NCBI GenBank assembly: GCA_963851265.1
Contig: CAWKNZ010000002.1
Coordinates: 128,001 to 192,000 of the forward strand
Length of the DNA stretch: 64,000 bases
Source: an uncultured Gemmatimonadales bacterium
GTDB lineage: Bacteria > Gemmatimonadota > Gemmatimonadetes > Gemmatimonadales > Gemmatimonadaceae
Direction: 5' to 3'
Positions within the stretch are counted from its first letter, which is position 1. Every line of letters begins with the position of its first letter. Below are positions 1 to 64,000 of this stretch, piece by piece. Below the pieces are notes generated by a model, which was not told the DNA's origin, ran no database searches, and saw only the letters and a program-made list of their open reading frames with translations. The translations under genes and the position numbers were made by a program.

Positions 1-254
1 GGGTAGCGGAAGGGCAGCCGGACGTTCCGCATGCGCGGTGCACTATCACTACCCGCGCCGGGCACACTCGTTGCGCCCACAACGGACGCTCGCGGCGGAA
101 CTGAATCGGGGTGCGCGCGAGTTGACGGGTTTACTTTTCGCGCGTTTAACGTTGACACACGCGCTCCCGGCGTGCTGTCGGTCCACGATCGCTCCGCGTC
201 GCCGCGTCCACAGGCCCCGAGCACGAGCAGATTCGCGAGCACGGCGACGCGCAT
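1..254 (-). CDS. Putative lipoprotein, N-terminal part (runs off the left edge)
   Basis: Manual translation from ATG 254: MRVAVLANLLVLGAC-GRG..., open to base 1; lipobox LGAC; divergent from the next gene. Confidence 0.45.
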   Translation of the reverse strand, partial: MRVAVLANLLVLGACGRGDAERSWTDSTPGARVSTLNARKVNPSTRAHPDSVPPRASVVGATSVPGAGSDSAPRMRNVRLPFRY

Positions 255-335
255 AGATGTTGTAATGTAGCGTTCTCTACGATTCAGGCCCGGCGCATCC
301 GCGGCGGACCACCCCTCCTGGAGTTGCTCCACACG

Positions 336-2312
336 ATGCCAGTGATTCGTTCCGGTCGTTTCGCCGGTCGTGGCGCCCGCGCCCGCGCCTCCTTCGTCAC
401 GGCGGCCCTCGCCGGCGTCACGGCCGTCCTGGCCGCCGCGTGCAGCGATTCGACGACGGGCACCACGCCCGTCAAGCAGACCAACTGCGCCAGCTACAGC
501 TGCACCGTGACGGCCGCGGCTGCGGTCGGCGATACGGTGCTGCTCAACGTGCGCGTGCCCGGCGGGGCGGCGCTCGACAACGTCGGAGTGGGCACGGGCG
601 CGTGCGACGCGCCCAACCTCATCAAGTCGCGCGTGGCTGCGGTCTCCAACCGCGCGGTGATCGTCCTCGACACCCGCAACCCGGCCAACGGGCTCACCGA
701 CGCGTACTACTCGAGCATCGCGCAGACGTTCGACACGCTCGTCTACCCGGTCGACGTCCGCCACTTCGGCGCACCCTCGGCCGACATCGACCACAACGGC
801 CGCGTCGTCATCTTCTACACGCGCGCGGTCAACGGCCTGACGCCGGCCAATTCGGGTTCGTACGTCGGCGGCTTCTTCTACAGTCGCGACCTCTTCCCGA
901 CGGCGTCGACGGCGGGCTTCCAGGGGTGCTCGGGCAGCAACGCGTCGGAGATGTTCTACCTGCTCGCCCCCGACCCGTCCGGCACGATCAACGGCAACGT
1001 TCGCGACACGGCGTTCATCCGCCGCGTCACGATCGGGACGATGGCGCACGAGTTCCAGCACCTGATCAGCGCCGAGCGCCGGCTGTACGTGCTCGGCACG
1101 GCCAACTATGACGAAGAAGTGTGGCTCAACGAGGGCATGAGCCACGTGGCGGAAGAGCTGAACTTCTACCAGGCGGCCAGGCTCTCGCCCGCCGGTCAGC
1201 CCGGGCAGTCGCCGCGGTCGCGCCTGACGGCCGCGACCATCCGCAACGCCAACGCCCTCGGCGCGCTCAACAACTTCGGCTTCCAGAACCTCGCCCGATT
1301 CAGCTACTACCTCGCCTCCCCGGACCGCTACTCGCCGTACACGCAGAACGATTCGCTCGAGACACGCGGCGCGACGTGGAGCTTCCTGCGGTACACGTTC
1401 GACCGCGCGGGCGGCACGGATAGCGCGCTCACCTACCCGCTCGTCAACAGCGCCGACACGGGGCTCGTGAACCTGCAAACGGTGATCGCCAGCCAGGGCG
1501 GCACGAGTGCGGGCGTACCGCTCGCGACCTGGTTCCGCGACTGGGCCGTCGCCAACTACGCCGACGGTCTCACGACCCCGCCGAGCCAGTACACGCAGCC
1601 GAGCTGGGTCTTCCGGGACGTGCTGACGCAGTTCCAGCTCACGAACGGCACGTATTTCAACGGCGGCGTCTATCCGCTCAAGAGTGCGGCGCTCACGAAC
1701 GGGTCGGCGCAGACTGCGGCGCTCATCGGCGGCGGGGCGGCGTACTACGTGTTCTCGGTGCCGCCGGGCACCACCTCGACCGTGAGCGCGACGGCCGGAG
1801 GGAATACCTCCCTGCCCAGCACGGTGCGCCTCGCGCTCGTGCAGAGCTCGGGTCCCAACGCGGGCACGGTCACGACGGTCGACGGCCCCGGGAACGGGCC
1901 CGGAACGGTGTCGGTGTCCAACACGTCGGGCGCGGCGATCCAGGCCGGGCTGGTCGTCTTCAACGCGACCCAGCCCGCCCCGCCGGGGCAGCTGCTCACG
2001 GTGACGGTGACCGCGACGAGCATCGCGGCTCCGGTGGCCGGCCTGACGGCATCGTCGGGCGTGGTCGGCCCCACGGTGCGCGCGCTCGCCGCCTCGCAGG
2101 AGCCGGTGATGAGCGACGCCGCGGTCATGCGCCAGCTGCGCGCGTCGTCGCGCGCCGTGCTCGCCCCGCAAGCGATGGCCGCGCGCGCGGTCTACCTCGC
2201 CGCGCGGCGGAGTGGCGACTTCAGCGCCTGGTCGCGCCAGCGCTACGTGCCCGGCTCGGTCAAGGGCGCGGTGGTGCCGGTCGGCGTGGGCACGCCGGCG
2301 TCGCTCCACTAG
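336..2312 (+). CDS. Lipoprotein zinc metallopeptidase (M30/immune-inhibitor-like)
   Basis: Lipobox LAAAC; HEFQH zinc motif followed by WLNEGMSHVAEE; GGAG upstream of ATG 336. Confidence 0.75.
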   Translation: MPVIRSGRFAGRGARARASFVTAALAGVTAVLAAACSDSTTGTTPVKQTNCASYSCTVTAAAAVGDTVLLNVRVPGGAALDNVGVGTGACDAPNLIKSRVAAVSNRAVIVLDTRNPANGLTDAYYSSIAQTFDTLVYPVDVRHFGAPSADIDHNGRVVIFYTRAVNGLTPANSGSYVGGFFYSRDLFPTASTAGFQGCSGSNASEMFYLLAPDPSGTINGNVRDTAFIRRVTIGTMAHEFQHLISAERRLYVLGTANYDEEVWLNEGMSHVAEELNFYQAARLSPAGQPGQSPRSRLTAATIRNANALGALNNFGFQNLARFSYYLASPDRYSPYTQNDSLETRGATWSFLRYTFDRAGGTDSALTYPLVNSADTGLVNLQTVIASQGGTSAGVPLATWFRDWAVANYADGLTTPPSQYTQPSWVFRDVLTQFQLTNGTYFNGGVYPLKSAALTNGSAQTAALIGGGAAYYVFSVPPGTTSTVSATAGGNTSLPSTVRLALVQSSGPNAGTVTTVDGPGNGPGTVSVSNTSGAAIQAGLVVFNATQPAPPGQLLTVTVTATSIAAPVAGLTASSGVVGPTVRALAASQEPVMSDAAVMRQLRASSRAVLAPQAMAARAVYLAARRSGDFSAWSRQRYVPGSVKGAVVPVGVGTPASLH

Positions 2313-2352
2313 GCGGCGCTACTCCCGCACTGAGCGGCGGGACGGCCACGCA

Positions 2353-2387
2353 CGCGAAGGGGCGCCCACACCGGGCGCCCCTTCGCG
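2353..2387. terminator. Hairpin between convergent genes
   Basis: CGCGAAGGGGCGCCC-acacc-GGGCGCCCCTTCGCG, perfect 15-bp stem. Confidence 0.7.
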
Positions 2388-2392
2388 CATCG

Positions 2393-3208
2393 CTACCGCC
2401 GGTCCAGCCGGATCTCGAACAGCTTGGGCCAGAGCTTGCCGGTCACGTACAGCTTGTCGGCGACCGAGTCGTAGGCGATCCCGTTCAGCACGTCCTCGCG
2501 CCCGGTACGCTCGGTGACGGGAAGGATGCCGGCGAGGTCGACCCAGCCCGTGACCGCGCCCGTCTTGGGGTCGATGCGGACGATCTGATCGCTCTGCCAG
2601 ACGTTGGCGAAGAGCTCGCCCTTGACCCATTCGAGCTCGTTCACGAGCGAGATCGGTGACGCGCCGTCGTGCACGTCGAGCGTGCGGCGGACGGCGAAGG
2701 TCTTCGGGTCGAGGAAGCGCAGGCGCGCCGTGCTGTCGCTCATGATGAGCGACTCGCCGTCGGTGGTCATCCCCCACCCCTGGCCGGGGTACGTGAACGT
2801 CTGCGCGCGCGGCGTGAGCGTGGCGAGGTCGTAGGTGAACGCCTTGCCCGTCTTGTAGGTCAGCTGGTACAGCACGCCGTTGATAGCGGCGATCCCCTCG
2901 CCGAAGTACTGCGGCGGGAGCGCGTGCCGCAGCTCGACGTTGCCGGTGGCGAGGTCCACGCGGCGCACGTCGCTCTTCCCCTCGAGGCCGGTGCTCTCGT
3001 AGAGCTTGCCGTCCTTGATGAACAGCCCCTCCGTGAAGGCGGCGGGGTCGTGCGGGTAGGAGTGCACGACGGTGGCGACGTAGCTGACGGCGCCGGTAGC
3101 CGAGGCGGCGCTCGTCGCCTTCACGCTGTCGGGAGTGGGGGCGTTGTCGTTGCCGCGGCAGGACGCCGCGAGCAGGGCGGTGAGTGCGAGTGCGAACGGA
3201 CGAGTCAC
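2393..3208 (-). CDS. Glutaminyl-peptide cyclotransferase (plant-type glutaminyl cyclase), lipoprotein
   Basis: HDPAAFTEGL, GQGWGMT, NELEWV, VLNGIAYD motifs; lipobox LAASC; GTG start overlaps the mutS stop (GTGA). Confidence 0.9.
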   Translation of the reverse strand: MTRPFALALTALLAASCRGNDNAPTPDSVKATSAASATGAVSYVATVVHSYPHDPAAFTEGLFIKDGKLYESTGLEGKSDVRRVDLATGNVELRHALPPQYFGEGIAAINGVLYQLTYKTGKAFTYDLATLTPRAQTFTYPGQGWGMTTDGESLIMSDSTARLRFLDPKTFAVRRTLDVHDGASPISLVNELEWVKGELFANVWQSDQIVRIDPKTGAVTGWVDLAGILPVTERTGREDVLNGIAYDSVADKLYVTGKLWPKLFEIRLDRR

Positions 3209-6006
3209 GGGGCGGTGGCCTGGGCCTGCGCGGCGAGCCGCGCGACGAGTTCGAGCGCCTGCATCGGCGTGAGGTGGTTGGGGTCGACCGCGCGGAGCGC
3301 CTCGACGGCCGGGTGGGGCGCCGGCGCGGGGGCGAACAGCGGAAGTTGGTCCGCGGGGACGACCGGTGACACGCGTCGCGTGCGGTGACGGCCCTCCGCC
3401 GGCGCGTGCTGCTGCGCCTCGAGCGTCGCGAGCACCGCCTTCGCCCGCGCGATCACCGGGGCGGGGAGCCCCGCCAGCCGCCCTACTTCGATGCCGTACG
3501 ACCGGTCCGCCCCGCCCGGGACCAGCCGGTGCAGGAACAGCACGCGGTCCTCGGTCTCGCGCACGAGCACCGTCATGTTGCGCGCCGCGGCGAGGTCGTC
3601 GGCCAGCGCGACGAGTTCGTGGTAGTGCGTCGCGAACACCGTCTTGCAGCCGACGGCGTCGTGCAGGTGCTCGCTCACGCTCCACGCGATCGACACGCCG
3701 TCGTAGGTGCTGGTGCCGCGCCCGATCTCGTCGAGCAGCACGAGCGAGCGGCGCGTGGCGGCGGCGAGGATCGCGGCCGTCTCGGTCATCTCGACCATGA
3801 ACGTGCTCTGGCCGCGCACGAGGTTGTCGCTCGCCCCCACGCGCGTGAACAGCCGGTCGACCACGCCGACGGTCGCGCGCGACGCGGGGACGAAGCTGCC
3901 GACCTGCGCCATCAGCACGATGAGCCCGGTCTGCCGCAGCACGGTGCTCTTGCCGGCCATGTTGGGCCCGGTGAGCACGACGAGCCTCGAGTCTTCCGTC
4001 AGCTGCAGGTCGTTGGGGATGAAGCGCTCGCGCGGCATCATCCGCTCGACCACGGGGTGCCGGCCGCCGACGATGTCGAGGTCGAACCCGTTGGTGACCG
4101 CGGGGCGCACGTACCCCTCCCGCTCCGCCACCTCGGCGAGCGCGGCCAGCACGTCGAGCTCGGCCAGGCGCGCGGCCGCGCGCTGCAGCGGGCCGATGGC
4201 CGCGCCCACGCGCGCGCGCAGCGCGTCGCACACCGCGCGCTCGCGCGCCTCGATCGTTTCGGCCGCGCCCAACACCGCGGCCTCGTGCTCCTTGAGCGCG
4301 GGGGTGACGTAGCGCTCCGCGCCGGCCAGCGTCTGCCGGCGCTGGAAGTCGGCGGGGACGAGGTGGCGGTGCGCGTTGGTCACTTCGAGGAAGTAGCCGA
4401 ACACGCGGTTGAAGCCCACCTTGAGCGACGGGATCCCGGTGCGCGCGCGCTCGTCGCTCTGGATGGCCGCGATCGCGTCGCGCCCGCCGTCGCGCAGCGT
4501 GCGCGCGCGGTCGAGCGCGGCGTCCACGCCGTCGGCCACGGTCGGCTCGTCGCCGAGCTGCAGCGGGGGGCGCGCGACGAGCGCCGCGGTGAGTGCCGCG
4601 GCGAGCTCGGCCGCCGCGCCCATTTCGTCCCACTCTGCACCGATCTCGGCGAGCCTCCCGCCGCCGACCGCCTCGGCGACGTCGGCGCGCACGCGAGCGA
4701 GCGCGTCGCGCACGTCGGGCATCCGCGCGAGCGAGTCGCCCAGCAGGCGCAGCTCGCGCGGCGTGGCGCGGTTGGCGGCGGCCTTGCCGGCCAGGCGCTC
4801 CACGTCGCGCACCCCGTCGAGCGCCTCGCGCAGCGCGCCGCGCGCGAGCGGGGCGGCGGCGAACGCGGCCACCGCGTCGAGCCGCGCCTCGATGGCCGCG
4901 ACGTCGACGAGCGGCGCGAGCAGCCAGCGTCGCAGCAGCCGCGCGCCCATCGGCGTCGCCGTCCGATCGAGCACCGCGACCAGGGTGTCGGCCTCGCCCG
5001 CGTCGTCCGCGGAGCGCGGGCGCAGCGACTCGACGAGTTCGAGGTTGCGGCGCGTCATCTCGTCGAGCGGCATGGCCCCGCCCGCGCGCTCCACGGTGGG
5101 GCGCGCGAGGTGCGGGAGGCCGCCCGGCTGCAACTCGCGCAGGTAGCGCAGCAGCGCGCCCGCGACGCCGACGAGCGTCTGGTCGCCGTCCGCCCCCAGG
5201 CCGAGCGCGTCGACGCCGACGTCGTACTGGCGCCGCAGCTCGTCGGCGCCGAGCGCGGGGTCGAACTCCCACGCGTCGCGCTCGGTGCGGAGCGGCGGGG
5301 CGCCCTGGTCGGCCCACGCCATGACGCGCTCCGCGCCGTCGTCCGGGACGCCGTTAGGCACGGACCCGGCGGCGCCGCGGGCGCGCTCGTCGCGCGCGAC
5401 GACCAGCTCGCGCGGGGCGTAGCGGGCGAAGAGCGCGTCGCCGTCGGCCGCGGGCGCGGTCGCGAGGCGCAACTCGCCCGTCGACAGGTCGGCGGCGGCG
5501 AGGACGAGGCGCTCGACGCCCGCGGCCCGGTCCACGCGCGCGGCCGCGACGAAGGTGTTGCGCGACGCGTCGAGCAACTCGTCGGCGAACGCGGCGCCGG
5601 GCGTGACGGTCTCGACGACCTCGCGGCGCACGACGCCCTTGGCGAGCTTCGGGTCCTCGACCTGCTCGCACACCGCGACGCGGAACCCTCGCGCGACGAG
5701 CCGCCGCACGTACTCGCCGCACGCCCGCACGGGCACGCCCGCGAGCGGCACGTCGGCCGCGCCGCCGTTGTTGCGCGCCGTGAGCGTGAGGCCGAGCACG
5801 CGCGCGGCGACCTCGGCGTCGCCGTAGAACATCTCGTAGAAGTCGCCCATCCGGAAGAACACGATCGCGTCCGGGTGGCGCGCCTTGATGTCCAGGTACT
5901 GCTGCATCGCCGGCGTCGCGGCCGCGTCGGGAGCGGTGGGCCTGACGTCGTGAGGCGCCGTGGCCGGCGGCGAGGCGGCTGTCCGCGGCGCGGCCGGGGC
6001 GGTCAC
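3205..6006 (-). CDS. mutS: DNA mismatch repair protein MutS
   Basis: TPAMQQY, FFRMGDFYEMF, Walker A TGPNMAGKST, LDEIGRGTST, FATHYHEL; start uncertain (GTG 6006 follows GAGG). Confidence 0.97.
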   Translation of the reverse strand: MTAPAAPRTAASPPATAPHDVRPTAPDAAATPAMQQYLDIKARHPDAIVFFRMGDFYEMFYGDAEVAARVLGLTLTARNNGGAADVPLAGVPVRACGEYVRRLVARGFRVAVCEQVEDPKLAKGVVRREVVETVTPGAAFADELLDASRNTFVAAARVDRAAGVERLVLAAADLSTGELRLATAPAADGDALFARYAPRELVVARDERARGAAGSVPNGVPDDGAERVMAWADQGAPPLRTERDAWEFDPALGADELRRQYDVGVDALGLGADGDQTLVGVAGALLRYLRELQPGGLPHLARPTVERAGGAMPLDEMTRRNLELVESLRPRSADDAGEADTLVAVLDRTATPMGARLLRRWLLAPLVDVAAIEARLDAVAAFAAAPLARGALREALDGVRDVERLAGKAAANRATPRELRLLGDSLARMPDVRDALARVRADVAEAVGGGRLAEIGAEWDEMGAAAELAAALTAALVARPPLQLGDEPTVADGVDAALDRARTLRDGGRDAIAAIQSDERARTGIPSLKVGFNRVFGYFLEVTNAHRHLVPADFQRRQTLAGAERYVTPALKEHEAAVLGAAETIEARERAVCDALRARVGAAIGPLQRAAARLAELDVLAALAEVAEREGYVRPAVTNGFDLDIVGGRHPVVERMMPRERFIPNDLQLTEDSRLVVLTGPNMAGKSTVLRQTGLIVLMAQVGSFVPASRATVGVVDRLFTRVGASDNLVRGQSTFMVEMTETAAILAAATRRSLVLLDEIGRGTSTYDGVSIAWSVSEHLHDAVGCKTVFATHYHELVALADDLAAARNMTVLVRETEDRVLFLHRLVPGGADRSYGIEVGRLAGLPAPVIARAKAVLATLEAQQHAPAEGRHRTRRVSPVVPADQLPLFAPAPAPHPAVEALRAVDPNHLTPMQALELVARLAAQAQATAP

Positions 6007-6013
6007 CCGCGCC

Positions 6014-7501
6014 TCATGGGCGCCGCGCGGGCGCGCCGTTCGGCGGCTCGGCCGCCTCGCCGCCCGCGTCGGTGACGAAGCCGGCAAGGCCCTGCCCGGC
6101 GAACGTCACGCGCGCGGCCGCGGCCGCGGCGCGCGTGGGATAGCGCCCGATCTTCACGCGGAATGGCGCCACACTCCCCGTCGCGCGCGCGTCGAGCCCG
6201 CGGCCGCGCAGCCGCGCCGCGAGCGACTCGGCGGGGTCGCGCTGGTTGTACGCGGCGACCTGCACCGCGAAGTTGCCGCGCGCCTCCGCCCGCGCCGCCG
6301 GCGCGGGCGCCGCACTTGCCGCACCCGGCAGCACGGCCGGGGGTGCGCCGGTGGGCGCGGGCTTGGGCGCGGGCTTCGGCTCGGCAACGGGCGCGACCGT
6401 CGACGACACGCCGGCGGATGACACGCTCGACGACGATGCGTTCGTCGTCGACGCGCTCGCCGTCGACGCGCTCGCCGCGGAGCGCACGGGAGGCGCGGGC
6501 GCGGCGGCCGGCGGCGCGGTCCGCCGGACCTCGGCGGTGGCGTTGCGGCGCCGCAGCTCCGCCGCCTCGATGCTGTCGATCCGCGCCGCCGCGCCGAACG
6601 TGGACGCGGACGCCGGGGCGGACATCGGTGCGCTGCGCGAGGTCGCCGCCGTCGTCGCCGCCGTCGGAGCTGGCGACACGGTGGGCGTCGCGTTTGGCGG
6701 CACGGCCGCTCGCGGTGGCGCCTCGGCCACGGTCTGCGGCGTGGGCTGCGGCACCGGCTGCGCCGCGGCGCGCGTGGCCGGCGGCGCCGACCCGCGCGGG
6801 GCCGGCGACATCACCGAAACCACCGACGCCGGATCGCACGCGGGCAGCCGGCCGCGCAACTCGGCCACCTGCTGGCGCGTGAACGTTTCGCTGCTGCGCG
6901 CCCACGTCGCCGCGTCGGCCAGCGCGGTGCACCCGCCGCGCGTGTCGCCCAGCTCCAGGCGCGCGCGCGCGAGCCAGTACGCGGCCTGCGCCCGCGCGGG
7001 ATCGTCGGGGCGCTCGCGCACGAGCCGCGCGAGCGTGGGCTCGGCCATGTCCGGCCGGTCGCGCGAGATGTCGAGCTGCGCGATCCGCACGGTCGCGTCA
7101 CCCACGCGCGGCGAGTTGGTGAACTCGTCGATGATCCGCCGCAGGTCCGCCTCGGCCCGCGCGCCGTCGGCGCTCAGCGACGCGCGCCACCAGAGCGCCT
7201 CGGCCAGCGCCGGCGATCCGGGGGGAGACGCCGCGACGAGCGAGTCGGCCACCGCGCGGCCGAGCGCGCCCTGGCCCTGCTCGACGAGTCGTCGCGCGCG
7301 TTCGTAGGGGCCGACCGCGGGGCCGGACGTCGTCAGCGGCGGCGGCGGGACGCGCTGTGCGACCGCGAGCGGCGGGGCAGCGACGCCGACAGCACACGCG
7401 GCCAGCACGCGGGCGATCCGCGGTGAACGGGCAGTCCAGAGAGGCACGGCTCGGCTCGGGGCGGATCGATGGATGGAACGAAGGGCGACGGCGGGCTGCA
7501 C
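6014..7501 (-). CDS. Exported TPR-like + SPOR-domain protein
   Basis: Signal peptide ending AVA-Q; helical TPR-like region; long P/A/S linker; C-terminal FAVQVAAY...FRVKIGRY SPOR motif. Confidence 0.8.
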   Translation of the reverse strand: MQPAVALRSIHRSAPSRAVPLWTARSPRIARVLAACAVGVAAPPLAVAQRVPPPPLTTSGPAVGPYERARRLVEQGQGALGRAVADSLVAASPPGSPALAEALWWRASLSADGARAEADLRRIIDEFTNSPRVGDATVRIAQLDISRDRPDMAEPTLARLVRERPDDPARAQAAYWLARARLELGDTRGGCTALADAATWARSSETFTRQQVAELRGRLPACDPASVVSVMSPAPRGSAPPATRAAAQPVPQPTPQTVAEAPPRAAVPPNATPTVSPAPTAATTAATSRSAPMSAPASASTFGAAARIDSIEAAELRRRNATAEVRRTAPPAAAPAPPVRSAASASTASASTTNASSSSVSSAGVSSTVAPVAEPKPAPKPAPTGAPPAVLPGAASAAPAPAARAEARGNFAVQVAAYNQRDPAESLAARLRGRGLDARATGSVAPFRVKIGRYPTRAAAAAARVTFAGQGLAGFVTDAGGEAAEPPNGAPARRP

Positions 7502-7531
7502 CTCGGGAAGATACCCCGTCCCCGCCGTTCG

Positions 7532-8653
7532 TCAGCGCCCCAGAGTCCGCCGCTCCTGCGGTAGCGCGCAGATGCCGAGCACGAGCGTCGTGAGCAGCTG
7601 CGCGTCCGACGACACGCCGGTCTCCTTGAGCGCCACGTCGGCGTGCAGCAGCTGCTCGAGCGCGCGGTCGAGCGCGGGCGCGGTCCACCGGTCCACCGCC
7701 CCCGTCCACGCGCGCACCGCCTCGCCCCACGGACGGCCCGTGTACGCGTTGCCCAGCTCCTTGAGCAGGGTCATGTAGCCGTCAGGCCCGTTGCCGGCGA
7801 GCGCCGCGGTGCTCACGCCGCGCGCGCGACGCGCTTCGCCCCAGGCGAGGGCGAGCGTCTGCGTGGCGAGCGCCATCACCGCGGTCACCGCACTGCTCTT
7901 GGGGAGCGAGAGGACGTGCTGCACGAGCGCGCCCGCGGTGCGCGCGTCCTGGCGGGCGACGGCGTCGAGCAGGTCGGCGAGCGTTTCGCCGCGGCGCACG
8001 CCGACGATCGCCGTCACCGCGTCCTCGTCGATCGTGAGGGCGTCGGGGGAGCGGCCCTGCGCGTAGCTCGCGAGCTTGTCGAGCTCGGCGGCCAATTGGG
8101 GGAGGTCGTTGCCGACGGCCTCCTGCAACAGGCGCGCGGCCTCGGGGGTGATGCGTGCGCCGAGCGTCGTGCTGGTGTGGTGGGCGATCCAGCGCAGCAA
8201 CCGGTCCTCGCGCAGCGGGGCGAACTCGTAGGCCGCCGCGCCGGCGCGGCCGAGCAGCACGCGATCGACCTTGGCCCCCGCGGGCGCGACGAGCAGGAGG
8301 ACCGTGTCGGACGCCGGCCGCTCGAGGTAGCGGTCGAGCGCCGCCCGCGCGTCCTTCTTGAGCGCCCCCGGGTCGCGCAGCACCACCGCGCGCCGCTCGG
8401 CCATCATCGGCGGAGTGCCGAGGAGGGAGCCGAGCGCGCCGGCGTCGGCTTCCGCGCCCCGGACGGTCTCGAAGTTGAAGTCGCGCGTGGACGGGTCGAT
8501 CGCAGCCGCGAGGATCTGGCGCACCGCGTCGTCCTTCTGGTACTCGTCGTCGCCGTACAGGTAGTAAACCGGCGCGAAGGCGGCCGCGGCGAGCGCCGTG
8601 TTGAGAGACTTGTGGGCGGTGGAGGGGGCCATCGCGGCCGCGGGAGCTGGCAT
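7532..8653 (-). CDS. holA: DNA polymerase III delta subunit
   Basis: PVYYLYGDDEY, TPPMMAERRAVV, AELDKL, ADVALK features of HolA. Confidence 0.9.
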   Translation of the reverse strand: MPAPAAAMAPSTAHKSLNTALAAAAFAPVYYLYGDDEYQKDDAVRQILAAAIDPSTRDFNFETVRGAEADAGALGSLLGTPPMMAERRAVVLRDPGALKKDARAALDRYLERPASDTVLLLVAPAGAKVDRVLLGRAGAAAYEFAPLREDRLLRWIAHHTSTTLGARITPEAARLLQEAVGNDLPQLAAELDKLASYAQGRSPDALTIDEDAVTAIVGVRRGETLADLLDAVARQDARTAGALVQHVLSLPKSSAVTAVMALATQTLALAWGEARRARGVSTAALAGNGPDGYMTLLKELGNAYTGRPWGEAVRAWTGAVDRWTAPALDRALEQLLHADVALKETGVSSDAQLLTTLVLGICALPQERRTLGR

Positions 8654-8763
8654 GCCGAGAAGATACCGGGGCGTGGGGGCGCGCCCGAAAGGCGGTGCCG
8701 CCGTCGTGCTCTCGCCGGCGCCCGCTCTCGCGCCCTCGCCCGCTCTCGCGCCCGCGAACCGCC

Positions 8764-10431
8764 CTACCGCAGCGCCGCCCGGAGGACCACGCCGTCGAGC
8801 GGCTCGGTCGGCTGCACGCCCAACGCCGCGGCGAGCGTGGGCGCCATGTCCACGACCCGCGTGAACGCGGGGTACTGTCCCGGCCGGAACGCGCGCCCCC
8901 AGAACAGCACGGGCACGTGGGTGTCGTCGTTGTTAGGCGATCCGTGCGTCGCGGAACTCGTCCCGCCCCAGTAGTAGAACGGCGCGAGCGAGACGAACGC
9001 CGCGCCCGCCGCGTCGTCGGGCATCATGTGGAGCCAGCGGCGCGCGTAGACGTCGCCCGACACGGCGCGCGGCGCGAGGTCGCGCCGCAGCAGCACGCTC
9101 GCCACGCCCGGCACGCGCCGCAGCCCGGCGGCCATCGCGGCGACGGTGCTGTCGGCGCTCACCCCGGCGCGGGCGAGCGCCGCGGTGTCGAGGGTGAGCA
9201 TCCCGCTCTCGAACTCGAACCCGCCGCCCGCGACCCCGCGCGCGCCGAGGGCCGCGCGCGCGCTGGCGAACACCGGCCCGACCTCGGCGTAGCCGTGCCG
9301 CGGCGCGTTGGGCACCGACAGCGACGGGTACGGCTGCATGCCGTGGTCGGCGGTGAGCGCGACCACCACCCGCGCCGAGTCGCGCAGCGTGAACAGCGTG
9401 TCGAGGAATGCGCCGAGCGAGCGGTCGAGCCGCAGGATCTGGTCGTGCATCTCGCGCGAGTTCATGCCGTAGCGGTGCCCGACGGCGTCGGTGGTCGAGA
9501 GCGACACGGCGAGCACGTCGGTCGCGGGGCCCGCGCCTAACTGCATCGCGCGCACGCCGGCGAGCGCGAACCCGAGCGTCGCCTCGTCCATGAACGGGAA
9601 GTCGGCGACCTCGCGCGCGGCGACGGCCGGGTCGGCCGAGAGCGCGTGCGGGAAGGTGTAGTCGGCGCCGCCGTTCTCGACCGGCACCGAGTCCGGCTCG
9701 GTCTCGATCGCGGGCGCGATCGGCGTCCACGCGCGCCCGGCGTAGCGGGTCGCGACCGCGCCCGGCGCGGCGGGCGCCGCGCCCGCCGTGTCGCCGTCGA
9801 AGCGGCGGACCCAGGCGGGAAGCGTGTCGGCATAGTAGCGGCTGGTCACGAATCGGCCGTTGCCGCCGTACCAGAACACCGCCTGGCGCGAACGCCCGAC
9901 GGGGAAGATCGCGCCGCGGTCCTTGCGCGAGACCGACAGCGCGCGCGACCGCGGGTCGGCGCCGTGCAGCCAGTCGACGAGCGTGGTGCCCCGGAAGCGC
10001 ACCGGCGAGGCCGGCCCGGTGAGGCCGCCGGCCAGCAGCGGCGCCTGCGGATCCTGCACGCCCGCCGCGTTGCGGATGATCCCCGTGTGCGAAGGAAAGC
10101 GGCCGCTCATCGTCGACGCGTGCCCGGGCGCGGTCTCGGTGATCGCGTGATCCTGGTGCGCGTTGGTGAACAGCGCGCCGCCGTCGCGCAGCCGCTTGAG
10201 GCCTCCGGTGAGCCCCGACCCGAAGCGCGTGGTGAGGTAGTCCTCGCGCATCTGGTCGACGGTCAGGAACACGACGAGCGTCGGGCGCGACGACGCGGAC
10301 CCTGGTGCCGCGGGCGCAGGTTGGGCGGGGAGGCAGCGAAGCACCGGCGCCGCGAGGAGCAGGGCGAGCAGCGGGGTGACGAGCGACGCGACGAGCGGCG
10401 CCGCGCGATGAAGGCGAAGCGAACGGGTCAT
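8764..10431 (-). CDS. Alkaline phosphatase family protein (PafA/NPP-like)
   Basis: VDQMR, TETAPGHA (Thr nucleophile), DAVGH, TADHG, THGSP; signal peptide. Confidence 0.9.
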   Translation of the reverse strand: MTRSLRLHRAAPLVASLVTPLLALLLAAPVLRCLPAQPAPAAPGSASSRPTLVVFLTVDQMREDYLTTRFGSGLTGGLKRLRDGGALFTNAHQDHAITETAPGHASTMSGRFPSHTGIIRNAAGVQDPQAPLLAGGLTGPASPVRFRGTTLVDWLHGADPRSRALSVSRKDRGAIFPVGRSRQAVFWYGGNGRFVTSRYYADTLPAWVRRFDGDTAGAAPAAPGAVATRYAGRAWTPIAPAIETEPDSVPVENGGADYTFPHALSADPAVAAREVADFPFMDEATLGFALAGVRAMQLGAGPATDVLAVSLSTTDAVGHRYGMNSREMHDQILRLDRSLGAFLDTLFTLRDSARVVVALTADHGMQPYPSLSVPNAPRHGYAEVGPVFASARAALGARGVAGGGFEFESGMLTLDTAALARAGVSADSTVAAMAAGLRRVPGVASVLLRRDLAPRAVSGDVYARRWLHMMPDDAAGAAFVSLAPFYYWGGTSSATHGSPNNDDTHVPVLFWGRAFRPGQYPAFTRVVDMAPTLAAALGVQPTEPLDGVVLRAALR

Positions 10432-10484
10432 GACACGGGCGGGGAAGGCGGAACGGCGGACCTGCGCAGTGTATCCCGCGCCGG

Positions 10485-11702
10485 CTACGGTTGTGTCACG
10501 TCGGCGCCCGCCACCTCGGGCTGCGTCACGCGGGCGGCGAACTGCAGGGCGAGCGCGGTCGCGACCCGCTCGCCCACCCCGCCCGGCACCGCGTCGAACC
10601 CGTGCTCCGCCCACGGAAGCTCCACGTACGCCACCGCATCACCGGCGGCCGCGAGCGCGCGCGCCAACGCGCGCCCGAACCGCGCCTCGACGAGGTGGTC
10701 GTGCCCGCCGTAGACGAGCAGCGTCGGCGGCAGCCCCGCGCGCACGTGGGCGAGCGGAGACGCGTCGCGATACCGCGCGCCCACGTCGGCCGGGGTTCCG
10801 CCGAGGAAGTCGCGAAGCACGGCGCGCGCGTCGATCGGGTCGGGGTGGGGCGGGTGCGCGTAGCCCTCCGCCAGGTCGACCGGCCCGTAGTAGTCAATGA
10901 CGCCGCGGAGCGGTGGTGCGCCCGGCGCACTGTCGGTCCACGCCGTGAGCATGGCGAGGTGCGCGCCCGACGACCGCCCCCAGAGCACGATCCGGGCACG
11001 GTCGACGCCCCACGCCGCGGCCGAATCGCGGACGAGGGCGAGGCCGCGGGCGGCGTCGTCGCGCTGCGCGGGGTAGCGGTGCAGGGGCGCGTGGCGGTAG
11101 TCGAGCGCGACCACGGTGTAGCCCGATGCGGCGAGCTGGCGGTCGAGCGCGGCGGACTGGCCCGCGTCGCCGCCGCGCCACGCCCCGCCGTACAGGACGA
11201 CGAGCGTCGGCCGCGCGCCGGCGCTCGCCGATCGGTAGAGCCGCGCGGCGAGCGGCGTGCCGTCGACCGCGGCGTAGTGGACGACACGCCCGCGACGGGC
11301 GTCCGCCGGCGCCGGGCTCCCGACGTGCGCGCGTTCGCCGGTCGCGGGGGGCGGGACGCGCAACGCCGCGATCGCGGCCGCGCCCGCGCGTGCGGCCGCG
11401 AGGCCTTGGAGCCAGGGCACGACGGCGACCGCGCCGGCGACGAGGGCCACGGCCGCGAGGCCCGGCCGCCGGGGTCGCGTCGCGAGCGCGACCGCGGCGA
11501 GGACGACGGCGGTCGCGGCGACGAGCGGCGACACCTCGCCCGCGAGCACCACCGGCCCGAGCAGCACGCGAAGGAAGGGCGGCACGAGCCGCGCTGCCGC
11601 GAGGACGGCGACCAGTACGACGAGTGCGCGCAGGACGGGGCGCGCCGCCGGTCGGCCGCCGCGGGACCTATCGTCGTGAGGCATCGACGCCGGCCGGCTC
11701 AC
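10485..11702 (-). CDS. Membrane-anchored alpha/beta hydrolase (HSL-type esterase)
   Basis: YGGAW oxyanion motif, GRSSG nucleophile, EHGFD; N-terminal TM helices. Confidence 0.85.
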   Translation of the reverse strand: MSRPASMPHDDRSRGGRPAARPVLRALVVLVAVLAAARLVPPFLRVLLGPVVLAGEVSPLVAATAVVLAAVALATRPRRPGLAAVALVAGAVAVVPWLQGLAAARAGAAAIAALRVPPPATGERAHVGSPAPADARRGRVVHYAAVDGTPLAARLYRSASAGARPTLVVLYGGAWRGGDAGQSAALDRQLAASGYTVVALDYRHAPLHRYPAQRDDAARGLALVRDSAAAWGVDRARIVLWGRSSGAHLAMLTAWTDSAPGAPPLRGVIDYYGPVDLAEGYAHPPHPDPIDARAVLRDFLGGTPADVGARYRDASPLAHVRAGLPPTLLVYGGHDHLVEARFGRALARALAAAGDAVAYVELPWAEHGFDAVPGGVGERVATALALQFAARVTQPEVAGADVTQP

Positions 11703-12115
11703 GCCGGCGCGGCCAGCTCCTTCCAGTCGACGCGTCGCGCCCGCTGGTCCGATGGCACCCGCGGCGAGGGCGCCCTCGCCGCGGTCGGCCGCATCGCCGG
11801 CGGCCCGCTGGCCGCCGAGGGTGTGGGGGGCGCCGCCACCACGCGCAGCGCGGCGGCCCAGCAGGCCCGCTCGACGGTCTCCGCGTCGGGGTCGCCCTCG
11901 TGCGCCACGCGTACGGCGCGGGCGATGGCGTGCAGTTCGCGGACGCTCGCGGCGGCGGCGGCGCGCGCGAGGTAGTGCTCGACGACGACTCGGTCCACAG
12001 AACCTCCGGGTGCGGGGGGCGTGGGCAACGACGGCGGCACGGCATGCGTTCGGACGTCCGGCCGCGGGGCGGCCGGCTCGAGCGGTCCAGCGACTTCGGT
12101 AGCATCATACACCAA
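11699..12115 (-). CDS. Hypothetical protein
   Basis: ORF fills the gap and its stop overlaps the hydrolase start (GTGA); no recognised motif; start uncertain. Confidence 0.45.
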   Translation of the reverse strand: MVYDATEVAGPLEPAAPRPDVRTHAVPPSLPTPPAPGGSVDRVVVEHYLARAAAAASVRELHAIARAVRVAHEGDPDAETVERACWAAALRVVAAPPTPSAASGPPAMRPTAARAPSPRVPSDQRARRVDWKELAAPA

Positions 12116-12203
12116 CCGCCCGCGTTATGGACGAGTCCGGGCGATCCGCGTCGCGCGCGGGGGCACTCCGGCGCGCGGACGTGACCAACTCGTGACCCGC
12201 GCG

Positions 12204-12704
12204 ATGCTCCTCCTGCTGTTCGCCCTCGTCCTGCTCGGCGCCGTCGCGCTGATCCCGCTCGGTCTGCCCGGCACGTGGCTGATGATCGCCGCGGCGTTCG
12301 GCTACAACGCGCTCGCCGCGTCCACGCCGGGCGCCGGCCGCGTCGCGACCGCGTCGCTCATCGGCACCTGCGCGCTCGCGCTCGCGGCCGAGGTGCTGGA
12401 GTTCGTCGTCGGCGCGCGCGCGGCGAAGCGCTACGGCGGGTCGCGCCGCGCGGGGTGGGGGGCGATGTTAGGCGCGCTGGCGGGCGCGGTGGCCGGCGTG
12501 CCGGTGCCGGTCGTCGGCTCGGTGGTCGGTGCGCTGGCCGGGGCGTTCGCCGGGGCGTTCGTCGCGGAGATGACGCTCCGCCGCGGCGCGGGGACGGCCG
12601 CCCGCGTCGCGACGGGCGCGCTCGTCGGCCGCGCCCTCGCCGCGGCGGTCAAGACCGGCGTCGGCGTCGTGATCGCCGTCTGGCTGCTGTTCGCCGCGCG
12701 GTGA
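12204..12704 (+). CDS. DUF456 family membrane protein
   Basis: LPGTWL, AKRYGGSRRAGWGA, GAFAGAF-E Gly-rich TM pattern. Confidence 0.85.
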   Translation: MLLLLFALVLLGAVALIPLGLPGTWLMIAAAFGYNALAASTPGAGRVATASLIGTCALALAAEVLEFVVGARAAKRYGGSRRAGWGAMLGALAGAVAGVPVPVVGSVVGALAGAFAGAFVAEMTLRRGAGTAARVATGALVGRALAAAVKTGVGVVIAVWLLFAAR

Positions 12705-12742
12705 GCCGGCGGGCGCCGCGTTAGGCGTGCCGCGTCCGCCGG

Positions 12743-13519
12743 TCAGGGCGCGACCGCGCGCTCCGCGTACGCGCCCAGCCGTTCGACGAGCCGCCGCAGC
12801 TCGCGCTCGCGCCGGCGCGCCAGCGCGCCGTAGATGCCGCGGCTGAGCGCGTAGCTCCCGCCGACGAGCGCGCCGACGAGGCCGACGACGGGGAGCGCGG
12901 CGTGGAACGCGCCGACCCCGATCGCGATCGCCGGCGCGGTGAGCCCGCCGCCGAATCCGCCCATCACCCCGCCGAATACCCCGCCCGCCGTCGGCGTCAG
13001 ATCTTCCTCGGCGCGGATCGTCGTCTGCCCGCCGCGCGTGGTGAGCGTGACGAACACGCGACGCCCCGACATCCGGTTCCCGTACTGCGTGGGCGTCGGA
13101 CTCCAGGTCACCGTGCGGCCGAGCGTGCTCACGACGCCGGGCTCGCTGAACGTGCGGCGCACCTCCTCGACGAGCGCCTCCAGATCGTCCCCGGAGACCT
13201 GGCCGTCGACGACGCGCTCGACATGGATGCGCGTTGCCTCGCCGAGAAAGCGCGACGGCGTGACGCCCGGCGACGCCGTCGCGAGGTCGGTGGCGGCACG
13301 GCGGACGAGCGCCGGATCGAGCCCTGCCTCGCGCGCGATCTCTTCGAGGTCGGCGAGCGAGGTCCCGGTTGCCGTGGGCTCATCGGCCTGCAGCTCGGCC
13401 GCGCGCCGCAGGATGAGCGCGACCTCCTGGTCGTCGTAGCGGCGCAGGCTCGCGGCGTTCGACCCGGTCCGCGGGGGGTCGGGCGCGGGCCGGCCGGTCG
13501 GTCGGTCGGAAGCGGGCAT
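12743..13519 (-). CDS. Hypothetical membrane protein
   Basis: YDDQEVALILRRAAELQ...LEEIAREAGLD N-terminal motif; two C-terminal TM helices. Confidence 0.7.
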   Translation of the reverse strand: MPASDRPTGRPAPDPPRTGSNAASLRRYDDQEVALILRRAAELQADEPTATGTSLADLEEIAREAGLDPALVRRAATDLATASPGVTPSRFLGEATRIHVERVVDGQVSGDDLEALVEEVRRTFSEPGVVSTLGRTVTWSPTPTQYGNRMSGRRVFVTLTTRGGQTTIRAEEDLTPTAGGVFGGVMGGFGGGLTAPAIAIGVGAFHAALPVVGLVGALVGGSYALSRGIYGALARRRERELRRLVERLGAYAERAVAP

Positions 13520-13561
13520 GCGCGGAAGCTACCGACGACCCCGACGCTACGTTCCTTCGTC

Positions 13562-13789
13562 ATGCCGCGCCCCCGTCGATTCGAGCCCTCCACCGTGTTG
13601 AGCTGGATCGCCATCGTCGTCGCCGTCGCCGCGCTGCTGGCCGAAGGCTTCGGGCTCCGCGATGCCGGGCAACGACTGCGCGCGCAGGAAGCGCGGGAGG
13701 CGCGGGACGCGGCGCCACGGCCGGATGGACGAGTCCCGCCCCGGCGGTCCGACCCGACGAACGTTCCCCCTACCCAGGCGACCCCGTGA
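13562..13789 (+). CDS. Small single-TM hypothetical protein
   Basis: MPRPRRFEPSTVLSWIAIVVAVAALLAEG; stop overlaps the next GTG. Confidence 0.5.
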   Translation: MPRPRRFEPSTVLSWIAIVVAVAALLAEGFGLRDAGQRLRAQEAREARDAAPRPDGRVPPRRSDPTNVPPTQATP

Positions 13790-14013
13790 CCCAACGCGCA
13801 CCCGAGCCGTTCACCCGTCCGCCGTTCACCCACCCCCGCGTCCGGGATCTGGCCGCGTTCCTGGACGACAGGGAGGGGCGGGCGACGGGGCTGCTGGCCG
13901 GGGCGATGGACGAGGCGCGGGCGTCGGGCGCGACCGAGTCGGAAACGTCGAGCGTGCGGCCGCGGCTCGACACGGTGCGGATCGAACGCCCGGACCCGGC
14001 GGGTACGGCATGA
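13786..14013 (+). pseudogene. Probable DinB-family gene remnant
   Basis: HPRVRDLAAFLD and ETSSV segments resemble DinB-like proteins as I recall them, but the ORF is only 75 aa and lacks the His-bearing helices. Confidence 0.4.
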
Positions 14014-14375
14014 GCGCCGCCACGGCCGACCTCACCTTCCGCGAGCTGCTCGACTACACGGCGGAGGAGACCGCGCGCTGGGCCGAGTACTGCGCGGCGC
14101 ACCCGCAGGCGCTCGACTTCCCGTTCGCGGCCGGGCGCGACGCGCGTGCGCGCCTCGAACGCTTCGTCGAGACGGCGAGCGACGACGACCTCGCGCGCCG
14201 TCTCACGTTCGAGACGATCAGCGCCGGCACCCAGAGCGCGAGCGCGCGCAAGATCGTCGGGCACGCGCTGCTCCACGCCGTGCGCACGTGGGCACAGCTC
14301 GCCACCGTGGTGCGGCAGCACGGCGCGCCGACCCGCGGCCGACACGATCTACTGCTCTCGGACGCGCTGGTCTGA
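14010..14375 (+). CDS. DinB-family protein, short and possibly internally deleted
   Basis: C-terminal GHALLHAVRTWAQLATVVRQHG DinB motif; 121 aa; ATGA overlap with the upstream ORF. Confidence 0.65.
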   Translation: MSAATADLTFRELLDYTAEETARWAEYCAAHPQALDFPFAAGRDARARLERFVETASDDDLARRLTFETISAGTQSASARKIVGHALLHAVRTWAQLATVVRQHGAPTRGRHDLLLSDALV

Positions 14376-14464
14376 CGCGCCCGTCTGCCGCCCCGATCTG
14401 CGGCACCTCGGGCGCGCCGGGCCGGGCGCGCGGGGGGCTCGGCGCTCGTCGTTAGCTTCCGGGG

Positions 14465-15268
14465 ATGCCGCCCGCCCCGCTCCCCACGCCCGCCGCCCTC
14501 TGGTTCGTTCGCCACGGCGAGAGCGCCGCCAACGTCGCCCGCGAGGCCGCGTTCGCCCGCGACGCGGAGGAGGTGGACATGGACGTGCGGGACATGGACG
14601 TTCCGCTCTCCCCGCTCGGCGAGCGGCAGGCGACCGCGCTCGGGCACTGGTTCGCCGAGCGGCCCGAGGCCGAGCGGCCGACCGTCGTCATCGCCTCGCC
14701 GTACCGCCGCGCGCGCGAGACGGCGGCGCGCATCGTCGCGGCCGGCGGGACCGCGACCGGCCCGCTCGCCGACGACGAGCACGCCGAAGACCGCCTCCTC
14801 CTCGACGAGCGGTTCCGCGAGAAGGAGCTCGGCCTGTATTACCGGATCACCTACCGCGGCGTGCAGCGCCGCTTTCCCGAGCAGTGGGCGCTGCGGCAGG
14901 AACTCGGGCTGTTCTACTACCGGCCGCCGAACGGCGAGAGCGGCGCCGACGTCGCGTTCCGCGTTCGCGCCGGGCTGGACGCGGTAGCGCGCGAGCACGC
15001 CGGCGCGCGCGTGCTCGTCGTCTGCCACCAGGTCACCATCCTCTGCGGGCGCTACGTGCTCGAGCGCATGACCGAGGACGAATTGCACCGGGCGTGGCGC
15101 GCCTACGACCTCGCCAACTGCTCGGTGACCGAGTACCGGCCGGACGCCGCGCACGGCGGGCGCCTCGCGCTTCGCCGGCTCGGGTTCACCGTGCCCGTGC
15201 TGTCGGAGGGGGTGCCGGTGACCGCCGAGCCGCACCCGACGGGCGGCGCGCCCGTCGGCCCCGCGTGA
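14465..15268 (+). CDS. Histidine phosphatase (phosphoglycerate mutase family)
   Basis: VRHGES, ASPYRRARET, PNGES, VVCHQ. Confidence 0.9.
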   Translation: MPPAPLPTPAALWFVRHGESAANVAREAAFARDAEEVDMDVRDMDVPLSPLGERQATALGHWFAERPEAERPTVVIASPYRRARETAARIVAAGGTATGPLADDEHAEDRLLLDERFREKELGLYYRITYRGVQRRFPEQWALRQELGLFYYRPPNGESGADVAFRVRAGLDAVAREHAGARVLVVCHQVTILCGRYVLERMTEDELHRAWRAYDLANCSVTEYRPDAAHGGRLALRRLGFTVPVLSEGVPVTAEPHPTGGAPVGPA

Positions 15269-15291
15269 GTCGCGCGTGAGTCGCGCGTGAG
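15262..15291 (+). repeat. 11-bp tandem repeat, about 2.7 copies
   Basis: CGCGTGAGTCG CGCGTGAGTCG CGCGTGAG. Confidence 0.8.
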
Positions 15292-15295
15292 CCAC

Positions 15296-15877
15296 ATGAG
15301 CCGCACGCGGTTCGCGCTCCCGCAACTCGCGCTCGTCGCGGGCACCGTCGTGCTCACGATCGCGTTGGGCGCGTGGCAGGAGCGACGCCGCGGCGGGTCC
15401 GACGACGGTTCGGCCGCGGACGCGCGGGCTCTCACGCTGGAAGCAGGGCCCGGCGCGGGGATCGTCGCGCTCCCGGTGCGCGCGGCGGACGGTCGCTCGG
15501 TCGCGCTCACCCGGCTGGGCGTGCCCGCGGTCGTGATGGTGGTCTCGACGACGTGCGGCGTGTGCAAGGAAGCGCTCGCCGACTTCGGGCGGACCGCCGC
15601 CGGACGCGCGCTGCCCCGACTCTACGTGCTCACGCTGGAGGGAGCGGGCGAGGGGCCCGCGCTCACGGCGCGGGCGGGGGTGCGCGGGGCGGCGTACGTC
15701 GGGCCGGCGAGCCCAGCGTCCGAGATCTACTTCACCACCGCGATCGCCGGAACGCCGACGTTCGTCGCCCTCGACTCGGCCGGGCACGCGACGCGCGTGC
15801 TGCCGGGCTACCCGGGACTCGGCGCGATGCGCGGCTGGATGGCGGTGATGGACGGGACGCGAGCGGTGGTGGACTGA
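15296..15877 (+). CDS. Membrane-anchored thioredoxin-like (TlpA-type) protein
   Basis: N-terminal TM helix; CGVC motif; GTPTF cis-Pro loop. Confidence 0.75.
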   Translation: MSRTRFALPQLALVAGTVVLTIALGAWQERRRGGSDDGSAADARALTLEAGPGAGIVALPVRAADGRSVALTRLGVPAVVMVVSTTCGVCKEALADFGRTAAGRALPRLYVLTLEGAGEGPALTARAGVRGAAYVGPASPASEIYFTTAIAGTPTFVALDSAGHATRVLPGYPGLGAMRGWMAVMDGTRAVVD

Positions 15878-15929
15878 GGTGGTGGGTGAGCGCCCATGGG
15901 GGGCGCGCGGTTACGTCGAACTCCTTGTC

Positions 15930-17705
15930 ATGTCATCGTTTCGTCTGACCTCGGTGGCGGCTGCGGCCGTCCTGTTCGCGGCGTGTGCGCCAGCCCGCAC
16001 GCCGTCTACCACGCCGGCGCCGGTCGCCGCCCCCGCCTCCCCGCCCGTCGCGACCGCGCCGCCCCCGCCCGCGCCGGTCGCTCCCCCCGCGCGCGGGGGG
16101 GCCGATACCCTGGCCGGGCCGCCTGTCGACTGGCAGCTGCTCGACCCGGCGACCGACGGCGTGCCCGGCACCGGGGCCGCGCGGGCCATTCGTGAACTGC
16201 TGCGCGGGGCGGCCCCGCGACGCGAGGTCGTGGTGGCGGTCATCGACGGCGGCGTCGACACGGCGCACGTCGCCCTGCGGGGCGTGCTCTGGACGAACCC
16301 GCGCGAGCGCGACGCCGCGCACGGCGACGCCGACGGCGACGGACTCGTGGGCGACGTGCACGGGTGGAACTTCATCGGCGGCCCGGACGGACGCGACGTC
16401 AACCACGAGCGTCTGGAGCTCACGCGGCTGGCGATCGCGTGTCGCGCGGGCCGCCCGGTGCCGTCGGGGCCCGGGGTGAACGCGACGTGTACGGAGTTGG
16501 AGCGGCGCTACGACGACGCCCGGCGGCGCGCGGCGGCGCAACGGCAGCAGTACGAGGCCATCGGTCAGGCCTTCGACAGCGCGGCGTCCGTGATCGCCGC
16601 CGCGCTCCACACCGCGCCCGACTCGCTCACCGCCGCGCGCGTGCACGCCTACGCCCCGACCACCGAGGCCGGCCGCCAGGCCAAGACGCAGTACCTCTTC
16701 CTCGCCGACCAGGGTGTGACGCCGACCGACCTGCGCGAGGCGCGGCAGCAGGTGGCCGACCAGGCGCGTTACGACCTCAACCCGGACTTCGACCCGCGCC
16801 CGCTCGTCGGCGACACGCCCGCCCGCGGGCGCCGCTACGGGAACGGCGACGTCGAGGGGCCCGACCCGACGCACGCGACGCACGTGGCGGGGATCATCGC
16901 CGCGCTGCCCGTCGCGCCACGCGCCGCGGGCCCGGCGACGACGCCGTCGACCGGGGGGGCGGCCAAGGGCGACGCGCCCCAGGGCCCGGCCGTCGCCGCC
17001 GACAGCGGCATGCGCGGGATCGCGCCCGCGGGCGCGGTCCGCATCATGTCGGTGCGCACCGTGCCTAACGGAGACGAGCGCGACAAGGACGTCGCCAACG
17101 CGATCCGCTACGCCGTGGACCACGGCGCGCAGATCCTCAACATGAGCTTCGGCAAGGCGTACTCGCCCGAGAAGGCGGCCGTGGACAGCGCGGTGCGCTA
17201 CGCCGACGCGCACGGCGTCCTGATGGTGCACGCGGCGGGCAACGAGGCGGCCGACAACGACCGCGACGGCCAGTACCCGGTGCCCCAGTACGTGGGCGGC
17301 GGGCGCGCCGCGAACTGGATCGAGGTCGGCGCGTCGACCTACCGGCGCGACCGGCTGGCCGCGCGCTTCTCGGACTACGGGCAGCGCACGGTCGACCTGT
17401 TCGCGCCCGGCGGCGAGGTGTATTCCACACTTCCCGGTAACAAATACGGTCGCGAGAGCGGGACGAGCATGGCCACGCCCACCGTGGCCGGGGTCGCGGC
17501 ACTGCTCATGGCGTACTTCCCCACGCTCACGGCGGCCGACGTGAAGCGGATCCTCGTCGCGACCACGACGAAGTTCCCGGGCCTGACGGTGCCGCGCCCC
17601 GGCGACGGGACCCCGGTGCCGTTCGCCTCGCTCTCGATCGCGGGCGGCGTGGTGAACGCGTACGAGGCGGTGCGCATGGCGCAGCAGGCGGCGACGGCGC
17701 AGTAG
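15930..17705 (+). CDS. S8 subtilisin-family serine peptidase, lipoprotein
   Basis: VIDGG, HATHVAG, AAGN, GTSMATP; lipobox FAAC. Confidence 0.93.
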   Translation: MSSFRLTSVAAAAVLFAACAPARTPSTTPAPVAAPASPPVATAPPPPAPVAPPARGGADTLAGPPVDWQLLDPATDGVPGTGAARAIRELLRGAAPRREVVVAVIDGGVDTAHVALRGVLWTNPRERDAAHGDADGDGLVGDVHGWNFIGGPDGRDVNHERLELTRLAIACRAGRPVPSGPGVNATCTELERRYDDARRRAAAQRQQYEAIGQAFDSAASVIAAALHTAPDSLTAARVHAYAPTTEAGRQAKTQYLFLADQGVTPTDLREARQQVADQARYDLNPDFDPRPLVGDTPARGRRYGNGDVEGPDPTHATHVAGIIAALPVAPRAAGPATTPSTGGAAKGDAPQGPAVAADSGMRGIAPAGAVRIMSVRTVPNGDERDKDVANAIRYAVDHGAQILNMSFGKAYSPEKAAVDSAVRYADAHGVLMVHAAGNEAADNDRDGQYPVPQYVGGGRAANWIEVGASTYRRDRLAARFSDYGQRTVDLFAPGGEVYSTLPGNKYGRESGTSMATPTVAGVAALLMAYFPTLTAADVKRILVATTTKFPGLTVPRPGDGTPVPFASLSIAGGVVNAYEAVRMAQQAATAQ

Positions 17706-17846
17706 GGCGGAGCCGCCCGCCGCCCGACGTGGCTGCGCGACGTGGCCGCATGCGAGAGAGCCGTACGTCCGCGTCGACGCGCGGTCCCCACGTCCCGGGG
17801 ATCCGACGCGTCGCGCGGACCGCTCGGGTCGCGTGCGCGTTAGGCG

Positions 17847-18131
17847 CTACGCACGGAACGCGATGACGATCGAGGCGGCCGCGAGCACCAGGGCGACGCC
17901 GATGAGCACGCGCTGCGCCAGCGGGTGACGGACGCCGGTCAGCCCGCCCACCGCCATGCACAGCAGCCCGGCCGGCAGCACCCACCCGTACGGATGCGGG
18001 CGCGAGAACCGCACCGAGTGCGACAGGAACAGGCCCAGGTCCACGATCGCGATCACGAGCAAGGCCCAGTAGAGCGGGCGCAGCTGGCGGGCCTGTGTGG
18101 CGCGCGACTCGGCGGTGGTGGGAGACGTCAT
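17847..18131 (-). CDS. Small 3-TM hypothetical protein
   Basis: Three hydrophobic segments in 94 aa. Confidence 0.6.
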   Translation of the reverse strand: MTSPTTAESRATQARQLRPLYWALLVIAIVDLGLFLSHSVRFSRPHPYGWVLPAGLLCMAVGGLTGVRHPLAQRVLIGVALVLAAASIVIAFRA

Positions 18132-18204
18132 GGGGCGGGAAGGGGGCGGGAGAATGGGTGGCGGGCACCGAACGCGGAGCGCGCGTGCGACCGCCCATGA
18201 AATG

Positions 18205-19716
18205 TCACCTGGTGCGCTCGAAATCCACCCACCCGCGCGCCGGGTCCACCGCGACGAGCCGCACGCTCGTCGCGTCGCCCACGTCCAGCCCCGCCGCCCC
18301 GTGCACCACCCGTCCCTCGACCGGCGGCGACGCGACGCGTACGTACGTCCCGTTCGACTTCGCCCCGGTGACCACCGCGCGGAACGTCTCGCCCACCCGC
18401 CCGGCCAGCAGCGCCGCCGCGGCCTGCTTGCGCGTCAGCCGCTCCACCTTGCGCGCGGCGTTCTCGCGCTCCGTGCAGCGGGCCGCGATCGCGGTCAGTG
18501 CGTCGTCCGCGTAGGGCCGATCGCCGCCCGCGCCCGCCGCGCGCGCGAGCATGTACTTGACCAGCCGTTGCGTGACGAGGTCGGCGTAGCGTCGGTTGGG
18601 TGCGGTGCCGTGCGTGTAATCCTGCGCGGCGAGCCCGAAGTGGTTGAGCGTCGTGTCGCCCGGCTGCTCGACGGCGTACTCGCCCGGGCCCAACAGCTTG
18701 ACCACCGCGAGCGAGAGCTCGCCGTACGCCTCCGGGTGCGCCGCGCGCTGGCGCCCGAGGAACGCCGAGAGCGCGGCGGGGTCGGCCGCGTCGGGGAGCG
18801 CGTCGCCGCGCGCGCGGGCGAGCGCGACGATCCGGTCCCACCGCTCGGGGATGCGCACCACGCGCCGGATCGACACCACGCCCGCCGCCTCCAGCCGCTC
18901 CGCGACGACGCTGTTCGCCGCCACCATGAAGTCCTCGATGAGGTCGCGCGCGCGCGACTTCGGCGTGACCGTGAGGCCGGTGACGGTCCCGCCCTGCACC
19001 ACCGGGCGCGCCTCGATCGTTTCGAGCTGCAGCGCACCGCGCGCGACGCGCTGCGTGCGGAGCCGCCGCGCGGTCGCGTCCTGCAGCCGAAGCTGCGCGT
19101 CCATGCGCGGCACGCGCGCGACCGCGTCCGGCGCGCCCGCGCCCCCCTCGAGCCACGGGCCTAACGAATCGTAGGCCAGCCGCGCGTGGTTGACGGTGCG
19201 GGCGAGGTACACGTCGCCGTCCGCCACCGAGCCGTCCTCGGCCGCGACGAATTCGACCACGAGCGTCGCGCGGTCCGCGTCGGCGTTGAGCGACGTGCGG
19301 TCGGTCGAGAGCGCCTCGGGAAGCATCGGGAACGTGACGAGCCCCGTGTAGACGCTCGTCGTGTTCACCCCGGCGTGCCGGTCGAGCGCCGAGTCGCGCG
19401 GAACGAGCGCGTCGACGTCCGCGATCCCGACGCGCACCCGCACCCGGCCGTCGGGGAGCGACTCGGCCACCTCCACCTGGTCGAGGTCGCGCGACGACGC
19501 GTCGTCGATCGACGACCAGGGCAGCGCGCGCAGGTCGCGCACCGGGATCCCCGCGAGCGGCGCGACCCCGCCCGGGTTGGGGCGCCCCGCTTCGATCGCG
19601 GCCAGCTCCGCGCGCGCCGCGTCGTCGAGGTCGGGAACGAAGCCCGCGTCGAGCGCCGCGGCCCGTGCGGCGGCGCGCAGGTCGAACCCCGCGTGCCCGG
19701 GCGCGCCCGCGGCCAT
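18205..19716 (-). CDS. RNB-domain exoribonuclease (short RNase II/R family)
   Basis: SIDDASSRDLDQ, IEDFMVAAN, HFGLA..YTHGTAPNRRYADL; ATG overlaps the upstream TGA. Confidence 0.92.
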   Translation of the reverse strand: MAAGAPGHAGFDLRAAARAAALDAGFVPDLDDAARAELAAIEAGRPNPGGVAPLAGIPVRDLRALPWSSIDDASSRDLDQVEVAESLPDGRVRVRVGIADVDALVPRDSALDRHAGVNTTSVYTGLVTFPMLPEALSTDRTSLNADADRATLVVEFVAAEDGSVADGDVYLARTVNHARLAYDSLGPWLEGGAGAPDAVARVPRMDAQLRLQDATARRLRTQRVARGALQLETIEARPVVQGGTVTGLTVTPKSRARDLIEDFMVAANSVVAERLEAAGVVSIRRVVRIPERWDRIVALARARGDALPDAADPAALSAFLGRQRAAHPEAYGELSLAVVKLLGPGEYAVEQPGDTTLNHFGLAAQDYTHGTAPNRRYADLVTQRLVKYMLARAAGAGGDRPYADDALTAIAARCTERENAARKVERLTRKQAAAALLAGRVGETFRAVVTGAKSNGTYVRVASPPVEGRVVHGAAGLDVGDATSVRLVAVDPARGWVDFERTR

Positions 19717-20969
19717 CAGACGAACGCCCCGATGCCGGTGAGCGCGCGCCCGACGATCAGGCTGTTGATCTCGTTCGACCCCTCGTACGAGTAGATGGCC
19801 TCGGCGTCGGCGAACAGCCGCGCCGCGCCGTGCTCCAGGAGGATGCCGTTGCCGCCCATCAGCTCCCGCGCGAGCCCGACCACCTCGCGGCAGCGCGCCG
19901 CGCAGTACTGCTTCGCCAGCGCCGAGCGTTCGTCGCGCATCCCCTCGGCGTCCTGCAGGCGCGCGGCCTGGAGGGCCATGCCGAGAATCGCGGTCAGGTT
20001 GCCGACCATCTTGACGAGCATCACCTGCACCAGCTGGAACGACCCGATCGGCCTGCCGAACTGCGTGCGCTCCGCGGCGTAGCCTAACGCGGCCTCGAAC
20101 GCGCCCATCGCGCAGCCCACCCCCTGCCACGCCGTGCCGCAGCGCGCCATGCCGAGCACCTGCTGCGTCGCGGCGAAGCCGTCCGCCTTCTGCAGGCGGT
20201 CGCTCTCGGGCACGCGCAGGTCGCGGAGCGTGATGAGGCCGTTCTGCACCGTGCGCTGCGCGATCTTCCCGCGCATCGTCTCGACCTCGTAGCCCGCGCG
20301 GTGCGTACGGCCGTCGTCGTGTTTCGTGCGGACGATGAAGCCCTTGACCTTCTGCGAGTCCTCGTCGCGCGCCCAGACCACGACCACGTCGCCGAACGTC
20401 GCGTTGCCGATCCACTTCTTCTGCCCGTTCAGGACCCACGCGTCGCCCTCCCGCCGGCACGTGGTCGTGAGGCCGCGCGCGACGCCGCTCCCGACCTCGG
20501 GCTCGGTGAGGCCGAAGCCGCCGATCAGCTCCCAGCGCCGCAGCTTGGGCAGCCACTCCGCCTTCTGCTCGTCGCTCCCGTGCATCGCGATCGACCCCAT
20601 GCAGAGGCCCGCGTGCACGCCGTAGAACGTGGCCATCGACGGGTCCACGCGCGCGAGCTCGCCCGAGATGAGGCAGTCGCGCACCGTCGCGTTGGGCACG
20701 GCCGGGTCGTAGGCGTCGCGCAGCAGGTCGAGCGCGACGAAGTCGGGAACGATCTGGTGGTAGAACTCGGCGCGCTCCCAGTGGTCGTCGGCGATCGGGC
20801 GGACGCGCGTTTCCATGAACTCGCGCACGCGGAGCCGCATCGCGTTCTCGTCTGCCGTGAGCGTGGCGAACCAGCCGTACAGGTCGGCCGCCGCGTCGCG
20901 CGGCAGGGCGCGCGGCCCGGGGGTGCGCGCGGCCACCTGGCCGTCGGCGAGGGGCGGGGCAGTCGTCAT
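19716..20969 (-). CDS. Acyl-CoA dehydrogenase (glutaryl-CoA/ACX4-like)
   Basis: FGLTEPEVGS, LNGQKKWIGNA, RTQFGRPIG, IYSYEG. Confidence 0.93.
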   Translation of the reverse strand: MTTAPPLADGQVAARTPGPRALPRDAAADLYGWFATLTADENAMRLRVREFMETRVRPIADDHWERAEFYHQIVPDFVALDLLRDAYDPAVPNATVRDCLISGELARVDPSMATFYGVHAGLCMGSIAMHGSDEQKAEWLPKLRRWELIGGFGLTEPEVGSGVARGLTTTCRREGDAWVLNGQKKWIGNATFGDVVVVWARDEDSQKVKGFIVRTKHDDGRTHRAGYEVETMRGKIAQRTVQNGLITLRDLRVPESDRLQKADGFAATQQVLGMARCGTAWQGVGCAMGAFEAALGYAAERTQFGRPIGSFQLVQVMLVKMVGNLTAILGMALQAARLQDAEGMRDERSALAKQYCAARCREVVGLARELMGGNGILLEHGAARLFADAEAIYSYEGSNEINSLIVGRALTGIGAFV

Positions 20970-20991
20970 CACGGGCGTGGTGAATGAGAGA

Positions 20992-21783
20992 TCAGATGAG
21001 GTAACCGCCGTCCACCACGTACACCCCGCCCGTGCAGTACGCCCCAGCATCGGAGGCGAGAAAGAGGGCGAGCCCCGCCACGTCGTCCGCCCGCCCCACG
21101 CGCGGGAGTGCCTGCCGCGCGAGCGTGCGCTCGAGAATGCGCTCGTCGCCCCAGAGCGCCTCCGAGAACTTGGTCTGGATGAGCCCCGGGCAGATCACGT
21201 TCGCGCGCACGCCGGCGCCGCCCCACTCCTGCGCCATCACCTTCGTGAGCGAGATGAGCGCGGCCTTGCTCACCGAGTAGAGGCCGAGCCCGGGCTCGGG
21301 CGAGACGCCCCCGATGCTCGAGATGTTGACCACCGCGCCGTGCCCGCGCGCCTGCATGGACGGGTAGGCCGCGCGCGCGGCGGCGAGCGGGCCCTTCACG
21401 TTGACGGCCATGATCTTGTCGAACGCGGCGTCGTCGGCGTCGAGCACCGGGCCGAAGATCGGGTTCACCGCCGCGTTGTTCACGAGGATGTCGATCCCGC
21501 CCCAGTGGGCGAGGGCGCGCTCCACGAGCGCGGCGGCCTCGCCCGGGCGCCCCACGTTGGCGGCGATTCCGATCGCCTCGCCGCCGGCCGCGGCGATCGC
21601 GTGCGCGACCTCGTCGACCGCCTCCTGCTTGCGGCTGCTCACGACCACCCTGGCCCCCGCCTCGCCGAACGCGCGGGCCATCGCCTCGCCGATCCCCTTG
21701 CTCGCGCCGGTGACGACGGCGACGCGCCCGTCCAGCCGGAACCGCGGCGCGAGCGATCCGGTCTGCGCCGGCGGCGCCGTCAC
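20992..21783 (-). CDS. Short-chain dehydrogenase/reductase (DHRS4-like)
   Basis: TGASKGIG, NNAAVNP, YSVSK. Confidence 0.92.
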   Translation of the reverse strand: MTAPPAQTGSLAPRFRLDGRVAVVTGASKGIGEAMARAFGEAGARVVVSSRKQEAVDEVAHAIAAAGGEAIGIAANVGRPGEAAALVERALAHWGGIDILVNNAAVNPIFGPVLDADDAAFDKIMAVNVKGPLAAARAAYPSMQARGHGAVVNISSIGGVSPEPGLGLYSVSKAALISLTKVMAQEWGGAGVRANVICPGLIQTKFSEALWGDERILERTLARQALPRVGRADDVAGLALFLASDAGAYCTGGVYVVDGGYLI

Positions 21784-22415
21784 GCCAGCACCCCGGCCAG
21801 CGCGAAGCGCACCGCACCGTCGACGTAGCGCGCGCGGTCGAGCCGCCGGTCGAGGCGGTCGGCGATGATGGTCGACACGGTGCCGTGGAGCGCGGCCCAG
21901 AGCGCGGTGGTCACGAGCGGGACGTCGTCGGGCGAGGAAGTGCCTAACGCGGCGCGGCACTCCGCGACGAGCCCGCCCATCAGGTCGAGGTTGCGCCGCG
22001 CGCGGCGGAACAGCTCCTTCGGGTAGCGCGCCATCCGGTCGGAGTGGAACATGTACATGATCTCGTAGAACTCCGGGTTGGCGAGGCCGAAGGCGACGTA
22101 CGCGTGGCAGACCGCCTCGAGCCGCGCCGCCGCCGGCGCCCCCGCCCCCTCCTCGGCGAGTTCGACCATCCGCCGGTGCCACCGCGCGAAGCCCTCGTCC
22201 ATGAGCGCGTGCACCAGCGCGTCCTTGCTCGCGAAGTACAGGTAGATGCTGCTCACGCTGCAGCCCACCGCGCGCGACACGTCGCGCATGCTGAGGTCGC
22301 GGTAGCCCTCGCGCACCAGCAGCTGGCGCGCGGCGTCGAGGATCGCGGTGCGCAGATCCACCTCGCGCTCGCGGCGGGGTGGGGGCGGGGCGGGGGCGGG
22401 CAGGGCGGTCGACAT
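21780..22415 (-). CDS. TetR/AcrR family regulator
   Basis: HTH ILDAARQL...SIYLYFASKDAL; C-terminal WAALHG. Confidence 0.92.
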   Translation of the reverse strand: MSTALPAPAPPPPRREREVDLRTAILDAARQLLVREGYRDLSMRDVSRAVGCSVSSIYLYFASKDALVHALMDEGFARWHRRMVELAEEGAGAPAAARLEAVCHAYVAFGLANPEFYEIMYMFHSDRMARYPKELFRRARRNLDLMGGLVAECRAALGTSSPDDVPLVTTALWAALHGTVSTIIADRLDRRLDRARYVDGAVRFALAGVLA

Positions 22416-22504
22416 CGACGGCGGCGAACGGCGTTCGGGACGGGCAGGCGTGCGATAGCGTACGGGCCGGGGCGACGGGGTGTCAAGCTGCGTAGGATTC
22501 CGGC

Positions 22505-23011
22505 GTGCCAGCCCCCGCCACCGCGCCCGCCGCGGCTCTCTCGCCTGTCGCGCCGCCGCGCGTCTACGTGCTCGCGCTCCTCTTCACCGCGGACCGCGGT
22601 CGCGTGGTGCTCGTTCACAAGAGCCGCCCGGCTTGGCAGGCGGGGCGCGTGAACGCGCTCGGTGGCAAGCTCGATCCGGGCGAGTCGGCGACCGACGCCG
22701 CGCGTCGCGAAGTTCGCGAGGAGGCCGGCGTCGACGTCGCGGGCTGGGACGAGTTCCTCGTCTGGGAGGACCCGCAGTACCGCATGCACGCGTGCCGCGC
22801 GTTCGACGCCGCGGCCGAACGGGCGTACACGGCCGAAGACCAGGCCGTGTTCCTGGCCGACGCGGGCGCGCTACCGCCCAACGTGATCGACAACCTGCGA
22901 TGGCTCGTTCCACTCGCGCTCGACTTCGACGTCGCCACGCCGATCCGCGTGCGGAGCGCGAATCCGGCCGGCTCCGGACTGACGGAAGCTGTGACTATCA
23001 ACGCGATGTAG
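22505..23011 (+). CDS. NUDIX hydrolase
   Basis: Nudix box GGKLDPGESATDAARREVREEAG. Confidence 0.88.
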   Translation: MPAPATAPAAALSPVAPPRVYVLALLFTADRGRVVLVHKSRPAWQAGRVNALGGKLDPGESATDAARREVREEAGVDVAGWDEFLVWEDPQYRMHACRAFDAAAERAYTAEDQAVFLADAGALPPNVIDNLRWLVPLALDFDVATPIRVRSANPAGSGLTEAVTINAM

Positions 23012-23213
23012 CGGGGGCGTTACCTGATGCACGATCGTGGTAACACGTGCCGACAAACATTCGTACGGCGCGCAACTGCGTGCGATCCGAAGTCACAGAT
23101 GGGTCATCGGCGTTTGATGAAGTTTCATGACAGCCATATCGTCGCGTGCCCGACTGCAGGGGAAATGCCTCCTGCCGCCGCGCGCTCGTCATGTCCCTTC
23201 ATGGAGGTCGGTG

Positions 23214-24002
23214 ATGTTCCGCACTACCGTTCGTCCGTCGTCCGCTTCCGCGGCGCAGCGTTCGCGAGGCGTCGTACGCTCCCGCGCGGTCGCGTCCGCA
23301 CTCGTGGCCGCCACCGCGGCCCTGTACGCCGCGCCGGCATTCGCGCAGGACCCGCCGCCGGGCGCGATCCTCAATCTTGCGACGGCTAACCCCGGGCTCG
23401 TGCTCAACGGATACCAGCAGTTCACGACGAGCTTCGTTGCCACGGGCACGAGCACGACCGTGGCGTGGGCGTTCCGCGAGGTGCCCGCGTTCTTCGCGTT
23501 CGACGACGCGTCCGTAACCATGGCCGGCAGCACGAACAACCTGCTCACCGACCCCGGGTTTGAGCGCGCGACCGTCGGCGTGAACATTCCCGACGACGGC
23601 TGGTACCGCTTCATCCAGCCCGTCGACGTGAGCGCGATCGGGACCGTGTCGTCCACCACGTCGTCCTATGGGTGCCCGCCGAACCTGGCGCATAGCGGCA
23701 ACGTTTTCTGGTGCGACGGCTCGGTCGAGGGATACGACGGGCTCTACCAGCTCATCGCGACCACCGTCGGTCAGACCTACAACGTCAGCTTCTGGCTCGG
23801 GGACAACTCCGGCTCAGTGCTGACGGCGCCGACGATCAACGCACTCGTCTACGCCGGCCTCGACCTGCCCGGCGGCACGATCCCCGTCGGTCCGACTCCG
23901 CCCCCGGTGACCAGCACCCCCGAGCCGGCGACGATCGCGCTCGTCGGCGCGGGGCTCCTCGCCCTCACCGAAACCGCACGGCGCAAGCGTCAGCAGAGCT
24001 GA
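23214..24002 (+). CDS. PEP-CTERM sorting-domain surface protein
   Basis: Signal peptide AFA-Q; C-terminal TPEPATIALVGAGLLAL..RRKR; GGAGG RBS. Confidence 0.88.
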   Translation: MFRTTVRPSSASAAQRSRGVVRSRAVASALVAATAALYAAPAFAQDPPPGAILNLATANPGLVLNGYQQFTTSFVATGTSTTVAWAFREVPAFFAFDDASVTMAGSTNNLLTDPGFERATVGVNIPDDGWYRFIQPVDVSAIGTVSSTTSSYGCPPNLAHSGNVFWCDGSVEGYDGLYQLIATTVGQTYNVSFWLGDNSGSVLTAPTINALVYAGLDLPGGTIPVGPTPPPVTSTPEPATIALVGAGLLALTETARRKRQQS

Positions 24003-24052
24003 CCCCGGCCGCGGGCGCGCCCGCGCCCGGACCCGGGCCCGGGCCCGAACAC

Positions 24053-24098
24053 GCGAACGGGACGGACCTCGGCACTGGCCGGGGTCCGTCCCGTTCGC
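24053..24098 (+). terminator. Hairpin after the PEP-CTERM gene
   Basis: GCGAACGGGACGGACC...GGTCCGTCCCGTTCGC inverted repeat. Confidence 0.6.
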
Positions 24099-24215
24099 CT
24101 GTGTGGCTATCCCGCGCGGCGGCCGACGCGCCCCGTAGCCGACGTGCCCCGTAGCCGACGCGCCCGGCACGCGTCCCGCATCGGTCGGAAGGCGTTCACC
24201 CTCTACCGACCCGCT

Positions 24216-26339
24216 GTGTCCCTACGTTCGTCCGCACGCTGCCGCGTGCCCGCCGCGGTGCCCGTCGCCGTGCTTGCTGCCGCCGCGCTCTCCGGTTCCG
24301 CCGGTCGCCCGGCGTACGCGCAGACTACCCCTGCTACCACGGCGTCGACGGGTAGCACCGCCGGGAGCCCCGACCCGTTCGCCACCTTCCAGGCGTTCTC
24401 GACCAACCACATCGACTGGCCCGGGCCCAACCGCTTCCGCGGGGCGAGCGGCGCGCCCGGGCCCGACTACTGGCAGCAGCGCGCCGATTACACCATCGCC
24501 GCGACGCTCGACACCGCCAACGGCGGGACCGTGAGCGGACAGGTGACCATCCGCTACACGAACAACTCGCCCGACACGCTGCGGTTCGTCTGGCTACAAC
24601 TCGACCAGAATCTGTACCGGCCGGGGTCCAAGGGGTCGTCCATGTTCCCCGCCGACTCGCGCTGGGGCGTGCGCGGCTTTCAGGGTGGCTACGCGCTGAG
24701 CGAGGTGGCCGTCGACGGGCACGCGGTCGCGCCGCACACCGACGACACGATGACCCGCCTCGACCTGCCCGCGCCGATCGCACCGCGCGGCGGTCGCAGC
24801 ACGATCACGATGCGTTTCCGCTTCGCGGTCCCCGAGCACGGCAGCGACCGCATGGGGCGCGACGGGCGGCTGTACGAGATCGCGCAGTGGTACCCGCGCA
24901 TGGCGGTCTACGACGACGTCCGCGGCTGGAACACCGACCCGTACCTCGGTCAGGGCGAGTTCTACCTCGAGTACGGCGACATCGACTACGCCGTCACCGC
25001 CCCGGCAGGCTACGTGATCGCGGGGAGCGGCGTGCTGCAGAACCCGCAGGCCGTGCTCACCGCCGCCCAGCGCGAGCGCCTCGCCCACGCGCGCACGCTC
25101 ACGGCACAGCCGGGGCGCCCCGAGACGGTCGCGCAGGTCATCACCCAGGCCGAGGCGGACGCGGCGGGACGCGCGAGCGTGGCCGGAACCAGGACGTGGC
25201 GCTTTCGCGCGACCAACGTGCGCGACGTGGCGTGGGCCGGCGCGCCCGACTTCCGCTGGGACGCGACGAGCTGGAACGGCGTGACCTGTCAGGCTTACTA
25301 CGAGTTCCCCAAGGCCGGCCGCGCGTGGGAGAGCGGTGCGGAGCAGACCTGCTGGACCATCCGCACCTACAGCGGGCTCTGGTTCCCCTTCCCGTACCCG
25401 CAGGCGACCAGCGTGGCCGGGCCGGTAGGCGGAATGGAGTACCCGATGTTCGTCATGGTGCACTACGGCAGCGCCGACCCCGCGTCGATCTTCGGCACCG
25501 TCGACCACGAGCACGGCCACGAGTGGTTTCCGATGATCGTCGGCTCCAACGAGCGGCGGTACGCGTGGCAGGACGAGGGGTTCAACACGTACCAGAACAC
25601 CTTCAGTCTGGAGCGGCGCTTCCCGAGCGCGGTGAGTCCGCTCGTGAGCTACCTCGCCAACTGGCGCCAGGTGGTCGCGAACAACACGCAGTCGCCGCTG
25701 ATGACCGCACCCGACCACGTCGACGCCTCCGCGCTCGGCGCGATCGCGTACCGGAAGCCGGGGGCGGTGATGCTCGCGCTGCGCAACGCCGTGGTCGGCC
25801 CCGAGACGTTCGACCGGGCAATGCGCGAGTACGTGCGGCGGTGGGCGTTCAAGCACCCCACCCCCGGGGACTTTTTTCGCACGGTCGAGAACGTGTCGGG
25901 GACCGACCTGTCGTGGTACTGGCGGAGCTTCTGGTACACCACGGACGTGCTCGACATCGGGATCGAGAACGTGACCAACCGGACATCCGGCGGTCCGGGC
26001 GCCGCGGGCGCCGCGGGCGCCGCGGGCGAGACGATCGCGACGATCACGTTGCGCCGGTATTCGAGCATCCCGTTTCCGCCGATCCTGCGGCTCCGGCTCG
26101 CCGACGGCACCACGCGCGACGTGCGCGCGCCCGTCGACCTGTGGGCGCGGCCGGCGACGGGGGACCGCATCGAGCTGTCGGTGAGCGTGCCGTCGGCGGT
26201 GACCGGCGCGCGGCTCTGGCCGAACGGCAGTGTCCCGGATTTCAACGCGGCCAACGACACCTGGGGGAACGCGCCGGCGGCCGATCCGGTTGGCCCGGTG
26301 AGTGGCGGGGGGATGGCCGGGGCCGTGGCCGGCCGATAG
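24216..26339 (+). CDS. M1 family metallo-aminopeptidase, exported
   Basis: GGMEYP, HEHGHEWF...WQDEG; signal peptide AYA-Q; start uncertain. Confidence 0.92.
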   Translation: MSLRSSARCRVPAAVPVAVLAAAALSGSAGRPAYAQTTPATTASTGSTAGSPDPFATFQAFSTNHIDWPGPNRFRGASGAPGPDYWQQRADYTIAATLDTANGGTVSGQVTIRYTNNSPDTLRFVWLQLDQNLYRPGSKGSSMFPADSRWGVRGFQGGYALSEVAVDGHAVAPHTDDTMTRLDLPAPIAPRGGRSTITMRFRFAVPEHGSDRMGRDGRLYEIAQWYPRMAVYDDVRGWNTDPYLGQGEFYLEYGDIDYAVTAPAGYVIAGSGVLQNPQAVLTAAQRERLAHARTLTAQPGRPETVAQVITQAEADAAGRASVAGTRTWRFRATNVRDVAWAGAPDFRWDATSWNGVTCQAYYEFPKAGRAWESGAEQTCWTIRTYSGLWFPFPYPQATSVAGPVGGMEYPMFVMVHYGSADPASIFGTVDHEHGHEWFPMIVGSNERRYAWQDEGFNTYQNTFSLERRFPSAVSPLVSYLANWRQVVANNTQSPLMTAPDHVDASALGAIAYRKPGAVMLALRNAVVGPETFDRAMREYVRRWAFKHPTPGDFFRTVENVSGTDLSWYWRSFWYTTDVLDIGIENVTNRTSGGPGAAGAAGAAGETIATITLRRYSSIPFPPILRLRLADGTTRDVRAPVDLWARPATGDRIELSVSVPSAVTGARLWPNGSVPDFNAANDTWGNAPAADPVGPVSGGGMAGAVAGR

Positions 26340-26481
26340 ATGGCCCGCGCGACTCCGTACACGCCCGGACTGACCGCACGGCCAGTAGCGTGTAGATTCC
26401 CCTGTCCGTCCCACGGAAACGCCCGTTTAGGCGGGGTATGTTGATCGTTCGTTCACCCCTCACCTCCCTGGAGCCTTCGTC

Positions 26482-27297
26482 ATGCCCGAGTTCGGAAGCT
26501 GGGCGTCCCACTGGTGGATGCCGGTGCTGTTCATCGTCGTCGCCGGTCACCTCACCAACGTGTGTGTCACCCTCTTCCTGCACCGCGCGCAGACCCACCG
26601 GGGGGTGAAGTTCCACCCGCTGGCCGAGGTGCCGATGCGCGTGTGGCTGTGGATGTCGACCTCGATCAAGACCAAGGAGTGGGTGGCCTGCCACCGCAAG
26701 CACCACGCGTTCGCCGACCGCGAGGGCGACCCGCACTCGCCGCTCGTCGAGGGGCTGCGCAACATCATGCTCAAGGGCGCCTTCTACTACCGCCACGCGG
26801 TGCGTCAGCCGGGCGTGCTGGAGAAGTACGGCCGCGGCACGCCGAGCGACTGGCTGGAGCGGCACGTGCTGAACAAGCGCTCGCAGCTCGGCATCCTCAC
26901 GATGCTCGGCGTCGACCTGTGGCTCTTCGGCTGGTTCGTCGGCCCGCTCGTCTGGGGCGTCCAGATGATCTGGATCCCGTTCTGGGCGGCGGGCGTGATC
27001 AACGGCGTGGGCCACGCGCTCGGGTACCGCAACTACGACGTGAAGGACGAGAGCCGCAACATCTCGCCGATCGCGATCTGGATCGCCGGCGAGGAGCTGC
27101 ACAACAACCACCACGCCGACCCGCATTCGGCGCGCTTCAGCCACAAGTGGTTCGAGTTCGACATCGGATGGGTCTATATCCGCCTGCTGTCGCTGTTCGG
27201 GCTGGCGCAGGTCAAGTACGCGCGCGGCGTGGACGGCCACGACCGCGACGCCGGCGACGACCCGACGGCGCGCGTGATGCCCGGCATGGCCGCGTAA
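26482..27297 (+). CDS. desA: Delta-9 fatty acid desaturase (DesA-like)
   Basis: His boxes HRAQTH, HRKHH, HNNHH. Confidence 0.9.
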   Translation: MPEFGSWASHWWMPVLFIVVAGHLTNVCVTLFLHRAQTHRGVKFHPLAEVPMRVWLWMSTSIKTKEWVACHRKHHAFADREGDPHSPLVEGLRNIMLKGAFYYRHAVRQPGVLEKYGRGTPSDWLERHVLNKRSQLGILTMLGVDLWLFGWFVGPLVWGVQMIWIPFWAAGVINGVGHALGYRNYDVKDESRNISPIAIWIAGEELHNNHHADPHSARFSHKWFEFDIGWVYIRLLSLFGLAQVKYARGVDGHDRDAGDDPTARVMPGMAA

Positions 27298-27345
27298 CGC
27301 CGCGCCGCGGCGGCCGCAGCACCACCGCTGCACCGCGAGCCCCCC

Positions 27346-27378
27346 AAACGCCCCACGCCTCTCGGCGCGGGGCGTTTT
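27346..27378 (+). terminator. Rho-independent terminator
   Basis: AAACGCCCCACGCC-tctc-GGCGCGGGGCGTTTT. Confidence 0.75.
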
Positions 27379-27423
27379 GTTGCGTGATGGTTAGATTGTA
27401 GGCGCAACCCCGAACCCCGCCCC

Positions 27424-27711
27424 ATGCCCGACGTCGTGACCTGCTCCCGCTGCGGCCAGACCCGCCCCGGATTCGAGCGCCCCCCGGTGGGCGTCGCCGG
27501 CGCGGCCGGCGCGCGCATCGCGGCCGAGATCTGCCAGCAGTGCTGGGCCGACTGGCTCAAGCAGCAGACGATGCTCATCAACCACTACGGCCTCAACCTG
27601 ATGGACCCGCAGGCCCGCACCTTCCTCTCGCGCAACCGCGACGCCTACCTGTTCAAGGCCGGACGCGAGGAGGAGGTCGACACCTCGCGCCAGGGCACGG
27701 TCGCCTGGTAG
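27424..27711 (+). CDS. yggX: Fe(II)-trafficking / oxidative damage protection protein (YggX family)
   Basis: ICQQCWADWLKQQTMLINHYGLNLMDPQARTFL. Confidence 0.88.
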   Translation: MPDVVTCSRCGQTRPGFERPPVGVAGAAGARIAAEICQQCWADWLKQQTMLINHYGLNLMDPQARTFLSRNRDAYLFKAGREEEVDTSRQGTVAW

Positions 27712-27819
27712 ATGCGCGGCGGGTCCGGCCACCCCGCGGACGGTGCACGCCGTGAGATCCACGGCGTGCACTTCATGGCCTGAACGGTCGTCCGCTTCCG
27801 TAAGCCTTCGTACGCCCTC

Positions 27820-28563
27820 ATGAGCCCTGCGCTAGCCGCTTCGACCCCCGCCGCCCGCACGCGCACCGCCGCGCGCCGGGGCGGCGGCCGGGACAGCACC
27901 TATACGATCGACCTTGTCGTGCTCACCGTCGTCGACGGCGAGCTCGGCGTCGCGCTCACGCGCGCGGACGCGCACCCGACCGCCAAGGCCGGCGTGCGGC
28001 CGCGGGAGCGCTGGTCGCTGCCGTGGGAAGGCGGCGCGGCCGACGAGCCCCTGCAGGCGGCCGCCACGCGCGTGGCGGCCGACGTGCTCGGCGAGGCGCC
28101 CGGCTGGCTGGAACAGATCGGCGCCTTCGGCGACGGGCGGCGTCACCCCGCGCCGGCGCCGCTCTCGGTCGCGTACGTGGCGCTCGTGCCCGCCGCCGGC
28201 GCGCCCGAAGCCGAGAGCGGGGCGGAGTTCTTCGCCATGAGCGCGCTGCCGCCGCTCGCGCCGCGGCAGCGCGCGATGGTCGACGCCGCCGTCGCGCACG
28301 TGCGCAGCCGCGTCGGCCAGGCGCCGGTCGCGTTCCGCCTGCTGCCGCCGAGCTTCACGCTGAGTGAGCTCCAGGAGCGCTACGAACTCCTCCTCGGCCG
28401 CCAGCTGCACAAGGCCAGCTTCCGGCGCGCGCTCCAGGGCGCGCGCATCGTCGAGCCCACCGACGTGTGGCGCAGCGAGGGGCGGGGGCGGCCGGCGCAG
28501 CTGTTCCGGTACGCGTCGCGCCGCAAGAAGGTCGCCCCGCGGGGCGTGCGCTTCGACACCTGA
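27820..28563 (+). CDS. NrtR-type regulator (degenerate NUDIX + winged helix)
   Basis: LEQIGAFGD..RHP, LSVAYVAL, FTLSELQ..YE, ASFRR, GRPAQLFR. Confidence 0.88.
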   Translation: MSPALAASTPAARTRTAARRGGGRDSTYTIDLVVLTVVDGELGVALTRADAHPTAKAGVRPRERWSLPWEGGAADEPLQAAATRVAADVLGEAPGWLEQIGAFGDGRRHPAPAPLSVAYVALVPAAGAPEAESGAEFFAMSALPPLAPRQRAMVDAAVAHVRSRVGQAPVAFRLLPPSFTLSELQERYELLLGRQLHKASFRRALQGARIVEPTDVWRSEGRGRPAQLFRYASRRKKVAPRGVRFDT

Positions 28564-28580
28564 GCGCCGCGTAGTATCCG

Positions 28581-28610
28581 GACGCGGGTGGCCATGCGGC
28601 CACCCGCGTC
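28581..28610 (+). terminator. Perfect hairpin after the NrtR-type gene
   Basis: GACGCGGGTGGCC-atgc-GGCCACCCGCGTC. Confidence 0.65.
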
Positions 28611-28962
28611 GTGCATTGGCGACCTGAGGCCGCGACGTGAGTGCGGCGCCGTCACGTCGGAATTGCGGCGAGCACGTGATCTGTGCCGCGGGCGGGCCAC
28701 AGCTGGTGTGTACCCGAACCGGTTCGATGGTACGATTTCTTGTTCGGGAGTGTTAGATTATGGCCTCAACGTCCGATGCGTGGTTCACGTAATCGGACGC
28801 GAATGGCTCAATGCACGACCGCGACGCGTTGCTGCAGCGTGCGGGGAAGTTGGAAGCCGGCGTGCACGTCGCGGGGCATGGCGAGCGGGCACGACGTCAA
28901 CATCATCGGCAACGCCCCGCCCGTCTGGCCACGGGTGGGGACAGGACATCACTGGAGGGGTC

Positions 28963-29172
28963 ATGCGAAAGCCACGTCCGAACACGTACAACCCGGCGCA
29001 GGCGCTCCACCTCATCACCACCGACCGCGCGGGTTCCGCATTGAGCTGTCCGTCCTGTTCTGGTTCGATCGAGCGTGACCCGGGACTCGCGCCCCCCCCG
29101 CCCCGCGTGCACGTGACGTTGCGATGCACGACGTGCGGCCGCTTCGCCCGCTACATCGCCGGAGCCGCGTGA
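28963..29172 (+). CDS. Small zinc-ribbon protein
   Basis: GGAGGGG RBS; CPSC...CTTC in 69 aa. Confidence 0.6.
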   Translation: MRKPRPNTYNPAQALHLITTDRAGSALSCPSCSGSIERDPGLAPPPPRVHVTLRCTTCGRFARYIAGAA

Positions 29173-29335
29173 TATCGCCGTGACGTCGTGATTTCTGTGT
29201 GACCACGGAGCGTGGGGCGTGCACGGATTTTGCCGGCTCGCCCCATGCTCTTCCACACGCTCCGCCGTGGGCGGCGTGGATTCCGCTCCACCGTCACGCG
29301 CCCAGATTTCGCACCGGGCAAGAGGGACGTTTCAC

Positions 29336-29545
29336 ATGGCTCGTATGACCGGTACCGTGAAGTGGTTCAACGATGCGAAGGGTTTCGGCTTCATCGCACG
29401 CGAGGGCGGCCCCGACGTGTTCGTTCACTTCAGCGCCATCCAATCGTCCGGATTCAAGAGCCTGGCGGAGGGTGATCAGGTGGAGTTCGAGATCGTGCAG
29501 GGGCAGAAGGGCCCACAGGCCGCAAACGTCACGAAAGCCGGCTGA
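29336..29545 (+). CDS. Cold-shock protein (CspA family)
   Basis: [24 protein letters not shown]. Confidence 0.97.
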
Positions 29546-29571
29546 TCTCCGCCGCGAACCTCGCGGAGCGA

Positions 29572-29620
29572 GACGAGAGAGGGGGGCGGGGCCGCATCGG
29601 CCCCGCCCCCCTCTCTCGTC
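29572..29620 (+). terminator. 23-bp perfect hairpin after the csp gene
   Basis: GACGAGAGAGGGGGGCGGGGCCG-cat-CGGCCCCGCCCCCCTCTCTCGTC. Confidence 0.7.
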
Positions 29621-29672
29621 CGTGTACGTCGGCGCGCTCATGCAGGCCCGAACGGGGCGGTATATTCTCGCC

Positions 29673-30053
29673 ATGCCGTCCGGTTATGAGGGCTCGGAAT
29701 GGGGCGCGACGCGAGCCGGCGCGCACGGTGCGGTGACTCCCGACATGGCCCCCCGCGAACTCGCGGAGCGCCTGCGCGGACCGCGCCCGCCCACGGTGAT
29801 CGACGTGCGCGAACCGTGGGAGCACCGCGTCGCGCACATCCCGGGATCGCGACTCGTGCCACTCCGGTCGCTGCCGGCGGCGCTGTCGACGTTCGATCCG
29901 GGCGAAGAGTACGTGCTACTCTGCCACCACGGGGTGAGAAGTCTGGAAGGGGTACACCTGCTCCGGGGGCGAGGACTGACGAGAGTGGCGCACCTCGCGG
30001 GGGGGATCGACGCGTGGAGCCGGGAGGTGGACGGCGAAGTACCGAGGTACTAG
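29673..30053 (+). CDS. Rhodanese-domain protein
   Basis: IDVREPWE, CHHGVRS, LAGGIDAWS..VD..VPRY; start could be 29733 or 29745. Confidence 0.88.
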   Translation: MPSGYEGSEWGATRAGAHGAVTPDMAPRELAERLRGPRPPTVIDVREPWEHRVAHIPGSRLVPLRSLPAALSTFDPGEEYVLLCHHGVRSLEGVHLLRGRGLTRVAHLAGGIDAWSREVDGEVPRY

Positions 30054-30115
30054 CCGCGAGCTCCCAGCCCGGAGCGCGTGGTCCACTCGTTAGGCCTTAG
30101 AGGACTCGGACGCGG

Positions 30116-31039
30116 ATGACCACAGCATGGCGCTCCCGCCGAGCCGCCCGGCACGAGCAGGCCGTCTCGGCCCGCCTCACGACGGGGTCCGACGGCATCG
30201 TGATCGGCGCGCACCCGCTCGCGCTGGACGCCCCCGGCGACCGTGCCGCCCTCATCCTGCACGGATTCGGCGACACGCCCGAGAGCGTATCCACCGTCGC
30301 CCACCACTTGCACGCACGCGGGTGGACCGTGCGCGCGCCGTTGCTCGCCGGACACGGACGAAGCCTGCAGAGCTTCGCCCGGTCGCGGGCCGAGGACTGG
30401 ATCGGGAGCGCGCGCGAGGCACACACCGCACTCGCGGCGAGCGGGGCGAGGGTCGCGGTCGTCGGGCAGTCGCTCGGCGCGGCGCTCGCGGTCGTGCTCG
30501 CGGCCGACGCGCGTGCCACCGACGGGCCAGCGGCCGCGGGAGCCCTCGTCCTCCTCGCGCCGTACCTCGCGCTCCCCGCGAGTGTGCGCTGGGGGGCTCG
30601 GCTCGCGCCGCTCCTCGCGCTCGCCACGCCTTACCTCTCGAGCAACGGGGGGGAGCGCTCGCTCCACGATCCCGAAGCGCGGGCCGCCGCGCGCGGCCCG
30701 GGCGTGGTGACGCCGGGCCTCGTGCGCGAGCTCGCGCGCGCGGTCGGGTGGGCGCAGGCCGCGCTGCCGAGCGTCGCGGCGCCGACGCTCATCGTCGCGT
30801 CACGACAGGACAATCGCGTCGCACCGGCGACGCTCGCGAGGGTCGCCGCGCGGCTCGGCGGCGCGGCGGACGGCGCGCGGTCCCCCGAATTCATCTGGCT
30901 CGACCGCTGTGGTCACGTCATCGCCGCGGACTACGAGCGCGAGACGGTCGCCGAACACACCGCGGCGTGGCTCGACGCGCACGTTCTCTCGGCCACGCCC
31001 ACGGTCGGCGCGCCCTCCGCCCCGTCCGTCGATGTCTGA
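30116..31039 (+). CDS. Carboxylesterase (alpha/beta hydrolase)
   Basis: LHGFGD, GQSLG, D and GHVI catalytic residues. Confidence 0.87.
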   Translation: MTTAWRSRRAARHEQAVSARLTTGSDGIVIGAHPLALDAPGDRAALILHGFGDTPESVSTVAHHLHARGWTVRAPLLAGHGRSLQSFARSRAEDWIGSAREAHTALAASGARVAVVGQSLGAALAVVLAADARATDGPAAAGALVLLAPYLALPASVRWGARLAPLLALATPYLSSNGGERSLHDPEARAAARGPGVVTPGLVRELARAVGWAQAALPSVAAPTLIVASRQDNRVAPATLARVAARLGGAADGARSPEFIWLDRCGHVIAADYERETVAEHTAAWLDAHVLSATPTVGAPSAPSVDV

Positions 31040-31754
31040 GCTCGGCGCCCGATCGTTCTTCGTCGCGGGTGCGACGGGGTACGTGGGGCGAGCGACGGTC
31101 GGCGCGTCGGCCCGCGCGACCGGCGTGCGCGCCGTGGCGCACGTGCGACCGGACTCGCCCGCGCTCGCCACGTGGCGCACGCGGTTCGAGGCGCTCGGTG
31201 CCGCGGTGGACGCGACCCCCTGGGACGAGGACGCGCTCACGGCAACGCTCGCGCGAATCCGACCGGCCGTCGTGTTCGCCCTGCTCGGAACGACGCGCAA
31301 GCGCGGCGCGACGAGCGGGGACACCTACGAGAGCGTCGACTACGGCCTCACGGCGCGGCTCTTCCGCGCAACGGTCCGGGCGGCCGGCGCGAACTCGGCC
31401 GCTCCACGCTTCGTCTACCTCTCGGCGTTGGGCGCGGACGCCCGATCTCGGAACCCGTACCTCGCCGTGCGCGGACGGTTCGAGCGCGAGCTGCGCGAGG
31501 GACCGCTCCCATGGACGATCGTGCGACCGAGCTTCATCACCGGGCCGGACCGGGAAGAGTCACGCCCTGCGGAGCGCATCGGCGCGGCCGTGGTCGACGC
31601 GCTCGCGGCGCCCGTCGCGTTGTTCGGCGTGCGCCGTTTGGCCGACCGGTACCGCTCGATCTCGGGTACCGCGCTGGCCGCCGAGTTGGTGCGACTCGCC
31701 GACGATCCGCGAGCCGCCGGGGCGGTGCGGGAGGCCGACGCGCTGCGCCCGTAG
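31032..31754 (+). CDS. NAD(P)-binding atypical SDR (TIP30/YraR-like)
   Basis: AGATGYVG, LGTT, VDY, RPSFITG. Confidence 0.83.
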   Translation: MSELGARSFFVAGATGYVGRATVGASARATGVRAVAHVRPDSPALATWRTRFEALGAAVDATPWDEDALTATLARIRPAVVFALLGTTRKRGATSGDTYESVDYGLTARLFRATVRAAGANSAAPRFVYLSALGADARSRNPYLAVRGRFERELREGPLPWTIVRPSFITGPDREESRPAERIGAAVVDALAAPVALFGVRRLADRYRSISGTALAAELVRLADDPRAAGAVREADALRP

Positions 31755-31874
31755 GCGCTGCACCATGGGCGACCCCCACCGTCGTCTCCAGGAGGTGGCT
31801 GGTTGCTCCGCCGATGCCAGGGCGATAACGTCGCCCGCTCTCGTGCAGCCCGCTCCCCTCCCCGCCGCTCCCCG

Positions 31875-32360
31875 ATGCGCTTCGTCGTCCGCCGTGCTCT
31901 GCTCGCGGCCACCATCCTCGTCGCCGCGTGCGGGCCCGGGCGCGAGGTGTCTCGCGCGCCGCTGAACCCCGACCCCGCCACCAACACCTACGCGCCAGCA
32001 CTCGGCGTCACCCTCTCGCAGTTCACGAAGCTGCCGAGTGGCGTCTACACGCGCGACGACACCGCCGGAACCGGGGCCGTGGCAGCCGTGGGAAAGGGTG
32101 TGCAGGTGCAGTACACCGGCTGGCTCACGAACGGGAACAAGTTCGATTCGAGCCTCGACCGGAACGAGCCGTTCGCGTTCACGCTCGGTCAGGGCGAAGT
32201 CATCCGGGGGTGGGATGAGGGGGTTGCCGGCATGAAGGTCGGGGGGACCCGTACGCTCGTCATCCCGCCAGGAATGGGATACGGCGGGACGGGGTCGCCG
32301 CCCGACATCCCGCCCGACGCCGTGCTGGTGTTCCGGGTGAAGCTGCTCGGCGTACGGTAG
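31875..32360 (+). CDS. FKBP-type peptidyl-prolyl isomerase, lipoprotein
   Basis: [27 protein letters not shown]; lipobox LVAAC. Confidence 0.95.
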
Positions 32361-32520
32361 GACGCGCGAAGACGCGCGGCGTACCACCGACGTCTGGGTG
32401 CACGAAGCGGATGTGCCAAACTGGATTCTGAGGCGCGATCGGTCGATACATCCGAGGACTCGCCACGCATCGCAACCGCTGGGTGCGTCCCTTCGCCAGT
32501 CTCAGTTCGCATCCGTCCGT

Positions 32521-34398
32521 ATGGCTCCGCCGTCCCGCCCCGACCACGTCCCGGCCGCTTCCGCGCCACTCACCATCCTCGCGGAGAGTCGCCGGCGCGC
32601 CGACCACGGCTTCACGTGGGCTTTTGCCGGGCTGTTCGCGGTGCTGTGTGGGGTGGCGATGCTGTTCGGGAACTGGCCGCTCGTCCTGCTCGGTGGTGGG
32701 GCGGTCTGCGGACTCGGCGCCGCAGTCACGCACTTCGCGGCCGGCGCCGGGGCCACGCGCCTGACGGTCGGTGTGCTGCTCATGGCCTGGTGCGCGCTGC
32801 TCATCCAGGCAACGCACGGCGCCGTCGAGAGCCACTTCGCCATTTTCGTCCTGCTCGCCGTGCTCGTCGCGTACGATGACTGGTGCGTGCCGGTGGTCGC
32901 GGCGGCAGCCATCGCCGTGCATCACGTGGTCGCCCACGCGCTCCAGCACGCCGGCATGTGGGGCGTTCAGGTCATGCAACACGGTGCGCCCTTCGCCGTC
33001 GTGGTCGTACACGCGGTATTCGTGGTCGTCGAAACCGGGGCCCTCGTCGTGTTGGCGCGGCGGATGGCGGCGCGCGCCACCGAGGCGCAACGGTTGTTCG
33101 ACGCCGCCGGTGCGGTCGCCGAAGGGAATCTCTCGGTCGAAATTGCGGGTAGCGGCGTTGCCGAGCGTTTTCGCGCCATGGTGGCCGGTCTCCGGGCGGT
33201 TCTGGCCGAGACGCGGGCCGTCGCCGGCGCCGCGCGAGGGGACAGCGCCGTGGGTGGTGACCACACGGACAACCCGCTGCCCGGCGACTTCGGCGTGATG
33301 GTGGCGGAATTGCGGGCGGCGATGGGCAGCCTCGCGCGGACGCAGCAGGCCGCGCGGGACGAGTCGGCGGCCAGCACGACGTTCATCTCCGACGTGGAGC
33401 GCGTCGTCGCGGGCCTCGCCGCCAAGGATCTCGGTGCCCGCGTGGCCGCCGGACACGCGCCGCGCTACGCCGCCCTCGGCGGGCGGCTGAACGACGCGCT
33501 CGGTGTGCTCGGCGCCGCGCTCGCCGACGTCCGTGCCGCCGCCGAGCAGATCGGCGACGCGGCGGCCCAGGTGGCGACGGGCAGCGACGATCTGGCGGCC
33601 GGCAACTCCGATCAGGCGAGCCGGATCGAGGCGGTGTCCGGACACGTGCAGCGGTTGGACGAAACGAGCCAGTCGTGCGCCACGATGGCCCGCACGTCGG
33701 CGGCTGCGGCCGGCTCGGCGCGCGAGAGCGCGGAAGCCGGCGTGGAGCGGATGCGCCGCCTCGAGGCTGCTGTGGACGAGATGGGAGCGGAGATGGACCG
33801 GACCGCCAAGATCATCCGCACCATCGACGAGATCGCGTTCCAGACGAACCTGCTCGCGCTCAACGCCGCCGTCGAGGCCGCGCGCGCGGGCGACGCCGGC
33901 CGCGGGTTCGCCGTCGTGGCCGAGGAGGTGCGTGCCCTCGCGCAGCGGAGCGCCGAGGCGGCACGGTCGACGTCCACGCTGTTGGAGGCGGCCGTCGCGC
34001 GCGCCAAGGGGTCGGCCGAGATGACTCGTGAGGCCGCGCAGCAGCTCGGCGACATGCGCCGACACGTCGACGCGGTCGCGGCGGACATGGACCACCTCGT
34101 CGAGCGCAGCGTCGCTCAGGAACGCGGCGTCGCGGAGGCGCGACGTGCCATCGAGCAGATGACCCAGCTTGTCCAGCGTTCGGCCGCCAACGCCGAAGAG
34201 TCGGCGAGCGCCGCGCAGGAGCTCGCGGCGCAGGCGAAAACACAGCTCGACGTCGTCGGAGCGTTCACGGTCGGTGCGACGGGCGCGTCGGTTGGGGGTC
34301 GTGCGGCGGGTGTGGCCGAAGCGCCGGTCGCCGTCGCCGGCCACGGGGCGATCGTCTTCCGCCCCGAACGTCGTCGGGGCACGTACGCGCCCAACTGA
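32521..34398 (+). CDS. Methyl-accepting chemotaxis protein with a multi-TM input domain
   Basis: [34 protein letters not shown]. Confidence 0.93.
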
Positions 34399-34450
34399 CG
34401 AGGTCGCGGCCGCGCGGCGCGCCGGCTCGTCGCGGGCATAGATTTTCACG

Positions 34451-35071
34451 ATGCCTGCGTCCCCCGCTCCGCGCCCGCGCGTCCGGACCGTCGCGCCCGC
34501 CGCCGGCGCGCCGGCGGCGGGCGCGCCGCAACGCATTCTCGCGGCGGCGGCGGCGTGTGCCGGGCAGCAGGGAGTCGCCCAGGTCTCGCTGCAGACCGTG
34601 GCCGGCGTGGCGGGGGTGAGCAAGGCGCTCATTCACTACCACTTTCGCGACCGCGACGCGTTGCTCGCGCGGCTTGCCGACTGGCTGAGCGACGCCGTGG
34701 TCGCCGGCGAAGCCGCCGCGCTCGCCCACGCACCGCCCACGGGCGGGCTCGACGCGCTCTGGGAGTGGCTCGGCGGCGAACTCGCGAGCGGACACATTCG
34801 CGCGCTCGTCGACCTCGGACAGGAGCAGGGCGCCGCCGTCCGCGCGGCGGTGCGCCGCTCGCGCGAGGCGCGGCGCGCGCAAGCCACGCGGACGATCGAG
34901 TGGCTGTTTCAGGCCCTCTCGCTCACGCCGCGCCTGCCCGCGCCGCTCGTCGCCGACGTGACGGTGGCCTTCCTCGACGGGCTCGCGGGTGAAGCCACCA
35001 TCGAGCCCGAAGCGAACCACCGACTGCGCTTCGACGTGTTCTGGCTGTCCGTCCTCAACCTCGCGGAATGA
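34451..35071 (+). CDS. TetR/AcrR family regulator
   Basis: AGVSKALIHYHFRDRDALL. Confidence 0.88.
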   Translation: MPASPAPRPRVRTVAPAAGAPAAGAPQRILAAAAACAGQQGVAQVSLQTVAGVAGVSKALIHYHFRDRDALLARLADWLSDAVVAGEAAALAHAPPTGGLDALWEWLGGELASGHIRALVDLGQEQGAAVRAAVRRSREARRAQATRTIEWLFQALSLTPRLPAPLVADVTVAFLDGLAGEATIEPEANHRLRFDVFWLSVLNLAE

Positions 35072-35802
35072 GCGGCCCGCGGCAGCGCGAAGCGCACGCG
35101 ACCGCGCCGCGGACCGTTGGGCGGTGGGCGCGTCGGGGTGCGGTCAGGGTGGGCGGGCTCGCGGCGGTGGCGTGGGCGGGATCGCTCGCGGCCGTGTGGC
35201 TCGCGGCGCGGCAGGACGGCGCCGCGTCGATGCCGGGACCCGCGGCGGCGATCATCGTGCTCGGCGCGGCCCAGTACGACGGTCGCCCGTCCCCGGTGCT
35301 CCGCGCGCGGCTCGACCACGCGGTCGCGCTCTGGCGCGCGGGCGTCGCGCCACGCGTGATCGTGACCGGCGGACGGCGGGCGGGCGACCGCACCACCGAA
35401 GCCGCCGCGAGCCGCCGCTATGTGGTCGACCGCGGCGTCCCCGACTCGGCGGTGCTGCTGGAGAGCGAGGGGCAGACCACCGAGCAGTCGCTACGCGCGG
35501 CCGCCGTGCTGCTGCGCCAGCTGCAACGCACCGATCCGACGCGGACCGCGCCCGGCGGTGGCGGGGTACCGCGAGACACGTCGCCGGCGTACATGCCGGC
35601 GGTGCTCGTCAGCGACCCGTTCCACATGCTCCGTCTGCAGGTGCTCGCACGCCGCTACGGCATCACGGCCTACAGCTCGCCGACGCCCACCAGCCCGATC
35701 TCGGCCCGCCCTCGTCTCGCGTGGGCCTATCTGGTACGCGAGTCCGTCAAGGTGCCGTTCACCGTCCTGCTGCCTCCGTCCGTCCATGACCGCACGAATT
35801 AG
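35068..35802 (+). CDS. YdcF/DUF218 family protein
   Basis: IIVLGAAQYDGRPSPVLRARLDHA, VSDPFHMLR. Confidence 0.9.
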   Translation: MSGPRQREAHATAPRTVGRWARRGAVRVGGLAAVAWAGSLAAVWLAARQDGAASMPGPAAAIIVLGAAQYDGRPSPVLRARLDHAVALWRAGVAPRVIVTGGRRAGDRTTEAAASRRYVVDRGVPDSAVLLESEGQTTEQSLRAAAVLLRQLQRTDPTRTAPGGGGVPRDTSPAYMPAVLVSDPFHMLRLQVLARRYGITAYSSPTPTSPISARPRLAWAYLVRESVKVPFTVLLPPSVHDRTN

Positions 35803-37225
35803 AAAGGGAGTGGTCCGAAAGGCGCTCGCGCTCGCCGCGCTGCTCGCGGCGGCGCCGGCCGCGCGCGCGCAGTCCGTGCCCGCGCTGCGCTTCGAGAAGT
35901 ACTCGCTGCCCAACGGGCTCGAGGTGATCCTGAGTGAGGACCACTCGGTGCCGCTCGTCGCGGTCGACACCTGGTACCACGTGGGCTCGGGAGACGAGAA
36001 GCCCGGGCGTACCGGCTTCGCGCACCTGTTCGAGCACATCATGTTCATGGGCTCGCAGCACGTGCCCGTGGGCTCGTTCGACCAGTGGCTCGAGGCGGCG
36101 GGGGGCAACAACAACGGCTCGACGACCGAGGACCGGACCAACTACTTCGAGTACATGCCGAGCAACGCGCTGCCCCTCGCGCTGTGGCTCGACGCCGACC
36201 GGATGGGGCACCTGCTGCCGACGATGGACCAGGCGAAGGTCGACCTGCAGCGCGACGTCGTGAAGAACGAGCGGCGGCAGCGCGTCGACAACGTGCCGTA
36301 CGGCCGCGCCGACGAGACGATCCGCGGCGCCCTCTACCCCGCCGGTCACCCGTACTCGTGGCCGGTGATCGGGTCGATGGCCGACCTGTCGGCCGCGACG
36401 CTGGACGACGTGCGGAATTTCTTCCGCACCTACTACGCGCCCAACAACGCCACGCTCGTGATCGCGGGGGACTTCGCGCCGGACTCGGCGAAGGCGTGGG
36501 TGCGGCAGTACTTCGGCGGCATCCCGCGCGGCCCGGCCCTCCCCGCGCGCCCCAACCCCGCGCGCGTGTCGCTCGCCCGCGACACGATGCTCGTGCTGGA
36601 GGACAAGGTGCAGCTGCCGCGCTTCTACTACACGTGGCCGACGGTGCGCCTGTTCACGGCCGACGACGCGCCGCTCGAGATCCTCGCCGACGTGCTCGCC
36701 GGCGACAAGAACTCGCGGCTGTACAAGCGGCTGGTGTACGAGCAGCAGACGGCGCAGGCGGTGGCGGCCTACCAGGACGGCAACCGCCTCGCGGGGGCGT
36801 TCACCCTGTCGGTGACGCCCAAGCCGGGGCAGGCGCCGGCGGCGCTGGCCGCCGCGGCGGACGAGGAGGTCGCGCGCCTGGCGCGCGAGGGCCCGACCGC
36901 GCGCGAACTCGAACGCGCCAAGAACTCCGTCCGTGTCACCTTCCTCGACCGACTCGCGAGCGTCAACAGCAAGGCCGACGTGCTCAACACCTACAACTAC
37001 CTCGCCGGCACGCCGGACTACGCGCGGCAGGACGCGGCCCGCTACGACGCGGTGACCGCGGCGGACGTGCAGCGCGTGGCGCGGCAGTACCTCGCGGCGC
37101 ACAAGGTGGTGCTCACCATCGTGCCCGTCGGGCGGCGATCGCTTGCGTTAGGCGGCGCGGCGGCGACGCTGGTGCCGGGCGCCGCGCCCGGGTCGGGCGC
37201 CGCGGCGAGCGGGGGGGCGCGCTGA
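35786..37225 (+). CDS. M16 zinc peptidase, catalytic subunit, exported
   Basis: HLFEHIMF inverted zinc motif; signal peptide ARA-Q. Confidence 0.93.
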   Translation: MTARIRKGVVRKALALAALLAAAPAARAQSVPALRFEKYSLPNGLEVILSEDHSVPLVAVDTWYHVGSGDEKPGRTGFAHLFEHIMFMGSQHVPVGSFDQWLEAAGGNNNGSTTEDRTNYFEYMPSNALPLALWLDADRMGHLLPTMDQAKVDLQRDVVKNERRQRVDNVPYGRADETIRGALYPAGHPYSWPVIGSMADLSAATLDDVRNFFRTYYAPNNATLVIAGDFAPDSAKAWVRQYFGGIPRGPALPARPNPARVSLARDTMLVLEDKVQLPRFYYTWPTVRLFTADDAPLEILADVLAGDKNSRLYKRLVYEQQTAQAVAAYQDGNRLAGAFTLSVTPKPGQAPAALAAAADEEVARLAREGPTARELERAKNSVRVTFLDRLASVNSKADVLNTYNYLAGTPDYARQDAARYDAVTAADVQRVARQYLAAHKVVLTIVPVGRRSLALGGAAATLVPGAAPGSGAAASGGAR

Positions 37226-38754
37226 TGCGCCGGCCCGCGCTCGCCTGCGCACCGCTCGCGGCCTTCGGGCTCGCGCTCGCCGCGGGGGCCGCGTCGGCCC
37301 CGGCGTTCGCGCAGGCGCCCGCCGCCGACGGCTTTCCGCCCACGCGTCCGACGCTCGGGGCGCCGAAGGCGCTCCACCTGCCGCCCGCGGCCGAGCGGCG
37401 GCTGCCTAACGGTCTGCGGGTCGTCGTCGTCGAGAAGCACGAGCTGCCGCTCGCGGACTTCGCGCTCGTCGTCGGCACGGGGACCGAGGCAGACCCGGCG
37501 GGGCGTGAAGGGCTCGCGACGATGACGGCCGCGCTGCTCGACGAGGGCACCGCGACGCGTTCGTCGCTCCAGATCGCCGACCAGGCCGCGTACCTGGGCG
37601 TGACGCTCCACACGCGCGCGGGGTGGGACGCGTCCGAGGTACTGCTGCACACGCCGACGGCGCAGACGGACAGCGCGCTCGCGCTGATGGCGGACGTGAC
37701 GACGCACCCGACCTTCCCCGTCGCGGAGCTCGACCGGCTGCGGAACGACCGGCTCACGGGGCTGTTGCAGCTGCGCGACCGCGCGCCGGCGATCGCGAGT
37801 CGCGCGTTCGCGCAGGCGGTGTTCGGCGCCGGGCACCCGTACGCGCGCCCCGCCGACGGCACCGAGGCGAGCACGCGCGCGCTCACGCGCGACGACGTGC
37901 AGCGCTTCTACGCCGGCGCGTGGCGCCCCGACAACGCGACGCTCGTCGTGGTGGGCGACGTCACGCCGGACGACGTCGCGCGGCGCGCGGAACGTGCGTT
38001 CGGCGCGTGGCGGGCGCCGGCCGGGGTGGCGCTCGCCGCGCCCGTCGTGCCGGCGGCGCCGAGCGCGGGCGTCGCGCGCGTGGTGCTGGTCGACAAGCCC
38101 GGCGCGCCGCAGTCGAGCGTGCGCATCGGGATGCCGGCCGCGGCGCGCGCGACGCCCGACTACTTCCCGCTCGTCGTGCTCAACACGGTGTTGGGCGGCA
38201 GCTTCGCGAGCCGCCTCAACCAGAACCTGCGCGAGACGCACGGCTACACGTACGGCGCGGAGTCGGCGTTCGACCTGCGCCGCGCGGCGGGGCCGTTCGT
38301 CTCGGGCGCCGAGGTGACGGCGACGAAGACGGATAGCGCGCTCGTCGAGTTCATGAAGGAGCTGCGCGCGGTGGGCGACACGGTGCCCGCGGCGGAGCTG
38401 GACAAGGCGAAGCGGTACCTCGTGTTGCAGATGCCCGGCGAGTTCGAGACGACCGGCGGGATCGCGGGGGGGCTGATTCCGGTGGTCACGTACGGGCTGC
38501 CGCTGGACTACTACAACGGCTACGCGGCGCGGGTGCAGGCGGTGACGCAGGCCGACGTGCAGCGGGTCGCGCGGCGGTACGTGGATCCGGCCCACCTGAC
38601 CATCGTGGTCGTCGGCGACCGGGCGTCGGTCGAGCCGCGGCTGCGCGCGCTGAATTTGGGGCCGGTCGAGATCCGGTCGGCGGCGGACGTGTTGGGGGCG
38701 AGCGCGGCGGTGCCGGCCGGCGCCGCGGGCGCGGGCGGGCCGTCGGCGCGGTAA
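37225..38754 (+). CDS. M16 peptidase, non-catalytic subunit, exported
   Basis: No HxxEH; LRETHGYTYG R/Y motif; signal peptide AFA-Q; TGATG coupling. Confidence 0.92.
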   Translation: MRRPALACAPLAAFGLALAAGAASAPAFAQAPAADGFPPTRPTLGAPKALHLPPAAERRLPNGLRVVVVEKHELPLADFALVVGTGTEADPAGREGLATMTAALLDEGTATRSSLQIADQAAYLGVTLHTRAGWDASEVLLHTPTAQTDSALALMADVTTHPTFPVAELDRLRNDRLTGLLQLRDRAPAIASRAFAQAVFGAGHPYARPADGTEASTRALTRDDVQRFYAGAWRPDNATLVVVGDVTPDDVARRAERAFGAWRAPAGVALAAPVVPAAPSAGVARVVLVDKPGAPQSSVRIGMPAAARATPDYFPLVVLNTVLGGSFASRLNQNLRETHGYTYGAESAFDLRRAAGPFVSGAEVTATKTDSALVEFMKELRAVGDTVPAAELDKAKRYLVLQMPGEFETTGGIAGGLIPVVTYGLPLDYYNGYAARVQAVTQADVQRVARRYVDPAHLTIVVVGDRASVEPRLRALNLGPVEIRSAADVLGASAAVPAGAAGAGGPSAR

Positions 38755-38793
38755 CCGGGGCGCCCAACCGGGGCGCCCGCCCCGCGGATCGTC

Positions 38794-39159
38794 TCAGACC
38801 GAACCCCGTGCCCCCTGGGCCGCCCCGTCCAGCTCCCGCTCGAGTTCATCGGCCTTGATGTCGAAGTGCGAGGCCTCGTAGAGCACCCGGCCGTTCGCGA
38901 GCAGGATCGCCTGCGGCGACTCGTGCGTGACGCCGGCGCGCTCGGCGATGTCGCGCGAGAGGGTGCGTTGGGCGTTGACGTCGACGATCCAGACCGGCGC
39001 GTCGGGGCGGTCCTGGAGGAGCCGGCGGACTTCGACGACGGCGGCGGCCGCGATGGGGCAGCGGGTGCTGTGTTTGTAGACGAGCGCGAGCGGCGCGCCG
39101 AAGACGTCGTCCAACTGATTGGGCGCGGTGAGCGGGCGCGGAGCGGGGGAGTCGGCCAT
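38794..39159 (-). CDS. ytxJ: YtxJ/BrxC monothiol bacilliredoxin-like protein
   Basis: YKHSTRCPI, GVTHESPQAIL, ASH. Confidence 0.88.
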   Translation of the reverse strand: MADSPAPRPLTAPNQLDDVFGAPLALVYKHSTRCPIAAAAVVEVRRLLQDRPDAPVWIVDVNAQRTLSRDIAERAGVTHESPQAILLANGRVLYEASHFDIKADELERELDGAAQGARGSV

Positions 39160-39247
39160 CGCAGTACTCGGGGCTGAAGGGGAACCGTGTGTCTGGGTGG
39201 CACAACCCGTTCCCGCGACTCATCCGTTGCGTCATCTTTTCCGCATC

Positions 39248-40603
39248 ATGACAACTCCCGAGATCTCCGCGCTCGACATTCCGATCGAGACCTACACGCT
39301 GCCGAACGGGCTGTGCGTGTCGCTGTCCGAGGATCATTCCGCGCCCGTCGTCGCCGTCAACCTGTGGTATCACGTGGGGTCGGCCAACGAGCGCGCGGGG
39401 CGGACGGGGTTCGCCCACCTGTTCGAGCACATGCTCTTTCAGGGGTCAGCCAACGTGGGGGCGAACGAGCACTTCGAACTCGTCCAGCGCGCGGGGGGAA
39501 CGCTCAACGGCTCGACGTGGCTCGACCGGACGAACTACTTCGAGACGGTGCCGAGCAACCAGCTGGCGCTCGCGCTGTGGCTGGAGGCGGACCGGATGGC
39601 GCGCCTGCTGCCGGCGATGACGCAGGAGAAGCTGGACACGCAGCGCGACGTCGTGAAGAACGAGCGCCGGTGGAGCATGGACAACCAGCCGTACGGGACC
39701 TGGTGGGAGAAGCTCCCGGCGCTCGCGTACCCCGAGACGCATCCGTTCCACCACTCGCTCATCGGGTCGATGGCCGACCTCGACGCGGCGTCGCTGGAGG
39801 ACGTGCGGCAGTTCTTCGCGACGTACTACACGCCCGACAACGCGGTGCTCACCGTGGCCGGCGATTTCGAACCGGGCGAGGCGAAAGCGCTCATCGCGGA
39901 GCTGTACGGCCCGATCCCGCGCGGCGCGGGCAGGCCCCCGCTTCCGCCGATGGAGCTGCCGGCGACGTTCGGGCGGACGCTGCGCGAGGAGGTCGCCGAC
40001 GACGTGCAGCTGCCGCGCGTGTTCCTCGCGTTCCGGATCCCGCCTTTCGGGGCGGACGGGCACTACGTGGCCGAGATGGGGGCCGCGGTGCTGGGGATGC
40101 GGCAGGGCAGTCGGCTCGTGCGGGCGCTCGTCCGCGAGCAGCAGGTGGCGACCGACGTGCACGCGTTCACGTACGACCTGCCCAAGGGCGCCGACCTGCT
40201 CGTCATCGACGCGGTAGCGCGGCCGGGGGTGAGCGCGGCGCAGCTGGAGGCGGCGATCGCGGCCGAGGTCGATCGCGTGCGTACGGAGGGCGTTTCGGAA
40301 GCGGAGCTCGAGCGGGCGCGGGCGCTCGTCGAGAGCGGGTTCATCGTGGCGCTGCAGTCGGCGGGGGACCGGGCCGACCAGATCTCGCGCTTCGCGTGCT
40401 ACTTCGGCGACCCGACCCTCGTGAACGCGCAGGTGGCGCGGTATCAGGCGGTGACGGCCGAGCAGGTGACCGCGTTCGCCCGCGAGACGTTGGGGGAGGA
40501 CAACCGGGCGTACCTCGTGTACGTGCCGCGCGCCGGCGCGGACGAGGGCGCGCTCGACGCCGAAGTGCTCGGCACCGACGCGCTGACCGAGGTGATCGCG
40601 TGA
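39248..40603 (+). CDS. M16 zinc peptidase, catalytic subunit, no signal peptide
   Basis: HLFEHMLF; YTPDNA. Confidence 0.93.
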   Translation: MTTPEISALDIPIETYTLPNGLCVSLSEDHSAPVVAVNLWYHVGSANERAGRTGFAHLFEHMLFQGSANVGANEHFELVQRAGGTLNGSTWLDRTNYFETVPSNQLALALWLEADRMARLLPAMTQEKLDTQRDVVKNERRWSMDNQPYGTWWEKLPALAYPETHPFHHSLIGSMADLDAASLEDVRQFFATYYTPDNAVLTVAGDFEPGEAKALIAELYGPIPRGAGRPPLPPMELPATFGRTLREEVADDVQLPRVFLAFRIPPFGADGHYVAEMGAAVLGMRQGSRLVRALVREQQVATDVHAFTYDLPKGADLLVIDAVARPGVSAAQLEAAIAAEVDRVRTEGVSEAELERARALVESGFIVALQSAGDRADQISRFACYFGDPTLVNAQVARYQAVTAEQVTAFARETLGEDNRAYLVYVPRAGADEGALDAEVLGTDALTEVIA

Positions 40604-41982
40604 CCGGCGTCGAGGCGAGCGAGGCACCACCGCGCCCGGATCCGGGCGAGCCGCGGCCCTACCACTTTCCGCATTTCGAGCGGCGGCAGCTGCCCAACGG
40701 GCTGCGGCTCGTGGTGGCGCCCGTGCACCGGCTGCCGCTCGTGAGCGTGGTGGTCGTGGTGGATGCGGGCGCGGCGAGCGATCCGGCGGGCAAGGAAGGG
40801 CTCGCCGTGCTCACGGCGCGCGCGCTGGTCGAGGGCACCGCGTCGATGGACGCCGTCGCGCTCGTCGAGCGCGTGGAAGGGCTCGGTTCTGCGCTCGACA
40901 GCGGGGCGGACTGGGACGCGGCGGTCGTCTCGCTCACCGCGCTCGCGCCCAAGCTGGCCGAAGCGTTCGAGGTACTGGCCGACGTCCTCGTGCGCCCGGC
41001 GTTCCCGGGGCGCGAGGTGGAGCGGCTGAAGGGCGAGCGGCTGGCCGAACTGCTCCACACGCGGTCGGACCCGCGCGGGCTGGCGGAGGAGGCGTTCGCG
41101 CGAGCGGTGTACGCGGCCGGGTCGCGGTACGCGCGCGCCGAGGCGGGGGGCGAGATGTCCGTGTCGGGGCTCACCGGCGCGGACGTGCGCGCGTTCCACG
41201 CGGCGCGCTACCAACCCGCGGCAACGACGGTGATCGTGGCCGGCGACGTCACGGTGGACGTGGCCGAGTCCCTCGTCGCGCGGACGCTCGGGGGCTGGAG
41301 CGGGGCGGCGGTGCCGGCGCTCGTGCCGGCCGACGCGCCCGGCGCGACCACGCGGCGCGTGCACCTCGTGCCGAAGGCGGACGCGGCGCAGAGCGAGGTG
41401 CGGCTCGGGCACGTCGGGGTGCCGCGAGCGACGCCGGACTACTTCCCGCTGCTCGTCATGAACAGCATCCTCGGCGGCCTGTTCAACTCGCGGGTCAACA
41501 TGAACCTGCGCGAGCGGCACGGCTACACGTACGGCGCGCGGTCGGGCTTCGACTGGCGGCGCGGGGCGGGGCCGTTCTCGGTGGACAGCGCCGTGGCGAG
41601 CGACGTGACCGTCGCGGCCGCTCGCGAGATGCTCACCGAGATCGACCGCATGCGCGAGGAGGCGGTGGGCGACGACGAGCTCTCGCTCGCGACGAGCTAC
41701 CTCGACGGCGTGTTCCCGATCCGCTACGAGACGACTGCCGCGATCGCGGGCGCGCTGGCGAGTGCGGTGGTGTACGGCCTGCCGGACGAGTACTTCGACG
41801 AGTATCGGGCACGCGTGCGCGGCGTGACGGCGGCAGCGGTGCAGGGGGTGGCGCGCGAGTATCTGCGCCCCGAGGCCCTGCAGCTGCTCGTCGTCGGCGA
41901 CCCGGCGGCGGTCCGCGAGCCGCTCGAGGCGCTGGGTTTCGGAGAACTCGTCGTGCACGACATCGACGCGGTGGTGCGCTGA
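40600..41982 (+). CDS. M16 peptidase, non-catalytic subunit, no signal peptide
   Basis: LRERHGYTYG; GTGA overlap with the upstream gene. Confidence 0.92.
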   Translation: MTGVEASEAPPRPDPGEPRPYHFPHFERRQLPNGLRLVVAPVHRLPLVSVVVVVDAGAASDPAGKEGLAVLTARALVEGTASMDAVALVERVEGLGSALDSGADWDAAVVSLTALAPKLAEAFEVLADVLVRPAFPGREVERLKGERLAELLHTRSDPRGLAEEAFARAVYAAGSRYARAEAGGEMSVSGLTGADVRAFHAARYQPAATTVIVAGDVTVDVAESLVARTLGGWSGAAVPALVPADAPGATTRRVHLVPKADAAQSEVRLGHVGVPRATPDYFPLLVMNSILGGLFNSRVNMNLRERHGYTYGARSGFDWRRGAGPFSVDSAVASDVTVAAAREMLTEIDRMREEAVGDDELSLATSYLDGVFPIRYETTAAIAGALASAVVYGLPDEYFDEYRARVRGVTAAAVQGVAREYLRPEALQLLVVGDPAAVREPLEALGFGELVVHDIDAVVR

Positions 41983-42569
41983 TGACGGCGCGCGCGGCGC
42001 CGCGTCCGGCGGCGCGTCCCGCGGCGCGTCCGGCGAGGCGTCCGGCGGGGACCAAGGCCCCCAAGGCCGGCGAGGTGCGTCAGGCGACGCTCGTCGACGG
42101 CACGCCGCTGCCGTTCGAGATCAGGCGGTCGGCGATCCAGGGGATGGGTGCGTTCGCCACGCGGCGGCTGCGCAAGGGGCAGCGGCTGGCGGAGTACGAG
42201 GGGGAGCACATCGACCAAGCCGAAGCGGATCGGCGGTACGCCGAGGCGGGCATGAGGCGGCACCACACGTTCCTGTTCACGCTCGACGAGGACGAGGTGA
42301 TCGACGGGAAGCGGGCGGGGAACGACTCGCGGTTCATCAACCACTCGTGCGAGCCCAACTGCGAGGCGTGGATCGACGGCGGGCGGATCTTCATCCACGC
42401 GTTGAAGAACATCCAGCCCGGGACCGAGCTCACGTACGACTATCAGTACGAACGGACCGAGGCGCACACGGCGGAGGACGAGCAGTTCTATGCATGCCGG
42501 TGTGGGACGCCGAGCTGTCGGGGGACGATCCTGGCGCCGCGGAAGAAGGGGAGGGGGCGAACGGCGTAG
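41982..42569 (+). CDS. SET-domain protein-lysine methyltransferase with post-SET
   Basis: GMGAFA, RFINHSCEPN, ELTYDY, CRCGTPSCRG. Confidence 0.93.
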   Translation: MTARAAPRPAARPAARPARRPAGTKAPKAGEVRQATLVDGTPLPFEIRRSAIQGMGAFATRRLRKGQRLAEYEGEHIDQAEADRRYAEAGMRRHHTFLFTLDEDEVIDGKRAGNDSRFINHSCEPNCEAWIDGGRIFIHALKNIQPGTELTYDYQYERTEAHTAEDEQFYACRCGTPSCRGTILAPRKKGRGRTA

Positions 42570-42706
42570 GTGACGAGGCAGGCGCTGGCCGGCGCACCGG
42601 GTGCGGGGGTCGGCTGGTGTCCGCGCCGGGAGGCGGGTCGCGGTACGATGGGTGCTCGGGACGGGGCGGTTTGCGTTAACACGTTCGTTCCTCTCGCGTC
42701 CACCTC

Positions 42707-43267
42707 ATGCCCGACCACGTCGAACCCGGAAAAGTCTCCTCGCAGCGCGTCTACACCGGTCGCATCGTGCACCTGGACGTCGACACGGTGCGTTTCCCCG
42801 ACGGGTCGACGGGGGAGCTGGAGATGTTCCGGCACCCGGGCGCGAGCGCGGTGGTGCCGTTCCTGTCGGACCCGGCGGGAGACGATCCGCAGGTGCTGCT
42901 GATCCGGCAGTACCGATATGCGACGGGAGGCTACCTGTGGGAGGTGCCCGCGGGTCGGTTGGAGCCGGGGGAGGATCCGGCGGTGTGTGCCGGACGCGAG
43001 CTGCAGGAAGAAACCGGATGCACGGCGGACCGTATTGAGCGGCTGACGACGATCTGGACCACGCCAGGTTTCTGCGACGAGCAGATCCACCTGTTCATGG
43101 CGACCGGGCTCACGCGCGGGGAGGCGCACCGCGAGAAGGACGAGTTCCTGACGGTGGAGCCGCGGGCGTTGTCGGAGGCGTTGACGATGATCGAGCGGGG
43201 AGAGATCCGGGACGGGAAGACGGTGTCGTCGCTGCTCTTCGTGGCCGGGTTTCGACTGGGGCGGTAA
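42707..43267 (+). CDS. NUDIX hydrolase (ADP-ribose pyrophosphatase-like)
   Basis: HPGAS, RQYRY, EVPAGRLEPGEDPAVCAGRELQEETG. Confidence 0.92.
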   Translation: MPDHVEPGKVSSQRVYTGRIVHLDVDTVRFPDGSTGELEMFRHPGASAVVPFLSDPAGDDPQVLLIRQYRYATGGYLWEVPAGRLEPGEDPAVCAGRELQEETGCTADRIERLTTIWTTPGFCDEQIHLFMATGLTRGEAHREKDEFLTVEPRALSEALTMIERGEIRDGKTVSSLLFVAGFRLGR

Positions 43268-43507
43268 TACTGCTACATGTACTAGACAGCAGAAGTGTCC
43301 TCGCGGGTGTCGCGTCGTGTGGACAACCGGACCGGCCGGGGCTAGATTGGGGTTGGGGCATAAGGGGGTCGATCGCGTTGCGTGTCAACGAGTTGCACGC
43401 GACGCGGGGCTGACGCGTTGAAGGGCACGCAGGGTGCCGTTCACGCGGCCAGGGGACATCCGGACCGCTACGTCGCACGCAGGCGCAGGCATCTCGGGGG
43501 GACACAG

Positions 43508-44161
43508 ATGGCGGACGTCGCACTCAAGCGCGGGACCTCGCAGCTCACCGCCGCCCAGCAGGGCGCCGCGGTGCGCGAACAGCTGCGCACGATGGAGGAC
43601 GGCGACGTGGTCGCCAGCTTCCTCGGCGGCGAGGAGCGCGCGTTTCAGGAACTCGTGTCGCGGTACCAGACGCGGCTGCTGAATTTCATCTATCGCACGA
43701 TCGGCGACCGGGAGAAGGCGGAGGACCTCGTCCAGGAGGTGTTCATCCGCGTGTACCGTCACATCGGCCGCTTCGACCGCTCGAAGAAGTTTTCGACCTG
43801 GATCTACACGATTGCCAGCAACCTGGCGAAGAACGAGCTGCGCAATCGATCGCGCAATCCGCTCGTGCTCTTCCAGGCGATCAAGAAGACCAGCCAGGAG
43901 GACGACCGTCCGCTGCAGTTCGAGGATTCGGCGAGTCGGCCGGACGACCTCTACCGCAAGCGCCACCTGCGCGAGCTCGTCGAGGACAGCGTGGCCAAGC
44001 TGCCGGCGCACCACCGCGAGGTGTTCGTGCTGCGCGAGCTCGAAGGCAAGAGTTACGAGGAGATCGCCGAGATCACGAACACCAACCTCGGGACGGTCAA
44101 GTCGCGGCTGAACCGGGCGCGGAACAGCTTCGCGGATCTGATCGAGCCGAAGCTGCGGTAG
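43508..44161 (+). CDS. ECF RNA polymerase sigma factor (RpoE/SigW-like)
   Basis: AEDLVQEVF, FSTWIYTIA, SYEEIAE...GTVKSRLNRAR. Confidence 0.95.
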   Translation: MADVALKRGTSQLTAAQQGAAVREQLRTMEDGDVVASFLGGEERAFQELVSRYQTRLLNFIYRTIGDREKAEDLVQEVFIRVYRHIGRFDRSKKFSTWIYTIASNLAKNELRNRSRNPLVLFQAIKKTSQEDDRPLQFEDSASRPDDLYRKRHLRELVEDSVAKLPAHHREVFVLRELEGKSYEEIAEITNTNLGTVKSRLNRARNSFADLIEPKLR

Positions 44162-44193
44162 ACGATCGCACGGCAGGACGACCAACGATCGTG

Positions 44194-44228
44194 GAGACGG
44201 GCGCCCGGGCAGGGCGCCCGTTTCGTTT
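44194..44228 (+). terminator. Rho-independent terminator between sigma and anti-sigma genes
   Basis: GAGACGGGCGCCC-gggca-GGGCGCCCGTTTC followed by GTTT. Confidence 0.65.
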
Positions 44229-44347
44229 GCGCGGCCCTCATGCGTCGGGGCACGCGGCGTGACCGTACGTGACCGTACATGAACATCCGGAACCCGCGGG
44301 GGGCGGAGCGGGTACCGGACGCCGATGTCATTCACCGCTGCCCCGTC

Positions 44348-45136
44348 ATGGACTGCACCGACTTTCGCCGGCATCACCTCGCGTACCTAGACGACACCCT
44401 GCCGGGTGACGTGCTCGTGGCGGCGGAGCGGCACCGCGTCGAGTGTGCCGCGTGCGGCGCGCACGACACGCTCGTGCGGCGGTCGCTCCTCCTCGCGCGC
44501 AACCTGCCGAGCATCGAGCCGTCGGCGGACTTCACGGCGCGTCTGGACGCGAGGCTGCGCGAGGTGCGCGCCGAAGGACGCGCGGACGTGAAAGAGCTGG
44601 CGTGGGCGGAGGCGCGCTGGAACGGGGCGGCGTGGTACGAGCGCCTGGTGCAAGACGCCGGGGGGTGGGGGCGGCAGGCGGTTGGCGCGGCGGTGGTGCT
44701 CGCGGCCGTCTCGGCCGGGTACGCGATGGGCGGCGGCCGCGACGGCACGCGCGAGCCCGCGACGGGCGCCGGGGCGGTCGCGGCGCCGCCGCCCGCCGCG
44801 TCGACGTTGGGCGCGCGCGCGGCGGACGGCGGCACCGTGTTAGGCGCGGCCGTGGTGGCGGCGCCGGCCGGGATCGCGGCGCACGCGGCGCGGCGCCGGG
44901 ACGGCACCCGGGCGACGGTCGACCCGTCGACCGTCGCCCGCGACGCCGAGGACCTCAACCCGCCCGCCTACATCCCGCTGCCGGCGGGCGCGGTCGAGGC
45001 GAGCGCGCTGCTCGGGCCGGCGTCGGCCGGGATCCCGGTGTGGCCGGCAGCCCTGCTCGCCGGTGAGGCGCCGTTCCAGCTGCGGGCGGCGGGACGCGGC
45101 GCGCCGTCGTTGCGCGTGGTCGGACTGTCGCACTAG
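44348..45136 (+). CDS. Zinc-finger (ZAS/zf-HC2) anti-sigma factor
   Basis: MDC...YLD...HRVECAAC (HxxxCxxC); one TM helix; follows the ECF sigma gene. Confidence 0.85.
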   Translation: MDCTDFRRHHLAYLDDTLPGDVLVAAERHRVECAACGAHDTLVRRSLLLARNLPSIEPSADFTARLDARLREVRAEGRADVKELAWAEARWNGAAWYERLVQDAGGWGRQAVGAAVVLAAVSAGYAMGGGRDGTREPATGAGAVAAPPPAASTLGARAADGGTVLGAAVVAAPAGIAAHAARRRDGTRATVDPSTVARDAEDLNPPAYIPLPAGAVEASALLGPASAGIPVWPAALLAGEAPFQLRAAGRGAPSLRVVGLSH

Positions 45137-45496
45137 GTCGCGCCGACCGCCTGGAACCGCGGGGCACGGCGCGACGCGCGCGCGACGACGCCCAGGTCTG
45201 ATCGGACCCCCGGTCCCCTGCGCCGCGCCCGGCGCCTAACAGCAGGCAGCGGGACGCTGGGTGCGCGGCGCGTGACGGAACCGGCACGCCGGCGCCCGGT
45301 GGACGGCAGCGCTCGGCGGGACGGGCCGCGCGTACGGCAGCCGGCGGACGCGGGACTGCTCGGACCTCGCGTGCCCTGGCGGCCGCGCCCGCAGGCGTGG
45401 GCTTGGACCTCGTCCGCGGTACCTTTCGCGCCAGCCCGCGCCCCCGGCTCGCGATCGCGCGCCCGGCCCCGCTGCCCTCACCCCGCACCCGCCCGC

Positions 45497-47119
45497 ATGT
45501 ACCGCATCCTCGTGACCGACGACGTCGACCGCGACGGGCTCGCGCTGCTCGCCGCCGACCCGCGCCTGCAGGTGGACGAAGTGCCCACACTCCCGGCCGC
45601 GGCGTTGCTCGAGCGGATCGGTGGGTACGACGCGATCGTCGGCCGGAGCGCCACGAAGATCTCGCCCGAGTTGCTCGAAGCGGGGACGCGACTGAAGGTG
45701 GTCGGCCGCGCCGGGGTGGGCGTCGACAACGTGGCGATGGACGTGGCGACGTCGCTGGGGGTGGCGGTGATCAACGCGCCCGCGGGCAACACGGTCGCGG
45801 TGGCGGAGCTGTTCTTCGGCACGGTGCTCGGGCTCTTGCGGGAACTGCCGCGCGCGGACGCTGCGATGCGCGCGGGGCGCTGGGACCGCGCGAGCTTTCT
45901 GGGTGCGGAGCTCAAGGGGCGCACGATCGGCATCGTGGGGCTCGGGCGCATCGGGGGCGAGGTGTCGGCGCGGGCGCACGCGTTCGGCGCGGAGGTGGTC
46001 GCGTTCGACCCGTACGTGGCCGACGGCCGCTTCGCCGCGCTGCGGGTGCGCCGGGCGGCGACGCTCGACCTGCTGGCCGAGGAGGCGGACGTGCTGACGG
46101 TTCACACGCCGCTCACCGACGAGACGCGCGGGCTGGTGGGGCGGCGCGAGCTGGGGCGGCTCAAGCCGGGGTCGATCGTCGTGAACATGGCGCGGGGCGG
46201 GATCATCGACGAGGCGGCGCTGCTCGCGGTGCTGCAGGACGGGCTGCCCGGCGGCGGCGCGCTGCGCGGCGCGGTGCTCGACGTGTACGCGAGCGAGCCG
46301 CCGCCGCCGGAGCACCCGTTCCGGCACCTGCCTAACGTGTTCCTGACGCCGCACCTGGGCGCCAACACGGCCGAGGCGCAGCGGAACGTGGCGGTGGACG
46401 TGTGCGCCGCGGTGCGCGACGCGCTCGTGTCGGGCGAGCTGTCGCGGTCGATGAACGTGGCCGGCGCGGACGGGGCGGGCGGGTCGTGGGCCGCGCTCGG
46501 GCCGGCGATGCTGGTGGCGCGCCGCGCGGCCGCGGTGGCGCGCGCGGTGCTCGCCGACCTCGGCGTGCGCGCGGTGCAGCGGCTCACGCTGCGGGCGGGG
46601 GCGGGGCTCGCCGCGGGCCGTGAGGCCCTGCTGGGCGCGGCGGCGCTCGGCGCGGTCGAGGGCGTGGTGGAGCAGGAGCGGCTGAACCTGATCAACGCGC
46701 GCGCGGTGGCCGCGGGGCGCGGGCTGGAGCTGGCCGCGGGCGAGAGCGAGGCGCTCGCGCCCAACGCGATCGAGGTGTCGGTGCGCGGCGCGATGCAGGA
46801 GCTCACCGTGGCCGGCATCGCGCCCGCCGACGGGAGCCCGCGCCTGACGCGCATCGGGGCGTTCCCGGTGGACGTGAACCCGCGGCAGACGCTGCTCGTG
46901 CTCACCAACCGCGACGTGCCGGGCGTGATCGGGCGCGTCGGCACCCTGTTAGGCACCGCGGGCGTGAACATCGCCGAGTACCACCAGGCGCGGCTGGCGC
47001 AGGGGGGCGAGGCGCTGGCCGTGATCGCCGTGGACGGCGTGGTCGGGGAGGCGGTGCGCGAGGCGCTCCGCGACCTGCCCGAGGTGCACGGCGCGGCGGT
47101 GTCGACCTACCGTGGGTGA
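45497..47119 (+). CDS. serA: D-3-phosphoglycerate dehydrogenase
   Basis: GRAGVGVDNV, GLGRIG, NMARGG, TPHLGA; C-terminal ACT domain. Confidence 0.95.
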   Translation: MYRILVTDDVDRDGLALLAADPRLQVDEVPTLPAAALLERIGGYDAIVGRSATKISPELLEAGTRLKVVGRAGVGVDNVAMDVATSLGVAVINAPAGNTVAVAELFFGTVLGLLRELPRADAAMRAGRWDRASFLGAELKGRTIGIVGLGRIGGEVSARAHAFGAEVVAFDPYVADGRFAALRVRRAATLDLLAEEADVLTVHTPLTDETRGLVGRRELGRLKPGSIVVNMARGGIIDEAALLAVLQDGLPGGGALRGAVLDVYASEPPPPEHPFRHLPNVFLTPHLGANTAEAQRNVAVDVCAAVRDALVSGELSRSMNVAGADGAGGSWAALGPAMLVARRAAAVARAVLADLGVRAVQRLTLRAGAGLAAGREALLGAAALGAVEGVVEQERLNLINARAVAAGRGLELAAGESEALAPNAIEVSVRGAMQELTVAGIAPADGSPRLTRIGAFPVDVNPRQTLLVLTNRDVPGVIGRVGTLLGTAGVNIAEYHQARLAQGGEALAVIAVDGVVGEAVREALRDLPEVHGAAVSTYRG

Positions 47120-47153
47120 CGCGCGCGCTCCCGACTTCTTGACCTCCGATTCC

Positions 47154-47588
47154 GTGCATCACACCCCGGGTTTTCTCCGCTTCGTCGACGCCGTGCGCCC
47201 CCGCGTGCGCGAGGTCTCGGTGCCCGACGCGCGGGCGCGCATGGCCGCGGGCGCCCGCCTCCTCGACGTGCGCGAGGACGACGAGTGGGCCGTCGGCCAC
47301 GCCGCGGGCGCCGAGCACCTGGGCCGCGGCGTGCTGGAGCGCGACGTCGAGACGCGCGTGCCCGACCCGGGTACCGAGCTGCTGCTGTACTGCGGCGGCG
47401 GGTACCGCTCGGCGCTCGCCGTCGACACGCTCCAGCGTATGGGCTACACGAACGTCTTCTCGGTCGAAGGCGGGTGGCGCGGCTGGCACGCCGCGGGCGC
47501 ACCCATCGTCGGCGAGCCGCCCGCGCCCGAGCCGCCCGAGCCGCCCGCCGCTCCGGGGCCTGCAGTTCCGTCGCCCGCCGCTCCGTGA
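47154..47588 (+). CDS. Rhodanese-domain protein
   Basis: LDVREDDEW, YCGGGYRSA, EGGWRGW. Confidence 0.9.
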   Translation: MHHTPGFLRFVDAVRPRVREVSVPDARARMAAGARLLDVREDDEWAVGHAAGAEHLGRGVLERDVETRVPDPGTELLLYCGGGYRSALAVDTLQRMGYTNVFSVEGGWRGWHAAGAPIVGEPPAPEPPEPPAAPGPAVPSPAAP

Positions 47589-47608
47589 CTTCTGACCCCA
47601 ACCGTCGC

Positions 47609-47935
47609 ATGAGCGCCGACCGGCCTTCCGATCCGCACCTCGTGCCCGCGTGGCTGCTGGGCCGCTGGCGGCTGCTGCGCGCGGAGCCCGGGCTCGACTT
47701 CGCGCCGGGCGTGGCGATGGAATTCCTCACCGGTGGACGGCTGCGCTACTCGTTCGACGTCGGCGAGCGCACGCAGGTGCTGGCACTCGTCTATCAAGTG
47801 GAGGGCAACGTGCTGCGCACCGACAACCCGCGCGCGCCGCACGCGGTCGAGACGCACTACCGCCTGGGAGAGGCCGGGGTGCTCGAGTTCGACTTCTCGG
47901 GCGTGCGCGCGTGGTTCGTGAAGGAGAGCGTCTGA
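47609..47935 (+). CDS. Hypothetical small beta-rich protein
   Basis: LLGRWRL N-terminus (lipocalin-like GxW); coding-like codon usage. Confidence 0.6.
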   Translation: MSADRPSDPHLVPAWLLGRWRLLRAEPGLDFAPGVAMEFLTGGRLRYSFDVGERTQVLALVYQVEGNVLRTDNPRAPHAVETHYRLGEAGVLEFDFSGVRAWFVKESV

Positions 47936-48302
47936 TACCCAACCGTTTGCCTTGACGCGCGCGCCCGTGATGCGTAGCGTGGCGGACCGCCGCGCGCACG
48001 TACCCGAGACCGTACGGGGCACGATCCCGCGCCCACCGCTCCGCGCCCTTCCACCGCCGATGCGCCTCCCACTCACTGCCGTCACCCCCGCCGCCCGGCG
48101 CATCGCGCCGGCGTGGGGAGGCGCGCGCCCGACCGTCGTGGTCGTCGCGGCGGGCGCATGAGGAGGCTGCACAGGGACTAGCGCGCGCGCCACCCGGCCG
48201 CCGCCGGCGCGCCACACGCGCCGCGAGACGCCTCACCTGTGCCCGACCGGCCGGTGGGGCGTTTCGCGTTCATCCCTTTCTCTTGTCCGCACGGAGCGGC
48301 GC

Positions 48303-49784
48303 ATGCCCGGTATAGAAGAACCGATCGACCTGAGCGCGACCACTTCCGCCCCGCGTTCGGCCGCGGAGGCGCCGCGGCCGCAGTCCACCCCGCCGCCCGT
48401 GCCCGGCTTCTGGGCGTCGGTGCGCGAGGCGCTCGCCGGCAGCCACCAGGACTTCACCGCCGGCCCGTTAGGCCGTGCGATCCTGCTGCTCGCCGTCCCG
48501 ATGGTGCTCGAGATGGCGATGGAGAGCGTGTTCGCGGTCACCGACGCGTACTTCGTCGGCCGGCTCGGCGCCGACGCGCTCGCCACCGTCGGCCTCACCG
48601 AGTCGATGCTCGCCGTGGTCTACGCGCTCGCCATGGGACTCGGCGTGGGCGCGACGGCGGTGGTCGCGCGGCGCGTGGGCGAGAAGGACCCCGCCGGCGC
48701 GGCGCGCGCGGCCGCGACGGCGGTGGCCATCGGCGTCGCGCTCTCGCTCGTGCTCGGCGCGGCGGGCGCGGTGCTCGCCCCGCGGCTGCTCGCCCTCATG
48801 GGCGCGCCGGCGGGCGTGCTCGCCACCGGCACCGGGTACGCGCGCATCATGCTCGGCGGTGAGGCCAGCATCATCCTGCTCTTCGTGGCCAACGCGATCT
48901 TCCGCGGCGCGGGCGACGCGGCGATCGCGATGCGGACGCTCTGGCTGGCCAACGCGATCAACATCGTGCTCGGGCCGCTGCTCATCTTCGGCCCGGGCCC
49001 GTTCCCGGCGCTCGGCGTGACCGGCGCGGCCGTCGCGACGACGATCGGCCGCAGCACGGGTGCGCTCTACGCCCTCTGGCGGCTCACGCGCCCGACGAGC
49101 CGCGTGCACGTCGCGCGGCGCGACTTCGCCGTCGACCGTGCGGTGGTCCGCCGGATCGTGGACGTGGCCGGCGCGGCCGCCGCGCAGTCGATGATCGGGA
49201 CGGCGAGCTGGATCGGGCTCGTGCGCGTGGTCGCCACCTTCGGCGCGACGGCGCTCGCCGGCTACACGATCACGATGCGCGTGATCGTCTTCGCCATCCT
49301 CCCCGCCTTCGGGATGAGCAACGCCGCGGCGACGCTCGTCGGCCAGGCGTTAGGCGCGCGCGACCCGGGGCGCGCCGAGCGTGCGGTGTGGACGACGGGG
49401 CACTACAACGCGGCGTTCCTCGGCGTGCTCAGCCTGCTGTTCGTGTTCGCCGCGCCGGCGCTCGTCGGCGTGTTCACGCACGACCCCGGCGTGCTGCGCT
49501 ACGGCGCCGACGGGCTGCGCGTGGTCGCCGCGGGGTTCGTGCTGTACGCGTACGGCCTCGTGCTCACGGCCGCGTTCAACGGGGCGGGCGACACGCGGAC
49601 GCCGACGGTGCTCAACCTCGTCGTGTTCTGGCTGTTCGAGATCCCCGTGGCGTACGTGCTCGCGCGGACGCTCGGGATGGGGCCGCACGGGGTGTTCGTG
49701 GCGATCGCGCTCGCGTTCTCGCTGCTGGCGGTGGCGAGTGCGGCCGTGTTTCGGCGCGGCCGGTGGAAGCGGAGCGTGGTGTGA
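48303..49784 (+). CDS. MATE family efflux transporter
   Basis: About 12 TM; LAVPMVLE, FRGAGD, FNGAGDT. Confidence 0.93.
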   Translation: MPGIEEPIDLSATTSAPRSAAEAPRPQSTPPPVPGFWASVREALAGSHQDFTAGPLGRAILLLAVPMVLEMAMESVFAVTDAYFVGRLGADALATVGLTESMLAVVYALAMGLGVGATAVVARRVGEKDPAGAARAAATAVAIGVALSLVLGAAGAVLAPRLLALMGAPAGVLATGTGYARIMLGGEASIILLFVANAIFRGAGDAAIAMRTLWLANAINIVLGPLLIFGPGPFPALGVTGAAVATTIGRSTGALYALWRLTRPTSRVHVARRDFAVDRAVVRRIVDVAGAAAAQSMIGTASWIGLVRVVATFGATALAGYTITMRVIVFAILPAFGMSNAAATLVGQALGARDPGRAERAVWTTGHYNAAFLGVLSLLFVFAAPALVGVFTHDPGVLRYGADGLRVVAAGFVLYAYGLVLTAAFNGAGDTRTPTVLNLVVFWLFEIPVAYVLARTLGMGPHGVFVAIALAFSLLAVASAAVFRRGRWKRSVV

Positions 49785-49832
49785 CCGCGGCGCGGGGCGT
49801 GCGGGCCGGACGCCACCCCGCGCCTCGCGCGC

Positions 49833-51116
49833 TCACCTCCCCACGCGCCCCATACTCGTCACGAACCCGGCGTACAGCGCGTGCGGCTGCGGTCCGACGA
49901 TCGGGACGATGGTCCCGAAATCCATCTCCAGCTCCGGCCGCACCACGAACGTCGGACCGGTGAGCACGGCGACGATGGGCGCGTTTCCCGCGGGCCCGTG
50001 CGTGCCGGGGTAGCCGTACATCTCGAGTGCCCAGCCGAGCGCGCCGCGCACGGGGATGCCGGCAGCCGCGGCCCAGAGCGTCGAGGTCCTGGGCGCGCGC
50101 GTGCCGTTGCCGGTGCGCCACGTCGCGCCGACGTTGAGGTCGAGGCTGGCGGCGCCGACCGTGCGGGAGTTGATGAGCGTGAGGCTCGCGTCGGTGGTGC
50201 CGGTCCCGCGCGCGCCGCCGGTGGGAAGCTTGATTGCGGGCAGGAGGGCTACGTCCTGCAAGAGCGGGCGGTCCTCGCTCACGCGCCACTTGAGCGAGAC
50301 CGCGGCGTCGCCGAGTCCGAACGGCGTGCCCGTCGCGCCGGCGGTGGGGAGCTGCAGGCCGAGCTGGGTGTGCGGCCCGAGGCCGATCTTGAGCAGCGAC
50401 GGCACCGACACGAGGTGCGTGCCGTCGCCCGGCGCGTCGCGCTCGAACCCGCTCTCGACCTCGGCGTAGCCTGGCGCCACGGTGCCGGCGTGCGTCGCCA
50501 CGCTCGGGCGTTCGGGCTGGACGGCGCGCGGGTGGAAGGCGCCGCCCGGCGCCACGTCGCCCGGCGCCACGCCGGCCGCGCCCGATGCGCTGCCGGCGGC
50601 GCTGCCGGCGGCGTCGGGCGGTGCGGGCGGGGGTGCGGGGGGCGGCGCGGAGGGCCGCGCGGCAGCTGGCGCGCCGCCTGGCACGGGCGCAGGAGCGCCG
50701 GAGGGCGCGAGGCGCTCCTGCAGCACGCGCACGCCGGTGTGGTGCTGTCCCGCGTAGCCGCGCAGCACGAGGCGGCGGTGCGGCGGTGTGCCGGGTGCCC
50801 GGACCGTGTCGAGCGCGAATGCCGTGCACGACGCCGCGTCGCGTCCGGGGCGCCGGACGAAGCAGAGCGCGGGCGCGCCGGCGTTGGTCCGGCCTAACGA
50901 CCAGCGGCCGAAGTAGCGACGCTCCATGCGGGCGCGGCCGTCGGCCCCGACGCGCACCCGCACGAGCGCGTCGGCGCCGTCCGCGGCGAGCACCCACACG
51001 CTCGTGTCGCCCGGGACGGTCTTGGCGACGTCGACCCACTCGCCGGAAATGGCCGGAGGTGCAGCGGCGTGAGGAGAGGGCACGGGTGGGTAGAGGTGGG
51101 GATGAGATCGCACCAC
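49833..51116 (-). CDS. Hypothetical protein with a C-terminal putative outer-membrane barrel (MetA-pathway-like) domain
   Basis: QPERPSVATHAGTVAPG..EVESG, GDAAVSLKW, IKLPTG, amphipathic strands; no clear signal peptide; start uncertain. Confidence 0.6.
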   Translation of the reverse strand: MVRSHPHLYPPVPSPHAAAPPAISGEWVDVAKTVPGDTSVWVLAADGADALVRVRVGADGRARMERRYFGRWSLGRTNAGAPALCFVRRPGRDAASCTAFALDTVRAPGTPPHRRLVLRGYAGQHHTGVRVLQERLAPSGAPAPVPGGAPAAARPSAPPPAPPPAPPDAAGSAAGSASGAAGVAPGDVAPGGAFHPRAVQPERPSVATHAGTVAPGYAEVESGFERDAPGDGTHLVSVPSLLKIGLGPHTQLGLQLPTAGATGTPFGLGDAAVSLKWRVSEDRPLLQDVALLPAIKLPTGGARGTGTTDASLTLINSRTVGAASLDLNVGATWRTGNGTRAPRTSTLWAAAAGIPVRGALGWALEMYGYPGTHGPAGNAPIVAVLTGPTFVVRPELEMDFGTIVPIVGPQPHALYAGFVTSMGRVGR

Positions 51117-51163
51117 GAGCGCCCGATCGGCAATGCGACGCCGACCACGCCGAGCGGGCGACG

Positions 51164-52135
51164 CTAGCGTCGCGGACTCACGTTGCCGCCGTCGGCGACG
51201 ACGCGCCAGACGCCGTCGCGGCCGCGGCGCCAGACGGTGAGGTACTTGGAATAGGATACGCCCGCGCTCGCCGCGCTCACCGTGGCGGTTCCCACGGTCA
51301 TCCCGAGATCACCGCTTCCGGCCGCGTCGGCCAGCGCGGGCGTCCACACGAGTGCGCCGGGCCCGAGCGCACCGAGCAACGCGCCCGCGGCTGCGGGCCC
51401 GCACGTCATCGCCGCGGCGCCGCTCAGCACGAGCCCGTCGGGCGCGAGGGCGGCGGCGAACGCCGGCCCCGCGCCGTCGCGGGCCGATCGCGCCGCGAAG
51501 GCCGAATCTGCGCTGCGCAGTTCGCGCTCCCCCAACGCCCTGTGCTCGGGCGTGGACTCGGCGCCTGCGGCCGGCGCGTCGCACGGAGGCGCGAGCCGCG
51601 CGGCGCCGGCCGCCCCGCGCGCGAGCACCCACGCCGCGACGTGCCACGCGCCGGCGGGCGTGCGGCGCCAGTACGCGAGGTATCGAGCCGGGAGCACCGA
51701 GTCGCCGTCTGCCGACGCGCCGTAGCCCAGTGTGTACCCGCGCAGGCCGTCGCCCGAGAGCTCGGCGAGTGCGGGTTGCCAGCGCAGCATGCGGCGTGGC
51801 GCGTCGGGGAGGGCGCGCAACAGCGATTCGGCGGCGGCGCGCCCGCGCACGATCGGCGCGCCCGGGTAGAGGAGCACCACGTCGCGGTCGAGCGCCGTCG
51901 GGAACCCGACCGTGAGGGAGCGCGCGCTGCGGGCGGCGTGAGCGCGGTCGGCGGCGAGCAGCGAGGCCCGCCCGGCCGCGCGCGCCGGCGACGGCGCTCG
52001 CGCAGTCGGCCCTGGTGTCGACGCCGGTGCCGGTTGTGCTCCCAGGAGCGACCCGCCGACGAGCCAGGCCGCGACGCACTCGCCCAGCAGCGCCCGCCCG
52101 AACGCTCTTACGGAGGTGCTCGTCAACGTCCTCAT
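51164..52135 (-). CDS. Tandem NTF2-like/DUF4440 exported protein
   Basis: Two repeats (W.P....S.DG..GYT.G...YL..WRR); signal peptide LGA-Q. Confidence 0.8.
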   Translation of the reverse strand: MRTLTSTSVRAFGRALLGECVAAWLVGGSLLGAQPAPASTPGPTARAPSPARAAGRASLLAADRAHAARSARSLTVGFPTALDRDVVLLYPGAPIVRGRAAAESLLRALPDAPRRMLRWQPALAELSGDGLRGYTLGYGASADGDSVLPARYLAYWRRTPAGAWHVAAWVLARGAAGAARLAPPCDAPAAGAESTPEHRALGERELRSADSAFAARSARDGAGPAFAAALAPDGLVLSGAAAMTCGPAAAGALLGALGPGALVWTPALADAAGSGDLGMTVGTATVSAASAGVSYSKYLTVWRRGRDGVWRVVADGGNVSPRR

Positions 52136-52494
52136 CGAGGCGCGCGCTGGGGCCACGAACCTGCCAGCCGCGAGCGGGCGCGCTGCAGACGCGCGGGTCA
52201 CGTGGTCGTCGGGTGTGACGGGAGAACCATGCATCAGATGGCCATGCGCTCAGAAGGCGGCCCCGCGGAGCGGGAGTGCGTCAAGCCCGATCGCGGGCGG
52301 TCTGCGGTCGTGCGTGCGACGCGGCAGCGGAGCACTCTTGCGCGCCGCGTGGCAGGACCGCAATGTGATGGCGGGGGTGACGCGCGGAACCTGGATGCGC
52401 CGCATGGGGTGGCGCGCTCAGCGGGCCGGGCGCGGGGCCGTGCGCGGAGTCGCGCCGTGGGACGCCGCCCCCAGCTGAAGCGGAGGGGAGCATC

Positions 52495-53169
52495 ATGTGG
52501 CTCAAGTTGCTCGAGTCGCGTCACGCCCGTGTGGTCACCGGGTGGGCACTCATCGCGAGCATTGGCGTGCACACGACGGGCGTCGCGGCCACGTGGCTGC
52601 GGCAGGCGACGGGAGGGCACGAGCCGCCGCCCGAAGGTCCGATCTCGATTCGCTACCTCCTGCCGCTCGATCACGTCGCGCACGAGGTCGGCGAGCGCAT
52701 CCAGTGGGTCGCGCCGGGCACGGGTACGACCGGCTACGTGCGCGGCACGGCGCCCGCGCGCGCCAGCTCGACCGACGGAGACGACGCGCCACCACCCGTG
52801 GCCACCTCGCCGGCCCCGGTTCAGCAGGGCGACGTGCCCGACGAGACGCGCCTCTTTTCGGTCGAGGACGTCGACACCGCGGCGACGCGCGACCCGGCGA
52901 GTGACGGCCCGCGCTACCCGATCGAGCTGCGCGACAAGGGCGTGCAGGGCGAGGTGCTCGTCGAGTTCGCGGTCGATACGGCGGGGCGTGCCGACACGAC
53001 CACGTTCACCGTGGTCGAGACCACGCACCCGCTCTTCACGAACGCCGTGCGCGACGCGCTGCCGTTGATGCGGTTCACGCCCGCGGTCGCGCACGGGCAT
53101 CACGTGCGGCAGCTCGTCCGCCTGCCGATGAAGTTCCGCCTGATGATGGCCGAGAAGACGGCGACCTAG
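52495..53169 (+). CDS. Energy transducer TonB
   Basis: N-terminal TM with S..H; PRYPIELRDKGVQGEVLVEF; VRQLV. Confidence 0.85.
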   Translation: MWLKLLESRHARVVTGWALIASIGVHTTGVAATWLRQATGGHEPPPEGPISIRYLLPLDHVAHEVGERIQWVAPGTGTTGYVRGTAPARASSTDGDDAPPPVATSPAPVQQGDVPDETRLFSVEDVDTAATRDPASDGPRYPIELRDKGVQGEVLVEFAVDTAGRADTTTFTVVETTHPLFTNAVRDALPLMRFTPAVAHGHHVRQLVRLPMKFRLMMAEKTAT

Positions 53170-54062
53170 GCGGGCGGCTCGGCCATCATCCCCATCGCGT
53201 GGTAGCCCTTGTCCACGTAGATGGTCGCGCCGGTGATGCCGCTCGCGAGGTCCGACGCGAGAAAGGCGGCGACCCCGCCCACCTCCTCCGCACGGGTGGG
53301 CTCGGGGAGCGGCGTGTTCGCGGCGGCGTAGCGCACCATGCGGTCGATGATCCCGATGGCGCTTGCCGCGCGGCTGGCGAGCGGACCGGCCGAGATGGTG
53401 TTGATGCGCACGCCGTACTTGCGGCCCGCTTCGTAGGCGAGGAGGCGCGTGTCGCTCTCGAGCGCGGCCTTGGCGCTCGACATACCGCCGCCGTATCCGG
53501 GCACCGCGCGCTCGCTGGCGAGGTAGGTGAGCGAGGCGAACGAGCCGCCCGGCCGGAGCAGGGGGGCCATGCGCTGCACCATGCTCACGAGCGAGTACGC
53601 GCTGGTGCTGACCGCGGCGAGGTAGCCGGCGCGGCTCGTTTCGAGGAGCGGGTTCTTGACTTCGGGCCCGTTGGCGAGCGAGTGGACGACGACGTCGAGC
53701 GGCCGCTCGCCGAAGTCGGCGACGAGCTGGTCGGCGACGCCCTGCACGGAGAAGTCGCCGGTCTCCTTGTACCGCTTGGAGTCGCGCACCTCGGCCGGCG
53801 CGTCGGCCAGCGTGTCGTACATCGCGTCGAGCGGGTAGATGCGCTCGAAGGCGAGCTGTGAGCCGTCGGCCATGCGGCGCGACTCGTCCATCTTGCCGCG
53901 CTCGAGGAGGTTGCGGAAGATGGTGAGCGCCGGCGGCCACGTGGCCACGCACACGGTGGCGCCGGCCGCGGCGAGCGCCTTCGCGATGGCGAAGCCGTAG
54001 CCGTTGTCGTCGGCGACGCCCGCGACGAGGGCGCGCCGTCCGGAGAGGTCGATGGGGAGCAT
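53166..54062 (-). CDS. fabI: Enoyl-ACP reductase, Chlamydia/plastid-type
   Basis: AGVADDNGYG, HSLANGPEV, YGGGMSSAKAALESD, ISAGPLASRAA. Confidence 0.93.
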   Translation of the reverse strand: MLPIDLSGRRALVAGVADDNGYGFAIAKALAAAGATVCVATWPPALTIFRNLLERGKMDESRRMADGSQLAFERIYPLDAMYDTLADAPAEVRDSKRYKETGDFSVQGVADQLVADFGERPLDVVVHSLANGPEVKNPLLETSRAGYLAAVSTSAYSLVSMVQRMAPLLRPGGSFASLTYLASERAVPGYGGGMSSAKAALESDTRLLAYEAGRKYGVRINTISAGPLASRAASAIGIIDRMVRYAAANTPLPEPTRAEEVGGVAAFLASDLASGITGATIYVDKGYHAMGMMAEPPA

Positions 54063-54117
54063 GGAGCGCAAGATAAGCGCAGCGCGCGCGCTGCTCCGCA
54101 CGCCTCAGCACGCTTCG

Positions 54118-54411
54118 CGAACGGGTTCGGTCACGTTCGAGAACGTTCGGTCTTGTAAGCGACTGCGTTGCGAATAGCAAGCGCATTCGCCGCAGAGAAG
54201 TGCGTAAATTGATTGGGTTGCGAACGGAGTTGCGAGGTCCCGCGCGTGTGCCAGCGCATGCGGCCGCTGCCGTTCGGTACCCGGCACACGGATCACGGGG
54301 CGACGGGCCGAGTTCTGCGCCGATGTGACGCGTTGCGCGCTTGACGGGTGTTACTCGCGGCGGTACGGTTGACCGCGCTCGAAACGGATCAAACGTCTCC
54401 GAACGTGTTCG
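54118..54411. promoter_or_regulatory. Candidate operators upstream of the LacI-SusCD locus
   Basis: CGAAC-GG-GTTCG at 54118-54129, GAACGTTC at 54141-54148, CGAAC-GT-GTTCG at 54400-54411. Confidence 0.45.
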
Positions 54412-54452
54412 ATCCGTGCCGATCGGCGTGCCCGTCTCCGTCGCCCTTTTGC

Positions 54453-55532
54453 ATGCCTTCCAAGCGCGCCACGATCACCGACGTCGCCACCCGCGCTGGC
54501 GTCTCGAAAGCGACTGTGTCTGCCGTCCTCAACGCCTCCGCCCCGGTCCGGAGCGACACCCGCGACCGGGTGTTGCACGCCGTCGAGTTCCTCGACTACC
54601 GGCCGGGAACGGGCATGGGGGCCGCCGCGGCACGCGCCGGCACGCGCCGCACGGTGCGCAGCATCGGCCTGCTCATCAAGGAGGCCGACAACCCGTACTA
54701 CGCGTCGGTGGTGACCGGCGCGCGGGCGGCGGCGACGGGGCGCGGCTACACGCTGCTCGTCGCCAGCTCGGAGGGCGAGTACGCGAGCGAGCGGCGCGCG
54801 GTCGAATTGCTGCACGGCAAGGACTGCGACGGGCTGCTCGTCGCCCCGGTGCTCGACGACGAGGTCGACCTGTCGCACCTCTTCGAGCTCAAGCGGCGCA
54901 ACTATCCGTTCGTACTGCTGGAGGAGGTGCGGGGCGTGCCCGCCAGCCTCGTGGACGTCGACAACGTGCGCGGCGCGTGCGCCGCGGCCGCGCACCTCAT
55001 CGCGCTCGGCCACACCCGCATCGTCCACTTCGCCGGCCCCAACTACTCGACGCACACGCACGAGCGCGTCAACGGCGTGCGGCGCGCGTGCAGCGCGTCA
55101 TCGGTCGCGTTCACCGACGCGTGCGTCGTTCCCGCGGGCGCCCACCTCGAGGACGGCTACCGCGCGGCGCTGGCCTACTTCCGGGAGCTCGCGCCCGCGG
55201 AGCGTCCGACCGGCCTCACGTGCTACAACGACCTGATCGCGGTGGGGGTCTGCCGCGCGCTCGCGGAACTCGGCATCCGCGTGCCGGACGACATGTCGGT
55301 GGTCGGGTTCGACGACATCCCGCTCCTCGAGTACCTCCCGGTGCCGCTCACGTCGGTGCGGGTGCCCACGCACGAGATGGGGCGCCTCGCCACGGAGCTG
55401 TTGATCGCGCAGGTGGAGGCTGCCGTGCCGCCCGCGCCCCAGAAGCACTTTCTCGACGCCCCACTCATCGTGCGCGCCTCGTCGCGCGCGCCCGCGGGCG
55501 CCGCTCCCCGGCGCGGTGGCACGAATGCCTGA
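54453..55532 (+). CDS. LacI family transcriptional regulator
   Basis: TITDVATRAGVSKATVSAVLN; PDDMSVVGFDD; LTSV. Confidence 0.95.
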   Translation: MPSKRATITDVATRAGVSKATVSAVLNASAPVRSDTRDRVLHAVEFLDYRPGTGMGAAAARAGTRRTVRSIGLLIKEADNPYYASVVTGARAAATGRGYTLLVASSEGEYASERRAVELLHGKDCDGLLVAPVLDDEVDLSHLFELKRRNYPFVLLEEVRGVPASLVDVDNVRGACAAAAHLIALGHTRIVHFAGPNYSTHTHERVNGVRRACSASSVAFTDACVVPAGAHLEDGYRAALAYFRELAPAERPTGLTCYNDLIAVGVCRALAELGIRVPDDMSVVGFDDIPLLEYLPVPLTSVRVPTHEMGRLATELLIAQVEAAVPPAPQKHFLDAPLIVRASSRAPAGAAPRRGGTNA

Positions 55533-55596
55533 CGCACCCCGCGTCACCGGCACCGCGCTCCGCGCCCGTCGTTCTCACCCCAGCGAGGATTCTCGC

Positions 55597-58500
55597 GTGT
55601 CTTACTCCCCCGGCCGCCGTCGGCGGCGCGCCCGTCCGGGCACTCCTCTCGCCGCCGCACGCGCCGCCAGCCGGCTCAGCGCGGTCATCGCGCTCGCGCT
55701 TCTGCCGGGCGCGTTGCTCGTCGTGCCGGCGCACGACGTCGCCGCGCAGCAGCCCGCGCAGAACACGGGCCGCATCGCCGGGACCGTGCTCGGCACGGCC
55801 AACGCGCCGGTCAGCGACGTCCAGGTGGTCGTGACCACCGCGGGCGGCGCACGCCTGGGCGGTATCACCAACGCGCAGGGGCGCTACAACATCGGCGGCG
55901 TGCCCGTCGGGACGGTGACGGTCCGCACCCAGCGGATCGGCTTCCAGCCGCGCACGCAGACGGTGGCCGTCACGGCCGGCCAGGTGAGCACGCTCGACTT
56001 TCAGCTCGTCGCCGCGGTGGCGCAACTGGCGCCGGTGCAGGTCGGCTACACGAACGAGGCGCAGTCTCGTGTGACCGGCGCCGTCGCGACCGTCACCGGG
56101 AACCAAGTCCAGGACCAGAAGGTCGCCACGATCGAGGAGGCGATTCGCGGCCGCGTGCCGGGCGTTCAGGTCGAAGCGGGCGGTCAGCCCGGACGACCCG
56201 CCGCGATCACGATCCGCGGCCCGTCGAGCCTGGGGAACACCTCGCCCCTGTACGTCGTGGACGGCATGTACGTCGGGAATCAGAACCCGAACATCAATCC
56301 GGACGACATCGCGACCTTCACCGTCCTCAAGGACGCTTCGGCGGCCGCGCAGTACGGCTCGCAGGCGTCGAGCGGCGTCATCGTGATCACGACGCGGCGC
56401 GGGCAGGCGGGGCAGAACCAGTTCTCGGCCAACGCCTACTACGGGTTCCAGTCGATCCCGAAAACGCTGCCGATGGCCGGGACCGCCGAGTTCCAGAGCG
56501 TGTTCGATACGGCGTACGCGCGCGCGGGGATCACCCCGCCGACCGGGGTCACGACGCCCACGTCGGTCAACACCGACTGGCAGTCCGCGGTGATGAAGAC
56601 CGGGGCGATCCAGAACTACAACGCGCAGGCGTCTGGTGGGACGCCCAACGCGAGCTACCTGATCAGCGGCTCGGTGCTGAACCAGGACGGCACGATCATC
56701 AACACCAACTTCCGCCGGGCGAGCCTCCGGGTGAACTCGGACGCGACGCGCGGGCGGATCCACGTCGGCGAGAACCTCGCCGTTTCGCAGGCGCGCCAGC
56801 AGAACTTTCCGAACGGCATCTTCGGCGGCACGGAGCTGCCGCTGATCGACGTCGTGCTGCTGCCGCCGACGATCCCGGTGCGGGACCCCAACAACCCGAG
56901 CGGCTACGGCTACGGCAGCCTGGCGACGCCCAACTACGGCACGAACCCGGTCGCGGCAGCCCAGTCCAACTACAACGTCTACCGCGCGAACGCGGTGATC
57001 GGCTCGGCGTTCGCCGAGGCCAACCTGTTCGCGGGCCTCAAGTACCGCCTCAACGTCGGCGTGAACTACGCGGACTCGGGCAACACGGTGTGGAACAGCA
57101 GCAATCAGCTGCGCTACCTCACGCCGGTGCTCACGGGCGCGTTCCTGCGGCAGTCGTACCCGCGGTCGCAGCAGCTGCTGTACGAAAACCTGCTGACCTA
57201 CGACGGCACGTTCGGCGGGACGGACCACCGGCTCACGGCCGTGGCGGGGCAGACCTCGCAGAACAACACCTACCAGCAGCTGACGGCGTACCGCCAGGGG
57301 TTTACGAACGAGTCGTTGCAGCAGATCTCGGCGGGGTCGAGCACCGGCAGTAGCAACGACGGCTTCACGATCCCCGTGCGCGAGAATTCGCTGCTCGCGC
57401 GCGCGACGTACTCGTTCCGCGACCGCTACCTGGCGACGGGGACCGTGCGCCGCGACTGCTCGTCGCTGTTCAGCCCGGCCAACCGCTGCGGCGTGTTCGG
57501 CTCGGGCTCGCTCGGCTACGTGGTGAGCGACGAGCAGTTCTTCAAGGCGATCCCGCTGATCGGCGGCGCCGACCTGTTCAAGCTCCGCGTCAGCACCGGC
57601 GTCCTCGGCGGCCAGGCGCTCAACCCGTTCCAGTACATCCCGGTCGTCAGCCAGAACATCAACTACTTCTTCAACGGCACGATCACGTCGGGCGCGATCC
57701 AGCAGGCGCTGATCAACGAGAACCTGCGTTGGCAGCGCAACCGCAACACCGACGTCGGTTTCGACCTCGGGCTGCTGAACAACACGCTCAACATCACGGC
57801 CGACTACTACCAGGCGACGCTCGACCAGTTGCTGGTGCAGACGTCGATCCCGCCCGACCTCGGCTCGAGCGCCAACCCGACGGTCAACGCGGGGCGCGCG
57901 CGCAACGCGGGCTTCGAGCTCGGCGCCACGCACCAACTGCGGCGCGGCGACTTCCGCCTCAACACGACGCTCTCGGTGACGACGCTCGCCAACCGCGTGC
58001 TGTCGCTCGGCAACGGCGGCCAGCCGCTCTTCGCCGGGTTCGGCGGCGTCGCCCGGACGACGGTCGGCCAGCCGATCGGCGAGTTCTACCTGCTCAGGAA
58101 CTGCGGGCTGTTCCAGAGCGCCGCCGCGGTGCAGGGCCACACGTCGAGCGTCAACGGCAAGGCGGTGGTGCTGCAGCCGGGCGCGCAGCCGGGCGACGTG
58201 TGCTACCAAGACGTGAACGGCGACGGCGTGATCGACAACAGCGACCGCGTGAACGCGGGGACGCCGTTCCCGAAGCTGCAGACCGGGCTCTTCCTCAACT
58301 CGTCGTTCAAGTCGTTCGACGTCGGGGTGAATCTGCGCGGCTCGTTCGGCAACAAGATTTACAACGTGGTGCGGTTCAACACCGAGAACACGAGCGGCCT
58401 GCAGAACATCCAGTCGGGGCTGGACTTCTGGTCGCAGACGAACACGAGCGGGACGGTCCCGCGCGCGGTCTTCGGGACCGCCGGCGCGGCGAACTTCAAC

Positions 58501-58782
58501 CCGCTGAACGACATGTTCCTGGAGAGCGGCAACTTCGTGCGCGTCCAGAACATTGTGCTCGGGTACACGCTGCCGGCCGCGGTGACGCAGCAGCTGCGGC
58601 TGAACACGACGGCGCGGCCGCGGATCTACGTGAACGTGCAGAACGTCGCCACGATCACGAAGTACAAGGGGTTCGACCCCGAGGTCGTCGGGTTCGGCGA
58701 CCCGCTCGCCCGCGGCGTGGACGACGGGTTCATTTACCCCAACCCGCGCACCGTCACGTTCGGCTTCGACGTCCGCTTTTGA
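55597..58782 (+). CDS. SusC/RagA TonB-dependent transporter
   Basis: PLYVVDG, VLKDASAAAQYGS, GVIVITT; C-terminal YPNPRTVTFGFDVRF; start could be 55525. Confidence 0.95.
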   Translation: MSYSPGRRRRRARPGTPLAAARAASRLSAVIALALLPGALLVVPAHDVAAQQPAQNTGRIAGTVLGTANAPVSDVQVVVTTAGGARLGGITNAQGRYNIGGVPVGTVTVRTQRIGFQPRTQTVAVTAGQVSTLDFQLVAAVAQLAPVQVGYTNEAQSRVTGAVATVTGNQVQDQKVATIEEAIRGRVPGVQVEAGGQPGRPAAITIRGPSSLGNTSPLYVVDGMYVGNQNPNINPDDIATFTVLKDASAAAQYGSQASSGVIVITTRRGQAGQNQFSANAYYGFQSIPKTLPMAGTAEFQSVFDTAYARAGITPPTGVTTPTSVNTDWQSAVMKTGAIQNYNAQASGGTPNASYLISGSVLNQDGTIINTNFRRASLRVNSDATRGRIHVGENLAVSQARQQNFPNGIFGGTELPLIDVVLLPPTIPVRDPNNPSGYGYGSLATPNYGTNPVAAAQSNYNVYRANAVIGSAFAEANLFAGLKYRLNVGVNYADSGNTVWNSSNQLRYLTPVLTGAFLRQSYPRSQQLLYENLLTYDGTFGGTDHRLTAVAGQTSQNNTYQQLTAYRQGFTNESLQQISAGSSTGSSNDGFTIPVRENSLLARATYSFRDRYLATGTVRRDCSSLFSPANRCGVFGSGSLGYVVSDEQFFKAIPLIGGADLFKLRVSTGVLGGQALNPFQYIPVVSQNINYFFNGTITSGAIQQALINENLRWQRNRNTDVGFDLGLLNNTLNITADYYQATLDQLLVQTSIPPDLGSSANPTVNAGRARNAGFELGATHQLRRGDFRLNTTLSVTTLANRVLSLGNGGQPLFAGFGGVARTTVGQPIGEFYLLRNCGLFQSAAAVQGHTSSVNGKAVVLQPGAQPGDVCYQDVNGDGVIDNSDRVNAGTPFPKLQTGLFLNSSFKSFDVGVNLRGSFGNKIYNVVRFNTENTSGLQNIQSGLDFWSQTNTSGTVPRAVFGTAGAANFNPLNDMFLESGNFVRVQNIVLGYTLPAAVTQQLRLNTTARPRIYVNVQNVATITKYKGFDPEVVGFGDPLARGVDDGFIYPNPRTVTFGFDVRF

Positions 58783-58811
58783 GGCGCACCTCGGCCCGCC
58801 CTCAACGCCCC

Positions 58812-58840
58812 GTCCGGGCGCCGCACCCCGGCGCCCGGAC
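58812..58840 (+). other. Intercistronic hairpin between susC-like and susD-like genes
   Basis: GTCCGGGCGCCG-caccc-CGGCGCCCGGAC. Confidence 0.55.
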
Positions 58841-58862
58841 CTACGCCTAACCGTCACCTTCG

Positions 58863-60407
58863 ATGCTTTCCCGCCTCATCCCGCCGGCGTTCCGCCGCGC
58901 CGGGCGCACCGCGATCACCGGCGCCGCCGCGGTCGCGGCGGTCCTCGGCGCGGCCGCCTGCAAGAACGACGTCAACATCACGAACCCCAACACCGTCACC
59001 GTCCAGACGTACTGGAAGAGCGCGACCGACGCGCAGGCCGGCCTCACGGCGACGTACAACACGCTCGGCTACCTGGGGACGTTCCTCAGGTGGCAGGGCT
59101 TCTCGTACGACATCCGGTCGGACGAGGGGACGAGCTTCAGCCCGTGGAACGACCTGCAGAACTTCTGCAAGTTCGTGTTCTCGTCGTACGACTTCGACGT
59201 GAACCGCGACACGTTCAACGACACGTACACGCTGCTGAGCCGCGCCAACCAGGTGGTCGCCCACGTGCCGGCGATCAGCATGGACACGGCGATGCGCAGC
59301 CAGATCGTCGCCGAGGCCAAGTTCCTGCGCGGGCTCGGCTACTTCCACATCGTGACGCTGTTCGGGCCTAACGCGCCGCTGATCACCGACACGGTCACCA
59401 TCACCACGCGCGCGGCGAGTTCGGACAGCGCGACGATGTTCGCGCAGATCGAGAAGGACTTCAGCGACGCGGCCGCGGTGCTGCCGAAGCAGACGATGAT
59501 CCAGTCGGGCGGCCACGCGACCGCGGGGGCCGCGCAGGGCATGCTCGGCAAGACGCTGCTGCAGGAGCGCAAGTGGACGCAGGCCGCCGCGGCGCTGCTG
59601 CCGATCGTCAACGGCCAGCTCGGCGGCTTCGCGCTGGAGGCGGGCCCGGCCGGGTACGCGCGGCTCTTCACCAACGCGGCGAACCTCAACAGCAACGAGT
59701 CGCTGTTCGAAGTGCAGATGGGCAACCCGACCCTCGCGGCCGCCAACGGCATCAACGGGCTCAACGTGTCGAAGATGATCGGCGCCTGCGGGCCGAGCTA
59801 CTGCGACGGGCGCCCGACGGTGTGGTTCTACCGGCAGTTCCTGCTCGACTCGACCGCGGACCGCAAGGTCGACCCGCGGCTCGACGTGACGCTCTTCCGC
59901 TACAAGGGCGACACGACGACGGTCTACGCGCAGACGTGGAAGCAGCGATACGGCAGCGACACGTCCACAGTCTACTTCAAGAAGTACGGCGAGTATTACA
60001 CCGGCTCGACGGACCAGGTCTGGGACGCGCAGATCAACTTCAAGGTGCTGCGCTACGCGGACGTGCTGCTCATGTACGCCGAGGCGCAGAACGAGCTCGG
60101 GAACACGGCCGCCGCGCTCCCGTACGTGAACCAGGTCCGCGCGCGCGTCAACCTCCTGCCGCTGTCGTCCGGGCTCTCGCAGAGCGCGATGCGCGCGGCG
60201 ATCCTCAAGGAGCGGCTGCTGGAGTTCGGGCTCGAGAGCCAGCGCTGGCTGGACCTCGGACGGCAGAACCTCTTCTCCGACGTGCCGACGCTGACCGCGC
60301 ACGACGCCGACTTCAAGAACTTCGTGTACCCGAAGTCGGTGCTCCTGCCGATCCCGCAGAACGAGATCAACCTGAATCCGAGCGTGAAGCAGAACCCGGG
60401 CTGGTAA
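58863..60407 (+). CDS. SusD/RagB nutrient-binding lipoprotein
   Basis: Lipobox AAAC; EAKFLRG, LRYADVLLMYAEA, ERLLEFGLESQRWLDL, PIPQNEI..NP...QNPGW. Confidence 0.95.
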   Translation: MLSRLIPPAFRRAGRTAITGAAAVAAVLGAAACKNDVNITNPNTVTVQTYWKSATDAQAGLTATYNTLGYLGTFLRWQGFSYDIRSDEGTSFSPWNDLQNFCKFVFSSYDFDVNRDTFNDTYTLLSRANQVVAHVPAISMDTAMRSQIVAEAKFLRGLGYFHIVTLFGPNAPLITDTVTITTRAASSDSATMFAQIEKDFSDAAAVLPKQTMIQSGGHATAGAAQGMLGKTLLQERKWTQAAAALLPIVNGQLGGFALEAGPAGYARLFTNAANLNSNESLFEVQMGNPTLAAANGINGLNVSKMIGACGPSYCDGRPTVWFYRQFLLDSTADRKVDPRLDVTLFRYKGDTTTVYAQTWKQRYGSDTSTVYFKKYGEYYTGSTDQVWDAQINFKVLRYADVLLMYAEAQNELGNTAAALPYVNQVRARVNLLPLSSGLSQSAMRAAILKERLLEFGLESQRWLDLGRQNLFSDVPTLTAHDADFKNFVYPKSVLLPIPQNEINLNPSVKQNPGW

Positions 60408-60416
60408 TCGCCGGGG

Positions 60417-60463
60417 CGCGCGACGGGGCGGGCGCCACGCGCGGGCGCCCGCCCCGTCGCGCG
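60417..60463 (+). terminator. Long hairpin after the susD-like gene
   Basis: CGCGCGACGGGGCGGGCGCC...GGCGCCCGCCCCGTCGCGCG. Confidence 0.55.
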
Positions 60464-60511
60464 TCCTACCTGGGGCACGCGCCCCGACCCGCCCGTCCCC
60501 CGACCCTTCTC

Positions 60512-61630
60512 ATGCGCCCTTCTTCTGCGTTGCGCGCCCGAGCCGCCGTCGCCGCGGCCGCGGCGTGCGCGTCGGCCGCCTGCGCCCGCAACACCCCCGC
60601 CGTCCGCCCCGCGCCGTCGGCGACGGCGTCGGGGGCGTGTTCGTTCACCAACCCCGTGATGCGCGGCGCCGACCCGTCGATCCTGCGCGCGGGCGGGTCG
60701 TACTACCTCGTGCAGTCGCGCGACACGGCGATCGTCGTGTACCAGGCCGCGCGGCTCGAAGACCTCGGCCGCGCGCGTCCGGTGCGCGTGTGGACGCCGC
60801 CCGACACCGGCTGGAACCACACGAACATCTGGGCGCCCGAACTCGTCCACCTCGACGGGCGGTGGTACATCTACTACGCCGCGGCGCACCGGCAGGGGCA
60901 GCCGTTCGTCGACCAGCGCACGGGCGTGCTGCGCAGCGTGGGCGACAGCCCGCTCGGCCCGTACGAGGACATGGGCCAGCTCTACACCGGCGACGGCCCC
61001 GCGCCGGCCGGGGGCCCGAGCCGGGCGCGGCCGAGCGTCTGGGCGATCGACATGACCGTGGGGCGCGTCAACGGGCAGCTCTACGCCGTCTGGTCGGGGT
61101 GGGAGCGACCCGCGGCGATCGACAAGACGCCGCAGCTGCTCTACATCGCGCCGATGTCGAGTCCGACGGCGGTCGCCGGACCGCGGCGCGTGCTGTCCGC
61201 GCCTAACGCGCCGTGGGAGCGCGGGCCCGAGCTCGACCTGCAGGAAGGCCCGGAGTTCCTCCAGCACGGCGCCGACACGTTTCTCGTCTACTCGACGCGC
61301 GACTCGTGGCTGCCGACCTACGAGCTGGGCATGCTGCGCTACAAGGGCGGCGGGGCCGACCCGACCGACTCGGCGAGCTGGACGAAGAGCGCCGGGCCCG
61401 TGTTCGCGTCCGGCAACGGCGTGATCGGGACGGGGCACAACACGTTCACGCTATCGCCGGACGGGCGCCAGGACTGGCTCGTGTACCACGCCAAGGCCGG
61501 GAACGAGCCGGGGTGGCGGCGCGACGTCCACATGCAGCCGTTCGGGTGGCGGGCGGACGGGGCGCCGGACTTCGGGACGCCGGTGCCTAACGGAACGCCG
61601 GTCGCCGCGCCGTCGGGCGAGTGCGGGTGA
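60512..61630 (+). CDS. GH43 glycoside hydrolase (arabinofuranosidase/xylosidase-like), lipoprotein
   Basis: GADP, IWAPEL, WAID, QEGP, GTGHN five-bladed propeller motifs. Confidence 0.92.
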   Translation: MRPSSALRARAAVAAAAACASAACARNTPAVRPAPSATASGACSFTNPVMRGADPSILRAGGSYYLVQSRDTAIVVYQAARLEDLGRARPVRVWTPPDTGWNHTNIWAPELVHLDGRWYIYYAAAHRQGQPFVDQRTGVLRSVGDSPLGPYEDMGQLYTGDGPAPAGGPSRARPSVWAIDMTVGRVNGQLYAVWSGWERPAAIDKTPQLLYIAPMSSPTAVAGPRRVLSAPNAPWERGPELDLQEGPEFLQHGADTFLVYSTRDSWLPTYELGMLRYKGGGADPTDSASWTKSAGPVFASGNGVIGTGHNTFTLSPDGRQDWLVYHAKAGNEPGWRRDVHMQPFGWRADGAPDFGTPVPNGTPVAAPSGECG

Positions 61631-61652
61631 AGCGCGCGGATCGGCCGCCGCG

Positions 61653-61811
61653 TCAGAACAGCGTGTAGATGAACGGCGCGAGCGCCGACCCCTGCGCGAA
61701 CGCGATCACGAGCCCCACGGCGAGGAGCACGAGCACGAGCGGCAGCAGCCAGAGCTTCTTCCGCGCGCGCATGAACGCCCAGAGTTCGGCGGGCAGGGAC
61801 GGTTGCGGCAC
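61653..61811 (-). CDS. DUF5989 (SxtK-like) small membrane protein, below the ORF-track cutoff
   Basis: Manual translation MPQPSLPAELWAFMRARKKLWLLPLVLVLLAVGLVIAFAQGSALAPFIYTLF (52 aa). Confidence 0.9.
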   Translation of the reverse strand: MPQPSLPAELWAFMRARKKLWLLPLVLVLLAVGLVIAFAQGSALAPFIYTLF

Positions 61812-61915
61812 GCGCGGAATCGACCAGGGCGGGGGTGAGCACCGGGCGAACGGCCTCCGCCGTTCGCCCCCGCAAGGCTAACGCGGGACGGGTCGGCCGG
61901 CCATCGGCGCCGGGT

Positions 61916-62323
61916 TCAGAACTGCCGCCGGAGGTCGCTCTGCCGCGCTCCCGGCGGCCGCTCCACCCAGAACGACGCGGCACCGCGCGGCCGCCCGAGC
62001 GAGCGCCGCCCGGCGATGCGCATGACGAGGCCGAACGGGGTGAACACGCCGAAGTAGATCACGCCGAGGAAGATGGGCGTGGTCACGCGCGAGACGGCGT
62101 GCGCGAGCCCCATCCAGGCGACGTATACGGGGCCGAGGCGTGCCGGCACGGCGAGACCGGCGACCAGAAGCGCGCCGCCGAGCACGCCGAACGCGGCCGC
62201 GGCCGTCGCGCGCCCGCGCCACGCGCCGGCGGCGCCCAACACGACGAACGCGCCGCCGACGGCGAGCGCGAACCGGCGCAGCTCGCGCGTCGTCGGCGCG
62301 GGGGCGTCGGCGGGTCCGGTCAC
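61916..62323 (-). CDS. SxtJ family membrane protein
   Basis: ELRRF, WMGLAHAVSRVTTPIFLGVIYFGVFTPFG, SFW...LRRQF. Confidence 0.88.
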   Translation of the reverse strand: MTGPADAPAPTTRELRRFALAVGGAFVVLGAAGAWRGRATAAAAFGVLGGALLVAGLAVPARLGPVYVAWMGLAHAVSRVTTPIFLGVIYFGVFTPFGLVMRIAGRRSLGRPRGAASFWVERPPGARQSDLRRQF

Positions 62324-62332
62324 GGCTCCACG

Positions 62333-64000
62333 TCAGTCGAGCGCGAGCGCGGCGGGCGCAGCGTGCGCCGCGTCGCTCGCGGCGTCGTGCGCCGCCCAGC
62401 CCGGCTGCGCGGCACGTTCCAGCACGTAAGGCCCGAGCACGAGCACATCCATGCGCGTGTCGCGGAAGCAGCGGATCGCGTCGGCGGGCGTGCAGACGAT
62501 CGGCTCGCCGCGCACGTTGAAGCTCGTGTTCACCAGGACGGGGCACCCGGTGCGCGCCTCGAACGCGGTGAGCAGCGCGTGGAAGGCCGGGTCGACGTCG
62601 GCGCGCACCGTCTGGACGCGCGCCGAGCCGTCGACGTGGGTGACCGCGGGCACGGCACCGCGGTGCGCGTCGCGCACGGGAGCGACGACGAGCATGTACG
62701 GCGCGTCGCGGTCGACCGCGAACCACTCGGCCGCGCGCTCGGCGCGCACGCTCGGCGCGAACGGGCGGAAGCTCTCGCGGAACTTGATGGCGCGGTTGAG
62801 GCGCGACTGCATCTCGGGGCGGCGCGGGTCGGCGAGGATGGAGCGGGCGCCCAACGCGCGCGGCCCGAACTCCATCCGCCCCTGGAACCACCCTACGACG
62901 GCGCCGTCCGCCAGCCGGTCGGCGACGCGCGCCGCGAGCGCCTCCGCGGGCACGCGCGCGTGCGCGACGCCCGCCGCGTGAAGGGCGGCCTCGATCGCGG
63001 CGTCGTCGAACGCGGGGCCGAGACGGGCGCCGCGCATGGCGTCCGTCGGTGCCCCGTCGGCGGCGCGCGCGACGCGGCGCGCGCCGCCGAGCGCGCGGTG
63101 CCACGCGAGTGCGGCGGCACCGAGCGCGCCGCCCGCGTCGCCCGCCGCGGGCTGGATCCACACGTCGCGGAACGGGCCTTCGCGCAGCACGCGCCCGTTG
63201 GCGACCGCGTTGAGCGCCACCCCGCCCGCCATGCACAACCGGTCGAGCCCCGTGAGCCGGTGCGCGGTGCGCGCCATGCGCAGCACGACCTCCTCGCACG
63301 CGTGCTGCACCGAGCGCGCGAGGTCGAAGTGACGCTGCTCGAGGGGCCCCTCGGGGGCGCGCGGCGGGCCGCCGAACAGGGCGTGGAACGCGCCGCTCGT
63401 CATCGTGAGCCCGCTCACGTACCCGAAGTAGCGCCGGTCGAGCGCGAACGAACCGTCGTCGCGCAGGCGCATCAGGCGCGACAGGATCAGGTCCGCGTAG
63501 CGCGGCTCGCCGTAGGGCGCGAGGCCCATGACCTTGTACTCGCCCGAGTTGACCCTGAACCCGAGGTAGGACGTAAACGCCGAGTAGAGGAGTCCTAACG
63601 AATCGGGGAAGTGCAGCTCCGCGAGCAGCTCCAGTTCTGCGCTCCGCCCCACGCCGATCGCCGCGGTCGCCCACTCGCCGACGCCGTCGACCGTGAGCAC
63701 CGCGGCCTCGTCGAACGGCGACGGGTAGAACGCGCTCGCCGCGTGCGACTCGTGGTGCTCGGCGTAGAGGAGCTCTCCGTCGTACGGGACGCCGGCGCCC
63801 GCGAGCGTGCCTAACGCGTGCCGCAACGCGCGGTCGGTGAAGAGCTTCTCCTTGACCCAGAGCGGCCCCGCCTTGAGGAACGAGCGGAATCCGCGCGGCG
63901 CGACCGCGAGGTAGGTCTCGAGCAGGCGGTCGAACTTGAGGAGCGGCTTGTCGTAGAACGCGACCGCCGCGAGGTCGGCGACCGCGACGCCGGCTTCGGC
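62333..64000 (-). CDS. O-carbamoyltransferase (NodU/CmcH/SxtI family), 5' end off window
   Basis: FYDKPLLKFDRLLETY, EHHESHAASAF, GEYKVMGLAPYG, EFGPRALG.RS, NTSFNVRGEP. Confidence 0.95.
   Translation of the reverse strand, partial: AEAGVAVADLAAVAFYDKPLLKFDRLLETYLAVAPRGFRSFLKAGPLWVKEKLFTDRALRHALGTLAGAGVPYDGELLYAEHHESHAASAFYPSPFDEAAVLTVDGVGEWATAAIGVGRSAELELLAELHFPDSLGLLYSAFTSYLGFRVNSGEYKVMGLAPYGEPRYADLILSRLMRLRDDGSFALDRRYFGYVSGLTMTSGAFHALFGGPPRAPEGPLEQRHFDLARSVQHACEEVVLRMARTAHRLTGLDRLCMAGGVALNAVANGRVLREGPFRDVWIQPAAGDAGGALGAAALAWHRALGGARRVARAADGAPTDAMRGARLGPAFDDAAIEAALHAAGVAHARVPAEALAARVADRLADGAVVGWFQGRMEFGPRALGARSILADPRRPEMQSRLNRAIKFRESFRPFAPSVRAERAAEWFAVDRDAPYMLVVAPVRDAHRGAVPAVTHVDGSARVQTVRADVDPAFHALLTAFEARTGCPVLVNTSFNVRGEPIVCTPADAIRCFRDTRMDVLVLGPYVLERAAQPGWAAHDAASDAAHAAPAALALD

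What the first reader, a model, noticed from the sequence alone, without database searches (positions are those of the whole stretch)
5353..63815. Dispersed signal (Y)GTTAGGC written into genes through rare synonymous codons: candidate DNA-uptake or chromosome-binding sequence
Seen: at least 25 exact copies by manual scan (11 GTTAGGC, 14 GCCTAAC), about one per 2.6 kb, and 23 of 25 extend to YGTTAGGC. Twenty copies are inside CDSs, read either as TTA-GGC (Leu-Gly, 12 cases) or CCT-AAC (Pro-Asn, 8 cases). These use codons that are otherwise strongly avoided in this sequence. Five copies are intergenic (12720, 17839, 30089, 45234, 58845). Most TTAG/CTAA tetramers I found lie inside the motif (about 9 outside it). 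Of four paralogous M16 LPNG sites, one uses CCT-AAC and creates the motif while the others use CCC/CCG-AAC, so the protein does not require it. A rough base-composition expectation is about 5 copies, and lower once TTA avoidance is considered. Established: Neisseria DUS and Pasteurellaceae USS are non-palindromic, occur on both strands and are embedded in genes, whereas Chi and KOPS are strand-polarised and HIP1 is palindromic. Inference: this is a DNA-level signal (self-DNA uptake tag, nucleoid or segregation protein site, or methylation/repair-driven motif) that I do not know to be described for this lineage.
Basis: partly seen in the sequence, partly recalled or inferred. Interest (0 to 1): 0.85.

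Follow-up and report, generated by a model that had tools for sequence, protein, structure and literature searches.

The report
Genome-wide DNA word GTTAGGC, uptake-tag-like
A soil bacterium of the Gemmatimonadaceae keeps the exact DNA word (C)GTTAGGC written about 1,800 times into ordinary genes against its own codon habits, much like the "self tags" that Neisseria and Haemophilus use for DNA exchange, and the word is spelled like the crossover site of integron gene cassettes.

Summary
The window holds 25 copies against 2.3 in shuffles, with 23 of 25 preceded by C or T, 12 as TTA-GGC, 8 as CCT-AAC and 5 intergenic. Genome-wide, GTTAGGC is the most over-represented 7-mer (1,762 copies; 11-18 times three nulls). 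It is strand-symmetric and has no wider flank conservation, so it is not a mobile element.

New here:
- Copies persist between species about ten times better than other rare codons.
- Gains and losses run through single synonymous steps.
- Gaps of 50-200 bp are depleted in four genomes.
- Orientation follows gene direction, not the local majority strand.
- Word density rises about five-fold with gene GC3 in all four rich genomes tested, which points to a recombination-coupled process.
- Vsr was found in none of the 10 rich genomes. The integron integrase, ComEC and PilQ do not track the trait.
- The extended word C-GTTAGGC-(G>A~C>>T) matches the attC R' sites of relatives' integrons.

Best reading (about 0.45): a DUS/USS-like self tag spread by uptake or recombination drive. 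The reader protein is unknown and uptake is untested.

This scan had already reported the same word from six other windows of this genome and from another genome.

The parts
5353..5359 (+). word copy, antisense in mutS (3205-5907 -), read GTG-CCT-AAC-GGC (V-P-N-G)
8932..8938 (+). word copy, antisense in phosphodiesterase gene (8764-10272 -), TCG-CCT-AAC
9535..9541 (-). word copy, sense in the same gene, CAG-TTA-GGC; one of the 2 copies without Y at -1
12467..12473 (+). word copy, sense in DUF456 gene, ATG-TTA-GGC
12720..12726 (+). intergenic copy in a convergent spacer (12704/12743)
17063..17069 (-). word copy, antisense in subtilase gene, GTG-CCT-AAC
17839..17845 (+). intergenic copy; lies in one of about 7 synteny-break intervals versus G001
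19159..19165 (-). word copy, sense in RNase II-type (RNB) gene, TCG-TTA-GGC
20082..20088 (-). word copy, sense in acyl-CoA dehydrogenase gene, GCG-TTA-GGC
21942..21948 (-). word copy, sense in TetR gene, GCG-TTA-GGC
30089..30095 (+). intergenic copy
37147..37153 (+). word copy, sense in M16 peptidase 1, GCG-TTA-GGC
37404..37410 (-). word copy, antisense in M16 peptidase 2 at the L-P-N-G site (CTG-CCT-AAC); the three paralogues use CCC or CCG
44839..44845 (+). word copy, sense, GTG-TTA-GGC, in a gene with no Pfam match
45234..45240 (-). intergenic copy
46330..46336 (-). word copy, antisense in 2-hydroxyacid dehydrogenase + ACT (serA-like) gene, CTG-CCT-AAC
46948..46954 (+). word copy, sense in the same gene, CTG-TTA-GGC
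48467..48473 (+). word copy, sense in MatE gene, CCG-TTA-GGC
49349..49355 (+). word copy, sense in MatE gene, GCG-TTA-GGC
50892..50898 (-). word copy, sense, TCG-TTA-GGC
58845..58851 (-). intergenic copy (TonB-dependent receptor / SusD spacer); second copy without Y at -1
59366..59372 (-). word copy, antisense in SusD gene, GGG-CCT-AAC
61201..61207 (-). word copy, antisense in GH43 gene, GCG-CCT-AAC
61585..61591 (-). word copy, antisense in GH43 gene, GTG-CCT-AAC
63809..63815 (-). word copy, sense, GCG-TTA-GGC, in a gene that runs off the window end

Best explanation
The 9-bp signal C-GTTAGGC-(G>A~C>>T) is a position-independent, DNA-level self tag. It is read on double- or single-stranded DNA by a still unidentified sequence-specific protein that acts in DNA exchange. 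The most likely reader is the DNA-binding step of natural transformation, as with DUS/ComP in Neisseriaceae and USS in Pasteurellaceae.

Proposed mechanism (inferred, not shown):
- Fragments that carry the word are taken up, or recombined, preferentially.
- Point mutations that create the word are therefore transmitted more often than their alternatives. The route is CTG to TTG to TTA at Leu-Gly, and CCC or CCG to CCT at Pro-Asn.
- The word piles up wherever the protein code allows it, and fastest where recombination is most frequent.

Shown here: the enrichment, the maintenance of individual copies, the stepwise turnover, the spacing, the lack of polarity, and the link with GC3.
Inferred: the coupling to uptake or recombination, and the existence of a specific receptor.
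For: 1. Hyper-abundance of one exact non-palindromic word: 1,762 copies, 11-14 times Markov expectations and 18 times a codon-preserving shuffle. There are 885 + and 877 - copies and no flank conservation beyond -1 and +7.

2. Placement follows constraint, not gene function.
- Synonymous sites in unrelated genes such as mutS, RNase II, M16 peptidases, MatE and SusD.
- 205 copies supply stop codons: 122 of 437 TAA and 83 of 746 TAG.
- Convergent spacers hold 1.15 per kb, divergent spacers 0.34 and CDS 0.32.
- Words per gene fit a Poisson by length.

3. Individual copies are maintained. TTA inside the word is the same codon in congeners G001 and G004 in 48% (n=61) and 53% (n=34) of cases. Most other rare codons are kept at 3-15% (a few small classes reach 17-24%). 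At conserved Leu-Gly, P(word in other genome | word in G000) is 0.50, 0.60 and 0.65, against 0.07, 0.09 and 0.22 when G000 lacks it. Treangen et al. 2008 (PMC2397512, passages read) describe the same pattern for DUS: permissive sites, yet highly conserved.

4. Non-shared copies face CTG-GGC or TTG-GGC far more often than codon usage predicts. GTTGGGC is the only strongly enriched one-off variant, at 2.0-2.5 times. This indicates stepwise point mutation.

5. Short gaps are depleted (50-200 bp: 0.2-0.8 times Poisson) and 300-1,000 bp gaps are in excess in G000, G001, G004 and G012.

6. Word density rises with gene GC3 in every rich genome tested. In G000 rho is 0.35 (n=3,173 genes) and TTA-GGC per Leu-Gly goes from 2.7% in the lowest decile to 15.4% in the highest. 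G001 gives rho 0.40, G004 0.38 and G012 0.32. Within-genome GC content tracks recombination in bacteria (Lassalle et al. 2015, PMC4450053, abstract read).

7. A 45-kb word desert, shared by three congeners, has lower GC3 and lower between-species identity (77-78% against 83%).

8. ComEC (31 of 31 genomes) and a PilQ-like secretin (30 of 31) are present.
Against: - No uptake experiment exists, and no receptor was found.
- ComEC, PilQ and the one stand-alone PilA-like pilin I tested occur in word-rich and word-poor genomes alike, so they explain nothing about the patchy distribution.
- I found no report of competence in this phylum (searches; listings only).
- The word is shorter (7-9 bp) than DUS (10-12 bp) or USS (9-bp core plus flanks).
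- One-off variants that keep TTAG are not enriched (0.09-0.56 times), whereas singly mismatched DUS and USS are (Bakkali 2007, PMC1939737, passages read).
- Inverted pairs that could act as terminators are rare: 6 neighbour pairs within 50 bp.
- The GC3 link could reflect gene age or expression rather than recombination.
- The exact identity with the integron core site, including the -1 and +7 preferences, is not predicted by a plain uptake model.
- The genus-wide desert contains core genes (gidA, parA, parB), not foreign DNA.
Confidence: 0.45

Rival explanations
1. Chi-like signal. The word is read by a RecBCD/AddAB-type helicase-nuclease on linear DNA ends. It switches the enzyme from degradation to RecA loading, marks DNA as self and stimulates recombination locally.
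For: - The size (7-8 nt), asymmetry, over-representation and maintenance in core genes resemble Chi (recalled knowledge of Chi in E. coli, Lactococcus and Staphylococcus).
- The GC3 link would follow if the word raises local recombination.
Against: - Orientation shows no replication-type polarity. The sense fraction is 0.77 in genes co-oriented with the local majority strand (358 words) and 0.76 in counter-oriented genes (112 words), Fisher p=0.9. The same holds around the strand switch on contig C2.
- GC skew is very weak, so the leading strand is only approximated.
- The enrichment (11-18 times) is well above what I recall for known Chi sites.
- RecBCD/AddAB genes were not searched for.
Confidence: 0.12
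2. Integron-lineage reading. The words are binding or crossover half-sites for an integron integrase or a relative. They would be genome-wide attG-like landing pads for cassettes, or imprints of abortive attC-by-genome strand exchanges.
For: - The word equals the attC R' / attI R-box consensus GTTRRRY (PMC12901181 and PMC3681742, passages read).
- In word-poor relatives G019, G021, G023 and G029 the word is the R'/R'' of 50 attC sites.
- The -1 and +7 preferences of those sites (C 0.96; G .52, A .22, C .20, T .06) match the genome-wide copies in all coding classes and in spacers (C .74-.85; G .51-.58, A .14-.29, C .16-.24, T .04-.05).
- Rich genomes occur only in the order whose integrons use this spelling.
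- G000 itself has attC-like sites and an intI.
Against: - intI does not track the trait. intI or its remnants were found in 7 of 10 rich and 15 of 21 poor genomes. Genomes with an intact intI (G019) or intI fragments (G021) and long arrays are word-poor.
- intI is interrupted in G000, is a pseudogene in G001 and is frameshifted in G012, yet the words are maintained.
- Genome-wide copies lack R''/L partners: only 11 '-+' neighbour pairs lie within 160 bp, and about 6 of them look like attC.
- Only 1 of about 7 synteny-break intervals in the window holds a word.
Confidence: 0.12
3. Chromosome-architecture site. A nucleoid-associated or segregation-related protein binds the word all over the chromosome, so density and spacing are what is selected.
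For: - A fixed 50-200 bp exclusion zone appears at very different densities (mean gap 2.6 kb in G000, 0.73 kb in G012).
- Individual copies are conserved.
- The largest desert in three congeners surrounds gidA-parA-parB.
Against: - G012 has normal word density around its parAB.
- Density varies 40-fold between related genomes, and most relatives do without the word.
- There is no enrichment in promoter-bearing divergent spacers.
- There is no polarity.
Confidence: 0.13
4. Functionless by-product of a sequence-specific repair or methylation bias (VSP-like repair, as proposed for HIP1 or CCWGG).
For: Only the general precedent that repair biases can shape oligomer frequencies (recalled).
Against: - Vsr (PF03852) was found in 3 of 31 genomes, all word-poor, and in 0 of 10 rich ones.
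- C5 methyltransferase (PF00145) was found in 3 of 31: two poor genomes and one fragment in rich G018.
- The word is not palindromic.
- Creating it needs G:C to A:T changes in a 73% GC genome.
- N6/N4 methyltransferases were not searched for.
Confidence: 0.05
5. Translational device: rare TTA codons as a regulatory brake, like bldA in Streptomyces.
For: - TTA makes up 1.0% of Leu codons.
- A tRNA-Leu(UAA) gene exists.
Against: - 77% of TTA codons sit in one fixed 7-mer context.
- 271 copies are antisense, 285 are intergenic and 205 are stop codons.
- Antisense copies were better conserved than other CCT codons versus G001 (36% against 6%), though not clearly versus G004 (14% against 9%, n=7).
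Confidence: 0.01

Closest known systems
DNA uptake sequences: DUS of Neisseriaceae (read by the minor pilin ComP) and USS of Pasteurellaceae
   Same: - A short non-palindromic word, hundreds to thousands of copies, on both strands.
- Mostly inside genes at permissive positions and near gene 3' ends.
- Individual copies conserved far above background.
- More even spacing than random.
- A sharp drop from the perfect word to mismatched forms.
(compared with passages of PMC2397512 and PMC1939737)
   Different: - Different phylum (Gemmatimonadota).
- Shorter (7-9 bp).
- Patchy within one order rather than family-wide.
- Almost no terminator-type inverted pairs.
- One-off variants mostly not enriched.
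- Spelled like the integron core site.
- Uptake bias and a receptor are untested.
Integron core site (R' of attC and R box of attI, GTTRRRY; crossover between G and TT)
   Same: - Identical 7-mer and the same -1 and +7 preferences as the attC R' sites of related genomes.
- G000 carries attC-like sites built from the same word.
   Different: - The 1,700 dispersed copies have no R''/L'/L'' partners and no cassette periodicity (one run of 5 same-strand copies in the whole genome).
- They lie in frame in housekeeping genes.
- They do not depend on an intact intI.
Chi, and the polar KOPS/AIMS octamers
   Same: Short asymmetric over-represented words in core DNA.
   Different: No strand polarity beyond gene direction, and much stronger enrichment.
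HIP1 of cyanobacteria
   Same: A hyper-abundant exact octamer written into genes.
   Different: HIP1 is palindromic and has been linked to methyltransferases (recalled). This word is not palindromic, and Vsr and C5 methyltransferases are not found in rich genomes.

Membership tests
DNA uptake sequences (DUS/USS) | DNA carrying the word is taken up preferentially by competent cells | not testable with these tools
   Needs uptake or transformation assays. I found no report of competence in the phylum (listings only).
DNA uptake sequences (DUS/USS) | Genome-wide hyper-abundance of one short non-palindromic word on both strands | tested here: met
   1,762 copies against 127-160 expected, top z of all 7-mers; 885 + and 877 -.
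DNA uptake sequences (DUS/USS) | Copies sit in permissive positions of core DNA but are themselves conserved | tested here: met
   Synonymous sites, stop codons and convergent spacers. Retention is 48-53% against 3-15% for most other rare codons.
DNA uptake sequences (DUS/USS) | A dedicated sequence-specific receptor (ComP in Neisseria) | tested here: inconclusive
   G000 has 9 pilin-like genes. The one stand-alone PilA-like gene I tested has orthologues in rich and poor genomes. The other 8 were not tested.
DNA uptake sequences (DUS/USS) | DNA import machinery present (ComEC channel, secretin) | tested here: met
   ComEC in 31 of 31 genomes and a PilQ-like protein in 30 of 31 (below the family cut-off), but equally in word-poor genomes.
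DNA uptake sequences (DUS/USS) | Singly mismatched forms also over-represented | tested here: not met
   Only GTTGGGC (2.0-2.5 times) is strongly raised, with GTTCGGC and GGTAGGC mildly so. The nine variants keeping TTAG are at 0.09-0.56 times the order-1 expectation. This is a usual property of the family, not a defining one.
Chi / KOPS-type polar signals | Orientation bias with the direction of replication | tested here: not met
   Sense fraction is 0.77 in co-oriented and 0.76 in counter-oriented genes. The proxy is the local majority gene strand, because ori and ter are not mapped.
Integron attC / attI recombination sites | Core site GTTRRRY | tested here: met
   Exact GTTAGGC, with the same -1 and +7 preferences as 50 attC R' sites of relatives.
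Integron attC / attI recombination sites | Paired R''/L''-L'/R' hairpin (attC) or L/R boxes beside intI (attI), with cassette periodicity | tested here: not met
   Only 11 '-+' neighbour pairs within 160 bp, about 6 of them attC-like; one same-strand run of 5 copies. The remaining ~1,740 copies are solitary.
Integron attC / attI recombination sites | Dependence on an integron integrase | tested here: not met
   intI or remnants found in 7 of 10 rich and 15 of 21 poor genomes. It is broken in G000, G001 and G012.
VSP-repair / methylation-driven words (HIP1, CCWGG) | Cognate C5 methyltransferase and Vsr-type endonuclease | tested here: not met
   Vsr in 0 of 10 rich genomes; C5 methyltransferase in 1 of 10 (a fragment).

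The most novel reading that the evidence does not exclude
The DNA-exchange machinery of these bacteria reads the same 9-bp word that integron integrases use as their crossover site. Import or recombination would then be tuned to gene cassettes ('cassette scavenging'). The thousands of copies in housekeeping genes would be the molecular-drive by-product of that preference. This would tie natural transformation mechanistically to integrons and would be the first uptake-type signal outside Proteobacteria.
Probability: 0.15. Interest if true: 0.95.

Novelty: new variant of a known kind. Interest (0 to 1): 0.8.

Why it matters
- Sequence-specific self tags for DNA exchange are described only for Neisseriaceae and Pasteurellaceae (abstracts of PMC1939737 and PMC7811141). 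A third, independent case in uncultivated-rich soil Gemmatimonadota would show that the phenomenon is general.
- Because closely related genomes have or lack the word, the case comes with natural controls for finding the receptor by gene-content comparison.
- The identity with the integron core site, flanks included, is unlikely to be chance: one 7-mer out of 8,192 strand-collapsed words. It offers a testable link between DNA import or recombination and cassette capture.
- Practically, the word is a cheap marker of long-resident, recombining DNA in these genomes. It also explains their odd TTA, TAA and TAG usage.

Tried and rejected
- **Mobile element or longer repeat.** Rejected. There is no conservation beyond -1 and +7 in a 37-nt logo of all 1,762 copies.
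- **Protein motif.** Rejected. The genes are unrelated, two reading frames on opposite strands are used, and the paralogous LPNG sites use other codons.
- **Replication polarity.** Not found.
- **Word-mediated rearrangements.** Only 1 of about 7 synteny-break intervals in the window holds a word.
- **Word sites forcing amino-acid changes.** No. The dipeptide at word sites is as conserved as, or more conserved than, at other Leu-Gly sites (87% against 71% versus G001; not significant versus G004, G012 and G006).
- **One word per gene.** No. Counts fit a Poisson by gene length.
- **Deserts as foreign islands.** The largest desert is core DNA (gidA-parA-parB), conserved in the genus. The other deserts were not annotated.
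- **Origin-linked exclusion as a general rule.** No. G012 has normal density at parAB.
- **Phyletic association with the trait.** intI, ComEC, PilQ, one PilA-like pilin, Vsr and C5 methyltransferase were tested and none tracks it.
- **Literature.** Searches for the word with 'integron', and for Gemmatimonadota with uptake sequences or natural transformation, gave nothing relevant (listings only).
- **rpoB tree.** It finished only in its quick form. Three rows (G022, G024, G029) were probably translated from the wrong strand and form a spurious long branch. Four genomes had no usable rpoB match.


Full report
**Earlier notes of this scan.** The scan had already reported this word from six other windows of the same genome and from one other genome. 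I took one lead from those notes, the identity with the integron core site, and checked it here. Everything else below is my own test.

**Organism.** The window is G000:C2:128001-192000 of a 4.60-Mb, 12-contig assembly with 73% G+C. Its RpoB is 82-84% identical to MAGs labelled Gemmatimonas sp., Gemmatimonadaceae bacterium or Gemmatimonadetes bacterium.

**Observation in the window.** GTTAGGC occurs 25 times. Dinucleotide shuffles give 2.33 +/- 1.60, and 0 of 100 shuffles reach 25.
- 23 of 25 copies have Y at -1.
- 12 copies are TTA-GGC, 8 are CCT-AAC and 5 are intergenic.
- 9 of 34 TTAG/CTAA tetramers lie outside the word.

The host genes are unrelated: mutS, a phosphodiesterase, a subtilase, an RNase II-type gene, an acyl-CoA dehydrogenase, a TetR gene, four M16 peptidases, a serA-like gene, MatE, SusD and GH43. 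Only one of the four M16 L-P-N-G sites uses CCT.

**Genome-wide enrichment.**
- 1,762 copies against 160 (order-1 Markov) or 127 (order-3), the top z of all 7-mers under both models. 1,396 copies are CGTTAGGC.
- 1,762 of 1,794 TTAGGC hexamers are preceded by G, and 1,762 of 1,848 GTTAGG hexamers are followed by C.
- A synonymous-codon shuffle that keeps each protein and each gene's codon usage gives 71 +/- 5 CDS copies against 1,288 observed.
- Strands are balanced, 885 to 877. Outside the core only -1 (C .79, T .14) and +7 (G .54, A .22, C .19, T .05) carry information. The same preferences hold separately for intergenic, TTA-GGC, CCT-AAC and other copies. They therefore belong to the signal and are not a codon artefact.

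**Placement.**
- Inside CDSs, 993 copies are TTA-GGC, 200 are CCT-AAC, 71 use CTA and 24 use GTT-AGG. The two frames that would create stop codons are empty.
- The sense bias of 79% is what dipeptide supply predicts: 7.9% of 12,713 Leu-Gly and 11% of 1,865 Pro-Asn dipeptides carry the word.
- 77% of all TTA codons lie in the word.
- 205 copies provide the stop codon of a called gene: 122 of 437 TAA and 83 of 746 TAG.
- 285 copies are fully intergenic. Density is 1.15 per kb in convergent spacers, 0.34 in divergent spacers and 0.32 in CDS.
- Words per gene fit a Poisson by gene length.
- The word thus sits wherever it costs least, irrespective of gene identity or promoters.

**Polarity.** GC skew is very weak. 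Word orientation follows gene strand (rho 0.64) and nothing else. Where the local majority gene strand is clear, the sense fraction is 0.77 in co-oriented genes (358 words) and 0.76 in counter-oriented genes (112 words), p=0.9. This argues against Chi- or KOPS-type polarity, with the caveat that ori and ter are not mapped.

**Spacing.** Gaps of 50-200 bp are depleted (0.22-0.32 times Poisson in G000, 0.29-0.68 in G012, 0.44-0.76 in G001 and G004). Gaps of 300-1,000 bp are in excess, although mean gaps differ 3.5-fold between these genomes.

**Turnover (new here).** I fetched 380-520 kb from each of three rich genomes (G001 and G004, same genus; G012, another genus with 62% GC and 1.4 words per kb) and 400 kb from one poor genome, G006. 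I aligned orthologues codon by codon.
- Shared positions: 32 of 88 G000 words in G001, 20 of 50 in G004, 16 of 37 in G012 and 0 of 26 in G006.
- At conserved Leu-Gly dipeptides the other genome has the word in 50%, 60% and 65% of cases if G000 has it, against 7%, 9% and 22% if it does not. This survives restriction to permissive preceding residues.
- Between G000 and G001 or G004, most rare codons are the same codon in only 3-15% of conserved residues, with a few small classes at 17-24%. TTA within the word is kept in 48% (n=61) and 53% (n=34). CCT within the word is kept in 36% (n=14) and 14% (n=7), against 6% and 9% for other CCT.
- Individual copies are therefore maintained.
- Where a copy is not shared, the partner shows ordinary synonymous codons. 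CTG-GGC and TTG-GGC are strongly over-represented relative to their usage. GTTGGGC is the only clearly enriched one-off variant. Copies arise and decay by single transitions, not by templated insertion.
- Word sites are not at less conserved protein positions.

**Link with GC3 (new here).**
- In G000 the rate of TTA-GGC per Leu-Gly rises monotonically from 2.7% in the lowest GC3 decile of genes to 15.4% in the highest. Pro-Asn goes from 5.3% to 15.9%. Rho is 0.35 for 3,173 genes.
- The same holds in G001 (rho 0.40; 0.06 to 0.69 words per kb across tertiles), G004 (0.38) and G012 (0.32), all on genes with orthologues in G000. It does not hold in poor G006.
- An A+T-rich rare-codon word is thus commonest exactly where rare codons are otherwise most avoided.
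- Lassalle et al. 2015 (PMC4450053, abstract) report that within-genome GC content tracks recombination across bacteria. By inference the word accumulates where recombination is frequent. Gene age or expression remain alternative readings.

**The largest desert.**
- C1:182877-227962 (45 kb; about 13 in-CDS copies expected, none seen) holds core genes including gidA, parA and parB.
- Its aligned orthologous DNA in G001 and G004 has 2 words each in about 36 kb, against 19 and 26 words in 34-37 kb of flanking alignment.
- It is less similar between species (77-78% against 83%) and has lower GC3 (0.910 against 0.929).
- G012 has no such desert.

**Distribution among relatives.**
- Among 31 relatives, 10 have CGTTAGGC at 2 times or more the count of the reversed control word: G000-G004, G008, G012 (6,360 copies), G017, G018 and G030. 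The rest have 3-107 copies per strand.
- In a phylum-wide sample of 221 genomes, 8 reach that ratio: 6 in the family of G000 and 2 in one genus of a second family. None of the 69 genomes outside the order does.
- A quick rpoB tree needs at least 4 changes of state if G016 (194 copies) is counted as rich. Rich genomes are sisters of poor ones. Three rows of that tree are unreliable and four genomes are missing; see Tried and rejected.
- These tallies include the unpublished genomes G011 and G078, G117 and G198, all word-poor.

**Integron connection.**
- In poor relatives the listed copies form same-strand arrays with a spacing of about 550 bp.
- Fetched arrays show 50 canonical attC sites with R'' GCCTAAC, L''/L' boxes and R' CGTTAGGC.
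- GTTRRRY is the published core-site consensus, with the crossover between G and TT. The R box of double-stranded attI follows it and is bound by IntI (PMC12901181 and PMC3681742, passages read).
- The -1 and +7 preferences of these attC R' sites equal those of the dispersed copies in G000.
- G000 itself has attC-like sites at C6:1592-1708 and C10:188.9-203.8 kb. Its intI is interrupted by a ~2-kb element that encodes a large serine recombinase.
- intI does not track the trait.
- The dispersed copies are solitary.
- Synteny breaks do not coincide with them.
- The shared spelling therefore looks real, but a direct integrase mechanism is not supported.

**Other candidate readers.** ComEC (31 of 31) and a PilQ-like secretin (30 of 31) are present in rich and poor genomes alike. 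One PilA-like pilin has orthologues in both groups. Vsr occurs in 3 of 31 genomes, all poor, and C5 methyltransferase in 3 of 31, one of them a fragment in a rich genome. No reader was identified.

**Verdict.** This is a real, strong, DNA-level genome tag. Its anatomy and dynamics match DNA uptake sequences better than any other known class, and it appears coupled to recombination.

Noticed in passing
G000 contig C6:2951-7580 (outside the window; locus L105): The integron integrase gene is split at about residue 265. A ~2-kb insertion on the opposite strand encodes a large serine recombinase (Resolvase + Recombinase + Zn_ribbon_recom). The C-terminal integrase piece lies 2 kb downstream.
   Followed up: partly
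G000 contig C10:188936-203792 and C6:1592-1708 (outside the window): attC-like hairpins of about 100-125 nt, built from GCCTAAC ... GTTAGGC, suggest a cassette array without a nearby integrase on C10. C10 also has the highest word density, 0.55 per kb.
   Followed up: partly
G000 contig C1:182877-227962 (outside the window): A 45-kb stretch has no word. It holds gidA, parA, parB and other core genes. The orthologous DNA of two congeners is also nearly word-free, and the region has lower GC3 and lower between-species identity. It may be a recombination cold region near the origin.
   Followed up: partly
window about 8640-8760 and 47100-47150: These are synteny breakpoints shared against both congeners G001 and G004, so they look like rearrangements specific to the G000 lineage. 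There is no word at the junctions.
   Followed up: partly
G000 contig C2:11211-11230 and C2:116118-116147 (upstream of the window): Two perfect short hairpins are made of an inverted pair of words, with stems of 10 and 13 bp, in intergenic DNA. They are rare exceptions to the solitary rule.
   Followed up: no
G012 (fetched contigs, loci L077-L096): In the richest genome (62% GC, 1.4 words per kb) GTTAGGT is also raised: 95 copies against 26 and 38 for the A and G variants. This fits the Y of the GTTRRRY consensus. Its intI is in three frameshifted pieces.
   Followed up: no
window 35810-41982: There are four tandem M16 peptidase genes, as two pairs, each with an M16 and an inactive M16_C domain.
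   Followed up: no
G000 whole genome: Stop codon usage is TGA 2,543, TAG 746 and TAA 437. 28% of TAA and 11% of TAG stops are supplied by the word, so the tag shapes stop-codon choice.
   Followed up: yes
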